Position numbers and translations under genes: made by a program. The notes below the pieces were generated by a model. It did not search any database. It was given only the letters and a program-made list of their open reading frames with translations, and was not told the origin of the DNA. A stretch of DNA of 64,000 nucleotides from Candidatus Doudnabacteria bacterium (lineage in GTDB: Bacteria; Patescibacteriota; Doudnabacteria; UBA920; O2-02-FULL-48-8). The stretch spans positions 696,235 through 760,234 of the forward strand of contig JBBCGO010000001.1 in NCBI GenBank assembly GCA_037200925.1, written 5' to 3'. Below are positions 1 through 64,000 of the stretch, in pieces (positions within the stretch are counted from its first letter, which is position 1; each line of letters opens with the position of its first letter).

Positions 1-487
1 TGTTGGGCTTGATAGGCAACAGGTAGGTGACGCTACCGATGACACTGTCGAGGTAGGTCGGTTTCTCGAACTTCTTGCCGTTGACGATCAACTGTACAGG
101 AAGGTCGAGTACGGGTTGGGTTCCGCGGGCGATAAACACTTCAGCTATTAGTAGTGTCTTATCGGCTGCGAGTCGGGGTTTCCCCCACCAGACCCGTAAG
201 GGCTTCGTGTCCGGCATCGGCGCAACAGGCGCCGGCGCCGGAATTGGTGCGGCGATCGGTGTAGTCGGTGCAGCAGCGATCACTCGTGCATTGTCTGTGT
301 GCGGGCCTTTCGGCCGGTCGATCGAGTCGTACTCAACTCGCGTTCCGATGATCTTCATCTCAGGAGGAGTATGTCCTCTGATGCTGAAGTGAACGTCGGC
401 TAAGCCGTCAGATGAACCGCCGTCGGGTCGAATAAACCCGTCGTGGCCACCTGAAGAGAATCGATTGACCGTTCCTGTACTACTCAT
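1..487 (-). CDS. hypothetical protein; N-terminal part in window, continues past window edge at position 1
   Basis: Minus-strand ATG (complement of 485-487) preceded by GGAGG SD with 4-nt spacer. Reading frame stays open to position 1. Pro/Ala-rich linker. The listed + ORF 75..392 is its antisense. Confidence 0.35.
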   Translation of the reverse strand, partial: MSSTGTVNRFSSGGHDGFIRPDGGSSDGLADVHFSIRGHTPPEMKIIGTRVEYDSIDRPKGPHTDNARVIAAAPTTPIAAPIPAPAPVAPMPDTKPLRVWWGKPRLAADKTLLIAEVFIARGTQPVLDLPVQLIVNGKKFEKPTYLDSVIGSVTYLLPIKPN

Positions 488-824
488 TGTGCCTCCGGGC
501 CCACTCACGCAATGCGCTGAGGAGCTGATGCTGATGTTGACGAACTGAACTGATGAACTGTTGATGTTGTTGTTAAAGCCGCCTTTTTATAGGCGACGAT
601 ATAGAGATATTCTGTTTTCAAGGAGCTTCCGGCGCCTCATCTGAGGTACCGGAATCACCATGGAGGTGATTAAGTATGTTAGCATAAATGAGGTGTTTTG
701 TCAATAGTATAAATCAAAAAGCCCAATATAAAGGCGTGAGTTAGTTATAGTATAAATTCTGTTAGAAAGTGATTATACCATAAATTGGTAATATATGTCA
801 AATAGACGAATTAGTGACTTTAAT

Positions 825-866
825 TAAAAAAAGAGCCGTTCAGATGCTTTCGCAATCTGACGACTC
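825..866 (-). terminator. intrinsic terminator downstream of kinase gene
   Basis: Imperfect hairpin (gtcagat...atctgac / gagtcg..cggctc) followed by T-run on the minus strand, directly 3' of the kinase stop at 903. Confidence 0.4.
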
Positions 867-902
867 TACATACTTATAGACAAACCTCCTTTGAGTTTGC
901 TG

Positions 903-2690
903 CTATCGCCCGACAAGATGGGCGATAAGGAAGATCAACCACGAACCGATAACGATCGTGGATAATCTTGGATAGACGGCCCATCTCCATGACTGAGGTA
1001 ATTTCCCGCGTCGCGAAAGATTAGCCGCACGCCCGGAAACGAATGCCAACCAGAAAGGCAAGGTCGCAAGCCACGGATTTTTTAACGCGACGCCGACGAG
1101 ACCCGTGATTGTGAATACCACCGCGAACAGCACGTACAGATTAGTTGTTGCTGTCGCGGAGCTGGACGAACCCGCGTGACCTTTGAACCACTGACCGGCT
1201 TTGTGTGCTTTCTGGTTGAACGAACCGGCATGATTTTTTAACCACACACCGGCTTGCTGCGCTTTCTGGCTTGCGGCGTGCGTGCGCGGCCGATTGACTC
1301 TGACCGTTTCGTCGTGGATCGGCCTTCCCGTGGTTTCTTCCACAACGATGCGCAGCCGCCGTTCCACGACTGTGATCGGCACGCGAGTGTCGATCTGATC
1401 AAGATGGAAATAACCCGTCGCATCGGTGAGCACTCGGCTGACACCGGTCGGATGTCCGCCGCCGCTGTCCACGATGTCCGCCACGACAACGTTGACGGCA
1501 GGTACCGGCTGGTTGCGGCTGAATCGGTGAACTTCAATGACCTTGCCCATGAGATCCCTCTGGTACTCGGTACCGTTGGGCATGACCACGGTCGGTGTTT
1601 TTCCCCAAACGATCTTGTATCGACCCGCCAGTTGGGGAACGGGAGCGGCAACTGTAGGTGTTGCAACAGGCACAGGTGCGGGTTTGGTGACAGGCCGGAG
1701 ATGGACAGGCAGAGGTTGGTGCGCTTCGTGAACGCGAACCAGTTCCAGCCGGAGTTCTTCCGCCGACTGGTATCGTCCGGCGGGATTTTCATCCGTTCCC
1801 TTGATGAGGACCGCCTGCAGCTCCACGTCCTGAACGAACGTGCGAATAGCATGCAGCTGGTCGGGCCGGGTGTCCGGGAAGTCCTTGGCGTTGGCAATCA
1901 GTGCCCAGAGAGAAGCGCACAAGCTCCCGATGTCTGTGGAGGCAGAGATCGGTTTTCCTTTCTGCAACTGCTCCGGCATGGCAAACGCCGGGCTTCCCGC
2001 TCGGGTGCCGCCCCGACCCATAGTGGCGGCGGAGAAGGATTCGAATCGAGAAATGCCGAAGTCCAGAAGACAGGCTGTGTTGCTTGTGCGAAGGACGTGG
2101 AGATTGGCAGGTTTGATGTCCCGGTGGATGACCGGTTTGGCGATGCCCATCTCGACATAGCCGTGCAGGTAGTCTCGAAGAATAATGCAGATCTCGATAC
2201 CATACGGCAAGACTTGCAGGAACGGGATGGAGCCGACGCGGTCTTGGATCTTGTCCAGATCCTCGCCGGGCATGAACTCCATGGCCATGAGCAGCCGTCC
2301 ATGAGCGCGGAACGCTCCTTCGCCGATGGGGAACGGAGCGAATACTGGAGGATTGGCCACAAGTTGATGGCCAAGCCGTTCCTGGATATGCGCTTCACGT
2401 TCAAACATGGCTTCCAGTTTGCGCTGAACCTTCGGATTGCCGCTGGGCAGCATTTCCTTCACGGCGCGCTGGTCGCCACTGCGATTGGTCGTCAGGTATG
2501 TCGTGGCCATACCGCCCCAGCCAAGCACTCTGATAACAGTGTACTCGTCTGTTGCCGCGGGTAGGGCCGTTCCTGCGATCAACGCCGCGGGTGGCTGGGG
2601 ATCGAGATTGCTGCAGGCCGGATTGATGCAGAGGGTTGCTGCCTCTGGATAATCACGGCTGCATTTCGGGCATCTTCGTTGGATAGGCAT
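903..2690 (-). CDS. Ser/Thr protein kinase with N-terminal zinc ribbon and C-terminal membrane anchor
   Basis: Hanks kinase motifs: HRDIKPANLHV catalytic loop and DFGIS. N-terminal CPKCS...C..PAC zinc ribbon. Pro-rich linker, a CarboxypepD_reg-like beta domain (VDSGGGHPTGVSRVLTDATGYF) and three predicted C-terminal TM helices. Confidence 0.85.
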   Translation of the reverse strand: MPIQRRCPKCSRDYPEAATLCINPACSNLDPQPPAALIAGTALPAATDEYTVIRVLGWGGMATTYLTTNRSGDQRAVKEMLPSGNPKVQRKLEAMFEREAHIQERLGHQLVANPPVFAPFPIGEGAFRAHGRLLMAMEFMPGEDLDKIQDRVGSIPFLQVLPYGIEICIILRDYLHGYVEMGIAKPVIHRDIKPANLHVLRTSNTACLLDFGISRFESFSAATMGRGGTRAGSPAFAMPEQLQKGKPISASTDIGSLCASLWALIANAKDFPDTRPDQLHAIRTFVQDVELQAVLIKGTDENPAGRYQSAEELRLELVRVHEAHQPLPVHLRPVTKPAPVPVATPTVAAPVPQLAGRYKIVWGKTPTVVMPNGTEYQRDLMGKVIEVHRFSRNQPVPAVNVVVADIVDSGGGHPTGVSRVLTDATGYFHLDQIDTRVPITVVERRLRIVVEETTGRPIHDETVRVNRPRTHAASQKAQQAGVWLKNHAGSFNQKAHKAGQWFKGHAGSSSSATATTNLYVLFAVVFTITGLVGVALKNPWLATLPFWLAFVSGRAANLSRRGKLPQSWRWAVYPRLSTIVIGSWLIFLIAHLVGR

Positions 2691-2886
2691 ATCGGCTCTC
2701 CTCTTGCGAAACGAGTTGATGTTGATCGCCTTGCGGCGAGATGTAAATTCGAAAGAACAATTGGTCTTACTGAGACCATCGTGGAATCAATCAGCTTAAA
2801 TCCATAATGCTCGCAGTAAAAAGAGATGGGAGAGAGCAAGGACATCATGTCCATGAACTCTCTCCCTAACTTGCTTGAACGAATAG

Positions 2887-3375
2887 CTACTTGATGGGGA
2901 ACCTTGCGGTCTTGCCGGCGGTCACCGCGACATTGGCACCGCGCGGAATTTCCACCGAGTCCATCGGCTTGTACCGGACTGTGGTGATGAGTGAGAAGCC
3001 GTTGCCGCCGCCGCCGGTCGCGAACATCTTGCCGTCGCGGGCAAAGATCTTCACCGGCGTGCGCGACACGGTTTCGTCGTCGCTCTTGAACGTGACCGTC
3101 TCGTCGGTGTCGGTGTGCGCGATGGTGAACTCGTCACCCTCGCGCATCTCGATGCGGCGTGCGTCCGGCAGAACGATGGTGCCGACCACCGGACCTTTGA
3201 CGTCTGTGGGGACGCTCACGCTCGGCATATCCGGCATGGCCGGCGGCGCTTCGTTGACTGCCACAGCGTCGGTCGTTTGAGAGGAGGAACCGGCTTCCGT
3301 TGTCAGATCCTCGCTGCCGCAGTCCGGACAGGAGGTGGCGGTAAAGCCGATGTTTCCGCATGCGTTACACTTCAT
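2887..3375 (-). CDS. FHA-domain protein with N-terminal zinc ribbon
   Basis: Start moved to MKCNACGN (ATG complement of 3373-3375, GGAGA SD), which removes the overlap with the upstream vWA gene. CxxC...CxxC ribbon. C-terminal FHA-like segment (ETVSRTPVKIFARDGKMFATGGGGNGF). Confidence 0.55.
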   Translation of the reverse strand: MKCNACGNIGFTATSCPDCGSEDLTTEAGSSSQTTDAVAVNEAPPAMPDMPSVSVPTDVKGPVVGTIVLPDARRIEMREGDEFTIAHTDTDETVTFKSDDETVSRTPVKIFARDGKMFATGGGGNGFSLITTVRYKPMDSVEIPRGANVAVTAGKTARFPIK

Positions 3376-3439
3376 GTGATTGTCTCCATAGAAGGTGAGT
3401 CGATCCCGGCTGCTTTTTGTGGCAGCCGGGTAGGATGAT

Positions 3440-4759
3440 CTAGTCGTCGTCGGTGAAGACTTGAGTGGCGCGTCCGGCTTTCTTGGCCGTTGCTGAGCCG
3501 CCCTTGGTCGCAGACTCCTGGCGCAGCTGGTCAAGATCCGTGAGGGATCCCGCCAGATCAGCGTCGTCGGCGAACACCTGGGTTGCGCGCTTCACTCTTT
3601 CCGCGGCCTTGCCGAGGATGTCCTGTTGCGCTTTGGCGTCCGTGGTCCTGCTGGCCTGATCGAGAGCGCGCGCCGCGTCGGCCTGCGCTGCGATCTTTTC
3701 CACGTAGGAGTTGACCTTGCCGCCGGTGACCTTCGCGAATCTCTGTCGCATCTCATCGCTTGCCAGCTCGATCGGGTCATTGATGCCCATGCCTGAGCAG
3801 GCGCCGAACACCGCGAGTTTGCCGAAAGTGCGTTCCTGGCTATCAACGTTGTCCGGGAACTTCGGCATCTGGGTGACGAATTGCACGAACACGTCGAGTC
3901 GGTCACCGGGACCGATCTCGCCGAGTTGCACGGTTGCCGGTGTGTTGGAACCGGCCACGTAGTTGCGCTTGCCGTTCTTCCAGACAAATTCGCAGTGCGC
4001 CACCTCCTGGACCAGGCCGATGGGAGTGAACTCCAACCGGGCATTGGTGACCGAGGCGTGAATCGCCTTGCGGAGCGAGCCTGCGAAGAACTTGCCGACC
4101 TCGAACGATGACGAGCAGGGTTTGAAGTTCGCCCCGCCCGACATTTCTTTGAGGCGCATTTCATCGTCCGCCGAGAGGTTGTCCGCGACACTGGCCGTGT
4201 AGATGACTATGCCGCCGTCGCGGATCTCGGTCGACATGGGGCGCGGGTCTTCGAAGTGCGCTTCGTGCGCGCCGTCGCTGATGAAAGCGATGGCGCGCGT
4301 CATTCCCGCGATCTTCCCCAGCTCGCGCCTGGCCGTGTCCAGCCCGACGTTGTAGTTGGTGCCTCCCTGCGGGTAGACATCGTCTTCGATCGCGCTGAGT
4401 GCGGCTTCCTTGCCGTCCGTATTGCACAAGGTGAAAGGCAATGCCATCTTCGCATCTCGGTGGAAGGTGATGATGGCAACCTGGTCGCCGTCGCGGAGCA
4501 GGTCAATGACCTGCTTGGCAGCGCTTTTGATGGCCTTGTAGATCTGATTGTCGCTGCCGCCATCAGAGCTGATGGGGTTGTCGGTCGAGTTGGAGACGTC
4601 GAGGACGAGGGCGAGTGCGACGTTGCCGTCGTTTTCACCTTCACTGCTTTCCGGCATCCTGATGCTGATGCAGGTTTTCACCGTCGGTACGAGCGCGGGA
4701 TTCATCTTCATCTGCACTGAGTGTGTCAGGCAGGAAAGACTGAGATTCGGTCTCTTCAT
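3440..4759 (-). CDS. von Willebrand factor A (vWA) domain protein, TerY-like
   Basis: MIDAS motif LVLDVSNST. vWA fold signatures (GGTNYNVGLDTAR, IAFISDG). Start chosen at MKRPNLS (GGAGC SD, 8-nt spacer); the upstream ORF-track start would overlap PP2C by about 300 nt. Confidence 0.75.
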   Translation of the reverse strand: MKRPNLSLSCLTHSVQMKMNPALVPTVKTCISIRMPESSEGENDGNVALALVLDVSNSTDNPISSDGGSDNQIYKAIKSAAKQVIDLLRDGDQVAIITFHRDAKMALPFTLCNTDGKEAALSAIEDDVYPQGGTNYNVGLDTARRELGKIAGMTRAIAFISDGAHEAHFEDPRPMSTEIRDGGIVIYTASVADNLSADDEMRLKEMSGGANFKPCSSSFEVGKFFAGSLRKAIHASVTNARLEFTPIGLVQEVAHCEFVWKNGKRNYVAGSNTPATVQLGEIGPGDRLDVFVQFVTQMPKFPDNVDSQERTFGKLAVFGACSGMGINDPIELASDEMRQRFAKVTGGKVNSYVEKIAAQADAARALDQASRTTDAKAQQDILGKAAERVKRATQVFADDADLAGSLTDLDQLRQESATKGGSATAKKAGRATQVFTDDD

Positions 4760-5837
4760 GATCGTAAGCTCCTTCGACGAAGGTTGAACGGATGGTTGTG
4801 ATCGCGGCGAAAACATTGTCGTCGCCCGGCGTGATCGGCGGGTCTTTCTCGGGCTCAAGAACCTGGCCGTATGGCAATTGGACGTTGACGGCTTGGTCGA
4901 GAAGCTGGCTGACAGCGTGTTCTGGTTCGGCTTCACCCCGTGCGATACCTGCGATGGCGTCCGGACTGAGCATGTTCGTCAGTCCATCCGAGCAGTGCAG
5001 AATATGTACATAAGGAGTCTCCTGATCGAGTTGGAACTCGCGGAGGATAACTTGGCCGTTGGCTTGCGGACTTTGTCCGACCCAGCGGGTAAGAGATCCT
5101 TTATGCGGTCCTTCAGCCCAGGCATCGTCAGTGTTGAGCTTTTCCACCTTGTCCTCAGTTATGAGGAACAGGGCGGGGTCGCCGACGCAGTAGCCGTGCA
5201 TGATGCCGCGTCCTTTTTTGAGATCGCAGATCAGAACACTGGCTGTCCATGTGGCACCGAAGACTTTCGCCGGCCGCTGATGCTTGTCAATTCCGACCTC
5301 CTGTACGCCGAAGCTGTAGACGCACCCCGTCACCCAGTTGATGCTGGGGAAAAAATAAGTCTTCACCTTTTCGTTCAGAAGCTGCCAGAATTGGTCGCGG
5401 TCGACGAATTTGTCTTCTTGGTCGAACGCCGGGAGGCGCACGCCCATTGCCGCGAGAAAGAGATGGACCGTGGTGGCGGCCCAGCGTTCTCCGCCCGTAC
5501 CGCCGCCGATGCCGTCGGCACCGGTTTGCAGAATGACGCAGTAGCCGTGAAGCGGATAGTCGACCCTGCTGATCGCGCAATAGTCTTGGTTGTTTTCCTT
5601 GACCTTGCCGATCACGTGGTCGCAGCCCGTGGCCACTTTCATCCGGTCGTTGAGCGAAATCCCAGCCGGAAGTTCCGGCTGGTGCTCCGGCTCGTCGATG
5701 AGTGTGTTGCCGATCAGGTCCTCTTGTTGCGGGGGACCGTTACCGATTGCAGGAGGCGGGTTTGTGAGAGGTGCACCGCACGTCCCACAATAGTCCCGTC
5801 CTTCGGCAACAGGTTCGTTGCATTCCGGGCAAGTCAT
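4641..5837 (-). CDS. PP2C-family Ser/Thr protein phosphatase with N-terminal zinc ribbon
   Basis: MTCPECN...CGTCG ribbon. PP2C motifs (GCDHVIGKVKENNQD, ILQTGADGIGGGTGGE, HCSDGLTNML). Confidence 0.8.
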   Translation of the reverse strand: MTCPECNEPVAEGRDYCGTCGAPLTNPPPAIGNGPPQQEDLIGNTLIDEPEHQPELPAGISLNDRMKVATGCDHVIGKVKENNQDYCAISRVDYPLHGYCVILQTGADGIGGGTGGERWAATTVHLFLAAMGVRLPAFDQEDKFVDRDQFWQLLNEKVKTYFFPSINWVTGCVYSFGVQEVGIDKHQRPAKVFGATWTASVLICDLKKGRGIMHGYCVGDPALFLITEDKVEKLNTDDAWAEGPHKGSLTRWVGQSPQANGQVILREFQLDQETPYVHILHCSDGLTNMLSPDAIAGIARGEAEPEHAVSQLLDQAVNVQLPYGQVLEPEKDPPITPGDDNVFAAITTIRSTFVEGAYDHEETESQSFLPDTLSADEDESRARTDGENLHQHQDAGKQ

Positions 5838-6047
5838 CCTTGTGGTTCCTTTCGAGGAAACGGTTGTGTATGTGGAAAGACCGGAATCGGTCTGTAAATA
5901 AGTAGCTATTCAAGTTGTAAAGAACAGGCCTCCTTAAACAAAAACGGCAAGAGATTATCTTGCCGAAAAGCTTACCGAAACAGTTCCTGTAGGCTATTCG
6001 GAAAGACAAAAAAATGAACAGGGATTTATTATTAAAGTAACTTTAAA

Positions 6048-6075
6048 GATTATCACTTTCGGGTCATTTTGTCAA
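6048..6075 (-). promoter_or_regulatory. candidate sigma70-type promoter for the PP2C-vWA-FHA-kinase operon
   Basis: On the minus strand: TTGACA (rc of 6070-6075), 16-nt spacer, ATAATC (rc of 6048-6053). About 200 nt upstream of the PP2C start. Confidence 0.3.
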
Positions 6076-6252
6076 GACATTCAATAAAAGACCTATTTTT
6101 TAGAGGGTTTTTTGACATCAGAAAAATTGATTGCGCCATATAATATAAGTATTGTCAAATTTACTTTGAGGGGTTTATTAATTTAAGAAATAAAAAAAGA
6201 GGAGATCAGAGGATCCCCTCAAGGAAATGAAGCAGGGCTAAGGCCCGGCGAT

Positions 6253-6843
6253 TTACTTGCGCAAGCGTACTTCAGCTGTCCCACCATCCTCTAGCTGAAA
6301 TACTATCTTCGTCATCAAGCCGGGAAAATCGACATATAGCATATAGTTTCCCGGCGAGTTCGATGAGAAGTTTGTTACCGGAATGAGAGTGCCTTCGATT
6401 CGTTGCTTGAATACGATCGAAATGTCTGAAACTGCTATAAACGGAAGATCAGCCGCCTTCCCATTGACCGTAGTTGCCACAGTCACCAAGAACAGGCCTG
6501 TGACAGGATCTTGGTCTCTCGGTGGATTGACTACCTTGATCGCAAGAGTCTGTTTTTCAGGGATTGTTTCAGCAACAGGGCGTGCCGGGGAAGGTGACGA
6601 TGAGGATGAGGCCTGCGATCGAGTCTGCCCGGAATGGTTCAGATTGATACCATCCGTCATGATCTTGACTGCCTCTTTCCAAGTTTCCAGCGCGTGGTAG
6701 TAGGCTTCACGCTGTTCTCGAAGATCACTAGAGTTCCATCTGATCTGAAAATCTTCAGGTTTCGGCATCGGGGGAAAGTCGACTGTGACTATCGGTGTAG
6801 AAACAACGTGCGAAGTGCTCACAGGTGCTTGTTCAGATTTCAT
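6253..6843 (-). CDS. hypothetical protein
   Basis: 196-aa ORF with Ser-rich linker. No recognisable motif. Has its own promoter and a T-run after a GAGGATCCTC-type hairpin. Confidence 0.5.
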   Translation of the reverse strand: MKSEQAPVSTSHVVSTPIVTVDFPPMPKPEDFQIRWNSSDLREQREAYYHALETWKEAVKIMTDGINLNHSGQTRSQASSSSSPSPARPVAETIPEKQTLAIKVVNPPRDQDPVTGLFLVTVATTVNGKAADLPFIAVSDISIVFKQRIEGTLIPVTNFSSNSPGNYMLYVDFPGLMTKIVFQLEDGGTAEVRLRK

Positions 6844-6900
6844 GACCCTCCTTAGGTTTTCTAATAACTGCCTTCAAAAAACGTAAATGTGCAGTATGCT

Positions 6901-6929
6901 AGTATAGTTTAATGTTGGTTCAATGTCAA
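6901..6929 (-). promoter_or_regulatory. candidate promoter for the 6253..6843 gene
   Basis: Minus strand: TTGACA (rc 6924-6929), 17 nt, TATACT (rc 6901-6906). Confidence 0.3.
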
Positions 6930-6986
6930 TAGTTTACCGTTTCACTATTCAACGGCCTTTGTTATAATAAATAAGTTGGTTGATAC

Positions 6987-7073
6987 GCCGACGTGGCGAA
7001 ACTGGCAGACGCACTGGGTTTAGGACCCAGCGCTCGCAAGAGCATGTCGGTTCGAATCCGACCGTCGGCACCA
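6987..7073 (+). tRNA. tRNA-Leu (anticodon TAG), type II with long variable arm
   Basis: Acceptor gccgacg/cgtcggc plus A-CCA. Anticodon stem ctggg/cccag with loop tt-TAG-ga. Long variable arm. T-loop ttcgaatcc. Preceded by an extended -10 TGTTATAAT at 6961-6969. Confidence 0.85.
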
Positions 7074-7095
7074 AAAAATTCATTGGTTTGCAAGA

Positions 7096-7124
7096 TTGAC
7101 ATATTGAGCTGTTTCATGTAAAAT
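7096..7124 (+). promoter_or_regulatory. sigma70-type promoter of ftsH (possibly leaderless transcript)
   Basis: TTGACA (7096-7101), 17 nt, TAAAAT (7119-7124). The -10 ends only 9 nt before the ftsH ATG at 7134. Confidence 0.4.
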
Positions 7125-7133
7125 TCATAAGCT

Positions 7134-9020
7134 ATGAACAAATTTTTTCGCAACCTGCTTATAATTCTCGCCATATTCCTGGTCATTGCCGGCGCCTTTA
7201 CGCTTTTCAACAATGACAATGCCAATGTCAGTCAAGTGACACTGGGCAAAGTTGCTGATGAGGTTAGCGCCGGACAGATTAATAAAATTGAGGTTTCCGA
7301 CAACGAGGTTGATCTGACGGTTTATCTTAAAGATGGAACCAAACAAATATCCACTAAAGAAAAATCCTCTGTTCTTTCAGACACATTAAAAAATACATAC
7401 GCGGTTGATAATTCTAAGATCAAGGACGCGAACATTGAACCGCTCTCAGGTTCAACTTCTATTCTTCAGTCAACCATTCTGCCGTTTGCGCTTCCGTTCC
7501 TTTTGATCGGGGCTTTCATCTGGTTTCTTATGCGCCAAGTCCAAGGATCAAACAATCGCGCAATGTCATTCGGCCAATCGGGCGCTAAGCTCCTTGAACA
7601 GTCAGACCGAAGAAAGCGCGTGACTTTTGCCGATGTGGCCGGGATCAAGGAAGCGAAAGAAGAATTGAAGGAAGTTGTGGAGTTTTTGCGTTTTCCGCAG
7701 AAATTTTTCTCGCTTGGCGCGCGCATTCCCAAAGGCGTATTGCTGCTGGGGCCTCCCGGAGTCGGCAAGACCCTGGTCGCCCGCGCCGTGGCCGGGGAAG
7801 CCAATGTGCCTTTTTTCCATATTTCCGGTTCGGAGTTTGTGGAGATGTTCGTGGGAGTTGGCGCTTCCCGCGTGCGCGATTTATTTAAGAAAGCCAAACG
7901 GAATGCTCCGTGCATTGTGTTTATAGATGAGATAGATGCTGTGGGAAGGCAAAGAGGAGCGGGTTTGGGCGGCTCACATGACGAGCGTGAGCAGACCTTA
8001 AATCAGATCCTGGTGGAGATGGACGGTTTTGAAAATGAGACCAATGTCATTGTGATCGCTGCGACCAACCGGCCGGATGTTTTAGACCCCGCTCTGCTTC
8101 GTCCCGGCAGATTCGACCGGCAGGTGGTTTTGGACCCGCCGGATATCAATGACCGGGAAGCTATTTTGAAAGTGCATTCTATCGGCAAACCGTTGGCTAA
8201 AGAGGTCAATTTGCGGGCAATTGCCGAACGCACCCCCGGATTTTCCGGCGCTGATTTGTCCAACCTGATAAATGAAGGGGCGATTTTGGCGGCTCGGCGA
8301 AACCTAAAAGTGGTCGGACAAAATGAATTGATCGAAGCCATAGAGAAAGTTATGCTCGGACCGGAGCGCAAAAGCCATTTGCTGTCTAAGAAAGAAAAAG
8401 AGATCGCGGCCTGGCATGAGGCCGGCCATGCTCTGGTGGCTACGGTCATGCCGCACGCCGACCCGGTGCATAAGGTTTCCATAGTATCCCGCGGCAGGGC
8501 GGCAGGCTATACCATGAAGCTGCCGAGCGAGGATAAGAACTTGCATTCCAAATCTGAATTTCTGGCAGACTTGGCCGTGTCATTGGGCGGCTATGCCACA
8601 GAGAAAATGATCTTTGATGAACTGACCACAGGCGCTTCCAATGATCTGCGCGTGGCCACAGGCCTTGCCCGCAAACTTGTGACCAGTTACGGCATGTCGG
8701 AAACTCTGGGTCCCATGACCTTTGGCGACACACACGAGATGATATTTTTGGGCCGCGAGATTTCCGAGCAGAAGAATTATTCGGAGAAAGTTGCCGCCAA
8801 GATCGACGAAGAAGTCTCCGGTTTCATTGAACGGGCATACCGCACTGCTGCGGACGTTATCAAAAAATACCGCAAGCAGCTGACCTTGATCGCTAATGAA
8901 CTCATCGAGAAAGAGACAATAGAGCGCGCAGAGTTTGAGAACCTCGTCGCCGATATCATTCCCCAGGAAAAGTTAAACAAGAATATTGCGACCGGGGGGC
9001 TGTCATCAGTTCCGGTCTAG
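7134..9020 (+). CDS. ftsH: ATP-dependent zinc metalloprotease FtsH
   Basis: N-terminal TM helix. Walker [12 protein letters not shown] region. HEAGHAL zinc-binding motif. Confidence 0.95.
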
Positions 9021-9022
9021 AG

Positions 9023-9934
9023 ATGATCTTACCGTACCGCAAAATATTCAAACAGGCTTATGAGATCGTTTGGAACAACAAGTTCTTATGGATCTTCGGC
9101 CTGTTTTTGCTGTTCGGGAATTTTTTTAATTTCAACTATGTTTTTCAAAGCCAAGGCACTAACTCCGGTGATCTTTCATGGTTTCAAAACCATGCTTTTT
9201 TGGGAAATCTGACTTTGCTTATCGTCCTGGGCGTGATCTTGGAATTGATCCTTTTGCTGTTCAAGGCCCGGGCAGGCAATATCATTGCGGTGAAAGCGAT
9301 TATTGACAGGCAGGAAACCTCTTTTGTCAAAAGTTTTAATTATGGCGGGCTTTTTCATTTGCGTTTGCTTGGAGTTTTTTTGCTGATGCAAATAGCTTTG
9401 TTTCTGGCATTAGTTGTTATCGGCGGGCCTATATTTTACCTATTTTCTCTCAAATTCTTTATCCGAGCTCTGATACTTTCAGCAATTGGTTTGATTATTT
9501 TTATTCCGATTTCCGTTATTGCGGCCTTGATCAGCTTTCTTGCTCCGATGTTTGTCGTATTGCATGATTTCAAAATAGGCGAGGCGATCCAACGCAGTTT
9601 TGAACTTGTCAGTCAGTTTTGGTTCACTCTTCTGGTCTTCAGTTTTATGTTGTTCTGCTTGGCTGTTTTGGCTTTTTTAGCAAGCCTAATAGCCGCTGCG
9701 ATCACGGCTTTGCCATTTGTTCTTTTGGCATATTTGGCTTATCATAAAGTAGGTTTCGGTGCCGGAGTCGCTTTGACGATCGTTTCTGTAACTGCCGGTT
9801 CAATTGTTTTTTTAATTATCCAGGCTCTGGTTGCAACCTTTGCGCAAACCGCCTGGGTTCTGGCTTTCCTCGAGCTGATCAAACCGCAGAAATTGGAGGA
9901 AGAGGAGTCTCTGCCAGTGCCGGAAATTGTTTGA
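9023..9934 (+). CDS. polytopic membrane protein, unknown function
   Basis: 303 aa with at least 6 hydrophobic helices. No catalytic motif recognised. Confidence 0.55.
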   Translation: MILPYRKIFKQAYEIVWNNKFLWIFGLFLLFGNFFNFNYVFQSQGTNSGDLSWFQNHAFLGNLTLLIVLGVILELILLLFKARAGNIIAVKAIIDRQETSFVKSFNYGGLFHLRLLGVFLLMQIALFLALVVIGGPIFYLFSLKFFIRALILSAIGLIIFIPISVIAALISFLAPMFVVLHDFKIGEAIQRSFELVSQFWFTLLVFSFMLFCLAVLAFLASLIAAAITALPFVLLAYLAYHKVGFGAGVALTIVSVTAGSIVFLIIQALVATFAQTAWVLAFLELIKPQKLEEEESLPVPEIV

Positions 9935-9950
9935 TAATTGATATAATTAC

Positions 9951-10083
9951 AAAAAATTTGAGTCGCAGCCCAGCTCGTGCTTGCAAGAGCTGGGCGAGAA
10001 CAAATTTTTTGAGAGGAGCATCTGCAGATCGTAGCACATTTCGCCTTTTGCGAAATTGCGAAGTATCTGCAAGACTGCGACGA
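9951..10083 (+). other. conserved structured noncoding element, copy 1 (A-run/T-run-closed hairpin plus conserved 3' tail abutting tRNA-Val)
   Basis: AAAAAATTTG...CAAATTTTTT outer stem encloses AGTCGCAG-[hairpin]-CGAGAA. It is followed by GAGAGGAGC...GCGAAGT.TCT...GAC.GCGACGA. This is paralogous to 21174-21286 with covarying stems. Confidence 0.45.
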
Positions 10084-10158
10084 GGGCGGTTAGCTCAGTG
10101 GTAGAGCATTTCTTTGACGTAGAAAGGGTCGCTGGTTCGATCCCAGCACCGCCCACCA
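10084..10158 (+). tRNA. tRNA-Val (anticodon GAC)
   Basis: Acceptor gggcggt/accgccc. D arm gctcagtggtagagc. Anticodon loop tt-GAC-gt. T-loop ttcgatc. 3' ACCA. Confidence 0.85.
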
Positions 10159-10256
10159 GAAAATTAAAGCTACGAAATTACGAAAAGTTACGTAAGTACG
10201 AAAGTTTTGTTTCGTATTTTCGTAAAAAATTCGTAGTTCGCAGAGAATCGATCTCT

Positions 10257-10940
10257 ATGGACCTAGAAAAACTCGAGACTAAAATAAAAATACAATTTAA
10301 AGACCGGAACCTGCTGCAGTCAGCGTTGACCCATCGTTCATATCTGAATGAGAACCGCCGCTGGCCGCTGGCGCATAACGAGCGCCTGGAATTTTTGGGC
10401 GACGCGGTTTTGGAATTGATCACAACCGAGTACCTGTACCGGAATTTTCCCAACCCTGAAGGCGAACTGACCAATTTGCGCTCCGCTTTGGTCAATTATA
10501 AGATGTTGTCCGAAATTGCCAGCAGCCTGGAACTGGATAAGTACATTTTGCTTTCCCGAGGAGAATCAAACGATATGGGAAGAGCTCGCCAGGTGATTTT
10601 GGCAAATGCAATTGAGGCCTTGATCGGCGCGATCTATCTGGACTCGGGATTTGAGGTATCAAGAACTTTCATCCATGATTTTGTGATCAATCATCTGGAA
10701 ACCATAGTAAATGCCGGCAATATCCTGGACCCCAAAAGCAAATTTCAGGAACTGGCGCAGGAAAAGCTGGGCGTGACGCCGCATTATAAGGTTTTGGCCG
10801 AATGGGGGCCTGATCATAACAAAAATTTTGAGGTTGGAGTGTTTATCAATGACAAGCAGATCGCCAAGGGTTCAGGCCCGTCCAAACAGGAGGCGGAAAT
10901 TGCGGCGGCGGAAAACGGCCTCAAGGTTTCTGATCTATAA
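10257..10940 (+). CDS. rnc: ribonuclease III
   Basis: RNase III signature ERLEFLGDAVL. C-terminal dsRBD. Start set at MDLEKLE, because the ORF-track N-terminal extension (10056..) runs through tRNA-Val. Confidence 0.9.
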   Translation: MDLEKLETKIKIQFKDRNLLQSALTHRSYLNENRRWPLAHNERLEFLGDAVLELITTEYLYRNFPNPEGELTNLRSALVNYKMLSEIASSLELDKYILLSRGESNDMGRARQVILANAIEALIGAIYLDSGFEVSRTFIHDFVINHLETIVNAGNILDPKSKFQELAQEKLGVTPHYKVLAEWGPDHNKNFEVGVFINDKQIAKGSGPSKQEAEIAAAENGLKVSDL

Positions 10941-10959
10941 TTCGGGAAACTAACACTAA

Positions 10960-13161
10960 ATGTATTTAAAGCGACTGGAACTGCAGGGGTTCAAATCCTT
11001 TGCGCATAAAACCGTGCTTGATTTTGATCCCGGAATGACTGCCGTGGTCGGTCCGAACGGCTCGGGCAAATCAAATGTGGCTGATGCTCTCCGCTGGGTC
11101 ATGGGCGAGCAGTCTTTGAAGCTGCTGCGCGGTAAAAAATCCGAGGACGTGATCTTTGCCGGCTCAGACAAAAAATCCAAGCTTTCCGTGGCTGAAGTGT
11201 CTTTAACTTTTGACAATAAAGATCATAAGATTCCCGTGGAATATGGGGAAGTGGTGATCACCAGAAGATTGTTCCGCAACGGCGACTCAGAATACCTGAT
11301 GAACAACCAGCGGGTCCGACTGTTCGACGTGATAGACGCGCTCATGCGTTCTGGTTTTGGGGCGACAAATTATGCCGTGATAGGCCAGGGAACCATTGAT
11401 CAGATGGTTTTGGCCGGTCCCTCTGAGATCAAAAATTTGGTCGAGGAAGCATCCGGGGTCAAGCCTTATTATTTGAAGCGTGAAAAAACATTAAGGCGCC
11501 TGGCGCAGACCGAGGAAAACCTGGGCCGGGTCTCGGAGCTTCTGAAGGAGATCGAGCCAAGGCTCAAGTCCTTAAAGCGCCAGGCCAAGCGCATGGAGGA
11601 GCGCGAAGCTCTTGCATCTGAATTGAGTATTTTGCAAATGGAATATTTCGGCAATCAGTCGTTTTTGCTGGAAACGGAACTTAATGCAGTAGCAGAACGT
11701 TTGGCCATCAAAAGCGCGGTGATCACGCAGGCGGATAGTGAGATCGCGGCCTTCCAGAAAACTTTGGATAAAGAAGAACAGCAGACCGGAAAAGCAAATA
11801 ATTTTATCGAAGAATTGGAAAAAAAGCTCAAGGATTTAGAGGATGGAAAATTAACTCTGCTGGAACAATTGGCGGAACTTCGCGGCAAGCTGAAATTGGA
11901 ATCATCCAATGATGCAGCTAATAAATTTTCTTTAGAAAATTTTTCAAATAAACTTGTCCAATTCAAGCATTCATTTGAAATGATCCTGGATTCGCTCAAG
12001 GCGGATAACATTGCCGAGATCAGGCACAAGTTAAGAGAATTGGTGGAAAGTTTCAGCAAGCATTCCGATCCCGCCCATCAGGATCTGAAACCGGCCAATG
12101 ATGAATTGCTAAATCAGAAGAAAACTTTAGATGTTAAGCTTGAAGTGATCGTGAAAGAGATCCATGAACAAAACAGCGCCAAGAATAAATTATTGGCCGA
12201 AGAAAGGCAGAAAAAAGGATTTTTGACCGAAGAAGAAAAAAAATTCCGCAGTAAATCGCTGGAATTAGTCCGCCTCAAAGACGAACAAAACCTGGTTTTG
12301 GTGGAGAAAGCCAAGTTGGAAACGAGACTAGAAGGGCTCCACAAAGAGATCAAGGAAGCCTTGGGCCAGATCCCGGCAGATCTTGCCCGGTACAAAAAAC
12401 CTCAGATTCTGCCGAATCTGCCGAATCAAATATTAAAATTAAAGCATCAGCTGGAGTTGGCCGGCGGCATTGATGAATCGACTTTAAATGAGTTTAAAGA
12501 AACTCAGCAGAGGTTTGACTATTTATCCGAACAATCGTCTGATCTGAGCCAGGCAGTGGTTGATCTTAGGAGCGTGATCGAAGATCTGGACCAGATCATC
12601 AAGAAGCAGTTTGACGAGGCGTTCGATAAAATTTCTGCGAAGTTCTCTGAATATTTCCGGATATTGTTCAACGGCGGACGCTCGCAGATGAGTCTGCTTC
12701 GTGCCGCAAAGGAATCGGAGGAAAGTCTGCAAGAAGCCGAGGAAGATGAGGAAGAATCCGCAGCAATGGACGGGGTCAGGCATAAAAAAGCCGTGCAGGA
12801 AATCGTCGGAATTGAAATAAAAGCCACGCCACCGGGTAAGAAACTGGCCTCGATCACGGCTCTGTCAGGAGGCGAGCGGGCGCTTACGGCAATTGCTTTG
12901 CTTTGCAGCATGCTGGCCTGTTATCCTTCGCCGTTCGTGGTTCTGGATGAGGTTGATGCAGCCCTTGATGAAGCCAATTCCATCCGTTTTGCCAGTATTC
13001 TGGGAACTCTGGCCCATCAAACGCAGTTCATCACGATCACGCATAACCGCGAAACTATGCGCCAGGCCCATACGCTGTATGGCGTGACCATGACCGAGGA
13101 AGGGATTTCCAAGATCTTGTCGTTAAAACTTGAGCAGGCGGAAAAGATCGAAGTGAAATGA
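10960..13161 (+). CDS. smc: SMC-family chromosome segregation ATPase (short form, 733 aa)
   Basis: N-terminal Walker A GPNGSGKSN. Long coiled-coil. C-terminal ABC signature LSGGERALTAIALL and Walker B VVLDEVDAALD. Sits in the conserved rnc-smc position. Confidence 0.7.
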   Translation: MYLKRLELQGFKSFAHKTVLDFDPGMTAVVGPNGSGKSNVADALRWVMGEQSLKLLRGKKSEDVIFAGSDKKSKLSVAEVSLTFDNKDHKIPVEYGEVVITRRLFRNGDSEYLMNNQRVRLFDVIDALMRSGFGATNYAVIGQGTIDQMVLAGPSEIKNLVEEASGVKPYYLKREKTLRRLAQTEENLGRVSELLKEIEPRLKSLKRQAKRMEEREALASELSILQMEYFGNQSFLLETELNAVAERLAIKSAVITQADSEIAAFQKTLDKEEQQTGKANNFIEELEKKLKDLEDGKLTLLEQLAELRGKLKLESSNDAANKFSLENFSNKLVQFKHSFEMILDSLKADNIAEIRHKLRELVESFSKHSDPAHQDLKPANDELLNQKKTLDVKLEVIVKEIHEQNSAKNKLLAEERQKKGFLTEEEKKFRSKSLELVRLKDEQNLVLVEKAKLETRLEGLHKEIKEALGQIPADLARYKKPQILPNLPNQILKLKHQLELAGGIDESTLNEFKETQQRFDYLSEQSSDLSQAVVDLRSVIEDLDQIIKKQFDEAFDKISAKFSEYFRILFNGGRSQMSLLRAAKESEESLQEAEEDEEESAAMDGVRHKKAVQEIVGIEIKATPPGKKLASITALSGGERALTAIALLCSMLACYPSPFVVLDEVDAALDEANSIRFASILGTLAHQTQFITITHNRETMRQAHTLYGVTMTEEGISKILSLKLEQAEKIEVK

Positions 13162-13781
13162 TCGCAAATATTTTTTCACATATAACGAATTTTATAATTC
13201 ATACGATTGATCTATGGGGATACACCGGCGTTGCAGTATTGATGGCAATTGAATCGGCTGCAATTCCTTTGCCGAGCGAGGTCATCATGCCGTTTGCCGG
13301 ATTTTTGGTGGCTTCCCAAAGATTCAGTCTGCTAGGCTTGGGTTTGGCAGGCGCTACCGGTTCTACGATAGGCTCCTGGCTGACTTATTGTTTAGGCTAT
13401 TACGGCGGACGGCCTTTGATTGAGCGTTACGGCCATTGGGTTTTCTTGAGTGAACGGGAACTTAACCTGACTGAAAAGTTTTTTAAAAAATTCGGCCATT
13501 GGTCGACTTTTTTCGGCCGCCTGCTCCCTGTGATCAGGACTTTCGTTTCGATTCCCGCCGGCATCAGTAAAGTTGATTTTTTATCGTTTACGATAACAGC
13601 TTTCATCGGCTCTTTTATCTGGTCCTATTTTTTGGCCTGGCTGGGGCAGCGCCTGGGCGAGCATTGGCATGATCTGGAAAACTATTTCAGAAAATTTGAT
13701 ATACTGATAGTTGCTGTTATCGTGATTTTTATTATCTACTGGATCAGAAGACATTTAAAAGCGGTTTCTTTAAGGAGTTGA
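13158..13781 (+). CDS. DedA/TVP38 family membrane protein
   Basis: DedA core motifs (AIESAAIPLPSE, GRLLPVIRTFVSIPAG). Four or more TM segments. Confidence 0.8.
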   Translation: MIANIFSHITNFIIHTIDLWGYTGVAVLMAIESAAIPLPSEVIMPFAGFLVASQRFSLLGLGLAGATGSTIGSWLTYCLGYYGGRPLIERYGHWVFLSERELNLTEKFFKKFGHWSTFFGRLLPVIRTFVSIPAGISKVDFLSFTITAFIGSFIWSYFLAWLGQRLGEHWHDLENYFRKFDILIVAVIVIFIIYWIRRHLKAVSLRS

Positions 13782-13823
13782 CCTTGCAACTTACTTTTGT
13801 TATGCTATGCAGGCATAAAAAAT

Positions 13824-14168
13824 ATGTTAACAATACGATTACAACGTACAGGGACCAAGAACAAAGCCGACTTCCGGATCGTTTTGGCGCAGGCTCACCG
13901 CAGCGCGTCCAAAAAAGTTTTGGAAGTTTTGGGGCACTATAATCCGCGCAGCAAGAACTTCGGCATCAAAGACCCGGAACGGCTGAACTATTGGATCGCC
14001 CAGCATGTCCAGATTTCTCCGACAGTCCACAATTTATTCGTAGAGAAAAAATTGGTAACCAGCAAGAAGGTTAAAGCCTGGCAGCCCAAGAAAAAAGCGG
14101 GTGCTTCCGCTGTGGTGAGTGAGGCTGCTGCGCCGGCAGAACCTGCTAAGGTTGAATCCCCAGCGTAG
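13824..14168 (+). CDS. rpsP: 30S ribosomal protein S16 with Ala/Pro/Lys-rich C-terminal tail
   Basis: MLTIRLQRTGTKN...FRIV S16 N-terminus. Start trimmed to the internal ATG at 13824. Confidence 0.9.
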   Translation: MLTIRLQRTGTKNKADFRIVLAQAHRSASKKVLEVLGHYNPRSKNFGIKDPERLNYWIAQHVQISPTVHNLFVEKKLVTSKKVKAWQPKKKAGASAVVSEAAAPAEPAKVESPA

Positions 14169-14205
14169 ATTTGGTATTATTTATTTAACAATTAACCATA
14201 CAGAC

Positions 14206-14559
14206 ATGGCACAAGAACAAGACCAGGAATTTGTTGAATATCTCGTGCGCGCTCTGGTTGATCATCCCGAAGATGTGAAAACCGAACGGACAGTGGACGA
14301 GATGGGGGTGTTGATCACCCTGCACCTGCACCCGGAAGATATGGGTCAGGTGATCGGCCGGCAAGGCCAGACCGCCAAATCCATTCGCACATTACTGCGG
14401 GTGGTCGGGGCAAAAAGAAAGTCTCGCGTGAATCTGAAGATCCACGAACCGGAAGGTTCGAAGCGGCCGATGGGCCGGGATTCGAGAGATACGGAAGGTC
14501 GGGAGTCAAAAGATACGGATAAAGAATTGGCAACCGACATCGACGAGTTTAAACTCTAA
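14206..14559 (+). CDS. KH-domain RNA-binding protein (YlqC/UPF0109 family) with charged C-terminal extension
   Basis: GxxG KH core VIGRQGQTAKSIRTL. Canonical position after rpsP. Start at MAQEQDQ (14206). Confidence 0.8.
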   Translation: MAQEQDQEFVEYLVRALVDHPEDVKTERTVDEMGVLITLHLHPEDMGQVIGRQGQTAKSIRTLLRVVGAKRKSRVNLKIHEPEGSKRPMGRDSRDTEGRESKDTDKELATDIDEFKL

Positions 14560-14562
14560 ATC

Positions 14563-14590
14563 AAAACCCCGCAAACTGTGCGGGGTTTTT
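14563..14590 (+). terminator. rho-independent terminator
   Basis: ccccgc-aaactgt-gcgggg hairpin followed by TTTTT. Confidence 0.7.
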
Positions 14591-14599
14591 AATTCCCAA

Positions 14600-15292
14600 A
14601 TGAAATTTATTATTCTAACTTTATTCCCCGAAGCATTTGAGTCTTACCTGAACGTAAGCTTACTTAAGCGCGCTCTGGCGAAAAAATTGATCAGGATCGA
14701 ACTGAAGAATTTGCGGGATTGGGGAGAAGGGGCACATAAAAGCGTAGACCAAAGACCATACGGCGGAGGGGTGGGTATGGTCTTGCGAGTTGATATTATT
14801 GATAAGGCCCTGAAGAGTCTAAAACTTAGGAAAGGCAAAAAAGGACAAGCGATAATTCTGATGACTCCGCAGGGAAAAGTTTTCAATCAAAGAACAGCCA
14901 ATAAATTAGCTGACTACAAAACTATTTGCTTAATTTGTGGTCGCTATGAGGGTTTTGACGAGCGCATTCGTGATCTGGTTGACATGGAAATATCTTTGGG
15001 CGATTTTGTTTTGACGGGCGGCGAAATTCCGGCTCTGGCAATTCTGGATACTGTTGCCCGCTTAGTCCCGGGCGTGGTGGGCAAAGAAGAATCTTTGATC
15101 AATGAAAGCTTTAGCGACGGGATTCTTGAATATCCGCAATACACGCGACCCGAAAATTATAAAGGCAAACGAGTACCGAAAGTTTTGTTAACCGGCCATC
15201 ATGCCAAGATCAATGAATGGCGAAAGTCTGAGGCTTTAAAACGGACAAAAAAAAGAAGACCGGATTTATTGAAAAACAATGCCAAAATTTGA
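14600..15292 (+). CDS. trmD: tRNA (guanine37-N1)-methyltransferase
   Basis: TrmD family pattern (ILTLFPE, GRYEGFDERI, LTGGEIPA). Confidence 0.9.
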   Translation: MKFIILTLFPEAFESYLNVSLLKRALAKKLIRIELKNLRDWGEGAHKSVDQRPYGGGVGMVLRVDIIDKALKSLKLRKGKKGQAIILMTPQGKVFNQRTANKLADYKTICLICGRYEGFDERIRDLVDMEISLGDFVLTGGEIPALAILDTVARLVPGVVGKEESLINESFSDGILEYPQYTRPENYKGKRVPKVLLTGHHAKINEWRKSEALKRTKKRRPDLLKNNAKI

Positions 15293-16181
15293 ATCACAAG
15301 AAACGAATCGTTTGGATAAATTTTTAGCAACAGTTGCCAGTGTTTCTCGCGGCAAGGTTCAAAAAGCTATCAAACAAGGCCAGGTTTCAGTGAATCAAAA
15401 AGTCATCATTGAGCCTGATTTCAAAATTGCTCCAGGTGACCAGATCGAACTGCCTGAATTTGAAAGCGAAGAACTAAAGCCAAGCAATTTGGAACTAAAA
15501 GTTGTTTTTGAGAATGACGATGTTGCGGTAATTGATAAGCCGGCAGGATTGGTTGTACACCCAGGTGCCGGGAACAAGGAAGATACTCTGGCCCAGGCTT
15601 TGATTACCAAATATCCCGGTATTGAAAACGTAGGAGAACCTCATCGGCCCGGAATTGTTCATCGATTGGATGAGGATACCTCGGGTTTGATCCTGATCGC
15701 CAAAAATCCCAAAAGCTTTGAATACTTTAAAAAACTGTTCCTGGACAGGAAAGTGGAAAAAGAATATTTGGCTTTAGTTCATGGCATCTCGCCCAAAACC
15801 CACGACGTGATTGATCTGCCGATACAACGGGTGCCGCTGAAACAAAAAATGAAGATCGGATTGGGTAAACCTGCGTTGACCGAATACTGGGTTTTGGCCG
15901 ACTCTGGACAATATTCTTTGCTTCGTGTAAAATTGCATACAGGTCGCACACATCAGATCAGAGTTCATCTTTCCCATATCGGCCATCCGATTGTTGGAGA
16001 CCAGGTTTACGGAAAAAAAGAAGACACGAAAATCCTTTCCCGGCAGTTCCTGCATGCGTATAAACTCAAGTTTCAATTGCCCAATGGGACGTGGATAGAA
16101 TTATTTTCAAGTTTACCCCGGGATTTAAAAGATATACTTAAAAAAGTTAATATCACTTATGACAATGATCCAAACATTTAG
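15279..16181 (+). CDS. RluA-family 23S rRNA pseudouridine synthase (RluD-like) with S4 domain
   Basis: N-terminal S4-like RNA-binding region. Catalytic HRLDEDTSGLIL motif. It occupies the usual rimM position; no rimM is present. Confidence 0.85.
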   Translation: MPKFESQETNRLDKFLATVASVSRGKVQKAIKQGQVSVNQKVIIEPDFKIAPGDQIELPEFESEELKPSNLELKVVFENDDVAVIDKPAGLVVHPGAGNKEDTLAQALITKYPGIENVGEPHRPGIVHRLDEDTSGLILIAKNPKSFEYFKKLFLDRKVEKEYLALVHGISPKTHDVIDLPIQRVPLKQKMKIGLGKPALTEYWVLADSGQYSLLRVKLHTGRTHQIRVHLSHIGHPIVGDQVYGKKEDTKILSRQFLHAYKLKFQLPNGTWIELFSSLPRDLKDILKKVNITYDNDPNI

Positions 16182-16503
16182 AGAAGAACAGTTAAAGGCA
16201 ATTCCGAAACTAAAAGCCGGATACATCGTGCGCGTATATCAAAAGATCAAAGATGTCTCGCCTGACGGCAAAGAAAAAGAACGCGTCCAGATATTTGAAG
16301 GCCAGGTTATCGGTACCCGCGGCGGCAAAGCCATCAACGGCACTGTGACCGTGCGCAAGATCTCTTCCGGCATCGGCGTGGAACGCATTTTTCCCATTCA
16401 TTCACCAAACATAGAAAAGATAGAAGTAGTGAAAGAAACCCCGGCCAGAAAAACCAAGCTCTACTACACAAGAAAAGGACAGGAAGCGAAGGTCAGAGAA
16501 TAA
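16159..16503 (+). CDS. rplS: 50S ribosomal protein L19
   Basis: L19 family sequence (RVYQKIKD...QVFEGQVIG). Confidence 0.9.
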   Translation: MTMIQTFREEQLKAIPKLKAGYIVRVYQKIKDVSPDGKEKERVQIFEGQVIGTRGGKAINGTVTVRKISSGIGVERIFPIHSPNIEKIEVVKETPARKTKLYYTRKGQEAKVRE

Positions 16504-16507
16504 ATTT

Positions 16508-16535
16508 AAAACCGCCAGCGATGGCGGTTTTTTTG
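16508..16535. terminator. bidirectional intrinsic terminator between rplS(+) and sodA(-)
   Basis: A-run, then accgcc-agcgat-ggcggt hairpin, then T-run. Confidence 0.7.
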
Positions 16536-16579
16536 TTCATGACTTTGCTCAGTAGCATGCTACTGAGCAAAAAATATCT

Positions 16580-17161
16580 CTATATCAATTTCAGCACTTT
16601 CCACCAAGCATCAATATACTCAGGCCGTTTGTTTTGATATTTCAAATAATATGCATGTTCCCAGACATCAAGGCCCAGAACCGGCGTGTGGCCATGCAGA
16701 TACGGTGAATCTTGATTGGGCATGCCATGCAGATGCAGTTTGCCGGACACATCCCGTGCCAGCCAGGCCCAGCCTGAGCCAAATTGCTTGGTCGCAATAT
16801 CCGTAAATTGTTTTTTGAATTCATCAACTGAGCCAAAGACTTTGTTGATATCTGAAACTAGCTTTTCATTCTTATTGTTCGCAGGGTCCAGGATCTTCCA
16901 AAACAGGGAATGGTTGAGGTGTCCGCCGCCGTGATTGCGGATCGCGATCCGGTCCTCATCATCAACCTTGAGCGAATAGAGATCTCTTAATAGTTCGTCA
17001 ACCGGTTTGTCCTGCAATTCCGGATATTTTGCCAAAGCGGCGTTTAATTTATCTATATAGGCCTGATGATGCTTGGTATAATGGATTTCCATGGTTTTGG
17101 CGTCAATGTAAGGCTCCAATGCATTATAAGCATAGGGAAGTTTTGGCAATTCTTGTTTCAT
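16580..17161 (-). CDS. sodA: Fe/Mn superoxide dismutase
   Basis: Signature residues: HHxxHH..Y N-terminal domain and DVWEHAYY C-terminal metal-binding motif. Confidence 0.9.
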   Translation of the reverse strand: MKQELPKLPYAYNALEPYIDAKTMEIHYTKHHQAYIDKLNAALAKYPELQDKPVDELLRDLYSLKVDDEDRIAIRNHGGGHLNHSLFWKILDPANNKNEKLVSDINKVFGSVDEFKKQFTDIATKQFGSGWAWLARDVSGKLHLHGMPNQDSPYLHGHTPVLGLDVWEHAYYLKYQNKRPEYIDAWWKVLKLI

Positions 17162-17224
17162 AAGTATAGGTTAATGTTGATATTTGCAAATTAACATTTG
17201 TTGTTACTCAAGTCAATCGGCAGG

Positions 17225-17252
17225 TTGACATACAGGCAGTTTATGGTATATT
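17225..17252 (+). promoter_or_regulatory. candidate sigma70-type promoter upstream of rny
   Basis: TTGACA (17225-17230), 16 nt, TATATT (17247-17252). Confidence 0.4.
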
Positions 17253-17461
17253 AGAAATAGCTTAAAAAGCTAAATATATTGAATTTTAAGTATTGCTGAT
17301 CGTTGGTTGCATCTTTGATTCATGACTAATTCTTTTGTGTCCAATTTAATCCTAAAAATTTCCACTCTCACAAATTTCGAAAGAGGGTTTTCAACGTTTT
17401 AATTTGATACAAACAATAAAGTTCAGAATGATGCGACCAACAAAGCTTGGAAAGGTTTTGT

Positions 17462-18976
17462 ATGCTTATTGGAATTATTGTTGGAGCGCTTTTAGGAGCA
17501 ATGGTGGGTTATCTGATCCGCAAAGTGCAGATCGCCAACCAGGTAAACTCCATTGAAGGCCGGGTCGCCAGGGCTTTGGAGGAAGCAAAAAATAAGGAAA
17601 AGGAAATTTTGCTTGATGCCAAATCGAAAGCACTGGAAATTGTAGGCCAGGGTAAAAAGGCAGAAGAAGAATTTCGGAACCAGATCATCAAAGTCGAGGA
17701 CCGCTTAAGCCGCAAGGAATCGGACCTCGAACGCAAGCTGTCCGAATCCGAGAAGCTCAAAGAAGATCTGAATTTCAAAAAAACAGAGATCGAGAAAACC
17801 AAAGATGAGATGCGGGGACTGAAGCAAAAACAGCTTGAGCAACTGCAGAAGATCTCAGGGCTTTCAACTGAGGACGCCAAAAGAGTTCTTTTGGAATCCA
17901 CGGAAAAGAGCGTGAAAGAAGAGCTGACCATGCTGACCCACAAACTGGTCAACCAGGCCCGCGAGGATGCGGATAAAAAAGCCCGCGATATTGTAGCTCT
18001 CGCCATACAGCGCTGCGCATCAGAGGTCACCAGCGAAATGACGACCACGGCTGTGACTTTGCCGAGCGAAGAAATGAAAGGGCGGATCATCGGCAAAGAA
18101 GGCCGAAACATCCGGACCTTTGAGCAGATGCTGGGAGTGGAGGTCATCGTTGACGACACGCCTGATGCCGTGATCATTTCCGGCTTCAATTCGGTCCGCC
18201 GCCATATCGCGAAGATCGCCCTGGAAAAATTGATTTTGGACGGCCGCATTCATCCTGCTAAAATTGAAGAAGCAACGGAGAAAGCCAAAAAAGAAGTTTC
18301 TGACATGATCAAAGAAGCAGGCGAGCAGGCAGTGTATGAACTGGGTATTGCCAATTTTCCGCCAAAATTAGTGCAGCTGATCGGGAGGCTCAAATTCCGC
18401 ACCAGCTACGGCCAAAACGTACTCAAACATTCGATAGAGATGGCCAAGCTGGCGGCATTGATGGCCGAAGAGATCGGCGCTGATGTTATGACCGTCAAAC
18501 AAGGAGCCCTGCTGCATGACATCGGCAAAGCCTTGGACCAGGATATGGAAGGTACTCACGTGGAGATCGGCAAACAGATCGCGAAAAAGTTCAATCTGCC
18601 CGAAAAAATAGTGAATGCGATCGAAGCCCATCACGGCGATGTGGAATACACTTCTATTGAAGCCGCTATCGTTGATGCTGCTGACAATATTTCCGGAGCA
18701 AGGCCCGGAGCTAGGCGCGATACCTATGAAAATTACGTAAAAAGACTTGAGGAACTGGAGAGCCTGGCGCACAGCTTTGAGGGCGTTGATAAAGTTTACG
18801 CTATTCAGGCAGGAAGAGAGATCCGGGTGTTTGTTAAACCCGACAAACTGGATGATTGGGGGGCGACGAAATTGGCCCGCGAGATCGCCAATAAGATAGA
18901 ACAGGATCTGAAGTATCCGGGAGAGATCAGGGTCATGGTCATCAGGGAAACAAGAGTAATCGAATATGCAAGGTAA
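17462..18976 (+). CDS. rny: ribonuclease Y
   Basis: N-terminal TM helix. Coiled-coil. KH domain (GRIIGKEGRNIR). HD domain (LLHDIGK, HHGD). Start at the ATG at 17462 with GGAAAGG SD. Confidence 0.9.
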   Translation: MLIGIIVGALLGAMVGYLIRKVQIANQVNSIEGRVARALEEAKNKEKEILLDAKSKALEIVGQGKKAEEEFRNQIIKVEDRLSRKESDLERKLSESEKLKEDLNFKKTEIEKTKDEMRGLKQKQLEQLQKISGLSTEDAKRVLLESTEKSVKEELTMLTHKLVNQAREDADKKARDIVALAIQRCASEVTSEMTTTAVTLPSEEMKGRIIGKEGRNIRTFEQMLGVEVIVDDTPDAVIISGFNSVRRHIAKIALEKLILDGRIHPAKIEEATEKAKKEVSDMIKEAGEQAVYELGIANFPPKLVQLIGRLKFRTSYGQNVLKHSIEMAKLAALMAEEIGADVMTVKQGALLHDIGKALDQDMEGTHVEIGKQIAKKFNLPEKIVNAIEAHHGDVEYTSIEAAIVDAADNISGARPGARRDTYENYVKRLEELESLAHSFEGVDKVYAIQAGREIRVFVKPDKLDDWGATKLAREIANKIEQDLKYPGEIRVMVIRETRVIEYAR

Positions 18977-19797
18977 TGCTTAAGATAATATTTTTTGGAG
19001 ACATCACAGGCGAGCCGGGCCGGGCGGCCGTTAAAAAAACCCTGCCGGATTTGATCAAGTCCGAGCAGCCTGATTTGATCTTGGCGAATGTTGAAAATTT
19101 GGCTCACGGCAAAGGCGTGACTGTCAAAACTTTGGAAGAATTGATCCGCCTCGGCATCTCCGGGTTTACTTCAGGCAATCATATTTATTCCAAAAAAGAT
19201 CTGTCGGATGAAACTTTCCGAAAATATCCGGACAAACTTGTCCGGCCGGCTAATATTCCCGACACCTATGCGGGGAAAAACGCGGTGGTCATCCCGACCG
19301 CCAAAGGCGATGTCTTGATCGGCAATTTCCTGGGCCAGGTGTTCATGGAAAAACAATTCCACGATCCGATCAGTTCGCCTTTTGCTGAAGCGGAAAAATG
19401 GCTTACAGCCAACGATCCAAAAAATTACGCAGCGGTGGTGATCGATTTTCACGCCGAAGCGACAAGTGAGAAAGTCGCCTTCGGATATTTTTTGGATGGC
19501 CGGGTCAGCGCAGTTTTGGGCACGCATACCCATATCCCCACTGCAGATGCAAAAATCCTGCCCGGGGGAACCGCCTATATCACGGACGTCGGCATGTGCG
19601 GAGCAGCAGGGGGAGTGCTGGGTGTTAAGAAAGAATTGTCTCTGGAACGGTTTACCTCGGGCACACGGGTGCCGTTTGATATCCCGGAAGACCCTTCTTC
19701 TGCGGAATTAAGTTATGTTATCATAGAGGTGGACGAAACCAGCCGGAAAGCCCTCAAAATTTCCAGCCAACATCAAATAATTAAAATCAATGGATAA
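18976..19797 (+). CDS. ymdB: YmdB-family metallophosphoesterase (2',3'-cyclic-nucleotide phosphodiesterase)
   Basis: Calcineurin-like motifs (FFGDITG, GNHI, GTHTHIPT). Conserved rny-ymdB adjacency. Confidence 0.8.
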   Translation: MLKIIFFGDITGEPGRAAVKKTLPDLIKSEQPDLILANVENLAHGKGVTVKTLEELIRLGISGFTSGNHIYSKKDLSDETFRKYPDKLVRPANIPDTYAGKNAVVIPTAKGDVLIGNFLGQVFMEKQFHDPISSPFAEAEKWLTANDPKNYAAVVIDFHAEATSEKVAFGYFLDGRVSAVLGTHTHIPTADAKILPGGTAYITDVGMCGAAGGVLGVKKELSLERFTSGTRVPFDIPEDPSSAELSYVIIEVDETSRKALKISSQHQIIKING

Positions 19798-20347
19798 TTT
19801 TATTTTTGACCCAGCCAGTAAATTTTTAGACCCGGAAAAGATCCTGTTCGCCGCAGGCCTTTCTGCCGGCCAGATCGTGGCCGATCTGGGCACCGGCAGC
19901 GGATTTTATACCCTGGCGGCCGGGAAAATTGTCGGGGATGGGGGACAAGTTTTTGCCGTGGATATTTTAGATACAGCCTTAGACCATGTCTCGGCGGAAG
20001 CCCGGATGAAAGGCTTGAGAAATCTTAAAATCTTACGCGCGGACCTGGAACAGGCCGATTCCTGCCGCAATATTCCCACAGGCAGCATTGATATGGCGAT
20101 CATGGCCAATATCTTTCACCAAATAAAAAACCATGCCGCTTTGTTCACTGAAGCTTACCGGATGCTGAAAACCGGCGGCAAGCTGGTGGCGATAGATTGG
20201 AATGATATGCCCGGTCCGATCGGGCCTATGGCGGCGGATAGGGTCAAACCGGAAGTTTTAAAAAAATTGGCTAAGCAAACAACATTGAAGGAAGCGGGAG
20301 TGCTGCCTACTGATATTTATCATTATGGATTAATGTTCATTAAATGA
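19790..20347 (+). CDS. class I SAM-dependent methyltransferase
   Basis: Motif I VADLGTGSGFYT and post-I acidic residue (VFAVDI). Confidence 0.7.
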   Translation: MDNFIFDPASKFLDPEKILFAAGLSAGQIVADLGTGSGFYTLAAGKIVGDGGQVFAVDILDTALDHVSAEARMKGLRNLKILRADLEQADSCRNIPTGSIDMAIMANIFHQIKNHAALFTEAYRMLKTGGKLVAIDWNDMPGPIGPMAADRVKPEVLKKLAKQTTLKEAGVLPTDIYHYGLMFIK

Positions 20348-20757
20348 TCATGTGGGCCAAATTATTTGACCGCAATTTGTGGTTTGCGCAGCCTTCGATC
20401 GTTCTTGCCCATACGGATCTATACTTGGGATATTTTTTTGCCGCTTGCATAATTTTGGCGATCGTCTTAAAGCTGTCCGAGCGGTTTGTCATAAACAAGG
20501 TCAAGGCAAAACTGATCGACAGACTTTTTTATCTTCTATTAACGATCGGGATCTCAGGCCTGGTCTGGTTTGGGTTCAGGTACGAAAATACTCAGATCTT
20601 TGCCATGCGCGCCTGGGCCGGTTTGGTGCTGTTGACAGGATTGGTTTGGTTTTTGTTCGTAATAAAATACCTGATCTTTAAATTTTCTACAGAGCTGAAG
20701 GAATATGAGCATACGCTCATCAGAAATAAATATATTCCCGGCCCGAAAAACCGATGA
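20344..20757 (+). CDS. small membrane protein, unknown function
   Basis: 137 aa with 3 hydrophobic helices. Confidence 0.5.
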   Translation: MIMWAKLFDRNLWFAQPSIVLAHTDLYLGYFFAACIILAIVLKLSERFVINKVKAKLIDRLFYLLLTIGISGLVWFGFRYENTQIFAMRAWAGLVLLTGLVWFLFVIKYLIFKFSTELKEYEHTLIRNKYIPGPKNR

Positions 20758-21125
20758 CCAACCTCGGATCGGCGGGAGAGAAGCTGGTTGCTGAAACCTA
20801 TCAGGAGCAGGGCTGCCGGTTGCTTGAAAAAAATTATATCTTTCCTCACGGCAAACAGATCGGAGAGATCGACCTGATTTTTGAAAAAGACAAAGAGATC
20901 ATATTCGTGGAAGTGAAAGCACGTTCGTCTGAGAAATTCGGCGGTCCGTTCGAGGCGGTGGATCTTAATAAGCGCAGAAGGCTGATCAAAACAGCCAAAT
21001 TATATCTTCAGCTGCATCCTAAATTTCTGGAGCACAATTACCGGATTGACGTGGCAGGAGTCGATATTGACAACCCAACCGAACCTGTTATAATACTTAC
21101 GAACGCTATTGAAGATTTAGATTAA
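20754..21125 (+). CDS. yraN: YraN-family (UPF0102) endonuclease
   Basis: YraN core GEIDLIFEKDKEIIFVEVKAR, about 120 aa. Confidence 0.75.
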   Translation: MTNLGSAGEKLVAETYQEQGCRLLEKNYIFPHGKQIGEIDLIFEKDKEIIFVEVKARSSEKFGGPFEAVDLNKRRRLIKTAKLYLQLHPKFLEHNYRIDVAGVDIDNPTEPVIILTNAIEDLD

Positions 21126-21147
21126 ACGAGCATTAAGCTCGTTTTTT
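21126..21147 (+). terminator. rho-independent terminator after yraN
   Basis: acgagc-atta-gctcgt hairpin plus TTTTTTT. Confidence 0.7.
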
Positions 21148-21173
21148 TGTTACAAGGAATATTTTAATTAACG

Positions 21174-21286
21174 AAAAAATTGAGTCGCAGACCCGCAGGG
21201 TCGAGAACAATTTTTTCGAGAGGAGCGGCAAGTAGACCGAAGCGTATTTGCAAAGCAAATCGCGAAGTGTCTATCCGACGCGACGA
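21174..21286 (+). other. conserved structured noncoding element, copy 2 (ends at the nusA ATG)
   Basis: AAAAAATTG...CAATTTTTT outer stem, AGTCGCAG-[gaccc-gca-gggtc]-CGAGAA, then GAGAGGAGC...GCGAAGTGTCT...GACGCGACGA. Paralog of 9951-10083. Confidence 0.45.
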
Positions 21287-22420
21287 ATGAATGAGCAGTT
21301 TGAACAGGCGCTGAATCAGATCGCCGAAGAGAAAGATATAAATAAAGAAGAGATCTTGAAAATGATCGAGGTTTCTTTGGCCGCGGCTTTCCGCAAAGAT
21401 TACGGCAAAAAAGACCAGAATATCGTGGTCGAGTTTTTGCCTGACACTTTAGGCACGAAAGTCTTTGACGTGAAAAAAGTCGTAGAAGAAGTAACCGACC
21501 CGGTTAAAGAAATGACCCTTGAGGATGCCAAAAAAGCGAAAAAAGGCGCTAAGGTCGGCGATGAGATAAAAATTGACATCACGCCCAAAACCGGCGCCAC
21601 ATTCGGCCGGATCGCCGCGCAGACCGCAAAGCAGGTCATTGTCCAGAAGATCAGGGAAGCGGAGCGGGGAGTGCTGTTCACGGATTATAAAGCCAAAGAG
21701 CGCCAGTTGGTTTCAGGGATTGTCCAACGAATTGAAGGCGAGACTGTACTGATAGATTTGGGGAAAACCACGGGAGTTTTGTTTCCTTCCGAACAGATCA
21801 AAGGTGAGAAATATGCCATAGGCGCACGGATCAAAGTTTTAATTCTGCATGTTGAACCCACGGCCAAGGGACCAAAGATCACATTATCCCGATCGCATCC
21901 GGACGTGGTCAGAAGGCTGTTTGAAATTGAAGTGCCGGAGATCTTTAACGGCATTGTTGAAGTCAAAGCCATCGCCCGCGAAGCGGGAAGTCGGACCAAG
22001 ATCGCAGTCTGGTCGTCACAGGACGGCGTGGACCCGATCGGCGCTTGCGTGGGCCAGCGCGGGACCCGCGTGCAGGTCATCATGGCAGAGCTCAACGGCG
22101 AAAAGATAGATATCATTTCCTGGTCTGAGGATCCCGTGAAATTTATCGCCAATGCTTTGTCCCCGGCAAAGATCTTGAATGTGACGTTGAACGAGGATGC
22201 CAAAGAAGCCAAGGTCGGTGTGCTTGAGGACCAGCTGTCTTTGGCCATCGGCAAGACCGGTCAAAACGTCCGGCTGGCAGCGCGGTTGACCGGCTGGAAA
22301 ATTGATATTGCGGAAGAGAAAATTTCAGGAGGCCAGCCTGAGTCGGAGGTGACGAGCGAAGAATTAAATCCGGAAGAACCCGCTGTTGCCGCGGAAGGAG
22401 AACAAATAAATGCGCAATAA
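21287..22420 (+). CDS. nusA: transcription termination/antitermination factor NusA
   Basis: NusA N-terminal domain, S1 domain and two KH domains ([21 protein letters not shown]). Start trimmed to MNEQFEQ. Confidence 0.9.
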
Positions 22421-23009
22421 AATAATAGAGATGCCTCTGGTGCCGATGGTGGTTGAAAAATCCCAATTCGGCGAGCGGGCCTTTGACATCTATTCAAGGC
22501 TTTTGAAAGAAAGAATTATTTTTTTGGGCGAGGCGATCGATGATCATGTGGCGAATTTGGTGATCGCTCAATTGCTGTTCCTGGAAGCAGAGGACCCGAA
22601 GAAAGAAATTAAACTGTACATTAATTCTCCGGGTGGCTCGGTCACATCCGCTTTGGCGATCTATGATACCATGCAGTTTGTAAAAGCAGATGTGATCACG
22701 GTCTGCATCGGACAAGCCGCTTCTGCCGCGGCCGTACTTCTGGCCGCTGGCGCTGCCGGAAAAAGAATGTCACTGCCGAACGCGCGCGTCATGATCCACC
22801 AGGTCATGGGCGGAGTGGAAGGCCAGGTGCGCGATGTCGAGATCCAGACCAAAGAAATGGTCCGCATCAAGCATCAGATAAACGACATTTTGATCAAACA
22901 CACAGGGCAGTCATTGAAGAAAATTGAAACTGACACTGACCGAGATTTCTTCATGACCCCGGAAGAAGCAAAAAATTACGGTCTGATCGACAAGGTCATT
23001 CTGCCGTAG
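22410..23009 (+). CDS. clpP: ATP-dependent Clp protease proteolytic subunit
   Basis: ClpP catalytic Ser/His/Asp context ([15 protein letters not shown]). Confidence 0.9.
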
Positions 23010-23033
23010 ATTTATTATTTAATTGCACAAAGG

Positions 23034-23060
23034 AAAACAGGACAATTGTCCTGTTTTTTT
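23034..23060 (+). terminator. rho-independent terminator after clpP
   Basis: acaggac-aatt-gtcctgt hairpin plus TTTTTTT. Confidence 0.7.
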
Positions 23061-23075
23061 GTTAACGACTACAGA

Positions 23076-23104
23076 TTGACAAGTACGCTTAAATTTGCTA
23101 TAAT
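23076..23104 (+). promoter_or_regulatory. consensus sigma70-type promoter heading the surface-protein locus
   Basis: Perfect TTGACA (23076-23081), 17-nt spacer, perfect TATAAT (23099-23104). Confidence 0.6.
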
Positions 23105-23278
23105 AATATCAGTAATGGTAAGTTTTGTTAGGTTCGAAACCAAAATAAAAAACAATTGAATATAAGACTACTGAAAAGGCCCAAAATTGGCCATTTTCTG
23201 GTGTTTATTATGTCTTTACCCTTGGTAGCTAAGTAAGTTTAATCAAGGGCCGGTTGTTGAAACAAAAACAAAATCAAA

Positions 23279-23458
23279 ATGTCTTTTGAGGAACTGCCAG
23301 AGCTTCTGACGATCCGCGAGGTGACTCATTTGCTGAATGTTCATCCGAATACCCTTCGGAATTGGGAAAAAGAAGGGCTGATTAATGTTGTCCGGATCGG
23401 TCCCAGAAAAGACAGGCGATATGAGAAGCAGGTTATCAGGAAAATAATGCGGCCGTAA
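23279..23458 (+). CDS. small HTH DNA-binding protein, excisionase/MerR-like HTH_17 family (59 aa); absent from ORF track
   Basis: LLTIREVTHLLNVHPNTLRNWEKEGLINVVRIGPRKDRRY matches the HTH_17 pattern. Its stop lies 3 nt before the ATG of the giant gene. Confidence 0.6.
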   Translation: MSFEELPELLTIREVTHLLNVHPNTLRNWEKEGLINVVRIGPRKDRRYEKQVIRKIMRP

Positions 23459-23461
23459 AAT

Positions 23462-26400
23462 ATGAGCCAAAATAAAATCAAAATTTTAGCGCTCAAAGTC
23501 ACCATAAGTATTTTAATACTTGGTTTTGTCGCACCTGATATTTTTCCGATCCAGGCTTATTTTATTCCTATTGCACAGGCTGCAACGGGTGTGCCGAAGG
23601 CATTTAGCTATCAAGGCCGTTTAACCGATTCAACCGGCGCACTGCTGGGGGGAGCGGGAACTAACTATACTTTTAAATTTTCCATTTGGGACAGTGCCAC
23701 GCCTCCCGGTGGGACACGGTTGTGGCCAGCAAGCCCGCCCGGTTCTGTAACGCTTAATGTTACCCAAGGAGTGTTCAACGTAAATATTGGAGATACGGCG
23801 CATGGTTATCCGGATGCGCTGACATTTGATTTCAATTCCACCGATACGGCATATCTGCAAGTCGAAGTTTTAAATCCTGCTACCTCCACGTACGAAACTT
23901 TATCACCGCGGCAATTGATCGCATCTTCGGGCTATGCGATCAATGCCGGGACAGCTACTGCCTTGCAGACAGCTCGGAATATAAACGGCGTACCTTTCAA
24001 TGGCACAGCGGATATTACTATCCCTTCCAATACAGACGCCGGAGCTTTAACCGGTACGACCCTGGCCGCTAATATAGTTAATTCATCTTTAACTTTGGTG
24101 GGACACCTGGTTTCAGGCACGCTCATCGGCACTCAGACTTTTACCAACAACAATATTTCTGACAGCGGAGGACTCACAATCGACTCGGGTGGCGCTTTGA
24201 ATTTAGGCACATCTACTTCGACCAGTGTTTCGATTGGCAAAACAGGAACCGTCACCACGATTAATGGTTCTCTGACGATCCCGAACTACATTGACTTCAC
24301 TAACTTAACCGCACCTGCCTACAAGGAGGGCCGATTATTCTACGATCCTGTCAGCAAGTCTTTATCTTTCTACAACGATCTCAGTGGGCTTAGTTTGCAT
24401 ATTGGTCAAACACTCTGGACACGTGTAAAAAATGTAACAGGTGCAACAATTCCCAAAGGTTCATCCGTATATTTTAGCGGTGTTGACGCATTTGGTTTTC
24501 CAACAGTTGCTAAAGCCCAGGCAAACAGTCCCGTAACTACCCAATCAGCAGGAGTTACAACCCAGGATATTCCGAACGGAGCTTATGGTTATGCCACCGG
24601 CGTCGGTTTGGTTGAGAACCTTGATACCTCAGCATTCACCGCGGGTGACCGGCTTTTTCTGTCGCCTACAACACCCGGCGGGTTTGTAACAACCCAGCCT
24701 GCTGCTCCGTTTTTTTCAATGCCTATTGGACGGGTCATAAAATCTGATGCTGTCTCAGGTAGTATTGAAGTTGTCGCTACTCCATTCACCATCGGTGCAT
24801 TTACCTCCGGTTCAATGATATTTGCAAGCCCATTAGGTTTGACGGCCCAGGATAATGCCAATCTGTTCTGGGACAATGCAACAAAGCGCTTGGGCATCGG
24901 TGACAATACGCCTGCGGCAACTCTGACCATCGGCAACGGCACAGCCGGCAGCGGTCTGTTTGAAGTGTTCGGGGCCAACGGCAATGTCACGACGCAAGGC
25001 GATATTACTTTGGCAAACGGAGGAGGCAGCATCACCGCAACAGGCGGCGGTCTGACATTAGTTGGCGGAGCGGCTTCCAATCTTTCAACTACGGCTGGCA
25101 ATATTACGTTGCAGCCTGCAGGCGCCGGAACGACTGCAAATGTACAAATTGGAGCAGGTGGGGCTGGATCAGCAACGCCAGATCTTCTGGTCGTGGATGC
25201 GAAATCATCGGCGGGTGATCCGGCCGGTACCAATGGCGCGATCTACTACAATATTGCTAATAACAGATTCCGTTGTTTTGAAAATAATGCGTGGAAAGAT
25301 TGCGATTCCGTCACTGCCGCAACTTTGCAGGTCGCTTATAATAATAGCGGAGCGATTACGACTTCCGGATCCCATGATATTGCTTTCACGCTCACGTCCG
25401 GGAATTTCATCGCTTCCGGGGCTGGCTCAGTAAATCTTACTCCGACCGCTGCTTCATCTTTTACTTCCGGAGGCGCGTTAACTCTGACTGGGGGAGCGGC
25501 ATCCGCATTATCTACCACTTCCGGTGATCTTACTTTGCAAGCCGGTTCAGGTACGGTTTCCCTGGGTAGCTCGACTAATTTGACCGCAGCAACCGGCTTA
25601 ACTATCTCAACAGGATTCGGCAATATAATATTGCATCCGGCAGGAGCCGGAACAACGGCCACTGTCCAGATCGGTTCCGGCGGAGCCGGCTCTACCGCTC
25701 CTGATCTGTTTGGCGTTGACACAAAGTCAGATGCCGGAGATCCGGCAGGATTTAATGGAGCGATGTATTACAATACCAATTCCAACAGTTTCCGCTGTTA
25801 TGAAAACGGGGCATGGAAAAATTGCGATACGACAGGCGGAACTACAACATTACAATCGGCTTACAGCGCCGGCGCAACTATCACGACCGGAAGCTCAACT
25901 GATATTGTATTTACGCTCGCTTCCGGAAACTTCGATGTTTCAGGGGCCGGCTCGGTAAATCTTACACCCACAGGTAACTCCAGCTTTACTTCTGACGCAA
26001 ATTTAACACTCACTTCCGGTACGGCAACTACATGGGGCACAACTGCCGGAGATCTGACTTTGCAAGTTAACGGCGTCGGGACTACAGGCAGTGTTCATAT
26101 TGGAGCTGGAGCTCCCGGTTCCAACGGCCCTGATCTGTTCGGCCTTGATGTGAAATCAACAGCCGGCGATCCGGCCGGGTATAATGGAGCGATGTATTAC
26201 AACGGCTCATCAAACGTTTTCCGTTGTTTTGAAAATGGAGCATGGAAAGATTGCGGTGCGACGGGAAGCGGAGGAGGATTGTCACTGCAGCAAACGTACA
26301 TAAATGGTCCAACTATTACTACGACCGCGTCAACTGATCTGGCTTTGATCCTTGCTTCCGGTGATTTCACAGCCTCGGGAGCCGGTTCGGTAAATCTTAA

Positions 26401-29400
26401 CCCGACAGGTGCTTCCAGTTTTACTTCCGGCGGAGCATTAACGCTTACCGGCGGAGCGGCATCTGTTTTCGGAACGAGTGCCGGAGATCTGACTTTGCAA
26501 GCTGCCGGAAATGGAACTACGGCAAATGTTCATATTGGCGCAGGAGGTGTCGGGTCCGCCACGCCGGATCTGCTTGCTTTGGATGTGAAATCTACAAGCG
26601 GAGACCCGACCGGTGTCAACGGGTCAATGTACTACAATGCGAGTACAAACAGGTTCAGATGTTATGAAAATAACGCTTGGAAAGATTGTGATATCAGCGG
26701 TACTGATACTTTGCAAACTGTTTATAATAATGGCGCAACTATTGTTACAGCCGGTTCCGTTCCAATCACGTTTAATCTTGCGTCGGGAAATTTTAATGTC
26801 TCCGGCGCAGGGTCTGTAAATCTGACCCCAACCGGAGCGTTAACGCTCACCGGAGGCGCTGCGTCAACATTCTCAACAAGTTCCGGCGCGCTCACAATCG
26901 ACTCAGCAGCTACTTTGAATTTAGGCACCACTAATGCCACCGGAGTCTCCATCGGTAAAACAGGAACTGTCGCCACTGTGAACGGTTCGCTTACGATACC
27001 AAATTACATTGATTTTACGAACACGGTAAAGCCGCCGTATTCTGAAGGCCGAGTTTTTTATGACACAACTGACAAGACTCTTGCATATTATAATGATGCC
27101 TCTAACAGTACGCTGAACATCGGTCAGGAAGAATGGATCCGTGTTAAGAACATTACCGGCACCGATATTGCCGATGGCAAAGTAGTATATATTAGCGGTT
27201 CCTCAGGAGGCATACCGACAGTTGCGTTGGCCAGGGCTGATAGTCCAACTACTTCTCAGGCGGCCGGCATCACAACTAATGCGATTCCCAACGGCAGCAT
27301 CAGTTATATTACTAATTTTGGATTAATTCATAAGGAGAATACCGCGTCGTTCAGTGCGGGAGACCAAATATTCCTTTCAGCCACATCTGCGGGTGATTAC
27401 ACGGCCACCAGGCCCTCTTCCCCGAATCTTACGGTAAAACTTGGTTATATCGCAGTGTCAGATTCAACTTTAGGCATTGTTCTGGCAAATATCGCGCCAG
27501 CGCCGTTTCAATCTGGAATTTTAGGTACCGGCAGTATCCCGTTTGCCAATTCCAGCGGCCTGTTGATTTCAAATAACAACAATTTATTTTGGGACCAGGT
27601 AAATAACCGTCTCGGTATCGGTGACAATACGCCCGCAGCAACTCTGACCATCGGCAATGGCACACCCGGCAGCGCCTTGTTTGAAGTTTTTGGGTCAACT
27701 GGAAATATAACGACGAAAGGGGATATTAATTTGGCTGCCGGCGGTACTATTACAGGTACCGGTCCTTTGGCCATTACTGCAACTGGAGCAAATGCTCTAA
27801 CTTTAGATACAGGAACTACGGGTACAATCAATATCGGTACCGGGATTTCTGGCAAAACTATAAATATTGGCACAGACAACACCGCTGCTGATACGATTGT
27901 CATCGGTTCTTCTCTGGATACTCTTAAACTGGGAAAGTTCAATACGGCTAACGCCATTATCTATACTGCGAATGGAACTACCGATGGCACTCTGGCCTCA
28001 ATAGCCAACGGTACGACAGGGCAATGTTTGGTAGCCACCACAGGGCTTGCCCCTGCTTGGGGAACGTGTCCTGCAGATGCAAGTGCTCTTACAGGAACCA
28101 CTCTTGCAGCCAGTGTAGTTAATTCTTCCTTAACATCAGTTGGAACGTTAACAGGCCTGACCGTCACTGCTCCCATCATAGGTTCTATCACTGGTTCCTC
28201 CGGTTCTACTACCGGCAATGCTGCAACTGCCACCACTCTCGAAACTGCCAGACTCATCAACGGAGTATCATTCAACGGTTCTGCTGACATCACGGTAGCT
28301 GCCGATGCCGGCACTCTGACCGGAAACACTCTTGCTGCGAATGTGGTTAATTCATCTTTAACTTCAGTCGGACCCTTAACAGGTCTTACTGTCATTGCTC
28401 CTATTGCCGGCAGCGTCACCGGTTCAGCCGCCACTGTTACAGATGCTGCACAACCGGCTATTACTTCCGTCGGAACGTTAACAGGTCTTACGGTAACAGC
28501 GCCGATAGTTGGAAGTGTGACAGGAAGTTCCGGTTCTACCACAGGCAATGCTGCTACTGCTACAAAGTTGGAAACGCCTCGTCTCATCAACGGAGTTGCT
28601 TTTGACGGCTCAGCAGATATTACGATCACTGCCGTTGCTGCAGCAGGAACTCTGACAGGTACAACCCTTGCAGCCAATGTGGTTAATTCTTCCTTAACAT
28701 CTGTAGGAACATTGGCAGGATTGACTGTCACAGCTCCGATAGTAGGAAGTGTTACTGGTTCCTCCGGTTCTACCACAGGCAATGCGGCTACAGCTACCAC
28801 TCTTGCAACCCCAAGACTAATCAACGGGGTATCCTTCAATGGTTCTGCCGACATCACAGTTACAGCAGCAGCAGGAACTCTGACAGGAACAACCCTGGCA
28901 GCAGGAGTCACAGCTTCATCTCTAACATCTGTAGGAACATTGGCAGGCTTGACTGTCACAGCTCCGATAGTAGGAAGTATCACAGGCAATGCGGCAACAG
29001 CAACCACTGCTACTTCTGCCACCAACCTTGCCGGAGGCTTGGGAGGCCAGATCCCTTACCAATCAGCTGCAGGAACAACAGCATTCTTAGCCAATGGTAC
29101 TGCAGGACAAGTTCTTCAAAGCAACGGCACAACCCTGGCTCCTACTTGGGTTGCAGCTGCTACCGGAACACTGACCGGATTATCGGTTGTATCAGCAAAT
29201 GGTTTTGCCGGATCTTCCAGCGGCGGCACCACCCCTGCTATTACTATCTCAACCACGATCACAGGATTACTAAAGGGGAATGGAACAGCCATATCTGCTG
29301 CCACAGCAGGCACTGATTATTCCCTGGGAACCTCTGCTTTAGCCACCGGTATCTTAAAGAGCACCACCACTACAGGGGCATTAAGTATTGCAGTGCCGGC

Positions 29401-32400
29401 GGACTTCCCGGTATTGAACCAGAACACTACTGGCTCTGCCGCAACATTAACAACCCCCCGCCTAATCAACGGGGTATCCTTCAATGGTTCTGCTGACATC
29501 ACAGTTACAGCAGCAGCAGGAACTCTGACAGGAACAACCCTGGCAGCAGGAGTCACAGCTTCATCTCTAACATCTGTAGGAACATTGGCAGGCTTGACTG
29601 TCACAGCTCCGATAGTAGGAAGTATCACAGGCAATGCGGCAACAGCAACCACTGCTACTTCTGCCACTAACCTTGCCGGAGGATTAGGAGGCCAGATCCC
29701 TTACCAATCAGCTGCAGGAACAACAGCATTCTTAGCCAATGGTACTGCAGGACAAGTTCTTCAAAGCAACGGCACAACATTAGCTCCGACTTGGGTAGTT
29801 CCAAGTTCAATAGCAGCAGCAGGAACTCTGACAGGAACCACTCTTGCAGCCAATGTGGTTAATTCATCCTTAACATCTGTAGGAACATTGGCAGGCCTTA
29901 CTGTCACAGCTCCGATAGTAGGAAGTATCACAGGTTCCTCCGGTTCTACCACAGGCAATGCTGCTACAGCTACCACTCTTGCAACCCCCCGCCTAATCAA
30001 CGGGGTATCATTCAACGGTTCTGCCGACATCACAGTTACAGCAGCAGCAGGAACTCTGACAGGAACAACCCTGGCAGCAGGAGTCACAGCTTCATCTCTA
30101 ACATCTGTAGGAACATTGGCAGGATTGACTGTCACAGCTCCGATAGTAGGAAGTATTACGGGGAATGCCGGGAGTGCGACCAAGCTAGCAACACCTCGCC
30201 TCATCAACGGAGTTGCTTTTGACGGCACTGCCGATATTACAATCACCGCAGCTGCGGCAGCTGGTACTCTGACCGGCACTACTCTGGCTGCCAATGTGGT
30301 CAACTCGTCCTTAACCTCAGTAGGAGCTTTGGTTTCCGGAACACAGATCGCTTCTCAAACGTTTACCACCAACAACATTGCAGACTCAGGAGCCTTGACC
30401 ATAACTTCAGGGGGAGCTGGCAATTTGGCGCTCAACTCTGCTTCAGGCATAGTGACTTCCAACGGCACAACCGTAACATTGGGAGGCTCAGCCACCATCA
30501 ACGGAGGCAATGCCGCTGCCGGCACCTTAACCTTAGTCTCCACTACCAATGGCACTAAGGGTGATATTCAATTTTTCTCATCCGCTAACAAGATTACTTC
30601 AGCCGGCGCTCTGACCATTGCCGGACCAATAGTTGCTTCCAACTTCACCGGCACATTGACCGGCACCAACACCGGAGACCAGACCATAACCTTAACCGGA
30701 GATGTCACCGGATCAGGCACCGGTACATTTGCCGCTACGATTGCCCCGAATGCTGTGACGACAGGTAAGATCCTTGACGGTACAATTTTAAATGCTGATC
30801 TTGCTAATTCAACAATAGGATTGCTTATTGGTACATCTGGAACAGATGTAGGCGTAACGGGTTCTCCCGCATCACTTGGGGGCAGCCTTACCCTCAATAT
30901 TCCAAACGCCTCCGCAACCAACCGTGGAGTGCTTACCGCAGCCGACTGGGCAGCGTTTAATTCTAAACAGGCAGCTTTTGGATATACGCCGGAAGATGTT
31001 GCTAATAAATCATCAAATGTCAATCTTGGCACTTCCAATATTTTATATCCAACTCAAAATGCGGTAAAAACTTATGTTGACAATCTTACCACTGGCCTCA
31101 TTTGGCAAAACCCGATAGAAAATGCCGGCGTTATTGCCGATACGGCAACTCCGGTCGGATCTCCAGTGAGCGGTGATTCTTACATAATTAATACCGGCGG
31201 CAATACCGGCGTTTGGGCGGGTTTCAGTGCCGGGGACCTGGTCCAGTACCAAGGGACTACATGGGTAAAGGTCAAAAGTCTTGTGGTCGGAGACCGCTTT
31301 GGCGTGAGTTTCTTGTCTCCGACAGTTCCATCCGGAGCCATGACAGGAAAAAGTGACAACCTGGTACAAGTCAGCGGCGGAACTCCCGGCGCATTTACGT
31401 ATACCTTTATCGCCCCAGTAAACAACTATGCAGTGTTTGATCAAAATCCAAACAGTATGAATTACGGAGTGTCCTTCACTTATACCTCATCACTCGGAGA
31501 ATGGGTTGCGCTTTCCGCAAATACCAGATTATCGGCAGGCAACGGTCTGCAAACGGTCGGAACTACCGTAAGTTTAGGAGCCTTGACTGCGGACTGGAAC
31601 CAGACAGGTGTGTTCAATATCAACACCGCAGGCAATGTCAATGTTAACGGCGGAACCCTTGGCACAACAGCATTAACCGGGAATCTTTTTAATACTACAG
31701 CGACAACTTTAAATATTGGCGGAGCTGCGACGAATATTGTCTTGGGAGCCGCAGGCGCAACCCTTACAGGGGGCGGAGCGCTTACTATCAGTTCAGCTCC
31801 AACGACTGCTTTAACTCTTGATTCCGGCACCACCGGAACCGTTAACCTTGCCACAGGCAATAATGGCAAGACCGTCAACATCGGCACCGGTACTTCCGGA
31901 GATATTATTAACATCGGTACGAATAATACAACTGCCGACACCATCTCTATCGGCTCTGCTCTTGATTCACTTAGTATCTCGTCGGCTCACTTTACAGCCA
32001 CCTCAGCCGGAGCGTTGACCATTTCCGGAGCTTTGTCTGCCTCCAACTTCTCCGGCAGTTCATCCGGCACAAACACCGGAGACCAGACTTCTGTTTCCGG
32101 CAATGCCGGTACGGCAACAGCCCTTCAAACACCTCGAGCTATTAATGGAGTAAATTTTGATGGAACTGCTCCGATTACCATCACGGCCGCTGCCGGAACC
32201 TTAACCGGGACCGTCCTGGCTGCCAATGTAGTTAACTCTTCTCTAACATCAGTAGGAACCTTAGCAGGCTTAACTGTCACAGCTCCGATAGTAGGAAGTA
32301 TCACAGGCAATGCGGCTACTGCTACCACTGCTACTTCTGCCACTAACCTTGCCGGAGGATTAGGAGGACAGATCCCTTACCAATCAGCTGCAGGAACAAC

Positions 32401-35400
32401 AGCATTCTTAGCCAATGGTACTGCAGGACAAGTTCTTCAAAGCAACGGCACAACCCTGGCTCCTACTTGGGTTGCAGCTGCTACCGGAACACTGACCGGA
32501 TTATCGGTTGTATCAGCAAATGGTTTTGCCGGATCTTCCAGCGGCGGCACCACCCCTGCTATTACTATCTCAACCACGATCACAGGATTACTAAAGGGGA
32601 ATGGAACAGCCATATCTGCTGCCACAGCAGGCACTGATTATTCCCTGGGAACCTCTGCTTTAGCCACCGGTATCTTAAAGAGCACCACCACTACAGGGGC
32701 ATTAAGTATTGCAGTGCCGGCGGACTTCCCGGTATTGAACCAGAACACTACTGGCTCTGCCGCAACATTAACAACCCCCCGCCTAATCAACGGGGTATCC
32801 TTCAATGGTTCTGCTGACATCACAGTTACAGCAGCAGCAGGAACTCTGACAGGAACAACCCTGGCAGCAGGAGTCACAGCTTCATCTCTAACATCTGTAG
32901 GAACATTGGCAGGCTTGACTGTCACAGCTCCGATAGTAGGAAGTATCACAGGCAATGCGGCAACAGCAACCACTGCTACTTCTGCCACTAACCTTGCCGG
33001 AGGATTAGGAGGCCAGATCCCTTACCAATCAGCTGCAGGAACAACAGCATTCTTAGCCAATGGTACTGCAGGACAAGTTCTTCAAAGCAACGGCACAACA
33101 TTAGCTCCGACTTGGGTAGTTCCAAGTTCAATAGCAGCAGCAGGAACTCTGACAGGAACCACTCTTGCAGCCAATGTGGTTAATTCATCCTTAACATCTG
33201 TAGGAACATTGGCAGGCCTTACTGTCACAGCTCCGATAGTAGGAAGTATCACAGGTTCCTCCGGTTCTACCACAGGCAATGCTGCTACAGCTACCACTCT
33301 TGCAACCCCCCGCCTAATCAACGGGGTATCATTCAACGGTTCTGCCGACATCACAGTTACAGCAGCAGCAGGAACTCTGACAGGAACAACCCTGGCAGCA
33401 GGAGTCACAGCTTCATCTCTAACATCTGTAGGAACATTGGCAGGATTGACTGTCACAGCTCCGATAGTAGGAAGTATTACGGGGAATGCCGGGAGTGCTA
33501 CTACTGCTACCAACGCTACTAATACCGGAATAACAGATGATACTACTACCAATGCATCGGTATATCCGACCTGGGTAACTGCTAATACAGGAAACCTGCC
33601 TCAAAAAGTTTCTTCAACCAAACTTTTCTTCAACCCTTCTACCGGGTTATTAACTTCTACAGGATTTGCAGGGCCTCTAACAGGAAATGTAACCGGTAAT
33701 GTTACTGGTTCCTCCGGTTCTACCACAGGCAATGCTGCTACAGCTACCACTCTTGCCACCCCCCGCCTAATCAACGGGGTATCCTTCAATGGTTCTGCTG
33801 ACATCACAGTTACAGCAGCAGCAGGAACTCTGACAGGAACAACCCTGGCAGCAGGAGTCACAGCTTCATCTCTAACATCTGTAGGAACATTGGCAGGCTT
33901 GACTGTCACAGCTCCGATAGTAGGAAGTATCACAGGCAATGCGGCAACAGCAACCACTGCTACTTCTGCCACTAACCTTGCCGGAGGATTAGGAGGCCAG
34001 ATCCCTTACCAATCAGCTGCAGGAACAACAGCATTCTTAGCCAATGGTACTGCAGGACAAGTTCTTCAAAGCAACGGCACAACATTAGCTCCGACTTGGG
34101 TAGTTCCAAGTTCAATAGCAGCAGCAGGAACTCTGACAGGAACCACTCTTGCAGCCAATGTGGTTAATTCATCCTTAACATCTGTAGGAACATTGGCAGG
34201 CCTTACTGTCACAGCTCCGATAGTAGGAAGTATCACAGGTTCCTCCGGTTCTACCACAGGCAATGCTGCTACAGCCACTGCTTTGCAGACACCACGAGCT
34301 ATTAATGGAGTAAACTTCGATGGCACTGCTCCGATTACTATCACAGCGGCAGCAGGCACATTAACAGGAGCTACATTAGCAGCCAATGTACTTGCCTCGT
34401 CCTTAACATCCGTAGGAACACTTACGAGTCTTTCTACTTCCGGCCAGATCACATCAAGTCTTGCGACAGGAACTGCACCATTTATCGTCGCCTCCACTAC
34501 AAATGTTGCCAATCTAAATGCTTCTTCTTTGAACGGCGCAACCTTTGCCGCTCCAGGAGCCATCGGAAGCGGAACAGCCAGCACCGGGGCTTTCACCGGA
34601 CTTACTCTAGCTGGTCTTGCCGGCAACAACGCCGTGCTCTATGCCACAACCGGCACTGGAGTTGTAGCAACAGCTCCTACTTCTACCGCAGGCTTATGTT
34701 TAACCTCCGGAGCTGGGGCGGGATTTGTTCCTGTTTGGGCCGCTTGCGGCGGAGCAACTCCTACATTACAAACAGTTTATGCCGCGGCTTCCGGCAACAC
34801 CATTACTACTACTGATGCCAGAAACATTGCTTTCACTTTTGCTGATACCGCTACTGACCAATCCTTGACCTTAACTCAGCAGGGAACTGCTCCTTCCTTG
34901 ATCGTGGATGATACCAATGCCGGCACCAACACTGCCATAGACATCAGATCAGGCGGAGCGACCAAGCTGACTATTAATGAGCTGGGAACTATCTCTACTT
35001 CGGGAAACATTACAGTCAGCGGCACCGGCACCATTACCTCCGCAGGATTAGTTACAGCATCAGCCGGCCTAACTGTTACGACCGGAGATCTGGCTATCAC
35101 CGGCGGCAACTTATCCTTGGGCGGCACACAAAGGATCTCCAATGCCGGAGTGGGAGCGTTCATCACCGGCACAACAATCGGCTCCATGACTTTTACTACA
35201 AACAACATCGCAGACTCAGGAGCATTAACTATCAAATCGGCCGGCACTAATCCTTTAACCTTAGACTCGGGTACTACCGGAACAATTAATATTGGCACGG
35301 GTACTGCAGGCAAAACCATCAACATTGGGACAGACAATACAACTGCCGACACGATTGTCATTGGTTCTCCTTTAGATACCATAAGACTTGGCAAGTTTTC

Positions 35401-36895
35401 AGCAGTGAACGGAGTATTGTATGTGGACAATGCCAATGGCAATGTCTCTGAAACTGCCGCTTCAACAGGTATTCAATGTTTGCAAACTTCCGGCGTCGGC
35501 ACAGCTCCGATCTGGGGAGCTTGCGGTGGCGGCGGGACTCTGCAAGCAGCTTACAACTCAGGAAATACAATTCTGACCACAGCTGCCAGCAACGTTACTA
35601 TTACGGATATTGCCGGGACTCAACTCGCGGTGAATATGAATGGTGGAGTTGCTCCGACAGTTGATATGGTTAACATTTCAAATGCCACTGGCGTCACGAC
35701 TGCGGGTGTCAGCGGTTTGCAGATCACTTATCTGGGAGGCGCGGCAGCGGTGGAAGCTTCCGGGGAACGAATTGATATTACTGGAGGTACTACGGCGGGC
35801 GGCATTTGGAATGGATTGAGACTGACACAGGGAACGGTTACGCCCGGTATAACGGTCCAGGATCTTAAATTGGAAACAGCGACACTGACTCAATCTACAG
35901 CTGCAACAACGAATATTAACGGCTTGAATTTGGGTGTAGCCGGAGCTTTAGTTCAACAGACTTTGGCTGGTGCAATCAACTGGGACGGCTTAAATATTAC
36001 TACTCCCGCTTTAACAGAGACAACGGGAACCGTGATTGCTAATGGCTTGAATATAACTCCTGGTTCAGCCGGGGTGGGAGCCGAGCTGAACGGTATTAAT
36101 ATAGGCAACTCTGCCGGGGGCGCATCTACCCAGGAATCAGCAATTAAAGTAGGTACCGGTTGGGACAATATTCTCAGCAGCCCTAATGCATCGATAACGG
36201 GAGCAGGCGCCATGACAGTCACTTCTTGTACCGGTTGCGGAACCTTGATCGGAGTACAGACGTTCGTCAACGGCAACGTTACATACACAAAAACAGCAGG
36301 AACAACCAATGCGATCATTGAACTCTGGGGTGGCGGCGGCGCTGGCGGCAGCTGTACAGCCGTAGCCGGATGCGCAGCTGGCGGCGGAGGCTCCGGCGGT
36401 TACGCGCGATATTACTTTACTGGTATGGGGGCCGGACCTTTCACAATCGCTGTGGGTGCTGGTGGAACTGCTGTCGCTGGAGCCACGGGTAATACCGGAG
36501 GCATAACCACATTCAACACAGGCGTAACCACAATAACTGCAAACGGCGGCTTGGGTGGAACAACGGCGGCAGGCACTGCAGTTATTAAATATGTGGCAGG
36601 TGGAGCAGGAGGCGGTATTTCCACAAACGGCACAGTGAACCTTGCCGGCGCTCCGGGAGGCTCAGGCATGACCAGTACTGTTGTCACAACAGAATCATCA
36701 GGATTTGGTGGGTCAACATCTCTTGGCGGCGGCGGTGTAGCAGTTACAAATAATATTGGCGCAACAGCGCTAGCCGGTATTGCGGCAATTGCAAATACAG
36801 GGTCCGGCGGTTCGGGCGCAGCAACAGGCACAACAACATTGGCAACAGGAGGGGCGGGAGCCGGGGGCAGAATCATTATCTATGAGTTCAGATAA
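23462..36895 (+). CDS. giant (4477 aa) repetitive Thr/Gly/Ala/Ser-rich extracellular protein; putative fibrous surface or adhesin-like protein
   Basis: Uninterrupted 13.4-kb ORF. N-terminal hydrophobic signal/anchor. Almost no charged residues. Nested repeats and Cys-pair modules. Gly-rich C-terminal domain. Confidence 0.85.
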   Translation: MSQNKIKILALKVTISILILGFVAPDIFPIQAYFIPIAQAATGVPKAFSYQGRLTDSTGALLGGAGTNYTFKFSIWDSATPPGGTRLWPASPPGSVTLNVTQGVFNVNIGDTAHGYPDALTFDFNSTDTAYLQVEVLNPATSTYETLSPRQLIASSGYAINAGTATALQTARNINGVPFNGTADITIPSNTDAGALTGTTLAANIVNSSLTLVGHLVSGTLIGTQTFTNNNISDSGGLTIDSGGALNLGTSTSTSVSIGKTGTVTTINGSLTIPNYIDFTNLTAPAYKEGRLFYDPVSKSLSFYNDLSGLSLHIGQTLWTRVKNVTGATIPKGSSVYFSGVDAFGFPTVAKAQANSPVTTQSAGVTTQDIPNGAYGYATGVGLVENLDTSAFTAGDRLFLSPTTPGGFVTTQPAAPFFSMPIGRVIKSDAVSGSIEVVATPFTIGAFTSGSMIFASPLGLTAQDNANLFWDNATKRLGIGDNTPAATLTIGNGTAGSGLFEVFGANGNVTTQGDITLANGGGSITATGGGLTLVGGAASNLSTTAGNITLQPAGAGTTANVQIGAGGAGSATPDLLVVDAKSSAGDPAGTNGAIYYNIANNRFRCFENNAWKDCDSVTAATLQVAYNNSGAITTSGSHDIAFTLTSGNFIASGAGSVNLTPTAASSFTSGGALTLTGGAASALSTTSGDLTLQAGSGTVSLGSSTNLTAATGLTISTGFGNIILHPAGAGTTATVQIGSGGAGSTAPDLFGVDTKSDAGDPAGFNGAMYYNTNSNSFRCYENGAWKNCDTTGGTTTLQSAYSAGATITTGSSTDIVFTLASGNFDVSGAGSVNLTPTGNSSFTSDANLTLTSGTATTWGTTAGDLTLQVNGVGTTGSVHIGAGAPGSNGPDLFGLDVKSTAGDPAGYNGAMYYNGSSNVFRCFENGAWKDCGATGSGGGLSLQQTYINGPTITTTASTDLALILASGDFTASGAGSVNLNPTGASSFTSGGALTLTGGAASVFGTSAGDLTLQAAGNGTTANVHIGAGGVGSATPDLLALDVKSTSGDPTGVNGSMYYNASTNRFRCYENNAWKDCDISGTDTLQTVYNNGATIVTAGSVPITFNLASGNFNVSGAGSVNLTPTGALTLTGGAASTFSTSSGALTIDSAATLNLGTTNATGVSIGKTGTVATVNGSLTIPNYIDFTNTVKPPYSEGRVFYDTTDKTLAYYNDASNSTLNIGQEEWIRVKNITGTDIADGKVVYISGSSGGIPTVALARADSPTTSQAAGITTNAIPNGSISYITNFGLIHKENTASFSAGDQIFLSATSAGDYTATRPSSPNLTVKLGYIAVSDSTLGIVLANIAPAPFQSGILGTGSIPFANSSGLLISNNNNLFWDQVNNRLGIGDNTPAATLTIGNGTPGSALFEVFGSTGNITTKGDINLAAGGTITGTGPLAITATGANALTLDTGTTGTINIGTGISGKTINIGTDNTAADTIVIGSSLDTLKLGKFNTANAIIYTANGTTDGTLASIANGTTGQCLVATTGLAPAWGTCPADASALTGTTLAASVVNSSLTSVGTLTGLTVTAPIIGSITGSSGSTTGNAATATTLETARLINGVSFNGSADITVAADAGTLTGNTLAANVVNSSLTSVGPLTGLTVIAPIAGSVTGSAATVTDAAQPAITSVGTLTGLTVTAPIVGSVTGSSGSTTGNAATATKLETPRLINGVAFDGSADITITAVAAAGTLTGTTLAANVVNSSLTSVGTLAGLTVTAPIVGSVTGSSGSTTGNAATATTLATPRLINGVSFNGSADITVTAAAGTLTGTTLAAGVTASSLTSVGTLAGLTVTAPIVGSITGNAATATTATSATNLAGGLGGQIPYQSAAGTTAFLANGTAGQVLQSNGTTLAPTWVAAATGTLTGLSVVSANGFAGSSSGGTTPAITISTTITGLLKGNGTAISAATAGTDYSLGTSALATGILKSTTTTGALSIAVPADFPVLNQNTTGSAATLTTPRLINGVSFNGSADITVTAAAGTLTGTTLAAGVTASSLTSVGTLAGLTVTAPIVGSITGNAATATTATSATNLAGGLGGQIPYQSAAGTTAFLANGTAGQVLQSNGTTLAPTWVVPSSIAAAGTLTGTTLAANVVNSSLTSVGTLAGLTVTAPIVGSITGSSGSTTGNAATATTLATPRLINGVSFNGSADITVTAAAGTLTGTTLAAGVTASSLTSVGTLAGLTVTAPIVGSITGNAGSATKLATPRLINGVAFDGTADITITAAAAAGTLTGTTLAANVVNSSLTSVGALVSGTQIASQTFTTNNIADSGALTITSGGAGNLALNSASGIVTSNGTTVTLGGSATINGGNAAAGTLTLVSTTNGTKGDIQFFSSANKITSAGALTIAGPIVASNFTGTLTGTNTGDQTITLTGDVTGSGTGTFAATIAPNAVTTGKILDGTILNADLANSTIGLLIGTSGTDVGVTGSPASLGGSLTLNIPNASATNRGVLTAADWAAFNSKQAAFGYTPEDVANKSSNVNLGTSNILYPTQNAVKTYVDNLTTGLIWQNPIENAGVIADTATPVGSPVSGDSYIINTGGNTGVWAGFSAGDLVQYQGTTWVKVKSLVVGDRFGVSFLSPTVPSGAMTGKSDNLVQVSGGTPGAFTYTFIAPVNNYAVFDQNPNSMNYGVSFTYTSSLGEWVALSANTRLSAGNGLQTVGTTVSLGALTADWNQTGVFNINTAGNVNVNGGTLGTTALTGNLFNTTATTLNIGGAATNIVLGAAGATLTGGGALTISSAPTTALTLDSGTTGTVNLATGNNGKTVNIGTGTSGDIINIGTNNTTADTISIGSALDSLSISSAHFTATSAGALTISGALSASNFSGSSSGTNTGDQTSVSGNAGTATALQTPRAINGVNFDGTAPITITAAAGTLTGTVLAANVVNSSLTSVGTLAGLTVTAPIVGSITGNAATATTATSATNLAGGLGGQIPYQSAAGTTAFLANGTAGQVLQSNGTTLAPTWVAAATGTLTGLSVVSANGFAGSSSGGTTPAITISTTITGLLKGNGTAISAATAGTDYSLGTSALATGILKSTTTTGALSIAVPADFPVLNQNTTGSAATLTTPRLINGVSFNGSADITVTAAAGTLTGTTLAAGVTASSLTSVGTLAGLTVTAPIVGSITGNAATATTATSATNLAGGLGGQIPYQSAAGTTAFLANGTAGQVLQSNGTTLAPTWVVPSSIAAAGTLTGTTLAANVVNSSLTSVGTLAGLTVTAPIVGSITGSSGSTTGNAATATTLATPRLINGVSFNGSADITVTAAAGTLTGTTLAAGVTASSLTSVGTLAGLTVTAPIVGSITGNAGSATTATNATNTGITDDTTTNASVYPTWVTANTGNLPQKVSSTKLFFNPSTGLLTSTGFAGPLTGNVTGNVTGSSGSTTGNAATATTLATPRLINGVSFNGSADITVTAAAGTLTGTTLAAGVTASSLTSVGTLAGLTVTAPIVGSITGNAATATTATSATNLAGGLGGQIPYQSAAGTTAFLANGTAGQVLQSNGTTLAPTWVVPSSIAAAGTLTGTTLAANVVNSSLTSVGTLAGLTVTAPIVGSITGSSGSTTGNAATATALQTPRAINGVNFDGTAPITITAAAGTLTGATLAANVLASSLTSVGTLTSLSTSGQITSSLATGTAPFIVASTTNVANLNASSLNGATFAAPGAIGSGTASTGAFTGLTLAGLAGNNAVLYATTGTGVVATAPTSTAGLCLTSGAGAGFVPVWAACGGATPTLQTVYAAASGNTITTTDARNIAFTFADTATDQSLTLTQQGTAPSLIVDDTNAGTNTAIDIRSGGATKLTINELGTISTSGNITVSGTGTITSAGLVTASAGLTVTTGDLAITGGNLSLGGTQRISNAGVGAFITGTTIGSMTFTTNNIADSGALTIKSAGTNPLTLDSGTTGTINIGTGTAGKTINIGTDNTTADTIVIGSPLDTIRLGKFSAVNGVLYVDNANGNVSETAASTGIQCLQTSGVGTAPIWGACGGGGTLQAAYNSGNTILTTAASNVTITDIAGTQLAVNMNGGVAPTVDMVNISNATGVTTAGVSGLQITYLGGAAAVEASGERIDITGGTTAGGIWNGLRLTQGTVTPGITVQDLKLETATLTQSTAATTNINGLNLGVAGALVQQTLAGAINWDGLNITTPALTETTGTVIANGLNITPGSAGVGAELNGINIGNSAGGASTQESAIKVGTGWDNILSSPNASITGAGAMTVTSCTGCGTLIGVQTFVNGNVTYTKTAGTTNAIIELWGGGGAGGSCTAVAGCAAGGGGSGGYARYYFTGMGAGPFTIAVGAGGTAVAGATGNTGGITTFNTGVTTITANGGLGGTTAAGTAVIKYVAGGAGGGISTNGTVNLAGAPGGSGMTSTVVTTESSGFGGSTSLGGGGVAVTNNIGATALAGIAAIANTGSGGSGAATGTTTLATGGAGAGGRIIIYEFR
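24850..26700 (+). repeat. four in-frame copies of a ~145-175-aa module ending in DPAG-NGA-YYN...FRC-EN-AWK-C (conserved Cys pair)
   Basis: RFRCFENNAWKDCD, SFRCYENGAWKNCD, VFRCFENGAWKDCG and RFRCYENNAWKDCD at about 25261, 25790, 26218 and 26653. Confidence 0.7.
28950..30180 (+). repeat. ~1.2-kb intragenic segment, copy A, near-identical to 32270-33500
   Basis: Antisense ORFs 29116..29313 = 32437..32634 and 29317..29667 = 32638..32988 are identical. Offset is 3321 nt (1107 codons). Confidence 0.8.
32270..33500 (+). repeat. ~1.2-kb intragenic segment, copy B of 28950-30180
   Basis: See copy A. A ~230-nt Thr-rich subunit recurs at least 6 times at >95% identity across 28.7-34.3 kb. Confidence 0.8.
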
Positions 36896-36897
36896 AA

Positions 36898-39489
36898 ATG
36901 ACGGAGAGAAAAACCAAATTAATATTAATAGCAGTTATTTCTGCAGGAATATTCGGAGTCGGATTTTATTTTCTTGCGTTGCCTCATCTCAATTTGAATA
37001 AAACGGCAACTACTGTAACCAAGTTGTTTGGCTCAGTATTTCCGACGCCTAAATTCCCTTCAACCGGAACGATAGAAACGCCGGTTGAAGGAACTCCCAC
37101 CGCAGTAACACCTGATGTAAACACTCCGGCTGCAGGAACATCTGCCGGTACGACACCAGCTATTGTAATACCACTTGCAACTAGACAAGCATTTGCGAGA
37201 CCGATCACCGATACGACACCACAATTGCTCGGCAAGACAATATTTAGAAAGAAAGACCAGGCGACGATACCGGTTCATCCTCGTTTCAAGAACGGTAATA
37301 CAAATATTGCTTTTTATGCATTGTGTCCGACCGTGGCTTGTCCTGCCGTCGGTACCACGGCTTCACCCAAGTATAATTTTTTTGCAGAAGATACAACTAC
37401 CGGTGATCAACCGTTTTCAAATTATTGGACTCCTGACCCTTCTTTTCATAAAATTGTAGTAGTAGAATATGTTAATGATAATCACCAATTTACGTGTTCG
37501 GATCTTAGCTTAGATCAGTGTATTGCCAATCGACATTTCATCAGTCAAACTTCTATACAACTTGTAGATGACAATGCGATAACTTTTCATATAATTACGC
37601 TCGTTGAGAACGGGACCGACGGTACGGCCGTTCCTTCTGACTTTATGGTTCACGTCAAGAATGCCGGTGCGGATGTTGCAGCAAGTCCTGCATCCGGAAC
37701 GGCAGTATTACCGGGAACTTTATATACACTTTCTGCCGGCACCTATGCTGTCAGTGAGGATGCAAATGCTCTTTACACCCAAAGCTTCAGCGGGGATTGT
37801 GATTTGACCGGCGGCATTACTCTGGTGGCAGGGGATGACAAGACATGTACCATCACCAACACTTTCGGTCCGCCGGTGACAACAACGGCCACCCTGCACG
37901 TCATTAAACAGGTTAATAACAGTAGCGGCGGCACGGCAGTTGCTTCCGACTTTAATATTCACGTCAAGAATGCCGGAGCGGATGTCGCAGGAAGCCCGAC
38001 AGTCGGAACAGCTGCGCCGGGATCTTTATATTCACTCGCTGTCGGCATATACAACGTCAGCGAAGATGCCAACACTTCTTATACGCCAAGCTTTAGCGGT
38101 AATTGTGATATAACCGGCAGCATTACTCTGGTGGCAGGGGATGACAAGACATGTACCATCACCAACAATCAAATATCTGCAAACACGACACCGGCTGCTC
38201 TTCATGTCATTAAGCTCGTAGTTAATGGAAGTGACGGCATCGCAACTTCTTCTGACTTTAATATCCACGTAAAGAATGCAGGTGGGGATGTTGTGGGAAG
38301 TCCTGCGGTCGGAGTTGCAGCACCCGGAACTTTGTATACACTTTCTGCAGGCGCGTATGCTGTCAGTGAGGATGCGAATGCCCTATACACGCAAAGCTTC
38401 AGCGGGGATTGTGATGCTGGTGGCAATGTGACGTTGCTGGCTGGCGACAATAAGACATGTACCATCACCAACACTCAAATTTCTTCAGTACCGATAGTAC
38501 CGCCACCTGGGACGGGTACAGTTTTGGCAACACTTCATGTAATCAAACTCGTGGTTAATAGCAGCGACAGCACGGCGGTTGCATCCGACTTTAATATCCA
38601 CGTAAAGAATGCCGATGTGGATGTGCCGGGGAGCCCGGCAGTCGGGGCTGCGACGCCCGGAACTTCTTATTCTCTCTCTCCCGGCACGGTTGTAATAAGC
38701 GAAGATGCCAACATCGCTTATGTACAAAGCTTTAGCGGGGATTGTGATTCGACCGGCAATATTACGCTGTCGGTTGGCGACGACAAGACATGTACGATTA
38801 CCAACACCAATATTTCTGTTCCGGTACCTACCCCTATTCCCGAGCCCACCCCAACTCCAACTACCTCGCCAGACACCACAGCACCGGTCATCATACTTAT
38901 TGGCGATCCAACGATTAATCTAAATGTCGGCGACACATATATAGAACAAGGTGCTACCGCAACAGATGATGTCGATAGCTCGGTTGCAGTTGTGGTCAGC
39001 GGGACTGTGGACACATCTACAGCCGGTACTTATATAATTCACTACAACGCCACAGACGCTGCCGACAACCCTGCGACCGAAGTTACCCGAACGATCAATG
39101 TAGCCGAATCAGTCCCAGCTTTACCCAGTACGGGATCGGGTCCTCTTATGCTAAGTAATTCATCAGGTATTATTATACTGAATGTGATCCTCGGGATAAT
39201 TTTGGCTTCGCTTGTTTTCTTGTTTATAAGGAAACGCAGGGGTAGCCCGGTTGTTAAACAGGATCAGCAAATAGACAGCACCGCGATTAGTTCTGCCCCA
39301 ACTGCACTCGTCGGGCGTAATAATCCCGAACAACCCACAGCGTCAGGGGATCATACAAGCACCGGCAATAATCAGATCGATAAGCCGCCGATCCAGACCC
39401 CCACCCCAGAGCCTACTCCGCTCCCAGCACCAAAAATAACTCCCGAACCTACACAGCCGGAAAACAATGATAAGGAAGTTTTGAAATAA
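36898..39489 (+). CDS. cell-surface repeat protein with Ig-like (DUF5011-like) domain and LPSTG sorting-signal-like motif
   Basis: N-terminal TM/signal. Five tandem ~100-aa repeats. Ig-like segment (PVIILIGDPTINLNVGDTYIEQGATATDDVDSS...GTYIIHYNATDAADN). LPSTGSG, a hydrophobic stretch and RKRRG, followed by an unusual ~100-aa Pro/Thr-rich tail. Confidence 0.75.
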   Translation: MTERKTKLILIAVISAGIFGVGFYFLALPHLNLNKTATTVTKLFGSVFPTPKFPSTGTIETPVEGTPTAVTPDVNTPAAGTSAGTTPAIVIPLATRQAFARPITDTTPQLLGKTIFRKKDQATIPVHPRFKNGNTNIAFYALCPTVACPAVGTTASPKYNFFAEDTTTGDQPFSNYWTPDPSFHKIVVVEYVNDNHQFTCSDLSLDQCIANRHFISQTSIQLVDDNAITFHIITLVENGTDGTAVPSDFMVHVKNAGADVAASPASGTAVLPGTLYTLSAGTYAVSEDANALYTQSFSGDCDLTGGITLVAGDDKTCTITNTFGPPVTTTATLHVIKQVNNSSGGTAVASDFNIHVKNAGADVAGSPTVGTAAPGSLYSLAVGIYNVSEDANTSYTPSFSGNCDITGSITLVAGDDKTCTITNNQISANTTPAALHVIKLVVNGSDGIATSSDFNIHVKNAGGDVVGSPAVGVAAPGTLYTLSAGAYAVSEDANALYTQSFSGDCDAGGNVTLLAGDNKTCTITNTQISSVPIVPPPGTGTVLATLHVIKLVVNSSDSTAVASDFNIHVKNADVDVPGSPAVGAATPGTSYSLSPGTVVISEDANIAYVQSFSGDCDSTGNITLSVGDDKTCTITNTNISVPVPTPIPEPTPTPTTSPDTTAPVIILIGDPTINLNVGDTYIEQGATATDDVDSSVAVVVSGTVDTSTAGTYIIHYNATDAADNPATEVTRTINVAESVPALPSTGSGPLMLSNSSGIIILNVILGIILASLVFLFIRKRRGSPVVKQDQQIDSTAISSAPTALVGRNNPEQPTASGDHTSTGNNQIDKPPIQTPTPEPTPLPAPKITPEPTQPENNDKEVLK
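37560..38830 (+). repeat. five tandem ~300-nt coding repeats (each with Cys pair SG.CD...KTCTITN)
   Basis: LHVIK..VN.S.G.A.ASDFNIHVKNAG.DV.GSP.VG.AAPG.LY.L..G.Y.VSEDAN..YT.SFSGDCD..G.ITL.AGDDKTCTITN repeated five times. Confidence 0.7.
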
Positions 39490-39568
39490 GAACCGGGAAC
39501 GGTTGACTTGCCATTTGAAATAATATTTGTTATCATTTGGGTACAAGAAATTAATATAAACGAAACAA

Positions 39569-40114
39569 ATGCCAAATGAAATAGATACTCCACCAGCAGG
39601 TGGAAGCACTCCTACACCAACTCCGGCTCCGAGCGAGCCGATACCAGGCGGTGTTAATCGCTGGCGCTGGGCGAACTGGACAACCAAAGCCGTAATGACT
39701 TTGGCAGTCTTACTGCTTTTAGGAGCAGTTGGAACCGCAGGATTTTTTTATAAGCAGTTGACGGATATTAAGAAAGACCCAAACAAGGTGGCTGCTGATG
39801 AAACTAATGCCACTATCAGTGCAATTGGCAAATTGATAGTTTTGCCGACCGATGAACAGCCAACGCTGGCGACCGTAACCGATCCGAGCAAACTTGCGGA
39901 TCAGCCGTTCTTTGCTTCCGCCAAAATGGGCGATAAGGTTTTGATCTACACCAATGCCAAGAAAGCCATCCTATACGATCCTGTCGCTAATAAGATCGTG
40001 GAAGTAGCGCCGATCAATATCGGCAATACTGCCGCGGCTCCAAGTGCCGTATCCGGCGCTTCAACTGACGCTTCAAAAACCTCCGCACCCGCAACCCAAA
40101 CCCCAAAGAAATAA
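39569..40114 (+). CDS. membrane-anchored protein, unknown function
   Basis: Pro/Thr-rich N-terminus, one TM helix, extracytoplasmic domain. Confidence 0.5.
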   Translation: MPNEIDTPPAGGSTPTPTPAPSEPIPGGVNRWRWANWTTKAVMTLAVLLLLGAVGTAGFFYKQLTDIKKDPNKVAADETNATISAIGKLIVLPTDEQPTLATVTDPSKLADQPFFASAKMGDKVLIYTNAKKAILYDPVANKIVEVAPINIGNTAAAPSAVSGASTDASKTSAPATQTPKK

Positions 40115-40192
40115 AAATAGAAGAAATAGCAAACAGTAAGAAATAAATAGAATAAAACCCAGGTATGAGCCAGGGTTTTATTTTGCTATACT

Positions 40193-41548
40193 TTGCTTAA
40201 GAAAATGAAACTGAAAGAAACAAATATTGTCGTCCTGTTTACTATAGGCGGACTGCTGATTTTATCCATAAATCTAGCACAAGCTACAGATTATTCTTCC
40301 GCCAATTTCACCGTGACCAATCCGGTAATTGATACAGGCAGTGCTTCGTCGTCATCCGCTAATTTTGGTCTGGGGCAATCTTCCTCCCAAACCGCCATCG
40401 GTAGATCTTCATCCGGCAGTTTTCAGGTCTGGAGCGGGTTTCAATATTTTTTCAAAGTCAATGCCAATACGTTAACCGCGACCGCGGGAGACGGCTTGAT
40501 TGATTTGAGCTGGACCGTGCCGGCAACGTTTTTGGGGATCGCGGTTTCTTCATATGAAGTCGGTGTTGGGACCGTGTCCGGTTCCTATGTTTTTACCGAC
40601 GTAGGCAATGTTACAAGTTTTTCCAAAACGGGCTTGGCCAACGGCACGCCGTATTTTTTCAAGATCAAAGCCAAATCAGCCGGCGGTTTGCTGTTGGTGT
40701 TTTCCAACGAAGCATCAGCCACACCCGTGGGAGCAACTTATCCGACTCCTTACGCTACTCCTTATCAAACGCCGGGTGGAGGTGGTGGGGGAGGAGGCGG
40801 AGGCGGGTCACCACCCCCTCCACCGTCCGGTACCGCGAGTATTGTCCTGAAAGGTTTGGCGTCACCCGGAGCTTCTGTATTTGTTTTGCGTGACGGGGCC
40901 GTGGCCGCCACGAGCACTGCTGATCCGGCAGCGGGATTCAGCATAACCATAAGCGGCCTTGGCACAGGCATTTATTCGTTTACTCTTTATGCGGAGGATG
41001 TAAAGGGAGTGCGGACCTCTACCACCAGTTTCATACAAGCGTTGACCAATGGCGTCAGCACTACGGTTGATAATATTTTTTTGGGCCCCAGCATCGGCAC
41101 GGATAAAAGTGTTGTGAAGCTCGGCGATACTCTGAATATTTTCGGCTATACCGCGCCGACCTCGCAAGTTTCGGTATTCGTGAATTCTGCCCCGGTCATA
41201 ACTAAGGTTACCGCGGCCCAAAGCGGCGCCTGGTTTCAGGCCTTCAATACAGCCGTACTCGACCAAGGTGCGCACACCACCCGTTCACAGTCAGCCAAGG
41301 ACAATTTACTTTCGGTTTACAGCAATACCGTGGACTTTCAGGTAGGCGATACTTCCGTGCCAATCACTCCCGGCACCTGCGGCCGGTCAGACCTTAACTG
41401 CGACGGCAAGGTCAACTTGGTAGATTTTTCAATCTTGCTGTTCTTTTGGCAGCAGACCAACCCGTCAAATCCCAGAGCCGATATTAAGAAAGACGGCGTT
41501 GTCGATCTGACGGATTTTTCAATATTATTATTTGATTGGTCTGGCTGA
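40193..41548 (+). CDS. secreted protein with fibronectin type III domain, Gly/Pro linker and C-terminal dockerin-like repeats
   Basis: Signal peptide. FN3-like (LSWTVPA...YEV...NGTPYFFKIKA). G13-P5 linker. Two dockerin-type Ca-binding repeats (DLNCDGKVNLVDFSILL, DIKKDGVVDLTDFSILL). Confidence 0.7.
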   Translation: MLKKMKLKETNIVVLFTIGGLLILSINLAQATDYSSANFTVTNPVIDTGSASSSSANFGLGQSSSQTAIGRSSSGSFQVWSGFQYFFKVNANTLTATAGDGLIDLSWTVPATFLGIAVSSYEVGVGTVSGSYVFTDVGNVTSFSKTGLANGTPYFFKIKAKSAGGLLLVFSNEASATPVGATYPTPYATPYQTPGGGGGGGGGGGSPPPPPSGTASIVLKGLASPGASVFVLRDGAVAATSTADPAAGFSITISGLGTGIYSFTLYAEDVKGVRTSTTSFIQALTNGVSTTVDNIFLGPSIGTDKSVVKLGDTLNIFGYTAPTSQVSVFVNSAPVITKVTAAQSGAWFQAFNTAVLDQGAHTTRSQSAKDNLLSVYSNTVDFQVGDTSVPITPGTCGRSDLNCDGKVNLVDFSILLFFWQQTNPSNPRADIKKDGVVDLTDFSILLFDWSG

Positions 41549-41549
41549 T

Positions 41550-42779
41550 ATGAAGAAAAAAAATAAAAATCGAATTTGCGAGCGAAGCGAAGCAATCTAT
41601 TCCATGTCTAAGATTGCTTCGTCGCTGCGCTCCTCGCAAATGCCTATTATGCTTGGCTTGGTTTTATTTATCTTGTTTTTTAGCGTCTGCTCTCGAGCTC
41701 ACGCAGCCGTTCTCTTTTCCGGCGCTGCCAATCAGGACGTTTACGAAGGCCAGACGTTTGTAGTGGATTGGTATCTTGATTCCGAAGGCAAATCCATCAA
41801 TTCCCTTGATCTGAAACTGAATTTTTCCAAGGATACGTTGGAAGTATCCAATGCCACCGCAGGCAACAGCCTGATCAGTCTTTGGATAAAAGATCCGACC
41901 GCTGACAATTCAAACGGCAATGTTGAACTGGTGGGCGGGATCACAAACGGCATTAACAGCAACAAAATTCCGGTTTTCAGGACAGTATTTCGGGCCAAAA
42001 CCGCGGGGGCCGGATTTATTAATCTGGATCCCTCTTCAGTTGTTTTGTTGAATGACGGATCAGGAAGCAATGAACCGCTTAGATTTAAGAACGAAACGTT
42101 CGATGTCCTTCCTAAAGGTTTTATACCCATCCTAATCACCTCAACCAGCCATCCTGATCCCGATGCGTGGTACAAAAATCGTGACGTGGTGATCAAATTT
42201 ACCCCCAAAACGGGCGAAGACTACAGTTACAGTTTCAGTTCAAACATAGATATTATTCCGGATGATAAAAAACAGGATGTGCCGGCGCAGATTTCGTACC
42301 CAAACATGCCGGACGGCATTTATTACTTTAAATTGAATTCCAAAGTAGGAGATGCTAATTGGAGCGAGGCGGCAGTGTTTCGGGTCCAGATCGATGCCAC
42401 ACCACCTGAACCTTTCAGTCCGGCCATCGCTTCAGATCCGACGATCTTCGGCGGAAATAAATTTGTAAGTTTTTCCACAGTGGACAAAATCTCGGGAATA
42501 TCGTATTATAAAGTCCAAGTTGGTTTGTTCGGCCGATCCATTGAAACACAAAGTCCCTATAAATTGTCAAAACCTTTCGTCGGCGATTCGGTTCAGGTTG
42601 AAGCCGTAGATATAGCGGGGAACATGCGAGATGCCAGCATTGCGTTTCCCGGTTTTCTTTCAACAAAAGCATTTGAATGGATTTTAGTTTTGATAGGTCT
42701 TGCGGCAATTGCCCTGGGTTTTCGAAAACAAATCACAAAATTCATAACAAAAAGAAATGAAAATAACATCTCAACATAA
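41550..42779 (+). CDS. membrane-anchored cohesin-like domain protein 1
   Basis: N-terminal signal region. Cohesin-like beta-sandwich (VVDWYLDSEGKSINSLDLKLNFSKDTLEV...VFRTVFRAKTAGAGFINLDPSSVVLLNDGSGS). Second beta domain. C-terminal TM helix. Start codon uncertain (41550, 41604 or 41640). Confidence 0.6.
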   Translation: MKKKNKNRICERSEAIYSMSKIASSLRSSQMPIMLGLVLFILFFSVCSRAHAAVLFSGAANQDVYEGQTFVVDWYLDSEGKSINSLDLKLNFSKDTLEVSNATAGNSLISLWIKDPTADNSNGNVELVGGITNGINSNKIPVFRTVFRAKTAGAGFINLDPSSVVLLNDGSGSNEPLRFKNETFDVLPKGFIPILITSTSHPDPDAWYKNRDVVIKFTPKTGEDYSYSFSSNIDIIPDDKKQDVPAQISYPNMPDGIYYFKLNSKVGDANWSEAAVFRVQIDATPPEPFSPAIASDPTIFGGNKFVSFSTVDKISGISYYKVQVGLFGRSIETQSPYKLSKPFVGDSVQVEAVDIAGNMRDASIAFPGFLSTKAFEWILVLIGLAAIALGFRKQITKFITKRNENNIST

Positions 42780-43758
42780 ATCCGGAATGACAATCCTCGG
42801 TTTTCTGGCGGTTTTTTTGTTTTTGCCCCAAATTTCTCACGCCGCAACCATATTCACCACTCCCTCCTCAGGAAGTTTTGGAGTAGGCTCTTCTTTTACA
42901 GTTTCCATAAAAACCAACACGCAGGGAGCTGCGGTCAACACTGCTGAAGCCACGATCTCTTATTCCACCGACACCCTGGACCTGGTCTCGGTCAAACAAG
43001 GTTCAACTTTTTTCCTCTCCGCACCCGGTTCGCCTGCCAAAGGAACAGGCACCGCTTATTTTGGCGGGGGAGTGCCCTCACCGGGTTACAATGGTAGCGG
43101 GGGCACTCTCGGTACCGCCACATTCCGCGCCAAGGCAGCGGGGGCAGCGACTGTCACTATCAGTTCCGGCAAGGTTTTATTGAATGACGGCAATGGCACT
43201 GATGCTTTTTCAGGCGGTTCAGGCGGCCGGTTTAATATTACGGCACCGGCGCCTTACGCAACCCCTTCAACATCACCGGCAGGCGCGTTAACCGTAACAG
43301 TGACATCCGGTACACATCCGGTGCAGGATAATTCGTACAGCAGCCGCGATGTTATTCTGAACTGGGATAGGCCGGCTGGTGTTTTTGGCTATAGTTTTGC
43401 GCTGGACCAAATTCCGGATACGATCCCTGACAATACATTAGATACGACGGTCACCACTACCAAGACATACACCGGTTTAGCGGACGGGACCTGGTATTTT
43501 CATATCAAGGCTCGTACGCAATCTTCTTCTGCCGGGTTTGGACCGACTACAAATTTTAAAATCCAAATTAATACCCAAAATCCAGCATCGCTGACTCCTC
43601 CGGCACCGATAGCGGCACCGGGTTCGGCAAGCGTCGGGTTTTTTCAGAGCACCGTGTCCGTTCCGGTCTATATTTTGTATTCACTGATTGTGCTGATCCT
43701 GATCTTGTCCGGATTTTTAATTTGGTTTATGGCTAAGAGCAGTAAGAAAAAGCGTTGA
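42757..43758 (+). CDS. membrane-anchored cohesin-like domain protein 2
   Basis: Signal peptide. Cohesin-like (VNTAEATISYSTDTLDLVSVKQG...GTATFRAKAAGAATVTISSGKVLLNDGNGT). Conserved second domain (GTWYFHIKAR). C-terminal TM plus KKKR. Confidence 0.6.
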   Translation: MKITSQHKSGMTILGFLAVFLFLPQISHAATIFTTPSSGSFGVGSSFTVSIKTNTQGAAVNTAEATISYSTDTLDLVSVKQGSTFFLSAPGSPAKGTGTAYFGGGVPSPGYNGSGGTLGTATFRAKAAGAATVTISSGKVLLNDGNGTDAFSGGSGGRFNITAPAPYATPSTSPAGALTVTVTSGTHPVQDNSYSSRDVILNWDRPAGVFGYSFALDQIPDTIPDNTLDTTVTTTKTYTGLADGTWYFHIKARTQSSSAGFGPTTNFKIQINTQNPASLTPPAPIAAPGSASVGFFQSTVSVPVYILYSLIVLILILSGFLIWFMAKSSKKKR

Positions 43759-45179
43759 TGAAAAAAATATTAATTGTTTTCGGAATCGTATTTGCTTTCG
43801 CGGTTTTGCCGCGGATGGTTTTGGCTGCAACTTTATATGCCAGCCCCTCCTCAGGAAGTTTTGGAGTAGGCTCTTCTTTTACAGTTTCCATAAAAACCAA
43901 CACGCAGGGAGCTGCGGTCAACACTGCTGAAGCCACGATCTCTTATTCCACCGACACCCTGGACCTGGTCTCGGTCAAACAAGGTTCAACTTTTTTCCTC
44001 TCCGCACCCGGTTCGCCTGCCAAAGGAACAGGCACCGCTTATTTTGGCGGGGGATTACCGACTCCAGGATATAATGATACTGCCGGCGTACTCGGCACCA
44101 TGACGTTCCGCGCCAAAGCTTCAGGCACGGGAATTGTTACGATCGATTCAGGAAAAGTTTTGTTGAATGACGGCAATGGCACCAATGCTTTTACTTCCAG
44201 CTCAGGCGGCCGATTTACGATAACAGCAGCATCGCTCCCAGCCGGCGCGGTCACAGTAACAAGCGTCACGGATCCGGTTTCTGATGATTGGTATAACCAA
44301 CCCAATGCGACTTTCAGCTGGGATCGGCCGGCCGGCGTTTTTGGTTATAGTTTTGTGCTGGATCAAATTCCTGATACTGTCCCGGATGATATTTTAGACA
44401 CGACTATCACAACTTCTAAATCATACACGGGTTTAACAGACGGAACTTGGTATTTCCATATTAAAGCGCGGGTGCAATCCGCATCTGCCGGGTTTGGCCG
44501 GACCACGGATTATAAAATTCAGGTTGATACGTCGTCGTCGCCGGCTTTTGAGGTGAAACTGCTCGGGGGAACTGATGCTAATCATGTGACCCAAACACCC
44601 ACGATAATATTTGAGGCAATGGATGCAACATCCGGCATTGATCATTATGAAATAGTCCTTGATAACCGGACAATCGCAAATAAAGCTGACTCGCCATATA
44701 CTTTTGATAAGATCGCAACCCCGGGCGCGCATTTAATCAAGGTTTTGGCTTTTGATAAAGCGGGTAACGAACAAACTGCCCAGCTGCCGATCCAGATCTC
44801 TGTGGCGGGCGGATTTTTGCAAAAAACCTGGACGCTCCCTGTATATCTTTTGCTGATCGTCAATCTGCTGATCCTGCTGATAATAACGCTGATCCTGTGG
44901 CTGATATTCAAGCGGAAGAAAAAGCGGACTGCTGTATCTGACGAGATCGCGGATATTCAAGCCGAGATCGATCACAGTTTGGAGCAACTGAAGCAGAGGA
45001 TCAACAATAAGCTTTTGACTCTGACAGCGCGGTCAACCCAGGAAATATTTAATAAGGAAGAACAAGCGTCTAAAGATATTTCGGTCAGCGTGAACAAAAC
45101 CCGCAAGAGCGTGGATAAGAAGATAGGCAAACTTTCCAGAAAAATTTCGAAACAAAAAGAAGACAAAATTTTAGAATAA
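43755..45179 (+). CDS. membrane-anchored cohesin-like domain protein 3 (with extra domain and coiled-coil tail)
   Basis: Paralog of 42757..43758 over the first ~250 aa. An additional beta domain. TM helix. Charged C-terminal tail. Confidence 0.6.
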   Translation: MMKKILIVFGIVFAFAVLPRMVLAATLYASPSSGSFGVGSSFTVSIKTNTQGAAVNTAEATISYSTDTLDLVSVKQGSTFFLSAPGSPAKGTGTAYFGGGLPTPGYNDTAGVLGTMTFRAKASGTGIVTIDSGKVLLNDGNGTNAFTSSSGGRFTITAASLPAGAVTVTSVTDPVSDDWYNQPNATFSWDRPAGVFGYSFVLDQIPDTVPDDILDTTITTSKSYTGLTDGTWYFHIKARVQSASAGFGRTTDYKIQVDTSSSPAFEVKLLGGTDANHVTQTPTIIFEAMDATSGIDHYEIVLDNRTIANKADSPYTFDKIATPGAHLIKVLAFDKAGNEQTAQLPIQISVAGGFLQKTWTLPVYLLLIVNLLILLIITLILWLIFKRKKKRTAVSDEIADIQAEIDHSLEQLKQRINNKLLTLTARSTQEIFNKEEQASKDISVSVNKTRKSVDKKIGKLSRKISKQKEDKILE

Positions 45180-45183
45180 AAAG

Positions 45184-45212
45184 AAAACGCGGATCCAGAG
45201 GATTCGCGTTTT
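45184..45212. terminator. bidirectional intrinsic terminator closing the surface locus
   Basis: AAAA-cgcgga-tccagagga-ttcgcg-TTTT. Paralogous to 45949-45977. Confidence 0.6.
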
Positions 45213-45222
45213 GACTCCCGCC

Positions 45223-45540
45223 TTAGGGTTGATTTTCCAGCAGAGAGCGGACCTTGTCCAGGAACTGCTGCTCTGTGAAAGGCCATGTGATCTCCGGTAT
45301 TCCGTTTCCTGCCAGAACCGGCGTAGTCACGAGGATTGTTTGGCCTGACAAAGATAAGTCTTTAACTACGATCCCGCCTCGATCGCCGATTTCATCGATG
45401 ACGATCAGATCTTGCCGGCTGCAGAATCTTTTGAGCTCATCCGCGTCCCTCGCACGCATAACCTGATACTCGTCATGCAGCCAGGTATGAAAGCGGTCAA
45501 GCTTGGTCTTCCTGATGCCTGCGATGAGAACTTTTTTCAT
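45223..45540 (-). CDS. atypical (pseudo-)receiver domain protein
   Basis: REC-like beta-alpha pattern (KVLIAG, DLIVIDEIG, TILVTT, PFTEQQFLDKV) but lacking the N-terminal acidic pair. Confidence 0.45.
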   Translation of the reverse strand: MKKVLIAGIRKTKLDRFHTWLHDEYQVMRARDADELKRFCSRQDLIVIDEIGDRGGIVVKDLSLSGQTILVTTPVLAGNGIPEITWPFTEQQFLDKVRSLLENQP

Positions 45541-45902
45541 TTGCCGGCTCCGATCGAACGATCTCTTTCGCGGGGTTGGTTCGGGTTAACGACCACTACC
45601 TTGTATAGATAGTGACGGTGTTCATCGCCTTTGACAACACGTATTCTGTAAGCTGAGTTTGTGTGCTTCAAAGCTTCGGAGAGCCGATTGAAGGAGATCT
45701 TCTCATGGCTCCATCGGACGACACCGAGATATTGCAGTCTGGTTATGACCTCGTCGTAGCTGATGGGCTGATTGGAATTATCTTTGAAGACCTTTAAGTA
45801 CGCTAAAAAGAGAGGTCTGAGATTGAGAGAGAGAATTGCAGCCCAGTCCGACTCGGTTAACCGGTCCGTCACAATTTTTTCATACGCCCTTTGAGCGGCC
45901 AC
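45537..45902 (-). CDS. hypothetical protein
   Basis: 121-aa ORF overlapping the downstream gene by 4 nt (operon). GGAGG SD. Confidence 0.45.
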   Translation of the reverse strand: MAAQRAYEKIVTDRLTESDWAAILSLNLRPLFLAYLKVFKDNSNQPISYDEVITRLQYLGVVRWSHEKISFNRLSEALKHTNSAYRIRVVKGDEHRHYLYKVVVVNPNQPRERDRSIGAGK

Positions 45903-45923
45903 TTGCTCCTCCTTCTGACTTTA

Positions 45924-45934
45924 GAATATATCAG
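45924..45934 (-). promoter_or_regulatory. extended -10 promoter (cTGATATATTc) for the 45902 gene
   Basis: Member of a 5-copy conserved promoter motif cTGnTATAnT in this array. Confidence 0.35.
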
Positions 45935-45948
45935 ATTTAAGCAAAAAG

Positions 45949-45977
45949 AAAACGCGGATTACGGGAATCCGCGTTTT
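45949..45977. terminator. bidirectional terminator downstream of the 45986 gene
   Basis: aaaacgcggatt-acggg-aatccgcgtttt, a perfect 12-bp stem. Confidence 0.6.
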
Positions 45978-45985
45978 GAGCAGGC

Positions 45986-46168
45986 TTACCTGAAAATTAG
46001 TTGGTGTGGACCTGCGATTTCGACTTTTCCTGCAAGTTCCAGCACACTTATTTTGAGATCTTTGCTCCTATCAGGCGCTTCTGTAGTGAGGCTGACAACG
46101 ACTGTGTCGCCAACTTCAAACAGCATCCAAACTCCTGGCGTGTCTTTTTGAGACACGTAAACTTTCAT
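45986..46168 (-). CDS. small hypothetical protein (60 aa)
   Basis: GGAGG SD 4 nt upstream of the ATG. Own terminator. Confidence 0.4.
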   Translation of the reverse strand: MKVYVSQKDTPGVWMLFEVGDTVVVSLTTEAPDRSKDLKISVLELAGKVEIAGPHQLIFR

Positions 46169-46290
46169 GCGTCCTCCGTAGACTTTCGCTCGCCGCTAGT
46201 GTAGCATACCTAGCGCGTTTCGCAGTCCGAACTCAACGGGAAGAAACTTGATGACCATGTAACTCAAGAGAGCGTAGAAGAAAAAAAATG

Positions 46291-46461
46291 CTATGAATAA
46301 CCCGATAAGTTTCCGGCGCGGGATCTCTTGCACTCGCTCTCCTTATCCGTGGGTATTTGCCGCCGGTTCTTTAGGTAGGACACTCTGAGACTCAACCAGT
46401 CGTACCCTTCGCCCGCAATATAGAGAGAGTACCCGATCAAGTACCCAAGGAGTTTCTTCAT
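46291..46461 (-). CDS. small hydrophobic protein (56 aa)
   Basis: AGGAGG SD 6 nt upstream of the internal ATG (MKKLLGYLIGYSLYIAG...). The longer 105-aa track ORF lacks an SD and runs into a terminator. Confidence 0.4.
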   Translation of the reverse strand: MKKLLGYLIGYSLYIAGEGYDWLSLRVSYLKNRRQIPTDKESECKRSRAGNLSGYS

Positions 46462-46497
46462 CTTATCCTCCTGCCAGGTCCATGTTATGGACATTTG

Positions 46498-46508
46498 AAT
46501 ATAGCAGG
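46498..46508 (-). promoter_or_regulatory. extended -10 promoter (cTGCTATATTc)
   Basis: Same motif family. An adjacent inverted repeat TTGGCAA-N3-TTGCCAA lies at 46511-46527. Confidence 0.3.
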
Positions 46509-46570
46509 TTTGGCAAGTTTTGCCAATCCATAGAAATACTAATGAGTTTGCTACTGAGCAAAAAAAATCC

Positions 46571-46602
46571 TCCCAGCTCTGTTGCAGAACTAAGAGGAGT
46601 TT
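46571..46602 (-). terminator. terminator-like hairpin containing conserved GTTGCAGAACTAAGAGG half-site, copy 1
   Basis: Minus strand: hairpin then TTTTTTTT, immediately 3' of the 46605 gene. Confidence 0.45.
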
Positions 46603-46604
46603 GA

Positions 46605-47033
46605 TCACTTTTTTTTCTTCAAGTAATCGTTGTTCAAGTGCTTAGCTATCGCCTCCGCCATTGACTGGCGGTTGGCCGCGCCCCGGCCTTTGTTCACGGA
46701 GTAACTCCAGAGCACGATGCCGTCTTTACTGACCAGAGTGACCGAAGTGGAACCCGTATCTGCGATCCCGGCGCAATAGGCAAACAGACACCTTGCGATC
46801 TTGCCGGCTCCGCTTTCAGATTTGATTTCTACTTTCGTCGCCTTTAGCGTGTAGGTCGAGCCTTCTTCTTTGGTCGTCACCTGCACTGCGACTTCCTTTT
46901 TCAGCATGGCGGCGGCGATGTATGTATCAAAGCCGTCTTCCATGGGTTCGATGTAGAGCGTCGGCTTCGGTGCCTGAGCGAGCGCATTCGCCGTTACAGT
47001 CAGCACCATGAGCATCATCAGCAATCGTTTCAT
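46605..47033 (-). CDS. secreted protein with signal peptide, unknown function
   Basis: MKRLLMMLMVLTVTANALAQA signal peptide. Confidence 0.6.
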   Translation of the reverse strand: MKRLLMMLMVLTVTANALAQAPKPTLYIEPMEDGFDTYIAAAMLKKEVAVQVTTKEEGSTYTLKATKVEIKSESGAGKIARCLFAYCAGIADTGSTSVTLVSKDGIVLWSYSVNKGRGAANRQSMAEAIAKHLNNDYLKKKK

Positions 47034-47052
47034 CGGTCCTTCTTCCTGTGGG

Positions 47053-47469
47053 TTATTCGTCCGGGATTGGAATTTCTTCGGTCCGGTCCTCTACGCCGAA
47101 GATAAGTTTCGGGTTCATCATCTCCTGTTTTGAAAGCTCGGCCGTGATCTTGCTGCCGCCGGATTCAAGCAGTTTTTCCGCCAATCTCAAATAGAGCACG
47201 TCTTTTTCTTCTTGACTGCGTGCAAACGGCTCGATAGCGGTGCTTATGTATGCATCAAAGAAATGAAGCATGTCCTCATCCAGCCGCGCGGTGAAGCCAG
47301 GTTGGGCGCTTGCTTCTTTCGCAGACAGGAGCGCTACGAGAAACGAAGCTAGCCCCATGATCCACGCATCCGGTTGGTTTGCTTCCAAAATATTGTCGAA
47401 GAGCTTTTCCAAAAGTTTTTGCCTCTGCATATCACGAACCTGCCAGGCGGGCGCTGTTCCTTCTGACAT
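47053..47469 (-). CDS. hypothetical protein
   Basis: 138 aa, 19 nt upstream of the secreted-protein gene (operon). Confidence 0.55.
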   Translation of the reverse strand: MSEGTAPAWQVRDMQRQKLLEKLFDNILEANQPDAWIMGLASFLVALLSAKEASAQPGFTARLDEDMLHFFDAYISTAIEPFARSQEEKDVLYLRLAEKLLESGGSKITAELSKQEMMNPKLIFGVEDRTEEIPIPDE

Positions 47470-47537
47470 AAGTCCTCCAAATCTTTTGATTGGTAAGGTC
47501 AGAGTTTCAGGCGGGTTTGCGTCGGTTCCGGACGTTT

Positions 47538-47568
47538 GAATATATCAGTTTTTGTCCGCAATGTCAAT
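47538..47568 (-). promoter_or_regulatory. promoter: TTGACA - 18 nt - extended -10 cTGATATATTc
   Basis: The -35 is rc of 47563-47568; the -10 is rc of 47539-47548. Confidence 0.4.
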
Positions 47569-47607
47569 TGGTCAGTTCCCATTTTTTTAAAAAAGGACAA
47601 AAGAAAA

Positions 47608-47640
47608 CCTCTCAGTTCTGTTGCAGAACTAAGAGGTTGA
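47608..47640 (-). terminator. terminator hairpin with conserved GTTGCAGAACTAAGAGG half-site, copy 2
   Basis: cctctcagttctg-ttg-cagaactaagagg, then T-rich run on the minus strand. Confidence 0.5.
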
Positions 47641-47671
47641 ATTGCCTGGGGCTCAAGCAAACCTCAGGCAG

Positions 47672-47944
47672 TCAGCTATCGGAGGTTTTTTGGCGTTGCT
47701 CCAAAAATCTTCCTATACCCAGTATTTTCATCTTGTAGTTTATAACACGCGGGCTGATAGAAAGAAGTTCGGCTGCGCCTTTTTGCACCCAGTCACTCAT
47801 CCTGAGCGCTTCGATGATCGCCTGGCGCTCTATCTCTTTGAGGGAAGTGCCGGCGAGCGGAATGTGTACCAGTTTGCCGCAGGGTGGTTCATCAATTTTA
47901 TCGGGAGGCGGTTCCCGTCCTCCTCCGTCGAGTCCGTGGCTCAT
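47672..47944 (-). CDS. Fis-family HTH DNA-binding protein (NtrC C-terminal-domain-like), stand-alone
   Basis: TSLKEIERQAIIEALRMSDWVQKGAAELLSISPRVINYKMKILGI matches the Fis/HTH_8 pattern. Confidence 0.6.
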   Translation of the reverse strand: MSHGLDGGGREPPPDKIDEPPCGKLVHIPLAGTSLKEIERQAIIEALRMSDWVQKGAAELLSISPRVINYKMKILGIGRFLEQRQKTSDS

Positions 47945-47973
47945 GCGGCTCCTCCTGTCGTTAAAGGAAGTTT

Positions 47974-48134
47974 TAGATAAGCGCGGCGTATGCCAGCATC
48001 GTAGCCAGCAAGAGAGCGGCGATCACCAGCCGTTTGTCTTTCTTGGGCGTAACCCGCTGGATCTTTCTGAGTGCAAAAACCGCCAGGGCGAGAATAGCCA
48101 CTCCGGATAAGACTTGGAAGTCGGTAGCATCCAT
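47974..48134 (-). CDS. small single-TM membrane protein (53 aa); absent from ORF track
   Basis: AGGAGG SD 5 nt upstream of the ATG. MDATDFQVLSGVAILALAVFAL... Sits between the REC and HTH genes. Confidence 0.45.
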
Positions 48135-48149
48135 TGTCCCTCCTTTCGT

Positions 48150-48488
48150 CTACAGTGCCAGAAGTTTTTCTAGCAGCAAGTCTGGTGCATCCTTAGAGTT
48201 TTTCCAGACGAATGGCATGCCTTCGGGTACGTCCACAGGCCGCATGGTCGAGAACAGCACCACTTTTTTCCCCTGCGTCAGGAGTTGCTGCACGAACCGG
48301 AAACCGTCGTTGCGATTTTTCGGGTCAAGCGTGCCGTCGCAGATGATGCCGTCGAACCGGTCGTTGGACATTTCTTCGAGCGCACGAGAGATCTTGTCGG
48401 CCCAGACGACTTCGTGGCCGTGATCTTGCAAGTAACCTTGGACTGTCTTGGCCAGTTGTTCGTGGTCCTCGATATACAGGATCTTCAT
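48150..48488 (-). CDS. stand-alone response-regulator receiver (REC) domain protein
   Basis: Canonical REC residues: ED acidic pair, phosphoacceptor D in GIICDG, T in VVLFST, K in WKNSK. Confidence 0.7.
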   Translation of the reverse strand: MKILYIEDHEQLAKTVQGYLQDHGHEVVWADKISRALEEMSNDRFDGIICDGTLDPKNRNDGFRFVQQLLTQGKKVVLFSTMRPVDVPEGMPFVWKNSKDAPDLLLEKLLAL

Positions 48489-48554
48489 CTAAAGCCTCCG
48501 CTTTCGATTGTTCAGGTCTGTGTTCAGTCGTAGTTTGGGCCGGTTCTGACATTA

Positions 48555-48565
48555 AACTATATCAG
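48555..48565 (-). promoter_or_regulatory. extended -10 promoter (cTGATATAGTt) for the REC-TM-HTH operon
   Basis: Same conserved motif family. Confidence 0.35.
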
Positions 48566-48585
48566 ATTCCAGGCAAAAAGAAAAC

Positions 48586-48618
48586 CCCTTAGCTTTGTTG
48601 CAGAACTAAGAGGTTTTA
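48586..48618 (-). terminator. terminator hairpin with conserved GTTGCAGAACTAAGAGG half-site, copy 3
   Basis: ccccttagctttg-ttg-cagaactaagagg, then T-rich run on the minus strand. Confidence 0.5.
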
Positions 48619-48662
48619 AGCAAAACATCAAGTGCCTTGTGGTGCTATTGGCTGAACTCTTC

Positions 48663-49094
48663 TTATAGTTCCTGCGCCAATTGAAGACAACCTTTGAGCT
48701 TACGCATTCGGAACGGAAGACCTTTCCTGATGAAGAAGATGTCGTACCCTTTTGAAGAGTCGTACCCTAAAGGGGTCTCCTCAACAAGCTCCGGTATAGA
48801 CCAGGTACTGATTGGTTTGTTGTCGGTCTCGCGTAATTTCTTGAGAACCAGCAACTTTCTCGGCTTCCATTTGATACTGAATATCTTTCGCCAATCTTCT
48901 TTCGTGAGCCGAGTGTCGAACTGGCGATTCACAATGACGTTGTGCTGCACTACCAAACCGCGACGGGTATGCCGGGCAGTGAACACGATCTTGTCTTCGA
49001 GAATGGTCTTACCCGCAAGTGATTGCTTGATAGCTTTTGCAATTTCAAGAGCGAGAGGGGTCAGGGTAGTCATCTGGTCTGTTTTATGAGACAT
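48663..49094 (-). CDS. hypothetical protein
   Basis: Start set at MSHKTD (GGAGG SD, 5-nt spacer). Confidence 0.5.
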   Translation of the reverse strand: MSHKTDQMTTLTPLALEIAKAIKQSLAGKTILEDKIVFTARHTRRGLVVQHNVIVNRQFDTRLTKEDWRKIFSIKWKPRKLLVLKKLRETDNKPISTWSIPELVEETPLGYDSSKGYDIFFIRKGLPFRMRKLKGCLQLAQEL

Positions 49095-49160
49095 AAATCC
49101 TCCAAACAAATTCTCGTGTTAAGGTCAGTATTTCTGCGGCTCATCCCATTACTAATTTAT

Positions 49161-49171
49161 AATTATAGCAG
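49161..49171 (-). promoter_or_regulatory. extended -10 promoter (cTGCTATAATt) for the 48663 gene
   Basis: TGn plus perfect TATAAT on the minus strand. Confidence 0.4.
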
Positions 49172-49258
49172 ATTTTAGTGTTATTGTCAAGATACCTATT
49201 TGACTAAACGTTTTAGTATAGCCAACAAGGGCATCTTATGAACAAAAGTACCGCCAGC

Positions 49259-49287
49259 TTGACAACCTTGGTAAATAACCCTATTAT
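49259..49287 (+). promoter_or_regulatory. candidate rRNA promoter
   Basis: TTGACA (49259-49264), 17 nt, TATTAT (49282-49287). About 350 nt upstream of the mature 16S 5' end. Confidence 0.4.
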
Positions 49288-49640
49288 ATTTGTACGTTAA
49301 AAATCTAATAAAGGAGCCTTAAAAAACACTACACGTTTTTGAGCCAATTTCTTTGATCCCGCAAGCTTATATGGGATATCAGGAAACACGAAGAAGCTCG
49401 TGTTTTTTACTTGCTTAAAGGTTTTTAAAGAACCTTAACAAATCAATACAGTAATAGATTGTACACTCAATAGACTTTGCAAGCAGTTTATTGGGAATAA
49501 GAATACGTCAATAACTTTGAATTTATAAAGGTTTATGTAATTGACCTTTTAAAAAAATAATTGCGCCAGTTTGTTTCTGAACAAGAAGCAAGCTCAACAA
49601 TTTCTGGTAGAGGTATCGCAAGAAATCCTCTCAACAGAAT

Positions 49641-51100
<1,460 letters not shown>

Positions 51101-51255
51101 TAAGGAGAATTCCGCAACATGTAGTACAGAGATTTCGATCTTTTGCTACTAGCGGTATATGGTCGATTGCTCAGACCTAAAGTCGGAGCGATACTAAAAG
51201 ATTTCAAAGTGAAAAGACGAAAAACTTATTCCCAATAATTTGTTTGCAAACAAAT

Positions 51256-51289
51256 AAAAGCCTCGTGGCCATTCGGTCAGAGGCTTTTT
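51256..51289 (+). terminator. intrinsic terminator after the 16S gene
   Basis: aaaagcctc...gaggc hairpin plus TTTTT. No 23S or tRNA follows. Confidence 0.5.
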
Positions 51290-51380
51290 AAATTGCATAG
51301 TATTGACAATTCGGCCATTCTGATGTATTATGTTTAGTCTCGCAACCCGGGATCATATTCGATTTTTTGAGGAGGATGGA

Positions 51381-51683
51381 ATGAAAATCAATGCGCGTTT
51401 TCCCAAAGCGATGCCGGCAGTTGGTTCTCTAGTGCGGTTTACGACAAGCGAGAACGAGTTGAAACCGAAAGAAGGCAACGACCTCATTGAGGCCATCATC
51501 ATCTCTCGTTGGTTCGATAGCGCAACGGGTCTGTTTTACGCCACGACGAGCAATCTATTTTTCCAGGATCTGACATACAATCCTTATCGACGCGCGCGTG
51601 GGTGGGAAAGTTCGATCGGGCAATCCGAAGGCAAAGAATTCCGGAAAAATATCTTGCAACTCCGAGTTCTCAAACGCCGCTAG
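51381..51683 (+). CDS. hypothetical protein (100 aa)
   Basis: GAGGAGG SD 5 nt upstream of MKINARF. Strong terminator follows. Confidence 0.5.
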   Translation: MKINARFPKAMPAVGSLVRFTTSENELKPKEGNDLIEAIIISRWFDSATGLFYATTSNLFFQDLTYNPYRRARGWESSIGQSEGKEFRKNILQLRVLKRR

Positions 51684-51692
51684 ACGAATCAC

Positions 51693-51726
51693 AGAGCCTT
51701 CGTAATTCGAAGGCTCTTTTCTTTTT
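51693..51726 (+). terminator. rho-independent terminator
   Basis: agagccttcg-taat-cgaaggctct hairpin plus TTTTCTTTTT. Confidence 0.7.
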
Positions 51727-51806
51727 GCCAAAAAAAGAACCCCGATACTAGACGCTACGCGTCAGTACGGGGTATGGCGGTCGTCGGGAATGACCGCTTT
51801 GTGCGG

Positions 51807-52616
51807 TCACGATCCGCTTTTGCGTCCGGCCCAGTTGAAAATGTTCTCTTCGAGGAAGAATTCGAAGATGAACACTTTTTGTTTCTGGGAGTACTGGATA
51901 TTGGTATATCCTGGTTCCATGCGGGTTTCTCCGTACGAAAATCCGGCCAGAAACCCATAGCCTGCCCGAGAATCCTTATCGCAATCTCCACAGAATCTGA
52001 ATCCGGCAAGAGCGATCAGAGGAACTCGGTAGCTGCCGATAGTTTGTTCCGGCAGACTGGGCTTAAGATCGTCGAGAGCGTGGCGTCCTTGGCTGAAATT
52101 GATGTCCCGCCAGAGACCATACGACGACACCTCAGTTGTAAACCAGATTGGACCAGCTACTTTCACGGAAGCTTCTGCAAAAACTCCAATGTTTGCAGCG
52201 GCTGTCGAAAGCTCGAAGTAGTCGTAAAAACTACCGCACTCACCGCCACCTTCGCAGTAGATATCAGAAGTACCTGATCTGAATGAAAAAGCAGGTCCGG
52301 CTGCTATTTGAATCCGATTGCCGAAATTCAGAGTAGGTCCAAACTGAAGAGGAACTTGGTAGGTCGGTCGAAGGGTGAAGTTGACCCCATCGTCTTTGAA
52401 GGAGCCACCTTGGACAAATACAAAGGTCGTGAGGTTTTCGGGAAAGTTTCCGAAAACGTTTTTGGCCCACAGGACTGGTTGCAGGCCGCCTTTCATTTTG
52501 AAACCAATTGTGACACCTTCCGGGTGGTCCACTTTCTTTTCTTCATCTTGCTGGGCCGAAACTGGTGGCGCAATCATCAGGAGAGCGACGACCAGAGCAC
52601 TTGACCATTTTTCCAT
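51807..52616 (-). CDS. secreted Cys-containing protein, paralog A (unknown function)
   Basis: AGGAGG SD. Signal peptide MEKWSSALVVALLMIAPPVSAQQ. Shares GxYCEGG.C and CGDCDKD-type motifs with 52795..53604. Confidence 0.6.
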   Translation of the reverse strand: MEKWSSALVVALLMIAPPVSAQQDEEKKVDHPEGVTIGFKMKGGLQPVLWAKNVFGNFPENLTTFVFVQGGSFKDDGVNFTLRPTYQVPLQFGPTLNFGNRIQIAAGPAFSFRSGTSDIYCEGGGECGSFYDYFELSTAAANIGVFAEASVKVAGPIWFTTEVSSYGLWRDINFSQGRHALDDLKPSLPEQTIGSYRVPLIALAGFRFCGDCDKDSRAGYGFLAGFSYGETRMEPGYTNIQYSQKQKVFIFEFFLEENIFNWAGRKSGS

Positions 52617-52752
52617 AGGTCCTCCTTGGACATTAGAGCATATCATTTTAATGAATTGAAATCAAGAGCCTAAAGATCCCGTCAAACGGGACAAGTCGGC
52701 TCTTTTTTGTTTTGCAAAACTACGTATCTAACTACGTAGTTTGCGACGTCGT

Positions 52753-52786
52753 AAAAAAAGAAGCGGTCGTCTGGGACGAACCGCTT
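52753..52786 (-). terminator. terminator, member of a duplicated intergenic module (see 54384-54410)
   Basis: Plus-strand AAAAAAAG, then aagcggtcgtctgggacgaaccgctt hairpin; reads as hairpin plus T-run on the minus strand. Confidence 0.5.
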
Positions 52787-52794
52787 AGCCTAAT

Positions 52795-53604
52795 TCAGGA
52801 CTTTTCTTTGTGGTTGATAAACAATCGAAAGTTGAACGAAAATCCAACCGCCAGCTTTCTGACATTTTCCGTATATCGGATATCCGAGAATTGCGGATTG
52901 AGAGTCGTACTAGATGGGATATACCCGATCATCAGCCGCGCGTCCACGCCATTGTCCTCGTCACAATCACAAAGCCCGATTCCAAACAGGATGCCGTACG
53001 GTACGCGGCGTGTGGCGATAGTCTGTTTGAGTAGAGTATCGTCGCCACCATAAGCACTAAATCCCTGTTTGAAATCTATCGTGGTGGTGTCTTTGTTGTT
53101 GAGCAGTCCTTGAACATGTAGCCAGACCGGCCCAATTGCGCGGACAGACCCCTCGACATATTCGCCGTAATATCCGCCAGTGTTGAGCATCTGGAAATAT
53201 GTGACTGTGGAACCTTCGCAGTAGCACCCTTGGACGATATTTTTATCGCTGTTGCCGCCCGTTATCAGCATATTGAAGCCGCCCGCCAACTCCACCCGGT
53301 TTTTGATGTTTACGAAAATTCCGAGCTGGCCTGTACCCATGGTCAAATCCTGTATGAAATGGTCAGCTGGGAACGTTTGGGTAGAGTCCGGGATCGTCCG
53401 GAGTGATTCGGGGATGTTTGCGAAATCGGAGTTACCCCGCCAGCCAAACGAAACTCCGAACGTGCTACCGACAATCACCGCGGGTGCGTGGTTGGCCACC
53501 GGGTTGTCCTGGGCATTCGCAACCGACGCTAGAAGTGAAAAGACTGCGATTGCTGCAAAAGTCAGTTTTTTCATATGTCCTCCTTTGGCTATCAATCCTA
53601 ACAT
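52795..53604 (-). CDS. secreted Cys-containing protein, paralog B (unknown function)
   Basis: Signal peptide MKKLTFAAIAVFSLLASVANAQD. QGCYCEGS and CDCDEDNG motifs. Confidence 0.6.
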   Translation of the reverse strand: MLGLIAKGGHMKKLTFAAIAVFSLLASVANAQDNPVANHAPAVIVGSTFGVSFGWRGNSDFANIPESLRTIPDSTQTFPADHFIQDLTMGTGQLGIFVNIKNRVELAGGFNMLITGGNSDKNIVQGCYCEGSTVTYFQMLNTGGYYGEYVEGSVRAIGPVWLHVQGLLNNKDTTTIDFKQGFSAYGGDDTLLKQTIATRRVPYGILFGIGLCDCDEDNGVDARLMIGYIPSSTTLNPQFSDIRYTENVRKLAVGFSFNFRLFINHKEKS

Positions 53605-53729
53605 GTTCGGAAGCGGTTCGTAAAGAACCTTCGGCGGCTCTTTTTTTGTTCGGTCGGTTTGTGTTAATATACTTCAAACGAAAACAAAAACCGCTAATCG
53701 CGGTTAAGTTTGTCTTAAGGAGGGTGATT

Positions 53730-54323
53730 GTGAAGGAATGGGTTTTCCTGCTCGTCGCTGCTCTCGCGGCTGCTTCATGCAGCAACACTACATCCGTGTC
53801 AGCGCCTACGCAGACGGCCACGAACTCTGTGCCGATCAGCAAAAGCGTGATCTTCGATGCCATTTCCGAAGGCAATAAAATGTCTTCCTTCGCCGAGTTC
53901 CGTAAGAACGGAACTGCCTTCTACCATAAGACCGGGGGTGCCGGCGGTGGGAGGGGATTCAATATCGCCGTGATCGATTTGAATACTGGTGAGCAGGTAG
54001 GCCAGGTACAGAATTTCGATACATGGGGCTCGGTAAGTCCAAGCCTGGTCACTGCCTATCTGGACTCCATCCCGAACAAAAGCCTGATCTTGATCGCCGT
54101 CGGAGATGAAGCAGGGATCAATCACTGGGATACCTGTGATTTTTACTCCGGTAGCAGTCTGAATCTCATAGACAGCTTGAGAGCGCTTGGGTCGACGATG
54201 ATTTCAAATTATTGCTACGGATATTCCTGGAGCATGATCGCCATCAAAGGCGGCGACAAGAAAGACGAGCAGTTGCTTACGATCGGGGATGCGAAAAGCA
54301 CTTTCAGCCTTCAACTTCCGTAG
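53730..54323 (+). CDS. putative lipoprotein with ILEI/PANDER-like (FAM3-type) domain
   Basis: GTG start with AAGGAGGG SD. Lipobox-like LAAASC. Motifs FDTWG, LILIAVGDEAG, LRALGS, YGYSWSMIAIKGG resemble the ILEI domain. The longer track ORF would overlap the preceding minus-strand gene. Confidence 0.45.
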   Translation: MKEWVFLLVAALAAASCSNTTSVSAPTQTATNSVPISKSVIFDAISEGNKMSSFAEFRKNGTAFYHKTGGAGGGRGFNIAVIDLNTGEQVGQVQNFDTWGSVSPSLVTAYLDSIPNKSLILIAVGDEAGINHWDTCDFYSGSSLNLIDSLRALGSTMISNYCYGYSWSMIAIKGGDKKDEQLLTIGDAKSTFSLQLP

Positions 54324-54383
54324 TTTGCGAAGTTCAGCCGTTTTCACATGCAGTGAAGTCGGCTCTTTTTTTTGGCAAAAAAA

Positions 54384-54410
54384 GAAGCGGTCGTCTGTGA
54401 CGCCGCTTAG
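54384..54410 (-). terminator. terminator, second copy of duplicated intergenic module
   Basis: aaaaaaagaagcggtcgtctgtgacgccgcttag. About 85% identical to 52753-52790. Ends at the stop codon of the 54407 gene. Confidence 0.45.
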
Positions 54411-54931
54411 AAATCGCTTAGCTTGCTGAATTTTGGCGGAGGAAGCTGCAAACAGGTATGCGTAATGACCGTTTGGTTGATCCAGCGCCGCCTCCATTCT
54501 GACCACTCTCCTCTCTCTCGGATAGTGGCGCACACGCTACGCCGGCCTTCTCTGGGTGCAAAAACATGAGCAGCCGACGCTTCGACTCCGGGAGGTATAA
54601 CGCCGCTGTTAAAACTTCCTTCCTCTAAGCCATCTCCCCATGTCCATACCGGTTCTCCGCGGCTACCGGCTACCCAATCGTTTTCTCGCATGTGACGGAT
54701 CGAGACCACCACACCATTACCATCATCGCTGACAGACTCAAGAACAAGACTGACCGTTTTTGGAGGTTTGGCCTCAGCCCAGTCGTTGAACGCGTGTACT
54801 AGCAGACCCAATATCGCCATGGGGACAAGAACGGGTCCGAATACCAGCGCCAGAATACTAACTATGAAAAATAAGGCGTTATTGAAGAGTTTATCGAGGA
54901 CAGTATCCTTAATTGAACGCCCTTGATTCAT
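54407..54931 (-). CDS. single-TM membrane protein, unknown function
   Basis: Start set at MNQGRSI (AGGAGG SD, 5-nt spacer). One long hydrophobic helix. Confidence 0.5.
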   Translation of the reverse strand: MNQGRSIKDTVLDKLFNNALFFIVSILALVFGPVLVPMAILGLLVHAFNDWAEAKPPKTVSLVLESVSDDGNGVVVSIRHMRENDWVAGSRGEPVWTWGDGLEEGSFNSGVIPPGVEASAAHVFAPREGRRSVCATIRERGEWSEWRRRWINQTVITHTCLQLPPPKFSKLSDF

Positions 54932-55046
54932 TGCGTCCTCCTTCGACTCCAAGGTATACCTTTTCGTCCCGCTAATCAAGAGTCTTGAGAACGGCTCTTT
55001 TTTGTTTGTCAAAAAATTGTTATACTAAACTCGTAGAAGATCAAAA

Positions 55047-55790
55047 ATGAAATCAAAAAAACCTGACAAAAAATCGCCAATAGTTCGTCACATTCACAAG
55101 ACCATCAAGAAGAGCACTTGGATGGCTCGGGAAGTTGTGAAATTCACAGGCATTCCAACGGCCTACTCTGAGACCGTGGCGTGGTTTGCGGAACGCATGA
55201 TCTTGGCAACTATATGTCTGCTGATTGCGGGATTTACCGTCGGAGTAATTTTTGCTTTGTATGTATCACCTCCGATTGCCCTAAGTCCCACATATACTTA
55301 TCTGGCTGACCACGCGGACATGGTTAAGGCACAGTTCATTGATTTTGCTTCGCCTTTTTTTGAACAATTCTTAAGGGAAAATTATAAAGAAGAGAAACTC
55401 CAGGCGAAAGCTCTGGCTTTACGCAAACAACAACTCCAGGCATATTTGGAGAAGAAAGATTCGCCGTTTGCCGATGATGATCAGACCTTGACCGCGCTGG
55501 CCTCGGCCAAAAACATGAAATTGATCCTGGCGATCTCGTTTGTGGAGAGCAACTTCGGCAAGCATTGTTATTATTTCAATTGCTCGGGCATTGGCGGGTC
55601 CGTACCGAATCTGCGGAAGTATAAAAGCTACGCGGAGTGGGTAGTGGACTTTGACAAACTGCTGGAAGACCACTACAAAGGTGTGGCTCCGGAAAAGTTT
55701 ATCGGCCTCTATGTCCAGCCGGGGAGTCCGAATTGGATCAACGGAGTGAGCCAAGTTTTGGAAGAATTTAAAGAACAAGGAATAGCATAA
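55047..55790 (+). CDS. membrane-anchored glucosaminidase-like peptidoglycan hydrolase (GH73/FlgJ-like domain)
   Basis: N-terminal TM. C-terminal LAISFVESNFG...NCSGIGG...KYKSYAEWVVDFDKLL resembles the mannosyl-glycoprotein endo-beta-N-acetylglucosaminidase fold, with a catalytic Glu in VES. Confidence 0.5.
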   Translation: MKSKKPDKKSPIVRHIHKTIKKSTWMAREVVKFTGIPTAYSETVAWFAERMILATICLLIAGFTVGVIFALYVSPPIALSPTYTYLADHADMVKAQFIDFASPFFEQFLRENYKEEKLQAKALALRKQQLQAYLEKKDSPFADDDQTLTALASAKNMKLILAISFVESNFGKHCYYFNCSGIGGSVPNLRKYKSYAEWVVDFDKLLEDHYKGVAPEKFIGLYVQPGSPNWINGVSQVLEEFKEQGIA

Positions 55791-56085
55791 ATCAATCGCC
55801 CGGAGGCGGTTGTTTTATGAGCCTGGATAATTTTGAGCTCATTTTTTTCACCATTGACATTTTCTTTGGCCGGGTATATACCATAAACATATATGTCCAA
55901 TTGCAAATGGGAAATTCTATATCTTGTTGACCCGCCTGTCCGCCCGACTTGAGGTTATATTTAACAGTGGAAAGGGCAGATTTATGTGGAATCATTATCT
56001 TCTGTGGGCGATTGATGAAGCCATGCGCCATCTCTGGCCGGGTAAAAAATAAACTGCGAGAAGAAACAAAAAGTAATAAAATGAC

Positions 56086-56111
56086 AAAAACCGCCTGTTG
56101 GCGGTTTTTTC
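56086..56111 (+). terminator. rho-independent terminator of a short plus-strand transcript
   Basis: aaccgcc-tgtt-ggcggtt hairpin plus TTTTTC. Confidence 0.6.
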
Positions 56112-56148
56112 TTTTGCACTTTTATTGTTCCGGCTATATAGTTAGAAC

Positions 56149-56499
56149 ATGAATAAACTCCTGAAAATAGAAGAACTGGCAATGTTTTGTCTGGGCATCT
56201 TTCTGTTCTCGCAGCTTCATTTTGCCTGGTGGTGGTTCGCGCTTTTGTTGCTGACGCCGGATATCGGAATGATAGGGTATCTGATAAATCCAAAGATCGG
56301 AGCTTTTACTTATAACCTCCTGCATCACAGAGCCGTGGCCATAAGCGTATATTTATCGGGGATCTATTTCGGCAACAGCATTCTGCAGCTTGCCGGAGTG
56401 ATCATGTTCGCGCACAGCAGCATGGATCGGATCTTAGGCTTTGGGCTTAAGTATCCTGATTCTTTTACTCACACTCATTTGGAAAAAATAGGGAAATAA
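56149..56499 (+). CDS. small polytopic membrane protein (DUF4260-like)
   Basis: 116 aa with 4 hydrophobic segments. Confidence 0.55.
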   Translation: MNKLLKIEELAMFCLGIFLFSQLHFAWWWFALLLLTPDIGMIGYLINPKIGAFTYNLLHHRAVAISVYLSGIYFGNSILQLAGVIMFAHSSMDRILGFGLKYPDSFTHTHLEKIGK

Positions 56500-56918
56500 T
56501 GAAAACTATTTTGCACGAAGGCAATCAATACGTGTTAAGGTTTGACAGGGGAGAGGAAGTCATCTCTTCACTCAAACAATTTTGTCAGCAGGAGAAAATC
56601 GTTTCCGTCTTTTTTTACGGGTTGGGCGCATGCAGTTATTTGAAGCTTGCTTACTATAATCTGGAGACAAAAAAATACCAGGAGCAGGAATTCGATCGGG
56701 ATCTGGAGATAGCAGGTGTCAGCGGAAATATTGCAGAATTTGAGAATGACCTGACTGTGCACATGCACGGCAGCTTTGCCGACGAAACCATGAAAGCATT
56801 GGGCGGGCATGTTGTGTCCATGAAAACAGCCGGGACCTGCGAAATATTCCTGACGAAATTCGGACAGCCGATGACCCGTAAATTCAACCCCGAAACCGGC
56901 CTGAAGCTTTTGGATTGA
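56499..56918 (+). CDS. PPC (DUF296) domain protein
   Basis: FFYGLGACSYLKLAYYN...GNIAEFENDLTVHMHGSF...GGHV pattern typical of the PPC/AT-hook-associated domain. Confidence 0.55.
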   Translation: MKTILHEGNQYVLRFDRGEEVISSLKQFCQQEKIVSVFFYGLGACSYLKLAYYNLETKKYQEQEFDRDLEIAGVSGNIAEFENDLTVHMHGSFADETMKALGGHVVSMKTAGTCEIFLTKFGQPMTRKFNPETGLKLLD

Positions 56919-56974
56919 CTTCGCATTTTCTTGATCCAATAAAAAAACGGGCGTCTCACGGCGGTCCGTTTGTA

Positions 56975-57199
56975 TTATTTTGGAGGGATGTCCTTTGGCG
57001 GGGGAATGAAATTCTGTTCAGGGCCGGGCTTGATCTTGTCACCCGCTTCGCGCCAGAGCGAATCGATGAAGATGCGGATCGTGCCGTCGCCTATACGCAT
57101 ATATTCGACTTTATTGGTCTCAATCCAGTTGTATATCGTGCGCCGGCTGACACCGACCAGTTCACAGGCTTTCGGTATTGAAATTGTTTTGCGCTCCAT
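56975..57199 (-). CDS. HTH_17 (excisionase/MerR-like) DNA-binding protein, paralog of the 23279 gene
   Basis: ISIPKACELVGVSRRTIYNWIETNKVEYMRIGDGTIRI. Confidence 0.6.
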   Translation of the reverse strand: MERKTISIPKACELVGVSRRTIYNWIETNKVEYMRIGDGTIRIFIDSLWREAGDKIKPGPEQNFIPPPKDIPPK

Positions 57200-57283
57200 T
57201 GAGCTCCTCCTGAATAAAGATTAACACATGCGCTTGATTTATCAAGAATTAGTCATATTTTTTTGATTTGATATAATAAATGC

Positions 57284-57649
57284 ATGAAAAGATTGTATTG
57301 GGAAATTTTGTTCGGTGCGCTGTTCGTTCTGGCCGGCAGTTTCCTGGCGTATAGATTCCTTTCCGGTTACAGTGCTTTCTGGACTGCCCAAAAATTATGG
57401 AGTTTGATCTTGGTTGTTGGTTATGTTTTCGTTGCCGGCGGCTATTGGCGACAGGGAGCAATTATTCACAGGGCGAAAAACGCCACAAATGTATCTTTGA
57501 TCCTGCCCAGCGCAGTTTTTGTGGTGCAGTGCATAATATTCGTCAAAGGAATTTATTACCATGATGCGGCGTTGGTTACGGGCGCGATTCTGGTAAACTC
57601 GGCCGTAGTCTTCGATATTTATCAAATAATAAGAGCTGGCAGTCATTAA
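57284..57649 (+). CDS. small membrane protein, unknown function
   Basis: 121 aa with 4 hydrophobic helices. Confidence 0.5.
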   Translation: MKRLYWEILFGALFVLAGSFLAYRFLSGYSAFWTAQKLWSLILVVGYVFVAGGYWRQGAIIHRAKNATNVSLILPSAVFVVQCIIFVKGIYYHDAALVTGAILVNSAVVFDIYQIIRAGSH

Positions 57650-57662
57650 ACAAGGAAATTTT

Positions 57663-58319
57663 ATGTACAAAGTAAAACCGTCAGAGGAATGCGAAATGAT
57701 AGAAGACATGCCGTTGAAAGCTTTGGTGCTGAATGCTTCTTTAAAACATAAAGGCAAGGAGATATCAAACACCGAGGAACTGGCGCAGCTGGTTTTGGAT
57801 AATATGAAGCCTCATAAAGTGGAGTCCGAGATCATCCGCCTGGCTGATCTGAGAATTCCTGTGGGCTTGGATTATAAAGAAAGCGATGACGACGAGTGGC
57901 CTTCGATCGTGGCTAAAATTAAAGCTGCGGATATTGTCATCTTTGCCACGCCGATCTGGTGGGGCGGACGCTCCAGCCTAATGCAGAGGATAATTGAGAG
58001 ATTGGATTCTTTGGACGAAGAGTATTCGGCTTCGGGTAGATCGGCTTTATTGAATAAAGTGGCGGGGATATGCATTACCGGTTCGGAAGACGGGGCGCAG
58101 GCGGTGCAGGGAGCGATCATGGAAGTTCTGACCTGGATGAATTTTACTTTGCCTCCGGAGTGCTGCGCTTACTGGGTCGGGGAAGTGGGACAGCCGCCGG
58201 CGAAGGATCGCGAAAAGCGGCTAGCCAATGAAGCCACCAAGCACATGGCGCACAATCTGGCCCGCAATCTGGTTTATTATGCGCAACTTCTGAAAAAGCA
58301 TCCGATGGTGATGAAATAG
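57663..58319 (+). CDS. flavodoxin-like NAD(P)H-dependent FMN reductase/oxidoreductase
   Basis: LNASLKHKGKE...DIVIFATPIWWGGRSSLMQ matches the NADPH-dependent FMN reductase fold. Confidence 0.65.
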   Translation: MYKVKPSEECEMIEDMPLKALVLNASLKHKGKEISNTEELAQLVLDNMKPHKVESEIIRLADLRIPVGLDYKESDDDEWPSIVAKIKAADIVIFATPIWWGGRSSLMQRIIERLDSLDEEYSASGRSALLNKVAGICITGSEDGAQAVQGAIMEVLTWMNFTLPPECCAYWVGEVGQPPAKDREKRLANEATKHMAHNLARNLVYYAQLLKKHPMVMK

Positions 58320-58332
58320 TTTAGGAGGATTT

Positions 58333-58629
58333 ATGAAGCAGGCCATCATCGGCCTTGCGATCGGCTGGCTTTTCGCAAAGCTCCTGGGCAGGAAAGACGA
58401 ACAGGAATTCAAGCTTTGGAAGCAAGCCGATCGGGAGTACGACTTGTTGTTCCATAAGCTGCTGGAATTGCGGGACGATCCGACCATGACCGACAGAAAA
58501 TGGGCGAGCTGGCTCCCTGTCTTTGAGTATATGGACAGGCACTATGCAGCCAATAATTTTCTGAATGTGAAAGTTGTATCGCTTGGCGAGTTCGTCAGAA
58601 AACAGATCGATGACAAATGTTATTTATAG
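58333..58629 (+). CDS. hypothetical protein
   Basis: AGGAGG SD. 98 aa. N-terminal hydrophobic helix. Confidence 0.5.
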   Translation: MKQAIIGLAIGWLFAKLLGRKDEQEFKLWKQADREYDLLFHKLLELRDDPTMTDRKWASWLPVFEYMDRHYAANNFLNVKVVSLGEFVRKQIDDKCYL

Positions 58630-58705
58630 GAGACCAAAAAGCGGCCTTGGGGCTCCTTTTTTATTTGGAAAGTTTTGTTATAATATCTTTAGAAAGGAAA
58701 ATTTT

Positions 58706-58813
58706 ATGGCTGACGAAAATATGCCCGAAGGCGATAAAGTGTGCGGCACATGTCACCATGTCCACGGCAAGGCCGATGGAACATGCGACTGCGGTTGCAC
58801 AGTTATCCAATAG
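58706..58813 (+). CDS. small Cys-rich protein (35 aa, CxxCHH...CxCxC); absent from ORF track
   Basis: AAAGGAAA SD 5 nt upstream of the ATG. MADENMPEGDKVCGTCHHVHGKADGTCDCGCTVIQ. Terminator immediately downstream. Confidence 0.4.
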   Translation: MADENMPEGDKVCGTCHHVHGKADGTCDCGCTVIQ

Positions 58814-58826
58814 TTTAAGAAAAGAA

Positions 58827-58856
58827 AACCGTCCTGAGGAACCAGGACGGTTTTGA
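58827..58856 (+). terminator. rho-independent terminator
   Basis: ccgtcctg-aggaac-caggacgg hairpin plus TTTT. Confidence 0.6.
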
Positions 58857-58910
58857 TTTGAGATATTTTTTTTCCTTTTTAATTTTGAAAATTTAGTATA
58901 AGCTATTTAT

Positions 58911-60410
58911 ATGGAAACTATTTCACGCAAACAGGAGTGGCTGATCTTATTTGCGGCCATTATTGCCAGCGGCATGGCTTTCTTGGACAGCAGTGTTGTG
59001 AACATCGCTATCCCGGCCATTCAAAACCAATTTCACGCCAGTTTTGACAATATGCTTTGGGTCGTCAATGCCTTTCCGCTTCTTTTGGCATCATTGCTTT
59101 TGGTTTCAGGCTCATTGTCCGACCGGTACGGCAGAAAAAAAGTTTTTGTTCTGGGGATCATTGTTTTTACTCTTGCTTCGATTCTGTGCGCTTTGGCGCA
59201 AAGCATCATCCAGCTGGCGGTTTTCAGGGCTTTGCAGGGGATTGGGGCTGCGATGATGATCCCGGGAAGTTTGACCATCATTAATCTTAGTTTTCCTGAA
59301 AGCAGAAGAGGCCGGGCGATAGGTTTGTGGTCAGGCTTTTCCGGCGGGATAGCCGCAATCGGCCCGTTCATCGGCGGCTGGCTGGTCCAAACCCTGTCCT
59401 GGCGGGCAATTTTTTATATCAATCTTCCTTTAGGCATTCTGGCATTGGCCTTGACTGTATACGCCGTGGCTGAGACCAAAAATGCTGAATCAAGGAAATT
59501 GGATGTTTGGGGGACGCTGCTGATCCTGCTTGGCTTGTTCGGGATAGCTTACGGATTGATGACAGGGCCTGTCAAAACTTGGCAGGACCGATCTGTCCTG
59601 GCAGGTTTGCTTGGCGGATTGGCGTGTCTGATCGCGTTTGTTTTCGTGGAAAGAAAAACCGCCGAGCCGTTAGTTCCATCAGCGATATTCAGATCCAAAC
59701 TGGTTTTGGGCGCTAACTTGGCGACTTTATTTTTATACGGAGCCCTCAACTCGCTTATATTCTTCGTGGTCTTAAATATGCAGCAGGTGCAGGATTTTTC
59801 TCCGCTTAAGGCAGGCTTAGCCTTACTGCCTGCCGTACTTATCATAACTTTCCTGTCCGGTTTCGGCGGGACAGTGGCGGATAAGATCGGTCCCAGGCTG
59901 CCTATGATCGTAGGCCCTTTACTGGTTTCTGCCGGCACTGTCTGGATGATCTTCGCGGGTGTTGGGGCGGATTATTTTAAAGCGTTTTTACCGGGCTTGA
60001 TTTTGTTCGGCCTCGGCATGGCCGTGGTCATAGCTCCCTTGACCAAAAGCGCTCTGATGGTTCCGGAACATTTTTCCGGTTCAGCCTCAGGGGTCAACAA
60101 TGCAGTGGCACGCGTGGCGGCGCTTTTGGCTGTCGCGGTTTTGGGGGCAGTGGCGATTTCTTTTTTTGGGAGCAGTCTTAGGAATCGGATAGCACAAACT
60201 TCACTGGCGGTTTCGGAAAAACAGCAGATCCTTGCGCAATCCGACAGACTGGGCGGCATTGAGGTTGCGGAAAATTTTACTCCGCAAGAAAAGTTAGAGG
60301 CGAAAACCGCGATCAAACGATCTTTCGTTGACAGTTTTCGCATAGTCCTTGCTATTACTGCTGTACTGGCTTTTATCAGCAGTATTATTTCAGCGATCTT
60401 GATCTATTGA
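58911..60410 (+). CDS. MFS transporter, DHA2 (EmrB/QacA) drug:H+ antiporter family, 14 TMS
   Basis: LDSSVVNIAIPAIQ motif. Conserved GxLaDrxGrkx loop (SDRYGRKK). About 14 hydrophobic segments. Confidence 0.85.
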   Translation: METISRKQEWLILFAAIIASGMAFLDSSVVNIAIPAIQNQFHASFDNMLWVVNAFPLLLASLLLVSGSLSDRYGRKKVFVLGIIVFTLASILCALAQSIIQLAVFRALQGIGAAMMIPGSLTIINLSFPESRRGRAIGLWSGFSGGIAAIGPFIGGWLVQTLSWRAIFYINLPLGILALALTVYAVAETKNAESRKLDVWGTLLILLGLFGIAYGLMTGPVKTWQDRSVLAGLLGGLACLIAFVFVERKTAEPLVPSAIFRSKLVLGANLATLFLYGALNSLIFFVVLNMQQVQDFSPLKAGLALLPAVLIITFLSGFGGTVADKIGPRLPMIVGPLLVSAGTVWMIFAGVGADYFKAFLPGLILFGLGMAVVIAPLTKSALMVPEHFSGSASGVNNAVARVAALLAVAVLGAVAISFFGSSLRNRIAQTSLAVSEKQQILAQSDRLGGIEVAENFTPQEKLEAKTAIKRSFVDSFRIVLAITAVLAFISSIISAILIY

Positions 60411-60510
60411 CGTTCGATCAGGGTCCTTAAATACTACTTTTTTGTTTGCCCGAACGATTGACTTGTTCGGGCTTTTTTGATAGGCTTTAGAGTCATTTAA
60501 GGAGGACGTG

Positions 60511-60909
60511 ATGCGCTTCATTCGGGAAACCCCGTGGTATATTTTCTTTCCGCTCGTGCTTGCAGCCGTCGGTTGCATCATCGCCCTCTTCAGGTTGCTG
60601 AGGATAAATTCACAGTCGAACCAGGCCATATCCAACCAAGGTCGGAATGACGCCCGCGGCCTCGCGCAAGGACGATACCATCTCAAAGAAAAGAAAGTTC
60701 TCCTATTCCGGGGGATCAGGCTGGAGCTTGCGACAACCGGCCGTAACCGGGAAAAAAAGATCATCAGGTTTCCGATGAAGCATCCGGATTATGAGGAATT
60801 CAAAAACCTCGCAAACCTGGAGATCGTCGAGTTCAATTATGTGGGGCTGGCTCTTTTTGAAACGAAGGAGTCAGAGGTCAGCCCTTACTTGAGATTGAAG
60901 CGCAGATAA
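60511..60909 (+). CDS. hypothetical protein with N-terminal TM helix
   Basis: AAGGAGG SD 5 nt upstream of the ATG. Confidence 0.5.
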   Translation: MRFIRETPWYIFFPLVLAAVGCIIALFRLLRINSQSNQAISNQGRNDARGLAQGRYHLKEKKVLLFRGIRLELATTGRNREKKIIRFPMKHPDYEEFKNLANLEIVEFNYVGLALFETKESEVSPYLRLKRR

Positions 60910-61018
60910 CTAAGACTCATTTTTAAATGGGTCTTTTCTTTTTGTAACAATTCAGGTTCAGTTGCGTTTTAGTTATTAAACTTCTAGACTGCTAATATTG
61001 TGCTTCAAGGAGGGATCT

Positions 61019-61225
61019 ATGACTGTCAAAACCTGGCCATGGGAATGGGTTTTTATTGCTCCTGTCCGGGTTTGGAGCCTCACTATATGGCCGGTGCGCC
61101 ATCTTTTTTACCGTAACAGGGGTAATCCGGATCCGCGTCGGATGATCATCGACTTTACGCACACCGATATTCTGGAAAAGATCAGGCGGCGCGGCGATGA
61201 TCGGCATTCTGGCCACAGCTTTTAG
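61019..61225 (+). CDS. small hypothetical protein
   Basis: AAGGAGGG SD. Start at MTVKTW. Terminator follows. Confidence 0.45.
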   Translation: MTVKTWPWEWVFIAPVRVWSLTIWPVRHLFYRNRGNPDPRRMIIDFTHTDILEKIRRRGDDRHSGHSF

Positions 61226-61244
61226 CTACCCAATTGATTTTTTG

Positions 61245-61272
61245 AAAGGAACCCGAGCGGTTCCTTTTTTAT
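61245..61272 (+). terminator. rho-independent terminator
   Basis: ggaacc-cgagc-ggttcc hairpin plus TTTTTT. Confidence 0.6.
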
Positions 61273-61289
61273 TATGCTAAAATTAATTT

Positions 61290-61982
61290 ATGAAGTTTGA
61301 GCCAGACAGCCTTTTGAATTTATTTTATAAACTCCCGAAGAATCTTGTCCGGTGTTTTTCCGGCTATAATTTTTCCTGGCAGATATTGGCCATGGTCTTA
61401 ACGTATATTCTTGCCGTCACAGGATTCGATTGGGCTTATTTTCAGTTTTTCAGGCACACCTTCCTCTATACTTTTTCGTTTTCCGCGGCTGTCCTCGGAA
61501 GTATTCTGCCGATCCTGGTTCCGGGATTTCTGTTTATTGACGGCAGGATCAAGAAAGATCCGGAAAAACTGAATGCTGCTTTTGCATTAGGGCAGGCCGC
61601 GATTCTGGCTTCATTTGTCTCATCTTTTTATAAAGCCTTGACCGGGCGAATGTATCCGCCGCAATTTTTGGATAGCATCGACATCAGCAAAGTGTTCAGA
61701 TTCGGATTTTTGCGGGGAGGAGTTTTTTGGGGCTGGCCCTCTTCGCATTCGGCAATTGCTTTTGCAACTGCAGTGGCTTTGATCATGCTGTATCCGAAAA
61801 ATAAAACAGTTAAATATTTAGCTCTGCTTTATGCGTTTTTTATCGGTGTGGGAGTGTCTATCAGCATCCATTGGTTCTCTGATTTTGTGGCCGGGGCCAT
61901 CATCGGCACTGTGATCGGGATGGTTGTCGGCAAAAGTTTTTTGCACCGAAGTTCAACAATAGCCCGACCGGTCTCGAAATAA
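61290..61982 (+). CDS. PAP2-family membrane phosphatase
   Basis: PAP2 motifs KALTGRMYPP (KX6RP), WPSSHS (PSGH-like) and SIHWFSDFVAG (SRX5HX3D-like). Confidence 0.7.
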   Translation: MKFEPDSLLNLFYKLPKNLVRCFSGYNFSWQILAMVLTYILAVTGFDWAYFQFFRHTFLYTFSFSAAVLGSILPILVPGFLFIDGRIKKDPEKLNAAFALGQAAILASFVSSFYKALTGRMYPPQFLDSIDISKVFRFGFLRGGVFWGWPSSHSAIAFATAVALIMLYPKNKTVKYLALLYAFFIGVGVSISIHWFSDFVAGAIIGTVIGMVVGKSFLHRSSTIARPVSK

Positions 61983-62132
61983 ATAAAATATGAAAGATAA
62001 ATATAAAGTGCCGGCGGCGGGCTTGAAATCTTTATATCGATTCATGGCCGGCAGCGCCATGGCAGAATTTGATAAATTTTTCGCGATTTGGTAATATTGA
62101 ATATAAGATTATAAGTAGAAAAGAAACAAAAT

Positions 62133-62483
62133 ATGAAAAATAGAGTGATAACCTCAGGTTTTACCTTGAATAAAGTAATTCCCTTAGGTTTTACCCTGAT
62201 CGAATTGTTGGTTGTTATCGCCATCATCGGCATTTTGGCTTCCATCGTGCTGGTTTCCCTGAACTCTGGTCGGCAAAAATCCCGTGACGCCAGACGCCTT
62301 TCTGACGTGCGGCAGACCATAACGGCTTTGGAAATTTATTACAATGACCAAAACGGCTACCCTGTTGCGGCAACGGCTACGGTTATAGAAGGTATGGGAC
62401 TCGGGTCTACCAGTGGATGGAACGCGGCTCCGACCGGAACGATTTATCCTGACCAAAGAAGCTGTTGCTCCTACTCCTTTTGA
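62133..62483 (+). CDS. type IV pilin-like/pseudopilin protein (prepilin N-terminal methylation domain)
   Basis: G|FTLIELLVVIAIIGILASIV class III signal. Leader contains a partial direct repeat (SGFTLNKVIPLGFTLIE). Confidence 0.7.
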   Translation: MKNRVITSGFTLNKVIPLGFTLIELLVVIAIIGILASIVLVSLNSGRQKSRDARRLSDVRQTITALEIYYNDQNGYPVAATATVIEGMGLGSTSGWNAAPTGTIYPDQRSCCSYSF

Positions 62484-62685
62484 CGGGAGCTGTACTACGG
62501 CCCAGAATCAATACACTTATACTGCGGCTACAGCTGCAACTTACACCCTCACATTCTGTTTAGGTGCCACCACAGGCGGATATGCACCGGGTGTCCGTAC
62601 AGCCCGGCCCTCAGGCATTAATTAATATTTACAGCCGACAGCCATCCTTGAATCGGGATGGTTTTTGATTTGCTATAATGCTTTC

Positions 62686-63222
62686 ATGAAAAATCGATTG
62701 AAATATTTGCTGGTTTTAGTCCTGGTCATGCCGGTTTTGGCATCGGCACATGGCCTGGTCACGACTCAGTCCCAGACAGTAGGCAAGTATTTAATAGAAT
62801 TTGAATATAATACTCTCGGCAACATCTTAACCGGAGATTTCACGCTTTACGATGTTTATCTTCTGAACCCTGCCACCCGCGACGGCATTGATTTTGATTC
62901 AGCGTTCATTCGAATTGAAAAACAGAACGGGCCCGCGATGCTTGCGGGTAATTTGGCGCAGGCCGCGGATATCACGGGCTATGCCAGTTTGAGCGGAGTA
63001 CTGAACGATCCGGGAACTTATACCGCGGAAGTTAGTTTTTACAAGGACGGCGATACCCTGGCAGAATCGAAGTTTAATTTTACCGTGGAAAAAGATCAGA
63101 CTTATTCGGCTGACGGTTCTGCCGACCAAAAGAAAACGAATTATTTTAACATTCTGCTACTTCCCGTCGGATTGGTATTGGTCGCCGGCGGAGTCTGGTT
63201 ATTTAAAAAAACCAAGCAGTAA
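62686..63222 (+). CDS. secreted protein with C-terminal TM anchor, unknown function
   Basis: Signal peptide MKNRLKYLLVLVLVMPVLASA. C-terminal LLPVGLVLVAGGVWLFKKTKQ. Confidence 0.5.
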   Translation: MKNRLKYLLVLVLVMPVLASAHGLVTTQSQTVGKYLIEFEYNTLGNILTGDFTLYDVYLLNPATRDGIDFDSAFIRIEKQNGPAMLAGNLAQAADITGYASLSGVLNDPGTYTAEVSFYKDGDTLAESKFNFTVEKDQTYSADGSADQKKTNYFNILLLPVGLVLVAGGVWLFKKTKQ

Positions 63223-63305
63223 AAGACGCTCTCCAAGAAGGTTTACAAAGTGCTCGGAATTTGGTAAATTATGTAGGCAAATTTGATTTTAGGGCTTGAT
63301 AATGA

Positions 63306-63380
63306 GGGTGTGTAGCTCAGTGGTAGAGCACGTCACTGATAATGACGGGGTCGGAAGTTCGATCCTTCCCACACCCACCA
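63306..63380 (+). tRNA. tRNA-Ile (anticodon GAT)
   Basis: Acceptor gggtgtg/cacaccc. Anticodon loop ct-GAT-aa. T-loop ttcgatc. ACCA 3' end. Confidence 0.85.
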
Positions 63381-63388
63381 GAAAAATT

Positions 63389-63641
63389 TATGCATTTTAT
63401 TTCAGGAACGATCGGAGTGATAGCAGGGATTTTGCTCATTCGATACTCCGTCGCGCTCACCGATATCTTTGGCCGGGTTCAATGGGCCGAGAATCACCTT
63501 CGCGGAGGACTGGCCGGCACGTATTCTTTGTACCGGATCGTTGGCGTGGTTTTCGTAATCCTTTCGCTGTTTTACATATTTAATGTTTTAGGTTTTATAC
63601 TCAGCCCTTTAAGTTCGATATTTGGCGGCCTTAAGCAATAG
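63389..63641 (+). CDS. small membrane protein (84 aa)
   Basis: Two hydrophobic helices. No SD. The longer ORF-track version overlaps tRNA-Ile. Confidence 0.3.
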
Positions 63642-63695
63642 ATTTCATAAAATTAGGGAAATTCCGAGCAATCCGGGGAGTTGCGAATGACTAAG

Positions 63696-63769
63696 GGGCC
63701 TGTAGCATAGTGGTAGTGCACCCGGTTTGCATCCGGGGGGTGGGAGTCCGATTCTCCCCAGGTCCACCA
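63696..63769 (+). tRNA. tRNA-Ala (anticodon TGC)
   Basis: Acceptor gggcctg/caggtcc with G3:U70 identity pair. Anticodon loop tt-TGC-at. ACCA 3' end. Confidence 0.85.
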
Positions 63770-64000
63770 AAGAAGACTTTTTCACCCCTTTTTTAGGATT
63801 GGAAAGGTCTTTTTTGTTTAAATGGACCTTTTGTTTCCGCGGATTTCATCAAAATTATTGATTATCGTGTCCAATTTGACGGAAAAAGTAATATTTATTA
63901 TAATTCAGAAGCAATTGAGGATATCCTCAGGTTAAAACCCTCACACCCCCGGCCCCTCAACCCGAGGTGGGATAGGGGAATTATAAACTGAAGAGAAACA

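Follow-up and report, generated by a model that had tools for sequence, protein, structure and literature searches.

Upstream of tRNA-Val and of nusA, the analysed stretch of DNA (64 kb in full, here called the window) carries two copies of a structured RNA element, which we call X. X is real and is under selection as a structured RNA. It is well supported as a new and previously undescribed RNA family of the candidate phyla radiation, a group in which, to our knowledge, almost no non-coding RNA biology is known. The family comprises 17 copies at about 13 distinct loci, found on Doudnabacteria-like contigs with motif-pattern and covariance-model searches. X is about 115 to 135 nt long, and its fold consists of two hairpin domains, in which the internal loops are conserved.

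Two copies in the window

A first-pass annotation of the window had described two copies of a conserved element, and both are recovered where it placed them (Table 1). A pattern search for GAGTCGCAG-N(5-35)-CGAGAAC yields exactly two occurrences in the window and none in 100 shuffles. A covariance-model search of the 64 kb with filters off also returns the two X copies only. Compared to shuffles, the minimum free energy is low for copy 1 (-54.4 kcal/mol, z = -4.95) and for copy 2 (z = -3.02).

The architecture that the annotation had drawn for the two copies holds in each detail. The A/T outer stem differs by 1 bp in length between the copies, equally on its two sides (AAAAAATTTG/CAAATTTTTT versus GAAAAAATTG/CAATTTTTTC), the internal loop AGTCGCA/GAGAA is conserved in both copies, and the inner hairpin differs in sequence and keeps its pairing. 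Then follow GAGAGGAGC, a second hairpin with compensatory changes and a tail in which GCGAAGT and GCGACGA are conserved. The second hairpin exists but is longer than had been thought: at its base GGAG(C/U)AGU pairs with AUU(G/A)CGAC of the tail. In copy 1 this second domain consists of a GGAG/CGAC base with tandem G.A (G10015 pairs with C10081, and G10018 with C10078), covarying stems, a 3x3 loop and a variable apical hairpin.

The junctions had been placed correctly, too. Copy 1 runs up to the first base of tRNA-Val as called by ARAGORN, and copy 2 up to the nusA start codon. The nusA start itself is supported, since its N-terminus MNEQFEQ aligns with the NusA N-termini of relatives, MNE(A/Q)FE. 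Upstream, an AT-rich -10-like hexamer lies mostly 2–7 nt before the invariant C-R in nearly all 17 copies. The predicted transcription start of copy 1 is the purine that directly follows the invariant C (9950).

Table 1. Features of the two X copies and their surroundings, in window coordinates.
Feature	Position	Strand	Evidence or remark
Putative promoter, extended -10-like box TGaTATAAT	9939..9947	+	3 nt upstream of copy 1; sequence
X copy 1, 134 nt, entire leader to tRNA-Val +1	9950..10083	+	covariance model R1, 106.3 bits, E = 1.8e-24
Copy 1 domain 1	9951..10010	+	fold and covariation
Copy 1 outer stem	9951-9960 / 10001-10010	+	domain 1
Copy 1 internal loop AGUCGCA / GAGAA	9961-9967 / 9996-10000	+	domain 1
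Copy 1 variable inner hairpin	9968-9995	+	domain 1
Copy 1 SD-like purine tract GAGAGGAG	10011..10018	+	16S 3' end complementarity
Copy 1 domain 2, long hairpin	10015..10081	+	fold and covariation
Copy 1 3x3 loop CGUAG / CGAAG	10030-10034 / 10059-10063	+	domain 2
Copy 1 tail CGACGA	10078..10083	+	last helix pair 2 nt from tRNA-Val +1
tRNA-Val(GAC), adjoins copy 1	10084..10158	+	ARAGORN, Rfam
TACGAAA-repeat hairpin	10173-10241		between tRNA-Val and rnc
rnc, downstream of tRNA-Val	10257-10940		rnc homologues
Older nusA leader, retained upstream of copy 2	21067..21147	+	also in relatives without X
Older nusA leader, promoter TTGACA-16-TGtTATAAT (12/12)	21067-21094		within yraN 3' end
Older nusA leader, hairpin and T-run	21124-21147		after the promoter
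X copy 2, 115 nt, ends one base before nusA ATG	21172..21286	+	covariance model R1, 115.2 bits, E = 1.2e-26
Copy 2 domain 1	21173..21217	+	fold and covariation
Copy 2 outer stem	21173-21182 / 21208-21217	+	domain 1
Copy 2 loop AGUCGCA / GAGAA	21183-21189 / 21203-21207	+	domain 1
Copy 2 inner hairpin	21190-21202	+	domain 1
Copy 2 SD-like tract GAGAGGAG	21218..21225	+	domain 2 hairpin and 6-nt tail between tract and nusA ATG
Copy 2 domain 2	21222..21284	+	fold and covariation
Copy 2 3x3 loop CGAAG / CGAAG	21238-21242 / 21263-21267	+	domain 2
Copy 2 tail CGACGA	21281..21286	+	nusA start codon directly after
nusA, gene served by copy 2	21287..22420	+	homology
clpP, downstream of nusA	22410-23009		homology

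Structure and conservation of the family

The annotation had argued from covariation in two copies for a function at the RNA level, and the family of 17 copies shows strong covariation. Compensatory changes on both sides occur in 24 of the 39 pairs of the 17-copy alignment. The proportion of paired cells is 91.9%, compared to 78.4% in shuffles, and drops to 31–46% in a control in which the pairing partners are slid by 1–3 columns. Helices 1 and 2 are 100% paired over all 17 copies, with compensatory changes in seven of their pairs; helices 3–6 are 86–100% paired. The pair at columns 79-164, for example, is C-G in nine copies, U-A in five and U-G in one. Base-pair chemistry gives no independent strand signal, because G.U pairs (8) are not more frequent than A.C mismatches (9).

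The base of domain 2 pairs the strongly SD-like GA(G/A)AGGAG with the 6–8 nt that end the leader (..CGACGA), and the variable base of the tail covaries with the base after GGAG. Hence we reject, as the main structure, pairing of GUCGCAG in the 5' loop with CUGCGAC of the tail (7 nt, in some copies), be it as a pseudoknot or as an alternative fold: the variable tail base follows the base after GGAG and not the invariant loop C. Both internal loops are near-invariant, AGUCGCA/GAGAA in domain 1 and CGNAG/CGNAG (GNA/GNA) in domain 2, about 16 loop nucleotides in total. The conservation of AGTCGCAG, CGAGAA and GAGAGGAG is weakly tested, because the search patterns imposed these motifs in 16 of the 17 copies. 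The single copy that was recovered by the covariance model and not by the motif pattern carries GAAAGGAG, which is fully complementary to the anti-SD.

X matches no described family. At the gathering threshold, Rfam 15 finds only rRNA and tRNAs in the window. The two window copies give nothing but noise below 22 bits at E<=10, and six further copies give zero matches at E<=1. An Rfam comparison, a search for further copies and a covariance model built on them had been proposed along with the first description; the Rfam comparison matches none of these eight copies to a family, and the search, by motif pattern and for one copy by covariance model, yields the 17 strongly covarying copies. An RNA family not yet described, then listed as an alternative, is the correct reading, because none of the eight copies has a match in Rfam. 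Literature searches did not find the element described either. A scan of IMG/VR with a pattern that does not require the SD tract returned 21 matches, all of them chance or coding, which failed the covariance model. A weak 'mini-X' at L007:874-924 (E = 0.31) is not flush with a start site and is probably a chance match.

Position and downstream genes

All 17 copies are in sense orientation to the downstream gene. Among the 16 complete copies, 15 end 0–2 nt ahead of either a start codon or the 5' end of a mature tRNA, and the remaining one ends 3 nt before its tRNA. None of the 17 copies found lies in a 3' region, inside a gene or antisense. The start codons preceded by X belong to nusA, nusB, L23 (twice), L33, S20, fpg and pilC, and the tRNAs are Val, Glu, Ala, His and Leu. 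The seven tRNA-linked copies are as flush as the others and keep the SD-like tract; the copy before tRNA-His ends at G-1. No other leader family known to us is shared by tRNA and protein genes and invariably stops at the first base of what is functional downstream.

The fold itself ends close to the start site. In all copies but one, 1–3 nt separate the last helix pair from the start, and in the exception, L041, 5 nt do; in L022 the tail and the AUG share an A, the final one of the tail. In the nine mRNA-linked copies the last pair lies 1–3 nt from the AUG. Thus the tail, counted up to the AUG from the base that pairs with the final G of GGAG, measures 5–7 nt.

Genomes carry two to about five copies, which precede non-homologous genes. 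In the window these are tRNA-Val and nusA, and in the MFER01 MAG they are fpg and L33; in sample Ga0209542 X also precedes tRNA-His, pilC and L23. Both arrangements of the window recur, X-tRNA-Val-rnc in L041 and X-nusA in L038.

The purine tract and the 16S rRNA

The 16S gene of the window ends in CACCUCCUUUCU and retains the canonical anti-SD. The tract GAGAGGAG of copy 1 can form eight contiguous pairs, one of them G.U, with the 16S 3' tail CCUCCUUUC, and GA(G/A)AGGAG forms eight contiguous pairs with CUCCUUUC of the same 16S. In close relatives, an SD-like motif precedes 5 of 52 called genes (~10%). The tract of X lies 60–90 nt upstream of the ATG, outside initiation spacing, and is found in front of tRNAs as well. 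According to the thermodynamic ensemble, most copies have the G at either end of GGAG base-paired and GA(R)A unpaired.

Distribution among relatives

X is missing from the same loci in close relatives and has thus been gained or lost over time. It is absent at tRNA-Val-rnc in five relatives (L079-L083) and at nusA in six (L002-L004, L075, L077 and a sixth, which is judged from gene spacing only). Loci without X keep the old spacer. At loci with X, the element follows the old short leader and borders the start site precisely at the -1/+1 junction.

Orthologous copies (window and L038, window and L041) have diverged with compensatory changes and kept their loops, which is the signature of purifying selection on RNA. 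Copies within one genome have diverged as well, and domains are mosaic between paralogous copies of one population. A homologous region upstream of non-homologous genes, with a patchy distribution among relatives, is what characterizes a putative mobile promoter, and X shows it.

Distinct from X, a TACGAAA-repeat hairpin of about 25–30 bp is common to the rnc and nusA leaders of relatives and recurs as a duplicate ahead of nusA in other genomes. Genomes with X also contain further small, portable leader hairpins as well as tandem repeats.

A possible function

Structured cis-acting leaders are a well-known class. Our preferred explanation, which we hold tentatively and rate as somewhat less likely than not, is that X is a portable leader of this kind, which clamps or bridges an SD beside the start site and gives the RNA a structured 5' end. 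X would be transcribed as a 5' leader module and act in cis. On mRNAs it may work as a hairpin-bridged ('split') ribosome-binding site: the weak GGAG/CGAC base would open, and the SD tract would effectively come to lie 6–8 nt from the AUG, because the remainder of domain 2 stays folded. With this geometry X would have to abut the ATG. The nine mRNA copies, with their short tails, have the spacing of a split SD; the comparison does not apply to the seven tRNA copies.

Split sites are known from phage T4 gene 38. There, as proposed for X with its hairpin of about 85–105 nt and its 6-nt tail, a hairpin brings a distant SD and the start codon to functional spacing. In contrast to X, split sites are single-gene curiosities and not a multi-copy family with conserved loops, and they suggest no role for the tRNA-linked copies. 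A second precedent is the 5' stabiliser STAB-SD of Bacillus thuringiensis cry3A (PMC4113751). Like X, STAB-SD has an SD-like polypurine tract in the 5' leader that is complementary to the 16S 3' end and off normal SD spacing, and it acts on any RNA downstream. Unlike X, it is a bare sequence that lacks a conserved two-domain fold, does not adjoin the start codon and is not known to precede tRNAs. By its sequence, the X tract is of the STAB-SD kind and a candidate for 30S binding. For B. subtilis hbs, a strong SD together with a structured 5' UTR is described in PMC5737220. X shares a stem-loop at the 5' end with such Gram-positive stabilisers, and the organism encodes RNase Y, in the window itself. 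Much like STAB-SD and stabilising 5' stem-loops, domain 1, together with a 30S subunit on the SD-like tract, may shield the 5' end against decay of the RNase Y/J type.

A partner, either a protein or the ribosome, probably reads the near-invariant loops AGUCGCA/GAGAA and GNA/GNA. Such a partner could set the clamp open or closed and thereby co-ordinate tRNA, ribosomal-protein and Nus-factor genes. On tRNA genes RNase P would remove the module.

Several observations count against the SD clamp. It leaves the flush position at tRNA genes unexplained. An SD is pointless before a tRNA, yet 7 of the 17 copies are found there. A plain stabiliser or ribosome-binding site would not need about 16 near-invariant loop nucleotides. 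Furthermore, GGAG is partly sequestered, and therefore X could repress initiation rather than promote it.

Alternative explanations

Only one model covers tRNA- and mRNA-linked copies, ending 0–3 nt from a functional 5' end and including tRNA-His G-1, with a single rule: X directs a cut at or near its own 3' edge, either by self-cleavage or through a nuclease whose cut is set by the distance from the base of domain 2. The downstream RNA would consequently begin with the mature tRNA 5' end or with the AUG, as a leaderless or near-leaderless mRNA, and the leader would be discarded or reused. The old spacer at loci without X and the exact junction at loci with X agree with such processing, as do conserved loops in two docking-capable hairpin domains, which are typical of small ribozymes. 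In concept X also resembles ribozyme-based 5' insulators such as RiboJ, where the leader defines the 5' end of the downstream RNA. The hairpin ribozyme (RF00173) likewise places two helix-loop-helix domains side by side, and AGUC opposite AGAA in loop 1 of X, flush with the outer helix, is in part like its loop A. However, loop 1 is 7x5, with an extra GCA and G on the inner side, and loop A is 4x4. Loop B (AGAAACA / GUAUAUUAC-like) has no counterpart in X, where the loop of domain 2 is CGNAG/CGNAG, and the AGUC site is at the wrong end: a cut there would fall at the 5' end of X and not at the 3' junction. For the two window copies neither RF00173 nor any other self-cleaving ribozyme family is matched even at E<=10. 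A cut at a fixed position would moreover give ragged ends, because the last helix pair is not at a constant distance from the start (1–3 nt, 5 nt in L041, overlap in L022). Ordinary tRNA genes on the same contigs have leaders of 10–25 nt, so RNase P is in use anyway. We consider a processing module unlikely. An extended form of it strikes us as quite improbable: X as a 5'-end-maturation module, a ribozyme or the guide of a dedicated nuclease, which makes leaderless mRNAs and tRNA 5' ends and is copied by RNA joining and reverse transcription. If this were true, a released leader that is joined to mature 5' ends and then reverse-transcribed would account for X at the -1/+1 junction with the old spacer upstream.

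Alternatively, X may be of little use to the host: a mobile promoter, 5'-UTR cassette or small repeat that spreads by recombination between copies and keeps its structure for its own spread or for harmlessness. X is sporadic among close relatives, its -10-like box travels with it, its domains are shuffled between paralogous copies, and the same genomes contain other portable leader hairpins and tandem repeats. It shares one 5' regulatory stretch before non-homologous genes, patchy in relatives, with the putative mobile promoters of 'promoter propagation', which are defined by DNA near-identity as outlined by Matus-Garcia et al. (2012; PMC3488235). Going by that outline, X differs in its diverged copies with compensatory changes and conserved loops and in its strict 3' junction rule. 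Against mere propagation stand also the sense orientation of 17 of 17 copies, the flush position of 16 of 16 complete ones, the compensatory divergence of orthologous copies with kept loops, the low copy number (2 to ~5 per genome), and the lack of terminal inverted repeats or target duplications; we give this explanation a small but real chance. Sensing of a ligand or protein is rather unlikely to us. Domain 1 would be the sensor and the GGAG/CGAC helix the effector of a translation or transcription regulon. Near-invariant internal loops, a conserved leader with a helix over the SD and start region, and the enrichment of tRNAs, L23, L33, S20, NusA and NusB are reminiscent of riboswitches and ribosomal-protein leaders. 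But those serve one gene class with a switching structure, and the genes behind X are heterogeneous: fpg and pilC fall outside such a regulon, tRNAs are included, and the orthologues of close relatives lack X, which is unusual for riboswitch regulons. X has no switching structure with covariation support, no recognised aptamer or rRNA mimic and no match to an Rfam aptamer. X could also be released by RNase P or another nuclease as a trans-acting small RNA with the 3' end ..CGACGA, which occupies the 30S anti-SD or binds a protein. With flush tRNA junctions, no terminator would be needed for a precise 3' end, the -10-like box is its own, and conserved single-stranded tracts with an 8-nt anti-SD complement are features of a binding RNA. 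Yet more than half of the copies precede ORFs, for which there is no known releasing enzyme, and a trans-acting RNA does not usually have several divergent paralogues in one genome. We regard this idea as improbable. Least probable, and very unlikely, is the model favoured by the first-pass annotation, in which X is a shared RNase III target for rnc autoregulation and for nusA processing or regulation as in E. coli. RNase III sites are known from the E. coli rnc leader and the metY-nusA-infB leader, and Neisseria Correia/NEMIS repeats are cut by the same enzyme. These too are helical leader elements co-transcribed with a gene; each X domain, at about 20 bp of quasi-continuous helix interrupted by internal loops, has the dimensions of an RNase III site, and X precedes tRNA-Val-rnc and nusA here and again in L041 and L038, respectively. 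The tie to rnc and nusA does not survive the wider search: 11 other loci are unrelated to either gene, and the relatives named above lack X at both. X itself could still be an RNase III substrate. Unlike the known leaders and repeats, X has neither that linkage across genomes nor a long perfect duplex nor inverted repeats at its ends. RNase III does not require strongly conserved loop sequences, and the TACGAAA hairpin between tRNA-Val and rnc is the better candidate for this category.

Other identities are rejected. An intrinsic terminator or attenuator, which the annotation had listed as an alternative, is weakly founded: 8–9 nt separate the U-run from the G+C hairpin, the U-run is itself base-paired, to the 5' A-run, and there is no terminator call on the + strand. 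MITE, REP and IS200-605-type PATE elements do not fit strict sense orientation, diverged copies and the absence of terminal inverted repeats or duplications. For a leader peptide, an AUG or near-cognate codon 5–8 nt after GGAG is present in only ~7 of 17 copies, in some as AUG-stop and inside stems. With boxA/Nus sites in mind, we find only AACAAUUU in common between the rRNA leader of the window and X, where it is part of a covarying stem. Resemblance to the sarcin-ricin loop (CGAGAGGA) and to 5S rRNA (CCGUAGCGC) is short, not structural and judged to be chance. 'Life without RNase P' is rejected because other tRNAs on the same contigs have ordinary 10–25-nt leaders.

Implications

If X does cut at its own 3' edge, it would be a natural device for making leaderless mRNAs. 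If the SD clamp, our preferred explanation, is true, a lineage largely without SD initiation still uses its anti-SD for chosen core genes. X would then also illustrate how a module of this kind moves from gene to gene. In either case X is a compact part, which can be tested in heterologous reporters.

Copies of X, their fold and their covariation

Inspection of the window bears out the two copies of X that a first-pass annotation had described, with the architecture it gave and with ends at the tRNA-Val gene and the nusA start codon (table). The nusA start matches the NusA N-termini of relatives in a protein alignment. The pattern GAGTCGCAG-N(5-35)-CGAGAAC has exactly two matches in the 64 kb and none in 100 shuffles. 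Both copies adopt the same two-domain fold, which is stabler than that of shuffled sequences (z = -4.95 for copy 1 and -3.02 for copy 2). A covariance-model search with filters off found no further copies in the window.

Positions of X and of other features in the window and on contigs of relatives and metagenomes (L-numbers)
Feature	Source	Positions	Strand	Remark
X copy 1	window	9950-10083	+	last base directly before tRNA-Val(GAC); junction 10083/10084
X copy 2	window	21172-21286	+	last base directly before nusA ATG; junction 21286/21287
TACGAAA/UUUCGUA-unit hairpin	window	10173-10241	+	between tRNA-Val and rnc
TACGAAA hairpin, second copy	L075	9886-9965		before nusA
TACGAAA hairpin, second copy	L077	9887-9964		before nusA
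Promoter TTGACA-16-TGtTATAAT, hairpin and T-run	window	21067-21147	+	perfect sigma-70-type promoter within yraN/UPF0102 3' end
X found by R1 alone	L028	1669-1780
Miniature X-like match	L007	874-924	-	E = 0.31
X/tRNA-Ala(GGC) arrangement	L043	2776-3172	-
Tandem GGAATAT copies	L053	75-134	+	upstream of X
X-linked L23	L007	5670-6083		reverse-complement coordinates
X-linked L23	L053	259-657
tRNA-Val junction	L079	2829-2835		..ATCTAG|GGCAC..
bAvd-type gene	L077	11911-12267
bAvd-type gene	L078	10444-10800
16S rRNA gene	window	49641-51099
tRNA-Ile/tRNA-Ala pair	window	63306-63769
4477-aa ORF	window	23462-36895		single ORF

As the annotation had proposed, we sought copies elsewhere, by one exact-pattern scan each of species-representative genomes and JGI metagenomes and then with R1, a covariance model built from 15 copies. 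Together these yield 17 distinct copies, which occupy about 13 different loci and lie without exception on CPR-like contigs. The scan patterns demanded AGTCGCAG, CGAGAA(C) and GAGAGGAG. Their invariance in 16 copies is therefore imposed by the search, and motif conservation in X is partly an artefact of its design. The single copy recovered by R1 alone retains the two loop motifs, and its Shine-Dalgarno (SD)-like tract reads GAAAGGAG. IMG/VR yielded no X copy. A weak R1 match, 24 nt upstream of a lipoprotein-like ORF, resembles a miniature X, with a hairpin preceding GCGAGGAGCAC-GAA-GUGCGACGA; it is probably a chance match, but might be a relative in degenerate or minimal form.

Rfam 15 holds no family that matches the two window copies (E<=10) or six further copies (E<=1), in line with the unknown RNA family that the annotation had listed as an alternative. 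Literature searches found no description of X. That X is a new RNA family is well supported.

Domain 1 has an A/U-rich, covarying outer stem of 10-11 bp (AAAUUUG/CAAAUUU, AAAAUUG/CAAUUUU, AAAACUG/CAGUUUU). Within it lie an internal loop, whose 5' strand reads AGUCGCA and whose 3' strand reads GAGAA, and an innermost hairpin free in sequence and length. The linker (U/C)GA(G/A)A leads to domain 2, a single long hairpin. Its base, GGAG/CGAC, forms two G-C pairs flanking tandem G.A; above it (C/U)AGU pairs with AUU(G/A), followed by a covarying stem of 6-7 bp, a symmetric 3x3 loop (C-G-N-A-G / C-G-N-A-G), G-C pairs and a variable apical hairpin. Between the last pair and the gene product there are 1-3 bases, mostly GA.

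The covariation claimed for the two window copies extends to the family. In the R1-based alignment of 17 copies, standard pairs occupy 91.9% of cells, compared to 78.4% in column shuffles (0/500 as high), and in 24 of 39 pairs both partners have changed. When the 3' partners are shifted by 1-3 columns, pairing falls to 31-46%. A structure-independent MAFFT alignment gives the same picture (18/30 pairs compensatory). The base after GGAG covaries with the variable tail base (C-G in nine copies, U-A in five, U-G in one). This supports the domain-2 base helix and argues against a pairing of the tail with the 5' loop GUCGCAG, which we rejected as the main structure. In well-aligned helices G.U pairs (8) are not more frequent than A.C mismatches (9), so base-pair chemistry does not identify the strand of X; we infer it from the strict sense orientation.

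X ends at functional 5' ends

X precedes protein genes (nusA in two genomes, nusB, L23 in two genomes, L33, S20, fpg and a T2SS-F/PilC gene) and tRNA genes: tRNA-Val(GAC) followed by rnc in two genomes, tRNA-Glu, tRNA-Ala(GGC) on three contigs, tRNA-His and tRNA-Leu(UAA). Copies before protein genes read ..CGACG, then 0-2 bases, then ATG; on contig L022 the A of ATG is the final A of the tail. Before tRNAs, 0-1 bases separate the tail from +1, and the tRNA-His copy ends at the encoded G-1. The loosest junction, on contig L041, has the variant tail GCACCGA and three more bases, UUA. Thus 15 of the 16 complete copies lie at most 2 nt from a functional 5' end and the 16th at most 3 nt, all in sense. 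Such flush placement in leaders of 20-40 nt cannot be chance.

An AT-rich -10-like hexamer, in several cases TGnTAnAAT, stands upstream of nearly every copy, usually 2-7 nt and sometimes 12-22 nt before the invariant C plus purine. Judging from these hexamers, many copies probably start at or near a transcription start. Three copies have a tRNA, or the old hairpin of the nusA leader, no more than 15-30 nt upstream of them; these copies may be internal to longer transcripts.

X-linked L23 genes seem to have a leader of their own from which transcription proceeds, and not only transcription within an S10-type operon. Immediately upstream of one L23-linked X are about eight tandem GGAATAT copies, and the X-linked L23 proteins carry a lysine/glutamate-rich N-terminal extension of 40-50 residues. 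On contig L043, X leads into a tRNA-Ala(GGC) that breaks off after its first 21 nt; a hairpin, a few more tRNA bases, a small GIY-YIG-like ORF (MIFTTYILRDKSGRLYKGVTNNLVRRLREHESGH...) and finally the complete tRNA-Ala follow. A mobile GIY-YIG element seems to have inserted here and to have duplicated the 5' portion of the tRNA gene.

Gain, loss and probable recombination

X is absent from the nusA locus in five relatives (L002, L003, L004, L075, L077; NusA 83-92% identical), in a sixth judged by gene spacing alone, and from the tRNA-Val-rnc locus in five. There a short spacer runs into the gene, 0-35 nt before the tRNA and about 30 nt before nusA. X-bearing loci retain a spacer of like length and sequence, with X exactly between it and +1 or ATG. 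In relative L079 the stop codon of the preceding membrane-protein gene directly adjoins the 5' end of tRNA-Val, which, with zero spacer, is embedded in the ftsH-to-rnc transcription unit. Two genes 3' of nusA, relatives carry a bAvd-type gene (diversity-generating retroelement accessory protein; Pfam PF22296), so reverse-transcriptase systems exist in the clade.

Orthologous copies (the window against L038 at nusA and against L041 at tRNA-Val) have diverged by compensatory changes with their loops kept, which indicates that X, once placed, is passed on vertically and kept by purifying selection. Within a single aquifer population, paralogous copies are mosaics: the L33 copy resembles the tRNA-His copy in the domain-1 hairpin only (0.94 identity) and the fpg copy in domain 2 only (0.89). 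This points to recombination between copies.

Other leader elements in the window

Besides X there is another portable leader element, the TACGAAA hairpin. It is long and imperfect (about 25-30 bp; MFE z -4.6 to -7.8) and also lies between tRNA-Val and rnc in relatives L079 and L080, whose genomes carry a second copy before nusA (contigs L075 and L077). In L041, L081 and L082 other AT-rich short-repeat hairpins occupy the tRNA-Val/rnc gap. The promoter and conserved hairpin/T-run just upstream of nusA recur at the same position in L002, L003, L004, L075 and L077; the arrangement is kept both at loci that have X and at loci that lack it. The hairpin and T-run look like a leader terminator or attenuator, possibly for NusA autoregulation.

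The tRNA-Ile/tRNA-Ala pair is normally found in the 16S-23S spacer. In the window it lies about 12 kb from the 16S rRNA gene with protein genes between, which indicates an unlinked or split rRNA operon. The window also holds a very long ORF (table).

What X may do

The 16S rRNA gene in the window ends in GGAUCACCUCCUUUCUAAGG, and GA(G/A)AGGAG can pair with CUCCUUUC over eight contiguous positions. Both variants pair, since G/A faces a U. In three close relatives only 5 of 52 called genes have any SD-like motif at a distance of up to 20 nt from the start; the SD of X is thus unusually strong for an SD-poor genome. In predicted ensembles GA(R)A is free, and in most copies the two outer Gs of GGAG pair with the tail.

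Our best explanation, held tentatively, is a portable cis-acting leader. The second hairpin would clamp and bridge the SD adjoining the start codon: the weak GGAG/CGAC base would open while the remaining domain 2 stays folded, which would put the SD effectively 6-8 nt from AUG. The first hairpin, jointly with predicted 30S binding, would protect the 5' end; the window also has a gene for RNase Y. Such a leader would be comparable to STAB-SD (PMC4113751) and to that of B. subtilis hbs, which is structured and has a strong SD (PMC5737220).

The clamp does not account for the equally flush junctions of the tRNA copies, nor for the SD-like tract that they retain. A second weakness of this model is that motif conservation partly reflects the search patterns. 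A module directing a cut at its own 3' edge would be the sole model to cover tRNA and mRNA junctions by one rule, but no ribozyme family matches X and the junction distance varies; we think it distinctly unlikely. That such cleavage makes leaderless mRNAs, with X possibly spreading by RNA-level joining at mature 5' ends, is very doubtful. The flush tRNA junctions would also partly agree with a released trans-acting RNA, again a very unlikely reading. A largely selfish propagated 5' region is consistent with patchy presence and mosaic copies; strict placement and RNA-type selection do not fit it, however, and we consider it unlikely. The gene set and conserved loops lend some backing to a ligand- or protein-sensing regulon leader, which seems quite improbable. 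The shared RNase III leader of rnc and nusA that the first-pass annotation proposed is the least probable: X has no consistent link to rnc or nusA across genomes. The TACGAAA hairpin, which joins both leaders in relatives, fits better and is the natural candidate for an RNase III substrate.

Under the SD clamp that we prefer, the near-invariant loops imply a putative partner, which may regulate the clamp by reading them. Structured cis-acting leaders are already known as a kind. X is new in that tRNA genes share it with protein genes, in that it abuts the functional 5' end every time, and in its sequestered SD in an SD-poor lineage.

Follow-up and report, generated by a model that had tools for sequence, protein, structure and literature searches.

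What do eight consecutive genes of a Candidatus Doudnabacteria MAG (Patescibacteria/CPR) build together at the cell surface, and is the set peculiar to this genome? The genes extend from a promoter at 23076 to a hairpin ending at 45212 within the 64,000 nt window, i.e. the whole stretch of DNA analysed. Initial annotation had regarded them as one dedicated set from a reduced-genome organism, in agreement with the CPR origin of the MAG, and had proposed an attachment apparatus as one interpretation. This interpretation is partly supported here: with a probability of roughly 0.55, the locus represents one instance of a CPR-wide surface cassette, in which membrane cohesin stalks and a dockerin-tipped rod provide the base for a variable attachment fibre, and from which we infer a role in attachment.

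All eight genes are encoded on the plus strand and are separated by 1–90 nt or overlap, as initially reported and as borne out by the ORF listing and the public annotation of the same contig (GCA_037975565.1, JBBCBH010000057.1), on which the gene layout is based and which show no minus-strand gene between 23279 and 45179. An HTH gene (23279–23458) is followed by the gene of a giant protein of 4,477 aa (23462–36895) and by P2 (36898–39489; 863 aa), P3 (39569–40114; 181 aa), P4 (40193–41548; start at 40205 in the public annotation), P5 (41532–42779; start at 41550 in the public annotation), P6 (42757–43758) and P7 (43755–45179; start at 43758 in the public annotation). The gaps from the HTH gene to P4 measure 3, 2, 79 and about 90 nt, in that order; P4 and P5 are 1 nt apart, P5 and P6 overlap by 23 nt, and P6 and P7 by 1 nt. 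The 5′ boundary is set by an intrinsic-terminator-like plus-strand hairpin (23031–23060; −15.9 kcal/mol, z −3.95, followed by a U-run), which ends the upstream nusA-clpP unit (assigned via Pfam) just 5′ of the locus promoter; the other flank consists of small hypothetical genes and a 16S rRNA gene. At the 3′ end, a 13-bp hairpin (45184–45212, both strands) is located between the convergent P7 gene and a minus-strand gene (45223–45540). The bidirectional terminator claimed for this site was sustained as regards a hairpin that is stable on either strand (−18.0 kcal/mol on the plus strand, z −3.8; −15.8 kcal/mol on the minus strand), but only the minus strand offers a good U-tract, the one on the plus strand being short and partly within the stem, and the hairpin was absent from the output of a consensus terminator scan. 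The hairpin itself is real and would terminate transcription from both directions, with the better U-tract on the minus strand.

The perfect promoter reported at the start of the locus (TTGACA-N17-(TG)-TATAAT, 23076–23104, plus strand) was found to match the sigma-70 consensus at 12/12 positions, with a TG extension. Four perfect TTGACA-N16–18-TATAAT sites are present in the window against 0.02 expected, indicating that such sites are real promoters in this organism; with three more of them in the window, a perfect consensus is not peculiar to this locus. The 5′ leader between promoter and first gene (23105–23278, plus strand; about 175 nt) is moderately structured (z −2.0), and an Rfam search matched it to no family. 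In this genome the strong consensus promoter may drive the whole block. However, a further plus-strand site in the P2–P3 gap (TTGCCA-N17-(TG)-TATCAT, 39508–39536), a consensus match of 10/12 positions with TG, represents a possible internal promoter for the conserved P3–P7 module, so a single transcript across the locus is not assured.

The window encodes exactly one dockerin and three cohesins. The dockerin (41369–41545, plus strand) lies at the C-terminus of P4, preceded by a signal peptide, a conserved N-terminal segment (aa 30–90), an FN3 domain, a Gly/Pro linker and two Ig-like domains. The earlier description of P4 as an FN3 and dockerin protein is confirmed by Pfam (fn3, Big_6 and Dockerin_1, the latter scoring 25.1 bits where the gathering score is 22.9) and by a family profile that matches solved dockerins (2y3n_B at 5.3e-5); the family alignment contains two duplicated Ca-loop segments (D-x-N-x-D-G...D) with invariant Asp residues. 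In the AF2 model the FN3 and Ig domains are confident, the dockerin has a low pLDDT of 40–69 and the N-terminal segment one of about 33, and Foldseek matched the model to FN3/Ig arrays, including Ig-array adhesins. Residues 30–90 are among the most conserved of the protein, yet are predicted to be unfolded in the monomer, which would fit a partner-binding segment.

Hydrophobic segments indicate N-terminal signal-like helices in P4, P5, P6 and P7, with additional C-terminal TM helices in the last three. P7 comprises a signal peptide, a cohesin (43824–44228, plus strand; Pfam Cohesin, 31.6 bits against 24.1), two Ig-like domains (Big_7 also being matched), a TM helix and, on the cytoplasmic side, a helical tail of about 85 aa. 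Its AF2 model (pLDDT 87), which shows the TM helix followed by helices, was matched by Foldseek to 2w1n (cohesin and FN3; 9.5e-12) and to the cohesins 1g1k, 2vn6, 6kge and 2xdh, with a target TM-score of about 0.7. By sequence, the P6/P7 family profile reached solved cohesins at E 0.16 at best, and the assignment is therefore carried by the fold match. P6 consists of a signal-like helix, a cohesin (42841–43245, plus strand; 29.8 bits against 24.1), an Ig-like domain and a TM helix (aa 304–322), and is a recent paralogue of P7, with which it has DNA repeats D9 (88%) and D11 in common. In P5, a signal peptide, a cohesin-like domain (41703–42110, plus strand; family cohesin HMM, aa 58–193, 2.8e-31) and Ig-like domains precede the TM helix (aa 379–397). 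P5 itself has no Pfam cohesin match; 6/58 of its orthologues match Pfam Cohesin, and profile comparison with the P6/P7 family (hhalign probability 100%, E 5.4e-49) identifies it as a diverged cohesin paralogue. The three membrane-anchored cohesin-like proteins that had been proposed are thus above the Pfam threshold for P6 and P7, while for P5 the assignment stands by profile only. Overall, the cohesin and dockerin assignments hold in HMM, profile and structure comparison, where unrelated folds would have told against the proposed system.

Between P2 and P4, P3 is a single-pass membrane protein (TM aa 42–60), the extracytoplasmic domain of which (about 75 aa) is strongly conserved, with 35–50% identity between lineages (alignment A4). 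Its 3,613 relatives carry no Pfam domain other than LytR_C (PF13399), to which some are fused, and no relative was found in the PDB. At 34 of the 58 informative loci, the gene immediately 5′ of P4 is P3.

The giant protein is a long repetitive mosaic, rich in Thr, Gly, Ala and Ser, with an N-terminal signal/anchor helix (hydrophobic aa 6–24), a conserved 'head' domain, tail-fibre-like repeats and a glycine-rich C-terminus. It matches the PHROG tail-fibre families phrog_1833 (2.3e-68) and phrog_20242 (1.1e-54), contains twelve copies of the motif TPRxINGVxF(D/N)G(S/T)A, and its gene bears an internal duplication of 1,278 nt with 98.7% identity. DUF2793-like segments are also present. The Gly_rich_2 domain at its C-terminus (aa 4270–4473; 36269–36880, plus strand; PF21722, 5.2e-10, 40.1 bits against a cut-off of 24.3) is a candidate for the distal tip. 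The conserved N-terminal domain (about aa 42–170; 23585–23971, plus strand; alignment A6), a candidate for the attachment end, has no match in Pfam; phmmer returned 3,886 matches among 1.84 billion cluster representatives, always at the N-terminus of proteins of widely varying length (up to 4,694 aa), and the named matches are from CPR. The domain is also present in cassette-adjoining giants at five related loci (L011, L012, L043, L074 and L083), and most giants of other lineages either have only this domain in common with the giant studied here or lack detectable similarity to it. The Kaiserbacteria cassette L045 has no giant ORF directly 5′ of it; its contig is 197,315 bp long, and a contig of this length is also recorded for a 4,629-aa Kaiserbacteria protein that carries the domain. 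Searches for cohesin and dockerin domains detected neither in the giant protein or P2, which leaves P4 as the only dockerin partner at the locus for the three cohesins.

P4 relatives are encoded in at least 576 species-representative genomes, all of them CPR-type MAGs, and the order [giant protein]–P3–P4–P5–P6/P7 is found again in many CPR lineages. In 69/69 loci with visible downstream sequence, the gene next to P4 on its 3′ side encodes a cohesin on the same strand (median gap 3 nt), and in 62 of these there are two such genes. The cassette is flanked by housekeeping genes which differ from lineage to lineage, indicating that it is conserved as a unit. Joint conservation in many related genomes, the lack of which would have told against the proposed system, is thus seen for P3 to P7 with an upstream giant; the HTH gene and P2 have no counterpart in the related loci compared. 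Conservation is limited to P3, P4, P5, P6/P7 and 'a giant protein upstream'.

The HTH gene and P2 thus appear to be two genome-specific additions to the cassette. The former encodes, as had been noted, an HTH protein (59 aa, MerR/HTH_17 type; Pfam MerR 9.8e-10, HTH_17 1.4e-6), possibly a regulator; no homologue was found among the small ORFs of 80+ related loci, few of which extend this far upstream. P2, homologues of which were retrieved from copies of the same contig only, is a surface protein with an N-terminal helix, four SpaA_2 (prealbumin-like) repeats and a Bact_surface_Ig-like domain (Pfam), its gene containing DNA repeats D6, D7 and D10. The features for which it was called an LPXTG-type repeat protein are present, i.e. 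the repeats, an LPSTG motif (39121–39135), a TM helix and RKRRG, but these are followed by an 87-residue Pro/Thr-rich tail, which makes the region atypical as a sortase signal.

Taken as a surface cassette, the locus may operate as follows. All parts would be exported by the Sec pathway. P5, P6 and P7, type-I membrane proteins of two lineages (P5-type and P6/P7-type), would remain in the membrane as stalks that present an N-terminal cohesin on Ig-like domains over the TM helix, which in P7 is followed by a cytoplasmic coiled-coil tail. The Ca-binding dockerin of P4 would bind a cohesin of P5, P6 or P7, giving a tether of about six β-sandwich domains that could span the wall. The N-terminal 'head' of the variable giant protein would be held by the conserved N-terminal segment of P4, perhaps together with P3; it is the adjacency of the genes that suggests attachment of the giant through the P3–P7 base. 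The tail-fibre-like giant, with its conserved proximal end, variable repeats and, in this genome, a glycine-rich tip, would then project outwards as a fibre for adhesion to, or recognition of, a host or partner cell.

A possible though rather unlikely alternative is an envelope or S-layer scaffold, in which P4 would be an abundant outer-layer subunit with lattice contacts made by its N-terminal segment and with its dockerin fixed to P5/P7 stalks, the giant being a neighbour that uses the same export or expression context and is not attached via the cassette. Conservation of the core is very broad, most loci have a single P4 gene, and the length of P4 is near-constant at about 435 aa, pointing to structural housekeeping rather than a variable adhesin; such breadth in reduced genomes would indeed also fit a housekeeping envelope role. 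The perfect promoter would suggest high expression, and a cell-wall context is suggested both by a membrane-anchored class-A β-lactamase-like (PBP-like) hydrolase inside the cassette at 16 related loci and by LytR_C, found on cell-envelope proteins, in the P3 relatives mentioned above. The literature searched identifies no CPR S-layer protein. In the two-component archaeal S-layers (SlaA/SlaB of Sulfolobus), a canopy protein rests on a membrane stalk protein, and by analogy P7 could be viewed as a β-sandwich membrane stalk with a helical tail and P4 as the secreted multi-domain protein on top; this likeness is one of design only, and the connection in Sulfolobus is not known to be of the cohesin–dockerin type. 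Lattice formation cannot be read from sequence, and P4 resembles known S-layer proteins only in generic Ig/FN3 folds. Moreover, although 14 of the 58 informative loci lack a large upstream ORF, the other 44 have one of at least 900 aa no more than four genes upstream, far above chance.

It is improbable that the genes form a mere neighbourhood, brought together by co-regulation or co-export only, with cohesins and dockerin binding host molecules or partners encoded elsewhere. Non-cellulosomal cohesin and dockerin modules reportedly often lack an obvious partner, at one related locus (L003) another dockerin protein and an additional cohesin-family gene are encoded a few kb from the cassette, and there is the putative internal promoter at 39508–39536. 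Against this, even distant lineages with different flanks retain one dockerin to two or three cohesins, the fixed P4–P5–P6/7 order and the overlapping or abutting frames, a pattern typical of genes whose products interact physically.

A cellulosome-like complex that binds or degrades polysaccharide, e.g. host cell-wall glycans, is very unlikely. Cellulosomes are defined by their cohesin and dockerin modules, and a Saccharibacterium dockerin-domain protein has been speculated to target host glycans (Wang et al. 2023, PMC10633639); that protein (SEML1_0315, 927 aa) is, however, encoded by an isolated gene outside such a cassette. As initially noted, no enzyme domain was detected by domain searches in any of the eight proteins, glycoside hydrolases and carbohydrate-binding modules included; each cohesin protein carries a single cohesin, there is no multi-cohesin scaffoldin, and the sole dockerin sits on the non-catalytic rod P4. 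A close parallel is cellulosome anchoring (SdbA/OlpB of Acetivibrio thermocellus binding the CipA dockerin), where, as predicted here, a non-catalytic, secreted protein docks through its C-terminal dockerin on a cell-bound cohesin, with the same duplicated Ca-loop/helix segments and cohesin β-sandwich fold. Anchoring there is by SLH repeats instead of a C-terminal TM helix, and the cassette, from a non-cellulolytic CPR bacterium, adds the small membrane protein P3 and a link to giant fibre genes. Cohesins outside plant cell-wall degradation are among the best structural matches of P7, namely 2xdh (Archaeoglobus fulgidus) and 2w1n (Clostridium perfringens GH84C), the latter with an FN3-like domain after the cohesin, as in P7; unlike here, these are single modules in enzymes or soluble proteins, and not part of a conserved operon of membrane cohesins with a dedicated dockerin rod.

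The idea that the locus is the remnant of a prophage or tailocin, and the giant gene the degenerate tail fibre of an integrated phage, draws on the PHROG matches, Gly_rich_2 and the DUF2793-like segments but is strongly disfavoured, as the locus and its flanks contain no other phage gene, tblastn of a 711-aa giant repeat block gave zero matches in 50,697 phage genomes, 2.9 million viral contigs held no full-length P4 relative and just five weak matches to the giant N-terminal domain, and the giant has a signal/anchor helix and a position conserved in cellular genomes.

The giant nevertheless resembles phage long tail fibres and giant adhesins (SiiE, the 1.5-MDa ice-binding adhesin) in its repetitive mosaic and, as regards the former, in the tail-fibre logic of a conserved N-terminal end with variable distal parts; Ig-array adhesins also appear among the P4 and P7 fold matches. 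It differs in lacking a phage context, a type I secretion signal and RTX repeats, and in an N-terminal domain almost missing from viral contigs. In Omnitrophota, likewise ultra-small and host-dependent, a role in cell–cell adhesion has been proposed for giant surface proteins and for non-cellulosomal dockerins, the latter being carried by giant ORFs (PMC10066038; bioRxiv 10.1101/2023.11.21.568195). In that different phylum the dockerins are part of the giant protein itself, and the descriptions include no dedicated cohesin genes, whereas here the giant is dockerin-free and adjoins a separate conserved dockerin/cohesin gene set.

The searched literature yielded no description of this cassette, in line with the initial view that the combination is not a described system, and attachment of a fibre to a cohesin–dockerin base would, if true, be new. 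As an undescribed module in hundreds of related uncultured species, the cassette is a good candidate for a system by which CPR bacteria may build their surface or attach to their hosts.

Positions 23279-45179 are occupied by eight plus-strand genes according to our own reading of the ORFs, with which the public gene calls agree. From 5' to 3', these encode an HTH protein of 59 aa (23279-23458), the giant tail-fibre-like surface protein of 4,477 aa (23462-36895), the LPSTG surface protein P2 (36898-39489, 863 aa), the small single-pass membrane protein P3 (39569-40114, 181 aa), the dockerin rod P4 (40193/40205-41548, 451/447 aa) and the cohesin proteins P5 (41532/41550-42779, 415/409 aa), P6 (42757-43758, 333 aa) and P7 (43755/43758-45179, 474/473 aa), with alternative starts for P4, P5 and P7. 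Successive intergenic gaps measure 3, 2, 79, ~90 and 1 nt, and the last two junctions are overlaps. The 5' flank carries a methyltransferase gene, a UPF0102 gene, nusA and clpP, the 3' end of the latter being marked by a hairpin and U-run (23031-23060). The initial annotation described a single-direction surface locus at 23076-45212, opening with a perfect TTGACA-N17-TATAAT promoter and closing with a bidirectional terminator. With minor corrections this description holds: the promoter (23076-23104, plus strand), located 16 bases past the clpP hairpin, matches the consensus at 12 of 12 positions and has a TG extension, while the 13 bp end hairpin (45184-45212, both strands, -18 kcal/mol, separated by 11 nt from the stop codon of a minus-strand gene running towards it) possesses a convincing U-tract on the minus strand and a weak one on the plus strand.

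Perfect TTGACA-N16-18-TATAAT sites occur four times in the window (772-801 and 49162-49190, minus strand; 21067-21094 and 23076-23104, plus strand) versus 0.02 expected by chance, an excess that marks them as functional signals of the organism but not as a peculiarity of this locus; sigma-70 promoters of the textbook kind are apparently in use in this genome. A ...TGCTATAAT extended -10 context is common to the sites at 23076 and 49162. A promoter-like site (10/12 match plus TG) is situated in the P2-P3 gap and may additionally allow separate transcription of the conserved part of the locus. The leader 5' of the HTH gene (23105-23278, 175 nt), in which a GGCC...GGCC hairpin precedes AUUUUCU, shows only modest overall structure (z -2), and neither the locus nor the leader yielded an RNA gene in Rfam and tRNA scans. 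A minus-strand hairpin at 45949-45977 and that at 45184-45212 have nearly identical arms (AAAACGCGGATTCCCGTAATCCGCGTTTT and AAAACGCGGATCCAGAGGATTCGCGTTTT), a resemblance that suggests a terminator-like palindrome recurring in this genome. Elsewhere in the window, G+C was 0.54-0.59 in positions 1-6000 versus 0.43-0.51 in the remainder, and the 16S rRNA gene (49641-51099, plus strand) is short, with 1,459 nt matched. A tRNA-Ile(GAT) and tRNA-Ala(TGC) pair, usually located in the 16S-23S spacer, lies ~12 kb from the 16S rRNA gene (63306-63380 and 63696-63769, plus strand); as no 23S gene was found in the window, the rRNA genes appear unlinked.

P4, for which a protein of 100% identity is annotated on a 964-kb contig (JBBCBH010000057.1) of the Candidatus Doudnabacteria MAG GCA_037975565.1 (Patescibacteria/CPR), starts with a signal peptide and a strongly conserved N-terminal segment; an FN3 domain, a Gly/Pro linker and two Ig-like domains follow, and a dockerin forms the C-terminus. 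The dockerin type I match (PF00404, aa 399-445) scored 25.1 bits against a gathering threshold of 22.9, and the same match is precomputed for many P4 orthologues. Two duplicated segments of ~22 residues, DLNCDGKVNLVDFSILLFFW and DIKKDGVVDLTDFSILLFDW, each combine an EF-hand-like Ca2+ loop (D-x-[DN]-x-[DN]-G...D) with a helix; across 29 sequences, no variation was seen at D400, D404, D411 and D441, and hardly any at D430. Furthermore, the P4 family profile matched solved dockerins (2y3n_B, 5.3e-5; 4fl4_A, 2.8e-4; also 2mte, 1daq and 2vn6_B). In the AlphaFold2 model, computed from an alignment of 29 sequences and without Ca2+ or a partner, aa 390-451 reached a pLDDT of 40-69; the N-terminal segment, despite its conservation, was modelled unfolded (pLDDT ~33), the rest being reported as confident.

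Of the three cohesin-like proteins proposed in the initial annotation, P6 and P7, which are 66% identical, were recognized by Pfam (PF00963; 29.8 and 31.6 bits, respectively, versus a gathering threshold of 24.1). In the P7 model (pLDDT 87; >90 over aa 24-157), a signal peptide precedes a beta-sandwich (aa 24-157) and two Ig-like domains, behind which come a TM helix and an ~85-aa cytoplasmic helical tail. Foldseek matched its first domain to 2w1n (cohesin plus FN3, 9.5e-12) and to 1g1k_A, 2vn5, 6kge_A and the non-cellulosomal 2xdh, with target TM-scores of 0.68-0.73. P5 has no Pfam Cohesin match, although 6 of its 58 orthologues do; comparison of the P5 and P6/P7 families over the cohesin region yielded a probability of 100% (hhalign, E 5.4e-49), and the family cohesin HMM matched P5 aa 58-193 (2.8e-31). 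P5 is thus predicted to be a diverged cohesin by transitive homology. The 64-kb window contains exactly one dockerin and three cohesins and, consistent with the initial annotation, no enzyme domain was detected by Pfam or NCBIfam in any of the eight proteins. Three predicted membrane-anchored cohesin proteins and one putatively secreted dockerin rod were shown to be encoded together, all parts bearing predicted export signals.

P3 is composed of one TM helix and a conserved ~75-aa extracytoplasmic domain, for which no relative was found in Pfam or, by profile, among PDB sequences. Its relatives form 3,613 clusters without a Pfam domain, save some fused to LytR_C (PF13399), as in L006:8576-9433 (an ORF of a related locus from another genome; such loci carry L handles) and in the relatives P0293, P0294, P0300 and P0332; LytR_C is otherwise a domain of cell-envelope LCP proteins. 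A second small single-pass membrane family (ORF cluster c5, ~160 aa, motif YQAVFLxxGQVYFGKL...LVKLGSELHGPED, no Pfam match) replaces or accompanies P3 just upstream of P4 in L003, L007, L008, L034, L036, L055, L062, L064, L068 and L069.

The giant protein begins with a hydrophobic helix, followed by a ~130-aa domain without a Pfam match, referred to here as the head. Its body is a mosaic of tail-fibre-family segments, as judged by PHROG HMMs (phrog_1833, 2.3e-68, 12 stretches; phrog_20242, 1.1e-54; phrog_9574, 2.5e-26), in which the motif TPRxINGVxF(D/N)G(S/T)A occurs 12 times, and its C-terminus is a Gly_rich_2 domain. Within the gene, 1,278 nt are duplicated at 98.7% identity (28916-30192 and 32237-33514), and a 531-nt unit is present three times at >99% (29453-29983, 32774-33304 and 33758-34287). 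These repeats could represent recent recombination-driven expansion, or the repeat number could be uncertain in the metagenome assembly.

An exhaustive phmmer search matched the head in 3,886 cluster representatives, the longest of them 4,694 aa, and always at the N-terminus; all matches with names are from CPR bacteria. In viral contigs the head is nearly absent, with five weak matches. One of these is a 526-aa ORF on a viral-classed contig (L088:7977-9557; IMG/VR UViG_3300034082_004705), whose N-terminus is 42% identical to the head over ~80 aa. Giants adjoining the cassette (the P3-P4-P5-P6/P7 gene set) at different loci are not orthologous along their whole length. Most of those with a visible 5' end (L011, L012, L043, L074 and L083) start with the same signal peptide and head as the giant of the window, whereas the C-termini of other loci's giants are mostly Pro/Thr/Glu-rich tails, often after ...FSWxALAVKNxKxFES, unlike the Gly-rich end in the window. 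Because their C-termini differ, the giants are considered positional rather than sequence orthologues, the head excepted. A conserved proximal end with a variable distal body is the pattern of a tail fibre, where the conserved end is the part mounted on the base. Cohesin, dockerin and the P4 N-terminal segment were absent from every giant examined.

To establish how widely this arrangement is distributed, P4 relatives were surveyed in GTDB r232 using one genome per species, and were found in at least 576 species genomes, a count that is a lower bound. Full-length members of the family number over 300 and hardly vary in size (~435 aa). The best 80 of the at least 576 all come from MAGs of Patescibacteria type, spread over numerous named lineages (Doudna-, Magasanik-, Uhr-, Kaiser-, Giovannoni-, Taylor-, Nomura- and Vogelbacteria, Paceibacteria and Peribacteraceae). 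For synteny, loci were drawn from the best matches, and their ORFs were called and compared with the window proteins and with one another. A same-strand cohesin-family gene directly follows P4, with a median gap of 3 nt, in all 69 loci with at least 3.5 kb visible downstream, and two cohesin genes, one P5-type and one P6/P7-type, are present in 62 of these 69 (median gap -22 nt). Each related locus encodes one dockerin and typically two to three cohesins. Of 58 informative loci, 34 have P3 ahead of P4, and 44 have a same-strand ORF of 900 aa or longer no more than four genes upstream of P4. Beyond the cassette, the flanks vary by lineage and are housekeeping in nature (aminoacyl-tRNA synthetase, UvrA, YchF, Mur ligase, GAPDH, LepA and SpoIID). 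The dockerin-cohesin gene pairing has accordingly been kept as a unit across CPR lineages, beside a variable giant fibre gene.

Additional genes were observed in some cassettes. A membrane-anchored Beta-lactamase2-family protein (~335 aa; class-A/PBP-like, SxxK...SDN...KxG; Pfam 1.1e-35 for the L017 copy) was encountered in 16 cases, between the giant gene and P3/P4 in L006, L013, L015, L017 (two copies), L024, L028, L031, L059, L060, L065, L075, L082, L084 and L085; it is absent from the locus of the window, and its presence in cassettes hints at a peptidoglycan-related step. An ORF cluster designated c8 (~100 aa) is located between the P4 and P5 homologues in L059, L065, L073 and L082, and before P4 in L007 and L050. 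Two P5-family ORFs, apparently extended upstream across a c8-like ORF, matched Pfam 23S_rRNA_IVP/bAvd-like (four-helix bundle), and we infer that these matches belong to c8. IS200/Y1-transposase-like ORFs (c6, HxH motif) occur beside or inside the cassette in L011, L016, L020, L036, L042 and L057.

The two remaining genes of the locus stand apart from this conservation. The HTH protein has a MerR/HTH_17 domain; no homologue was identified among small ORFs of related loci, an absence that is weakly supported, as most of these loci stop short of the 5' end of the giant gene. P2, for which related loci held no counterpart, contains four SpaA_2-like repeats, a Bact_surface_Ig-like domain and an LPSTG motif (aa 742-746) followed by a helix (758-776) and RKRRG. 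It had been described as an LPXTG-type repeat protein; the motif and repeats are present, but a further 87 residues past the helix, in place of a short basic tail ending the protein, rule it out as a canonical sortase substrate. A motif search of the 64-kb window revealed no ORF with the TLxTC motif of a sortase. The initial view of all eight genes as one system was consequently supported in part: its domain and synteny predictions agree with the data for P3 to P7 and for the adjacent giant, its functional claim stays conditional, and conservation does not extend to two of the members it lists.

As proposed here, the P4 dockerin would dock on the cohesins of P5 and/or P6/P7, and the docked chain of ~6 beta-sandwich domains would span from the membrane through the wall. 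The P4 N-terminal segment, with or without P3, would bind the head domain of the giant, which would act as an outward-facing adhesin. That dockerins bind cohesins is well established for cellulosomes; this role and the conserved one-to-few stoichiometry point to docking, a step that, taken by itself, is probable. Binding of the head by the P4 N-terminal segment is suggested by the fact that this segment is well conserved yet modelled unfolded. Mounting of the giant fibre on a cohesin-dockerin base is more tentative, its odds falling slightly short of even. For the reading as a whole, a docked base with the giant mounted as outward adhesin, we estimate a probability of about 0.55.

Alternatively, P4 could be the outer subunit of an S-layer or envelope scaffold, in line with its near-ubiquity and constant size, the strong promoter and the accessory genes related to the cell wall; the frequent adjacency of giant genes to the cassette argues against this explanation, which is considered unlikely. 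The literature searched identified no CPR S-layer protein. That the genes encode independent surface proteins with only their regulation in common is less probable still, as the fixed gene order, overlapping reading frames and changing flanks fit it poorly. A cellulosome-like function, suggested by the modules themselves, is very improbable and was rejected, as its defining features are missing: each cohesin protein (243-744 aa) of the window and of all 80+ loci bears a single N-terminal cohesin, with no multi-cohesin scaffoldin, no locus protein has an enzyme or CBM domain, and the single dockerin is carried by an FN3/Ig rod. A prophage remnant is scarcely credible and was rejected on context, since the giant does resemble known tail-fibre families but lacks a phage or prophage setting with virion genes, its neighbours being cellular genes, its tail-fibre-like block yielding no tblastn match in phage genomes (to which the low-complexity filter may contribute, as PHROG HMMs do match) and viral contigs containing no full-length P4 relative.

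Among known systems, cellulosome anchoring, in which the dockerin of a secreted scaffold docks on the cohesin of a cell-bound protein, is the closest mechanistic relative of the docked base favoured here. The cassette differs in its TM-helix anchors, single cohesins, lack of enzymes, CPR host and linked P3 and giant genes. The best matches by fold, the non-cellulosomal cohesins 2xdh and 2w1n, represent isolated modules. In Omnitrophota, dockerin-containing giant ORFs have been proposed as adhesins (PMC10066038; bioRxiv 10.1101/2023.11.21.568195); there, the dockerins lie inside the giant itself and no cohesin gene set was described, whereas the CPR giant lacks a dockerin and is accompanied by a separate gene set. 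An essential dockerin-domain protein has been reported in a Saccharibacterium (Wang et al. 2023, PMC10633639); this protein, SEML1_0315, was rejected as a P4 orthologue, being 927 aa in length and encoded by an isolated gene without cohesin neighbours. In existing NCBI records, P4, P6 and P7 are labelled as dockerin- or cohesin-domain proteins, P3 is 'hypothetical' and P5 has no family match in the public gene table. Full-text searches combining cohesin/dockerin with Patescibacteria, CPR or lineage names, with coverage mostly outside subscription journals, retrieved no description of the cassette, and as far as we can tell the conserved cassette with its linked giant head-domain proteins is undescribed so far. 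The category that suits it best is that of a putative cohesin-dockerin assembly serving to anchor the envelope or fibres of CPR bacteria.

CPR bacteria constitute a large share of bacterial diversity and live attached to other cells. Their lineage-specific proteins are mostly unannotated membrane or surface proteins (PMC6744442). Several such unannotated families, namely P3, P4, two cohesin lineages and the head found on 3,886 long proteins, are joined here in one gene set, for which a concrete assembly rule is proposed, whereby a dockerin plugs into membrane-anchored cohesins. If correct, this would provide handles for localizing and pulling down an attachment or envelope apparatus, would explain the placement of giant variable genes in tiny genomes, and would carry the cohesin-dockerin principle beyond enzyme scaffolding into the building of cell envelopes. 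An S-layer has been seen on CPR cells and, to our knowledge, its protein has never been identified. It is conceivable, though doubtful, that the cassette represents a lineage-defining CPR envelope organelle, either a wall-spanning cohesin-dockerin socket that mounts interchangeable giants by their heads or a structure that forms and anchors the S-layer. Such an organelle would constitute the molecular basis of how ultra-small episymbionts present a host-recognition surface, and would be the first case of cohesin-dockerin docking as a general building principle of the cell envelope outside polysaccharide degradation.

Follow-up and report, generated by a model that had tools for sequence, protein, structure and literature searches.

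A giant gene of Candidatus Doudnabacteria encodes a predicted exported fibre with a MAT-like head and a phage-type glycine-rich tip

The window analysed here is a 64,000-nucleotide stretch of a 964-kb contig from a Candidatus Doudnabacteria metagenome-assembled genome (MAG). It contains a giant gene (23462..36895, +) that encodes a 4477-aa protein, annotated at NCBI as 'hypothetical protein' (MEJ0021750.1). The frame was found to be open over all 4477 codons with no internal stop, confirming the single uninterrupted ORF proposed in a preliminary description of the locus. Its ATG lies 3 nt past the end of a gene for a 59-aa MerR/HTH_17-type helix-turn-helix protein (23279..23458, +; PF13411/PF00376), which by its domain is a possible regulator. 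Upstream of both genes is a promoter-like site (23076..23104, +; TTGACA, 17-nt spacer, TATAAT and an upstream TG), a consensus match only, at 12 of 12 positions. A gene for an 863-aa protein, referred to below as the partner, starts 3 nt past the stop codon of the giant gene (36898..39489, +). Behind it, more envelope or surface proteins are encoded in a cluster on the same strand (39569..45179, +; gene calls and Pfam): a TM protein of 181 aa, a dockerin/fn3 protein (40193-41548) and three paralogues (41532-42779, 42757-43758 and 43755-45179), two of which have cohesin domains above threshold. The products of this cluster are candidate members of one system with the fibre.

The flanks of the window carry FtsH, SMC, RNase Y, YmdB, NusA, ClpP and a 16S rRNA gene, with NusA, ClpP and surface proteins encoded closest to the giant gene. 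The sizes of the upstream ORFs had raised the suspicion of a phage structural module, but Pfam gave FtsH, SMC, RNase Y, NusA and ClpP. Pfam and PHROG searches of the 64 kb revealed no gene for a capsid, portal, terminase, tail or lysis function, the sole PHROG structural match being that of ClpP to 'head maturation protease' models. The giant gene sits among housekeeping genes and is cellular, not part of a prophage.

The giant protein is rich in Thr (17.9%), Gly (14.8%), Ala (14.0%) and Ser (9.3%). It had been described as almost devoid of charged residues; its charge is indeed low (D+E+K+R, 5.9% overall), but not everywhere to that degree, the value dropping to 0.8-3% in the repeat blocks. 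The statement that every reverse-strand frame is open for hundreds of codons did not hold. Of the three, a single frame stands out as unusually open (longest run 364 codons, 73 stops); in the other two the longest runs are 174 and 98 codons and the stops number 212 and 398, much as in a control region. All 18 cysteines form nine short-range pairs. Some sources name relatives of this protein as sortase-anchored (LPXTG) Gram-positive adhesins. This assignment was rejected, since no LPx[TSA]G motif is present anywhere in the protein and there is no C-terminal hydrophobic segment, the sequence ending in ..GRIIIYEFR. Scanning the whole 4477-aa protein gave no Pfam match above threshold, and a segment-wise scan was needed to obtain matches. 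PDB sequence searches with the whole protein, the central domain and the C-terminus likewise gave no meaningful match, and only a profile of the tip succeeded. The overall layout given in the preliminary description was largely right, apart from repeat count, repeat size and the reverse frames.

The N-terminal signal or anchor of that layout was recovered: the only hydrophobic segment of the protein spans residues ~5-36 and ends AQA/A. Homologues have an AxA-type signal peptide at the equivalent place, and aa 1-40 (23462..23581, +) were assigned to a signal peptide or signal anchor, the peptide being of predicted Sec type. It is followed at once by a head domain of ~125 aa, here called N1 (aa 41-165; 23582..23956, +), which matches NCBIfam NF053851 Bdello_MAT_N over profile positions 6-88 (E 4.4e-10, 39.6 bits; 32.2 for the trimmed domain). 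Because this score is below the curated cut-off of 60 bits, the match indicates a distant homologue only, outside the Bdellovibrio subfamily as curated. The same model was matched by 19 of 21 N1 family members, and by these profile comparisons N1 and the N-terminal domain of the Bdellovibrio mosaic adhesive trimer (MAT) fibres are divergent homologues.

The N1 profile matched 10,091 protein clusters of widely varying lengths, some up to 5152 aa, in which N1 always starts ~20-50 residues from the N-terminus. In genomes, 238 loci were confirmed, and the 80 kept for study were all from Patescibacteria. N1 was not found in 50,697 GenBank phage records or 2.9 million IMG/VR contigs, and its profile had no relative in the PDB. 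Mean column identity within N1 is 64%, while the sequence beyond it varies among family members; this pattern fits docking to a conserved self component, and N1 would then be the cell-proximal docking domain. The family includes many small forms (~300-360 aa) without obvious binding tips, complete proteins of 3000-5152 aa in other assemblies and one of 2439 aa in a complete chromosome, and 58 of the 80 genes studied, in other MAGs, are truncated by contig ends. Other N1-headed giants end in Peptidase_S74 (L026, L068 and L077), a trimerisation chaperone of phage spikes, and F5/8-type-C lectin domains are also present among these giants. Many N1 proteins have wholly different C-termini and lack the partner domain described below. 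There was no orthologous giant for a comparison of copy number, as other large N1-headed proteins share N1 only (L019 also the central domain).

The next recognisable domain, D1, occurs twice (copy 1, aa 255-480, 24224..24901, +; copy 2, aa 1162-1387, 26945..27622, +), as first noticed from the motif IPNYIDFTN at aa 273 (nt 24278) and aa 1179 (nt 26996). The copies are ~226 aa long and 54% identical. Using tblastn, D1 was matched to annotated tail-fibre proteins of Roseobacter phage CRP-6 (43% identity, E 5e-28), Pseudomonas phage Rollin and Synechococcus phages. Homologues of D1 are located in P22-like and SU10-like tail modules (podophage), and one of them weakly matches Phage_cement_2 (20.4 bits vs 24). 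At 24899..26731 (+) are four ~145-aa Gly/Ala/Thr-rich modules (repeat family D5), each with a terminal C-x8-C (GDPxGxNGxMYYN..FRCYENxAWKDC). The motif census returned exactly the four copies anticipated, of the form GDPxGxNGxxYYN...FRC[FY]ENxAWK[DN]C and ending at aa 614, 788, 931 and 1076 (nt 25214-26689). Homologues of the modules occur in other metagenomic fibre-like proteins, one of which has collagen repeats. Profiles of D1 and the Cys module found no relatives in the PDB; AF2 modelled D1 with one Cys module as a monomer only poorly (pLDDT 60.6), and a fold search with this model gave 0 matches at E <= 0.001.

Two repeat blocks make up much of the remaining shaft. Block I (aa 1541-2290; 28082..30331, +), characterised by matches to PHROG tail-fibre families and by motif census, contains Thr-rich tail-fibre repeats (..SSLTSVGTL..APIVGS..A.xLxTPRxINGVxFxGxAxIT..), GGQIPYQ...GQVLQSNGTTLAPTW units and a ~115-aa spacer unit. 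Block II (aa 2843-3660; 31988..34441, +) was found by nucleotide comparison to be largely a recent duplicate of block I. The segmental duplication measures 1278 nt (28916-30192 vs 32237-33514) at 98.7% identity with 16 mismatches, and a further internal repeat consists of 531-nt copies at 99.2% identity. These near-identical internal repeats of 0.5-1.3 kb are good recombination substrates, through which the gene may vary in length, as the preliminary description suggested. In place of the 'dozens of ~96-aa repeats' reported earlier, we counted 16 GTLTGTTLAA..SSLTSVG and 12 A.xLxTxRxINGVxFxGxAxIT copies, numbers that rest on one MAG assembly. The units are 56-80 aa long (full units 72-80 aa) and are nested within higher-order blocks. 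TRF detected no simple tandem array in the giant gene because the repeats are composite and interspersed.

The repeats matched PHROG tail-fibre families (phrog_20242 at 9e-20, also 6722, 1833 and 454), and their profile matched the C-terminal region of phage L Dec (6e3c; E 0.005). Pfam tail-fibre repeat models (e.g. PF03406 Phage_fiber_2) gave no match with a two-unit segment (E up to 10) or with aa 1500-1733 (E up to 1), and tblastn of the repeat block against GenBank phages gave none either, probably owing to the low-complexity filter. At aa 2481-2700 (30902..31561, +) lies a unique central domain with a DUF2793-like core (PF10983 at aa ~2560-2605; E 4.8e-5, 23.6 bits, under the gathering score of 27), a homologue of which is present in the N1-headed protein L019. 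Block II is followed by a pre-tip region (aa 3661-4250; 34442..36211, +) with two C-x14/15-C motifs in the motif census and no family match in profile searches.

The glycine-rich C-terminal block noted earlier proved to be a known domain. The C-terminal 278 aa match Pfam PF21722 Gly_rich_2 (34.7 bits, E 2.5e-8; gathering score 24.3), a match that goes unreported when the whole protein is scanned and appears with the C-terminal segment. This tip (aa 4251-4477; 36212..36892, +) also matches phrog_863 (1.8e-19), and its profile found the Pam3 fibre (7yfw/7ypx, E 6e-13), RemZ (8gl8, 1e-9) and Bxb1 gp33 in the PDB. The AF2 model of the tip is confident (pLDDT 92.3, pTM 0.87) and shows a β-sandwich with a glycine-rich lattice, of the phage receptor-binding type. 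Foldseek placed it closest to 7ypx (E 5.5e-8, TM 0.64) and to gp33 in 9d93 (5.8e-8), with 239 matches among viral structures at TM up to 0.85; beyond phage proteins, it gave the glycine-rich domains of ALK/LTK (E ~0.02-0.1). No Peptidase_S74 domain was found in the giant protein by Pfam.

Pfam and hydropathy gave the 863-aa partner an N-terminal and a C-terminal TM segment. Between these are a conserved domain of ~140 aa with four Cys (nt 37159-37635) and domains resembling SpaA_2 and Ig, and the protein ends in a Pro-rich tail. The conserved domain shares 35-48% identity (E 1e-28 to 1e-32) with the product of the gene directly after Gly_rich_2 proteins at L005, L007, L088 and L089, and an independent search found the same adjacency at L090, L091 and L094. 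A partner-domain gene therefore follows a Gly_rich_2 tip in the window and at 7 other loci, and it adjoins such a tip at an eighth. The 415-aa and 333-aa proteins encoded further downstream were considered as the conserved partner and rejected: they are unlike the neighbours of small Gly_rich_2 proteins, whereas the 863-aa protein fits. The partner-domain profile matched nothing in the PDB or in viral contigs, and the partner has no detectable similarity to phage chaperones of the gp25 or Tfa family.

The tip is shared with small Gly_rich_2 surface proteins of Patescibacteria type (300-460 aa; for example P0154, P0181 and P0178), which are 60-75% identical to it. These proteins have an N-terminal signal anchor and a homologous partner gene directly downstream, and are encoded on cellular contigs. 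Nothing corresponding to the N1, D1, Cys modules or long repeat shaft of the giant protein is present in them, and their N-termini carry a different motif, APNPGH...

By homology of its parts, the giant protein is a chimera of a MAT-like head and mostly phage tail-fibre material. The link to tail fibres suggested in the preliminary description is backed by tool evidence for four parts, namely the tip, the repeats, D1 and the MAT-like head. MAT fibres of Bdellovibrio bacteriovorus are trimers on the cell surface, in which the signal peptide is followed by a conserved N-domain and the tips can be swapped; one of these fibres was shown to bind prey glycans (Caulton et al. 2024, PMC10769870). MAT tips are described there as S74 or non-S74, with TNF-like tips in Bd2439 and Bd2734. 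Several features are shared with these fibres: a signal peptide followed at once by a β-rich N-domain of ~125-130 aa (the N1 match, E 4.4e-10), a long phage-fibre-like shaft, a variable C-terminal tip (here the non-S74 Gly_rich_2, in other N1-headed proteins S74 or other sequences), many paralogues or relatives with differing tips, and a proposed use by a bacterium living on other bacteria. Differences were also noted. N1 scores 39.6 bits against the curated 60, and the fibre is encoded by a Patescibacterium, whose envelope is presumably of monoderm type, whereas the MAT host is a Gram-negative predator. The giant protein has 4477 aa compared to ~1000 aa and a shaft of D1, Cys-pair modules and INGVxFxG repeats; its glycine-rich tip and dedicated downstream partner gene have no counterpart in the available portion of PMC10769870. 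For the Doudnabacteria fibre, surface location and the trimeric state are putative.

The tip resembles Pam3 gp24 (7ypx, 7yfw; PMC9608196) and the 'tail wing brush' protein gp33 of Bxb1 (9d93) in both sequence profile and fold. In the Pam3 fibre, the domain homologous to the tip was proposed to be the receptor recogniser and is assembled with the chaperone gp25 (PMC9608196). As with gp24 and gp25, the tip is paired with a second protein, here encoded directly downstream, but this partner is membrane-anchored and has no detectable similarity to gp25. Pam3 gp24 itself is a ~280-aa part of the virion with a helical baseplate-docking N-terminus, whereas here the domain is the tip of a 4477-aa exported cellular protein. 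The shaft recalls phage tail-fibre repeat proteins (lambda Stf-type; phage L Dec, 6e3c) in its 12 copies of A.kLxTxRxIxG..F.GsA.It and its PHROG tail-fibre matches; it differs from them in the absence of a Pfam repeat-model match, in the weak match to Dec (E 0.005) and in having its units inside longer composite repeats.

Taken together, these data make it probable that the giant protein is a Sec-exported, cell-attached MAT-type fibre of Doudnabacteria, serving as an adhesin with a phage-type tip. It is most likely a trimeric, cell-anchored adhesin for gripping other cells, and the adhesin role guessed at the outset remains the best-supported function. The signal peptide would carry the unfolded chain through the membrane, and the N1 head would remain at the cell, docked to a conserved envelope component. 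The ~4000 residues of tail-fibre shaft modules would form a long β-structured rod, probably homotrimeric; indirect pointers to a trimeric shaft are the tail-fibre repeats (PHROG and Dec matches) and the S74 domains in sister proteins. Short-range disulfides may stabilise this shaft, whose length, by analogy with the long tail fibre of phage T4, is possibly of the order of 200 nm. The C-terminal glycine-rich domain would be the distal tip. It would bind a molecule, probably a glycan, exposed on another cell, and that cell would plausibly be the host of the presumed episymbiont. Outside the cell, the downstream membrane protein could help to assemble the tip as its chaperone or act with it as a co-adhesin, a role modelled on the phage arrangement of a fibre gene followed by a chaperone gene (Pam3 gp24-gp25).

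Other readings of the protein were considered. It could be a structural or protective envelope fibre, i.e. a fibrous coat, a spacer or a decoy that absorbs phages or fends off other cells rather than a specific host adhesin. Very low charge and a Thr/Ser/Gly/Ala-rich composition typify coat proteins with heavy glycosylation, the very numerous N1-headed proteins include many small ones lacking obvious binding tips, and the CPR bacterium Vampirococcus has a fibrous surface attributed to giant proteins (PMC8080830). We nevertheless regard this as unlikely, given that the solved relative of the C-terminal domain has been proposed as the part with which a phage fibre recognises its receptor, that related N1-headed proteins bear lectin-type domains, and that the closest characterised family, MAT, has a member shown to bind prey surface glycans (PMC10769870).

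Since the partner is membrane-anchored and tied to the tip, the C-terminus could be the anchored end, with the glycine-rich domain held at the membrane and N1 as the distal functional end. The partner's TM segments and its strict linkage to the tip domain and not to N1 are consistent with this orientation, as is the lack of an evident membrane anchor in N1 once the signal peptide is cleaved. It is distinctly unlikely, because phage and MAT fibres are thought, according to PMC10769870 and PMC9608196, to dock by a conserved N-domain and bind by a variable C-terminus, N1 is the conserved part while all after it varies, and many N1 proteins have other C-termini and no partner domain.

The gene could also be an assembly product in which repeats were joined in frame or collapsed, the true gene being split or of another length. 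Internal repeats of 1278 and 531 nt are hard to assemble, 58 of 80 related genes end at contig edges, and the exact protein was read from one contig only. That contig is, however, 964 kb long, the frame stays open for 4477 codons that include ~7 kb of non-repetitive sequence flanking and between the repeat blocks, the long repeats are placeable by their 16 mismatches, and complete N1-headed proteins of 3000-5152 aa exist elsewhere, besides the 2439-aa one in a complete chromosome. We consider an assembly product highly unlikely. A virion tail-fibre gene of a phage or prophage within the contig, to which the closest annotated relatives of most modules would point, is largely refuted by the 64 kb free of phage structural and lysis genes, the neighbouring NusA, ClpP and surface proteins, a signal peptide in place of a virion-docking domain, and the absence of N1 from the phage records and viral contigs searched.

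Patescibacteria (CPR) account for a large share of bacterial diversity, and to our knowledge all cultivated members live attached to other microbes. We know of no basis for their choice and holding of hosts other than type IV pili and a few Saccharibacteria adhesins. The Doudnabacteria organism is itself ultra-small and probably symbiotic. No paper linking MAT fibres to CPR bacteria was found in the literature searched. The present data give a Doudnabacterium what is probably a fibre of the Bdellovibrio MAT type, with a MAT-like head that is found on ~10,000 clusters and belongs to Patescibacteria at every genome locus examined, and a tip of the phage receptor-binding type with its own conserved partner gene. 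If correct, this reading offers a concrete, testable handle on host recognition: the tip could be used as a host probe, and tip families could be compared with the receptor-binding proteins of phages that infect candidate hosts.

A wider proposal, which we put forward tentatively and regard as rather doubtful, is that N1-headed trimers derived from phage fibres are a general host-recognition apparatus of Patescibacteria. They would combine a common docking head with lineage-specific tips, including tips exchanged with phages that share their hosts. Once exported by Sec, the glycine-rich tips would be assembled by a dedicated extracellular chaperone tethered to the membrane, and fibre length would be adjusted by recombination between near-identical repeats of the shaft. 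The host to which an uncultured CPR bacterium attaches would then be predictable from its tip sequence.

Very large surface proteins have been described before in CPR bacteria and predators. Those of Vampirococcus (PMC8080830) and of a preprint (10.1101/2023.11.21.568195) are, in the available portions of these sources, likewise predicted to lie at the membrane or surface and proposed to serve host attachment. The Vampirococcus giants differ in their domains (WD40, PKD, integrin, fibronectin and DUF11), and the text of PMC8080830 contains neither 'tail' nor 'fiber'. The MAT-type fibre reading also accounts for the frequent truncation of such genes in metagenome assemblies.

The giant gene (23462-36895, + strand) is one open frame of 4477 codons without interruption, and its product is deposited as a "hypothetical protein" (NCBI MEJ0021750.1) on a 964-kb contig of the Candidatus Doudnabacteria MAG GCA_037975565.1. 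The protein is rich in Thr (17.9%), Gly (14.8%), Ala (14.0%) and Ser (9.3%), while Asp, Glu, Lys and Arg together make up 5.9% of it, falling to 0.8-3% in the repeat blocks. All 18 cysteines are arranged in nine short-range pairs, as expected of an extracellular protein with local disulfides. A preliminary description had proposed a five-part layout, four parts of which were recovered: an N-terminal signal or anchor (the sole N-terminal hydrophobic segment, ending AQA-A); a domain occurring twice (D1, ~226 aa, with IPNYIDFTN at aa 273 and aa 1179, copies 54% identical); exactly four Cys-pair modules, ending GDPxGxNGxMYYN..FRCYENxAWKDC; and a Gly-rich C-terminal block. The fifth part, "dozens of ~96-aa" Thr-rich repeats, had to be replaced by 16 copies of GTLTGTTLAA..SSLTSVG and 12 copies of A.xLxTxRxINGVxFxGxAxIT, in units of 56-80 aa. 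Reverse-strand frames were claimed to be open in all three cases; only one is unusually so, with a longest run of 364 codons, and its two counterparts resemble a control region. GC skew is negative over 23462-36895 (down to -0.13) with positive flanks, and TGA trinucleotides, which form stops, occur there at half the frequency of a control region (10.9 vs 22.3 per 1000); both features are compatible with Thr/Ala/Gly codon bias rather than with a strand switch.

The head domain (N1, aa 41-165) had no match in Pfam, PHROG or PDB. It matched NCBIfam NF053851, the N-terminal domain of the mosaic adhesive trimer (MAT) fibres of Bdellovibrio, at E 4.4e-10 with 39.6 bits, under the curated 60, and 19 of 21 N1 relatives matched NF053851 independently. 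An exhaustive search with the N1 profile gave 10,091 clusters with E <= 0.001, of which 519 had E <= 1e-30; among the 150 matches listed, in proteins ranging from 164 to 5152 aa, the domain nearly always begins near residue 20-50. Among species-representative genomes, 238 N1 loci could be confirmed; the 80 retained are all from Patescibacteria, 58 of them being cut by a contig end, and the complete proteins measure 264 to 3345 aa, counted from the N1 start. N1 is essentially all that other large N1-headed proteins have in common with the giant protein, and three that were scanned carry Peptidase_S74 near the C-terminus, one of them also with F5/8-type-C domains. These three, encoded at L026 (10001-20035), L068 (10001-17317) and L077 (10001-16792), are giants of 2264-3345 aa in which the Peptidase_S74 chaperone domain lies ~200-290 aa short of the C-terminus and is followed by a Pro/Thr/Glu-rich tail; L026 is the one with F5/8-type-C (discoidin) domains, four in number, and it has Sad1/UNC-like domains as well. 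These architectures indicate that a wide repertoire of tips and shafts is mounted on the N1 head.

According to the MAT study (PMC10769870), all 21 Bdellovibrio members have a conserved ~130-aa domain directly after the signal peptide, for which its authors proposed docking to the predator surface; the fibres are surface-located trimers, binding to prey glycans was demonstrated for one of them, and their tips are S74 or non-S74, TNF-like included. The giant protein has the same superfamily architecture of signal peptide, conserved head, long phage-fibre shaft and swappable tip, and is therefore read as a MAT-type fibre. We consider it probable that this Patescibacterium encodes a very large, non-S74 fibre of the MAT type, in which N1 would be the anchor, a Pam3-type tip the distal binding end, with a putative ligand and role in host attachment, and the product of the adjacent partner gene an extracytoplasmic helper for the tip. 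The fibre would be trimeric and, purely by analogy with the long tail fibre of phage T4, roughly 200 nm long. Phage-fibre-derived adhesive trimers on a bacterium living off other bacteria have been known since 2024 (PMC10769870), and giant surface proteins with other domains were already noted in CPR bacteria (PMC8080830). The literature searched yielded neither a link between MAT fibres and Patescibacteria nor the scale of the N1 family, a glycine-rich tip on a MAT-type fibre or the conserved tip-partner gene pair.

The tip (aa 4251-4477) matches Pfam Gly_rich_2 at 34.7 bits (gathering score 24.3) and phrog_863. Against solved structures, a profile of 44 homologues matched the cyanophage Pam3 fibre (7yfw/7ypx, E 6e-13), Bxb1 gp33 and RemZ (8gl8); the RemZ match covers residues 3-197 of chain D, its N-terminal part, at E 1e-9. 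It follows that cellular proteins outside Patescibacteria also use the phage-type Gly-rich domain. An AF2 model from the same alignment was confident (pLDDT 92.3, pTM 0.87), and its leading Foldseek matches were the Pam3 fibre (E 5.5e-8, TM 0.64) and Bxb1 tail-tip proteins, followed by ALK/LTK glycine-rich domains (E ~0.02-0.1); among viral models it matched 239, at TM values up to 0.85, including named tail fibres. In Pam3 the same unit, TNF-like plus glycine-rich and assembled with the chaperone gp25, was proposed to recognize the host receptor (PMC9608196). The closest tip relatives (60-75% identical) are small signal-anchored proteins of 300-460 aa on cellular contigs. A non-specific coat or decoy fibre would also be in keeping with the composition and with the many small relatives that lack a tip, but it fits a receptor-binding-type tip less well and we regard it as unlikely.

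The partner gene (36898-39489, +, 863 aa) starts 3 nt past the stop codon of the giant gene. Its product has an N-terminal and a C-terminal TM segment, between which lie a ~140-aa four-Cys domain and SpaA_2-like and Ig-like domains, and it ends in a Pro-rich tail. The tip-partner gene pair is conserved: in all four small Gly_rich_2 loci with DNA, the ~140-aa domain is encoded directly downstream (35-48% identity, E 1e-28 to 1e-32), and as sole query of metagenome contigs it retrieved five more loci, with a Gly-rich domain immediately upstream in three and adjacent downstream in one, the fifth being cut off. No relative of it was found in the PDB or in the viral contigs searched. A more distant Gly_rich_2 protein lacks the partner, and its contig also encodes a PorP_SprF-domain protein. 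That the fibre is oriented the other way round, its tip held by the membrane partner, seems quite improbable. Small tip-plus-partner loci also have a third conserved gene downstream (L005_329, L007_331, L089_280 and L088_339; 50-77% identical), in regions beside small Gly_rich_2 genes (L005 6990-9062, L007 6588-9826, L089 3725-5747 on the minus strand); several divergently transcribed paralogues of ~320-357 aa share its C-terminal ~160 aa, and the window itself showed no counterpart.

Cultured phages encode relatives of D1 that are annotated as tail-fibre proteins, namely Roseobacter phage CRP-6 (43% identity, 5e-28), Pseudomonas phage Rollin and Synechococcus phages, and metagenomic homologues lie within P22-like and SU10-like tail modules. 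The central domain (aa 2481-2700) has a sub-threshold DUF2793 match, and the Cys modules are also present in further fibre-like proteins from metagenomes, one of which has collagen repeats as well. The Thr-rich repeats match many PHROG tail-fibre families (best 9e-20) and, as a profile, the C-terminal region of phage L Dec protein (6e3c, E 0.005), with no match among Pfam repeat models. Their units are nested inside larger duplications, the largest of 1278 nt (28916-30192 vs 32237-33514, 98.7% identity), with further 531-nt copies at 99.2%; TRF found no simple tandem array. Misassembly could alter repeat copy number, but as the source of the gene itself it is highly improbable: the ORF includes ~7 kb of non-repetitive sequence, the long repeats are distinguishable at 16 differing positions, and complete relatives of 3000-5152 aa are known elsewhere.

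The window consists of ordinary chromosomal DNA. Upstream of the giant gene it encodes FtsH, SMC, RNase Y, YmdB, NusA and ClpP, and tRNAs, a kinase, a VWA protein and an MFS transporter elsewhere; no phage structural genes were found in the 64 kb, the sole PHROG "head" matches being ClpP to protease models. That the gene encodes a virion tail fibre is scarcely credible, being essentially excluded by this context, by the signal peptide and by N1, which was not found in GenBank phages or IMG/VR. A match to the sigma-70-type promoter consensus (12/12, 23076-23104) precedes the giant gene and a gene for a 59-aa MerR/HTH_17-type DNA-binding protein (23279-23458), which ends 3 nt before the giant gene's ATG and could be a regulator dedicated to the fibre operon. 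Beyond the partner, the same strand encodes a small TM protein, a protein with dockerin and fn3 domains (40193-41548) and a set of three paralogues (41532-42779, 42757-43758 and 43755-45179), the last two of which are 71% identical and have cohesin domains over the Pfam threshold. Such a pairing of cohesin and dockerin suggests that this Patescibacterium has a modular docking system outside the cell, encoded beside the fibre gene. A complete 16S rRNA gene lies at 49641-51099 with no 23S rRNA gene in the remaining 13 kb of the window, so the rRNA genes appear unlinked. Positions 1-6000, encoding a protein kinase, a VWA-domain protein and a zinc-ribbon protein on the minus strand, have a G+C content of 54-59% vs 45-50% elsewhere in the window and may be a foreign or compositionally distinct island.
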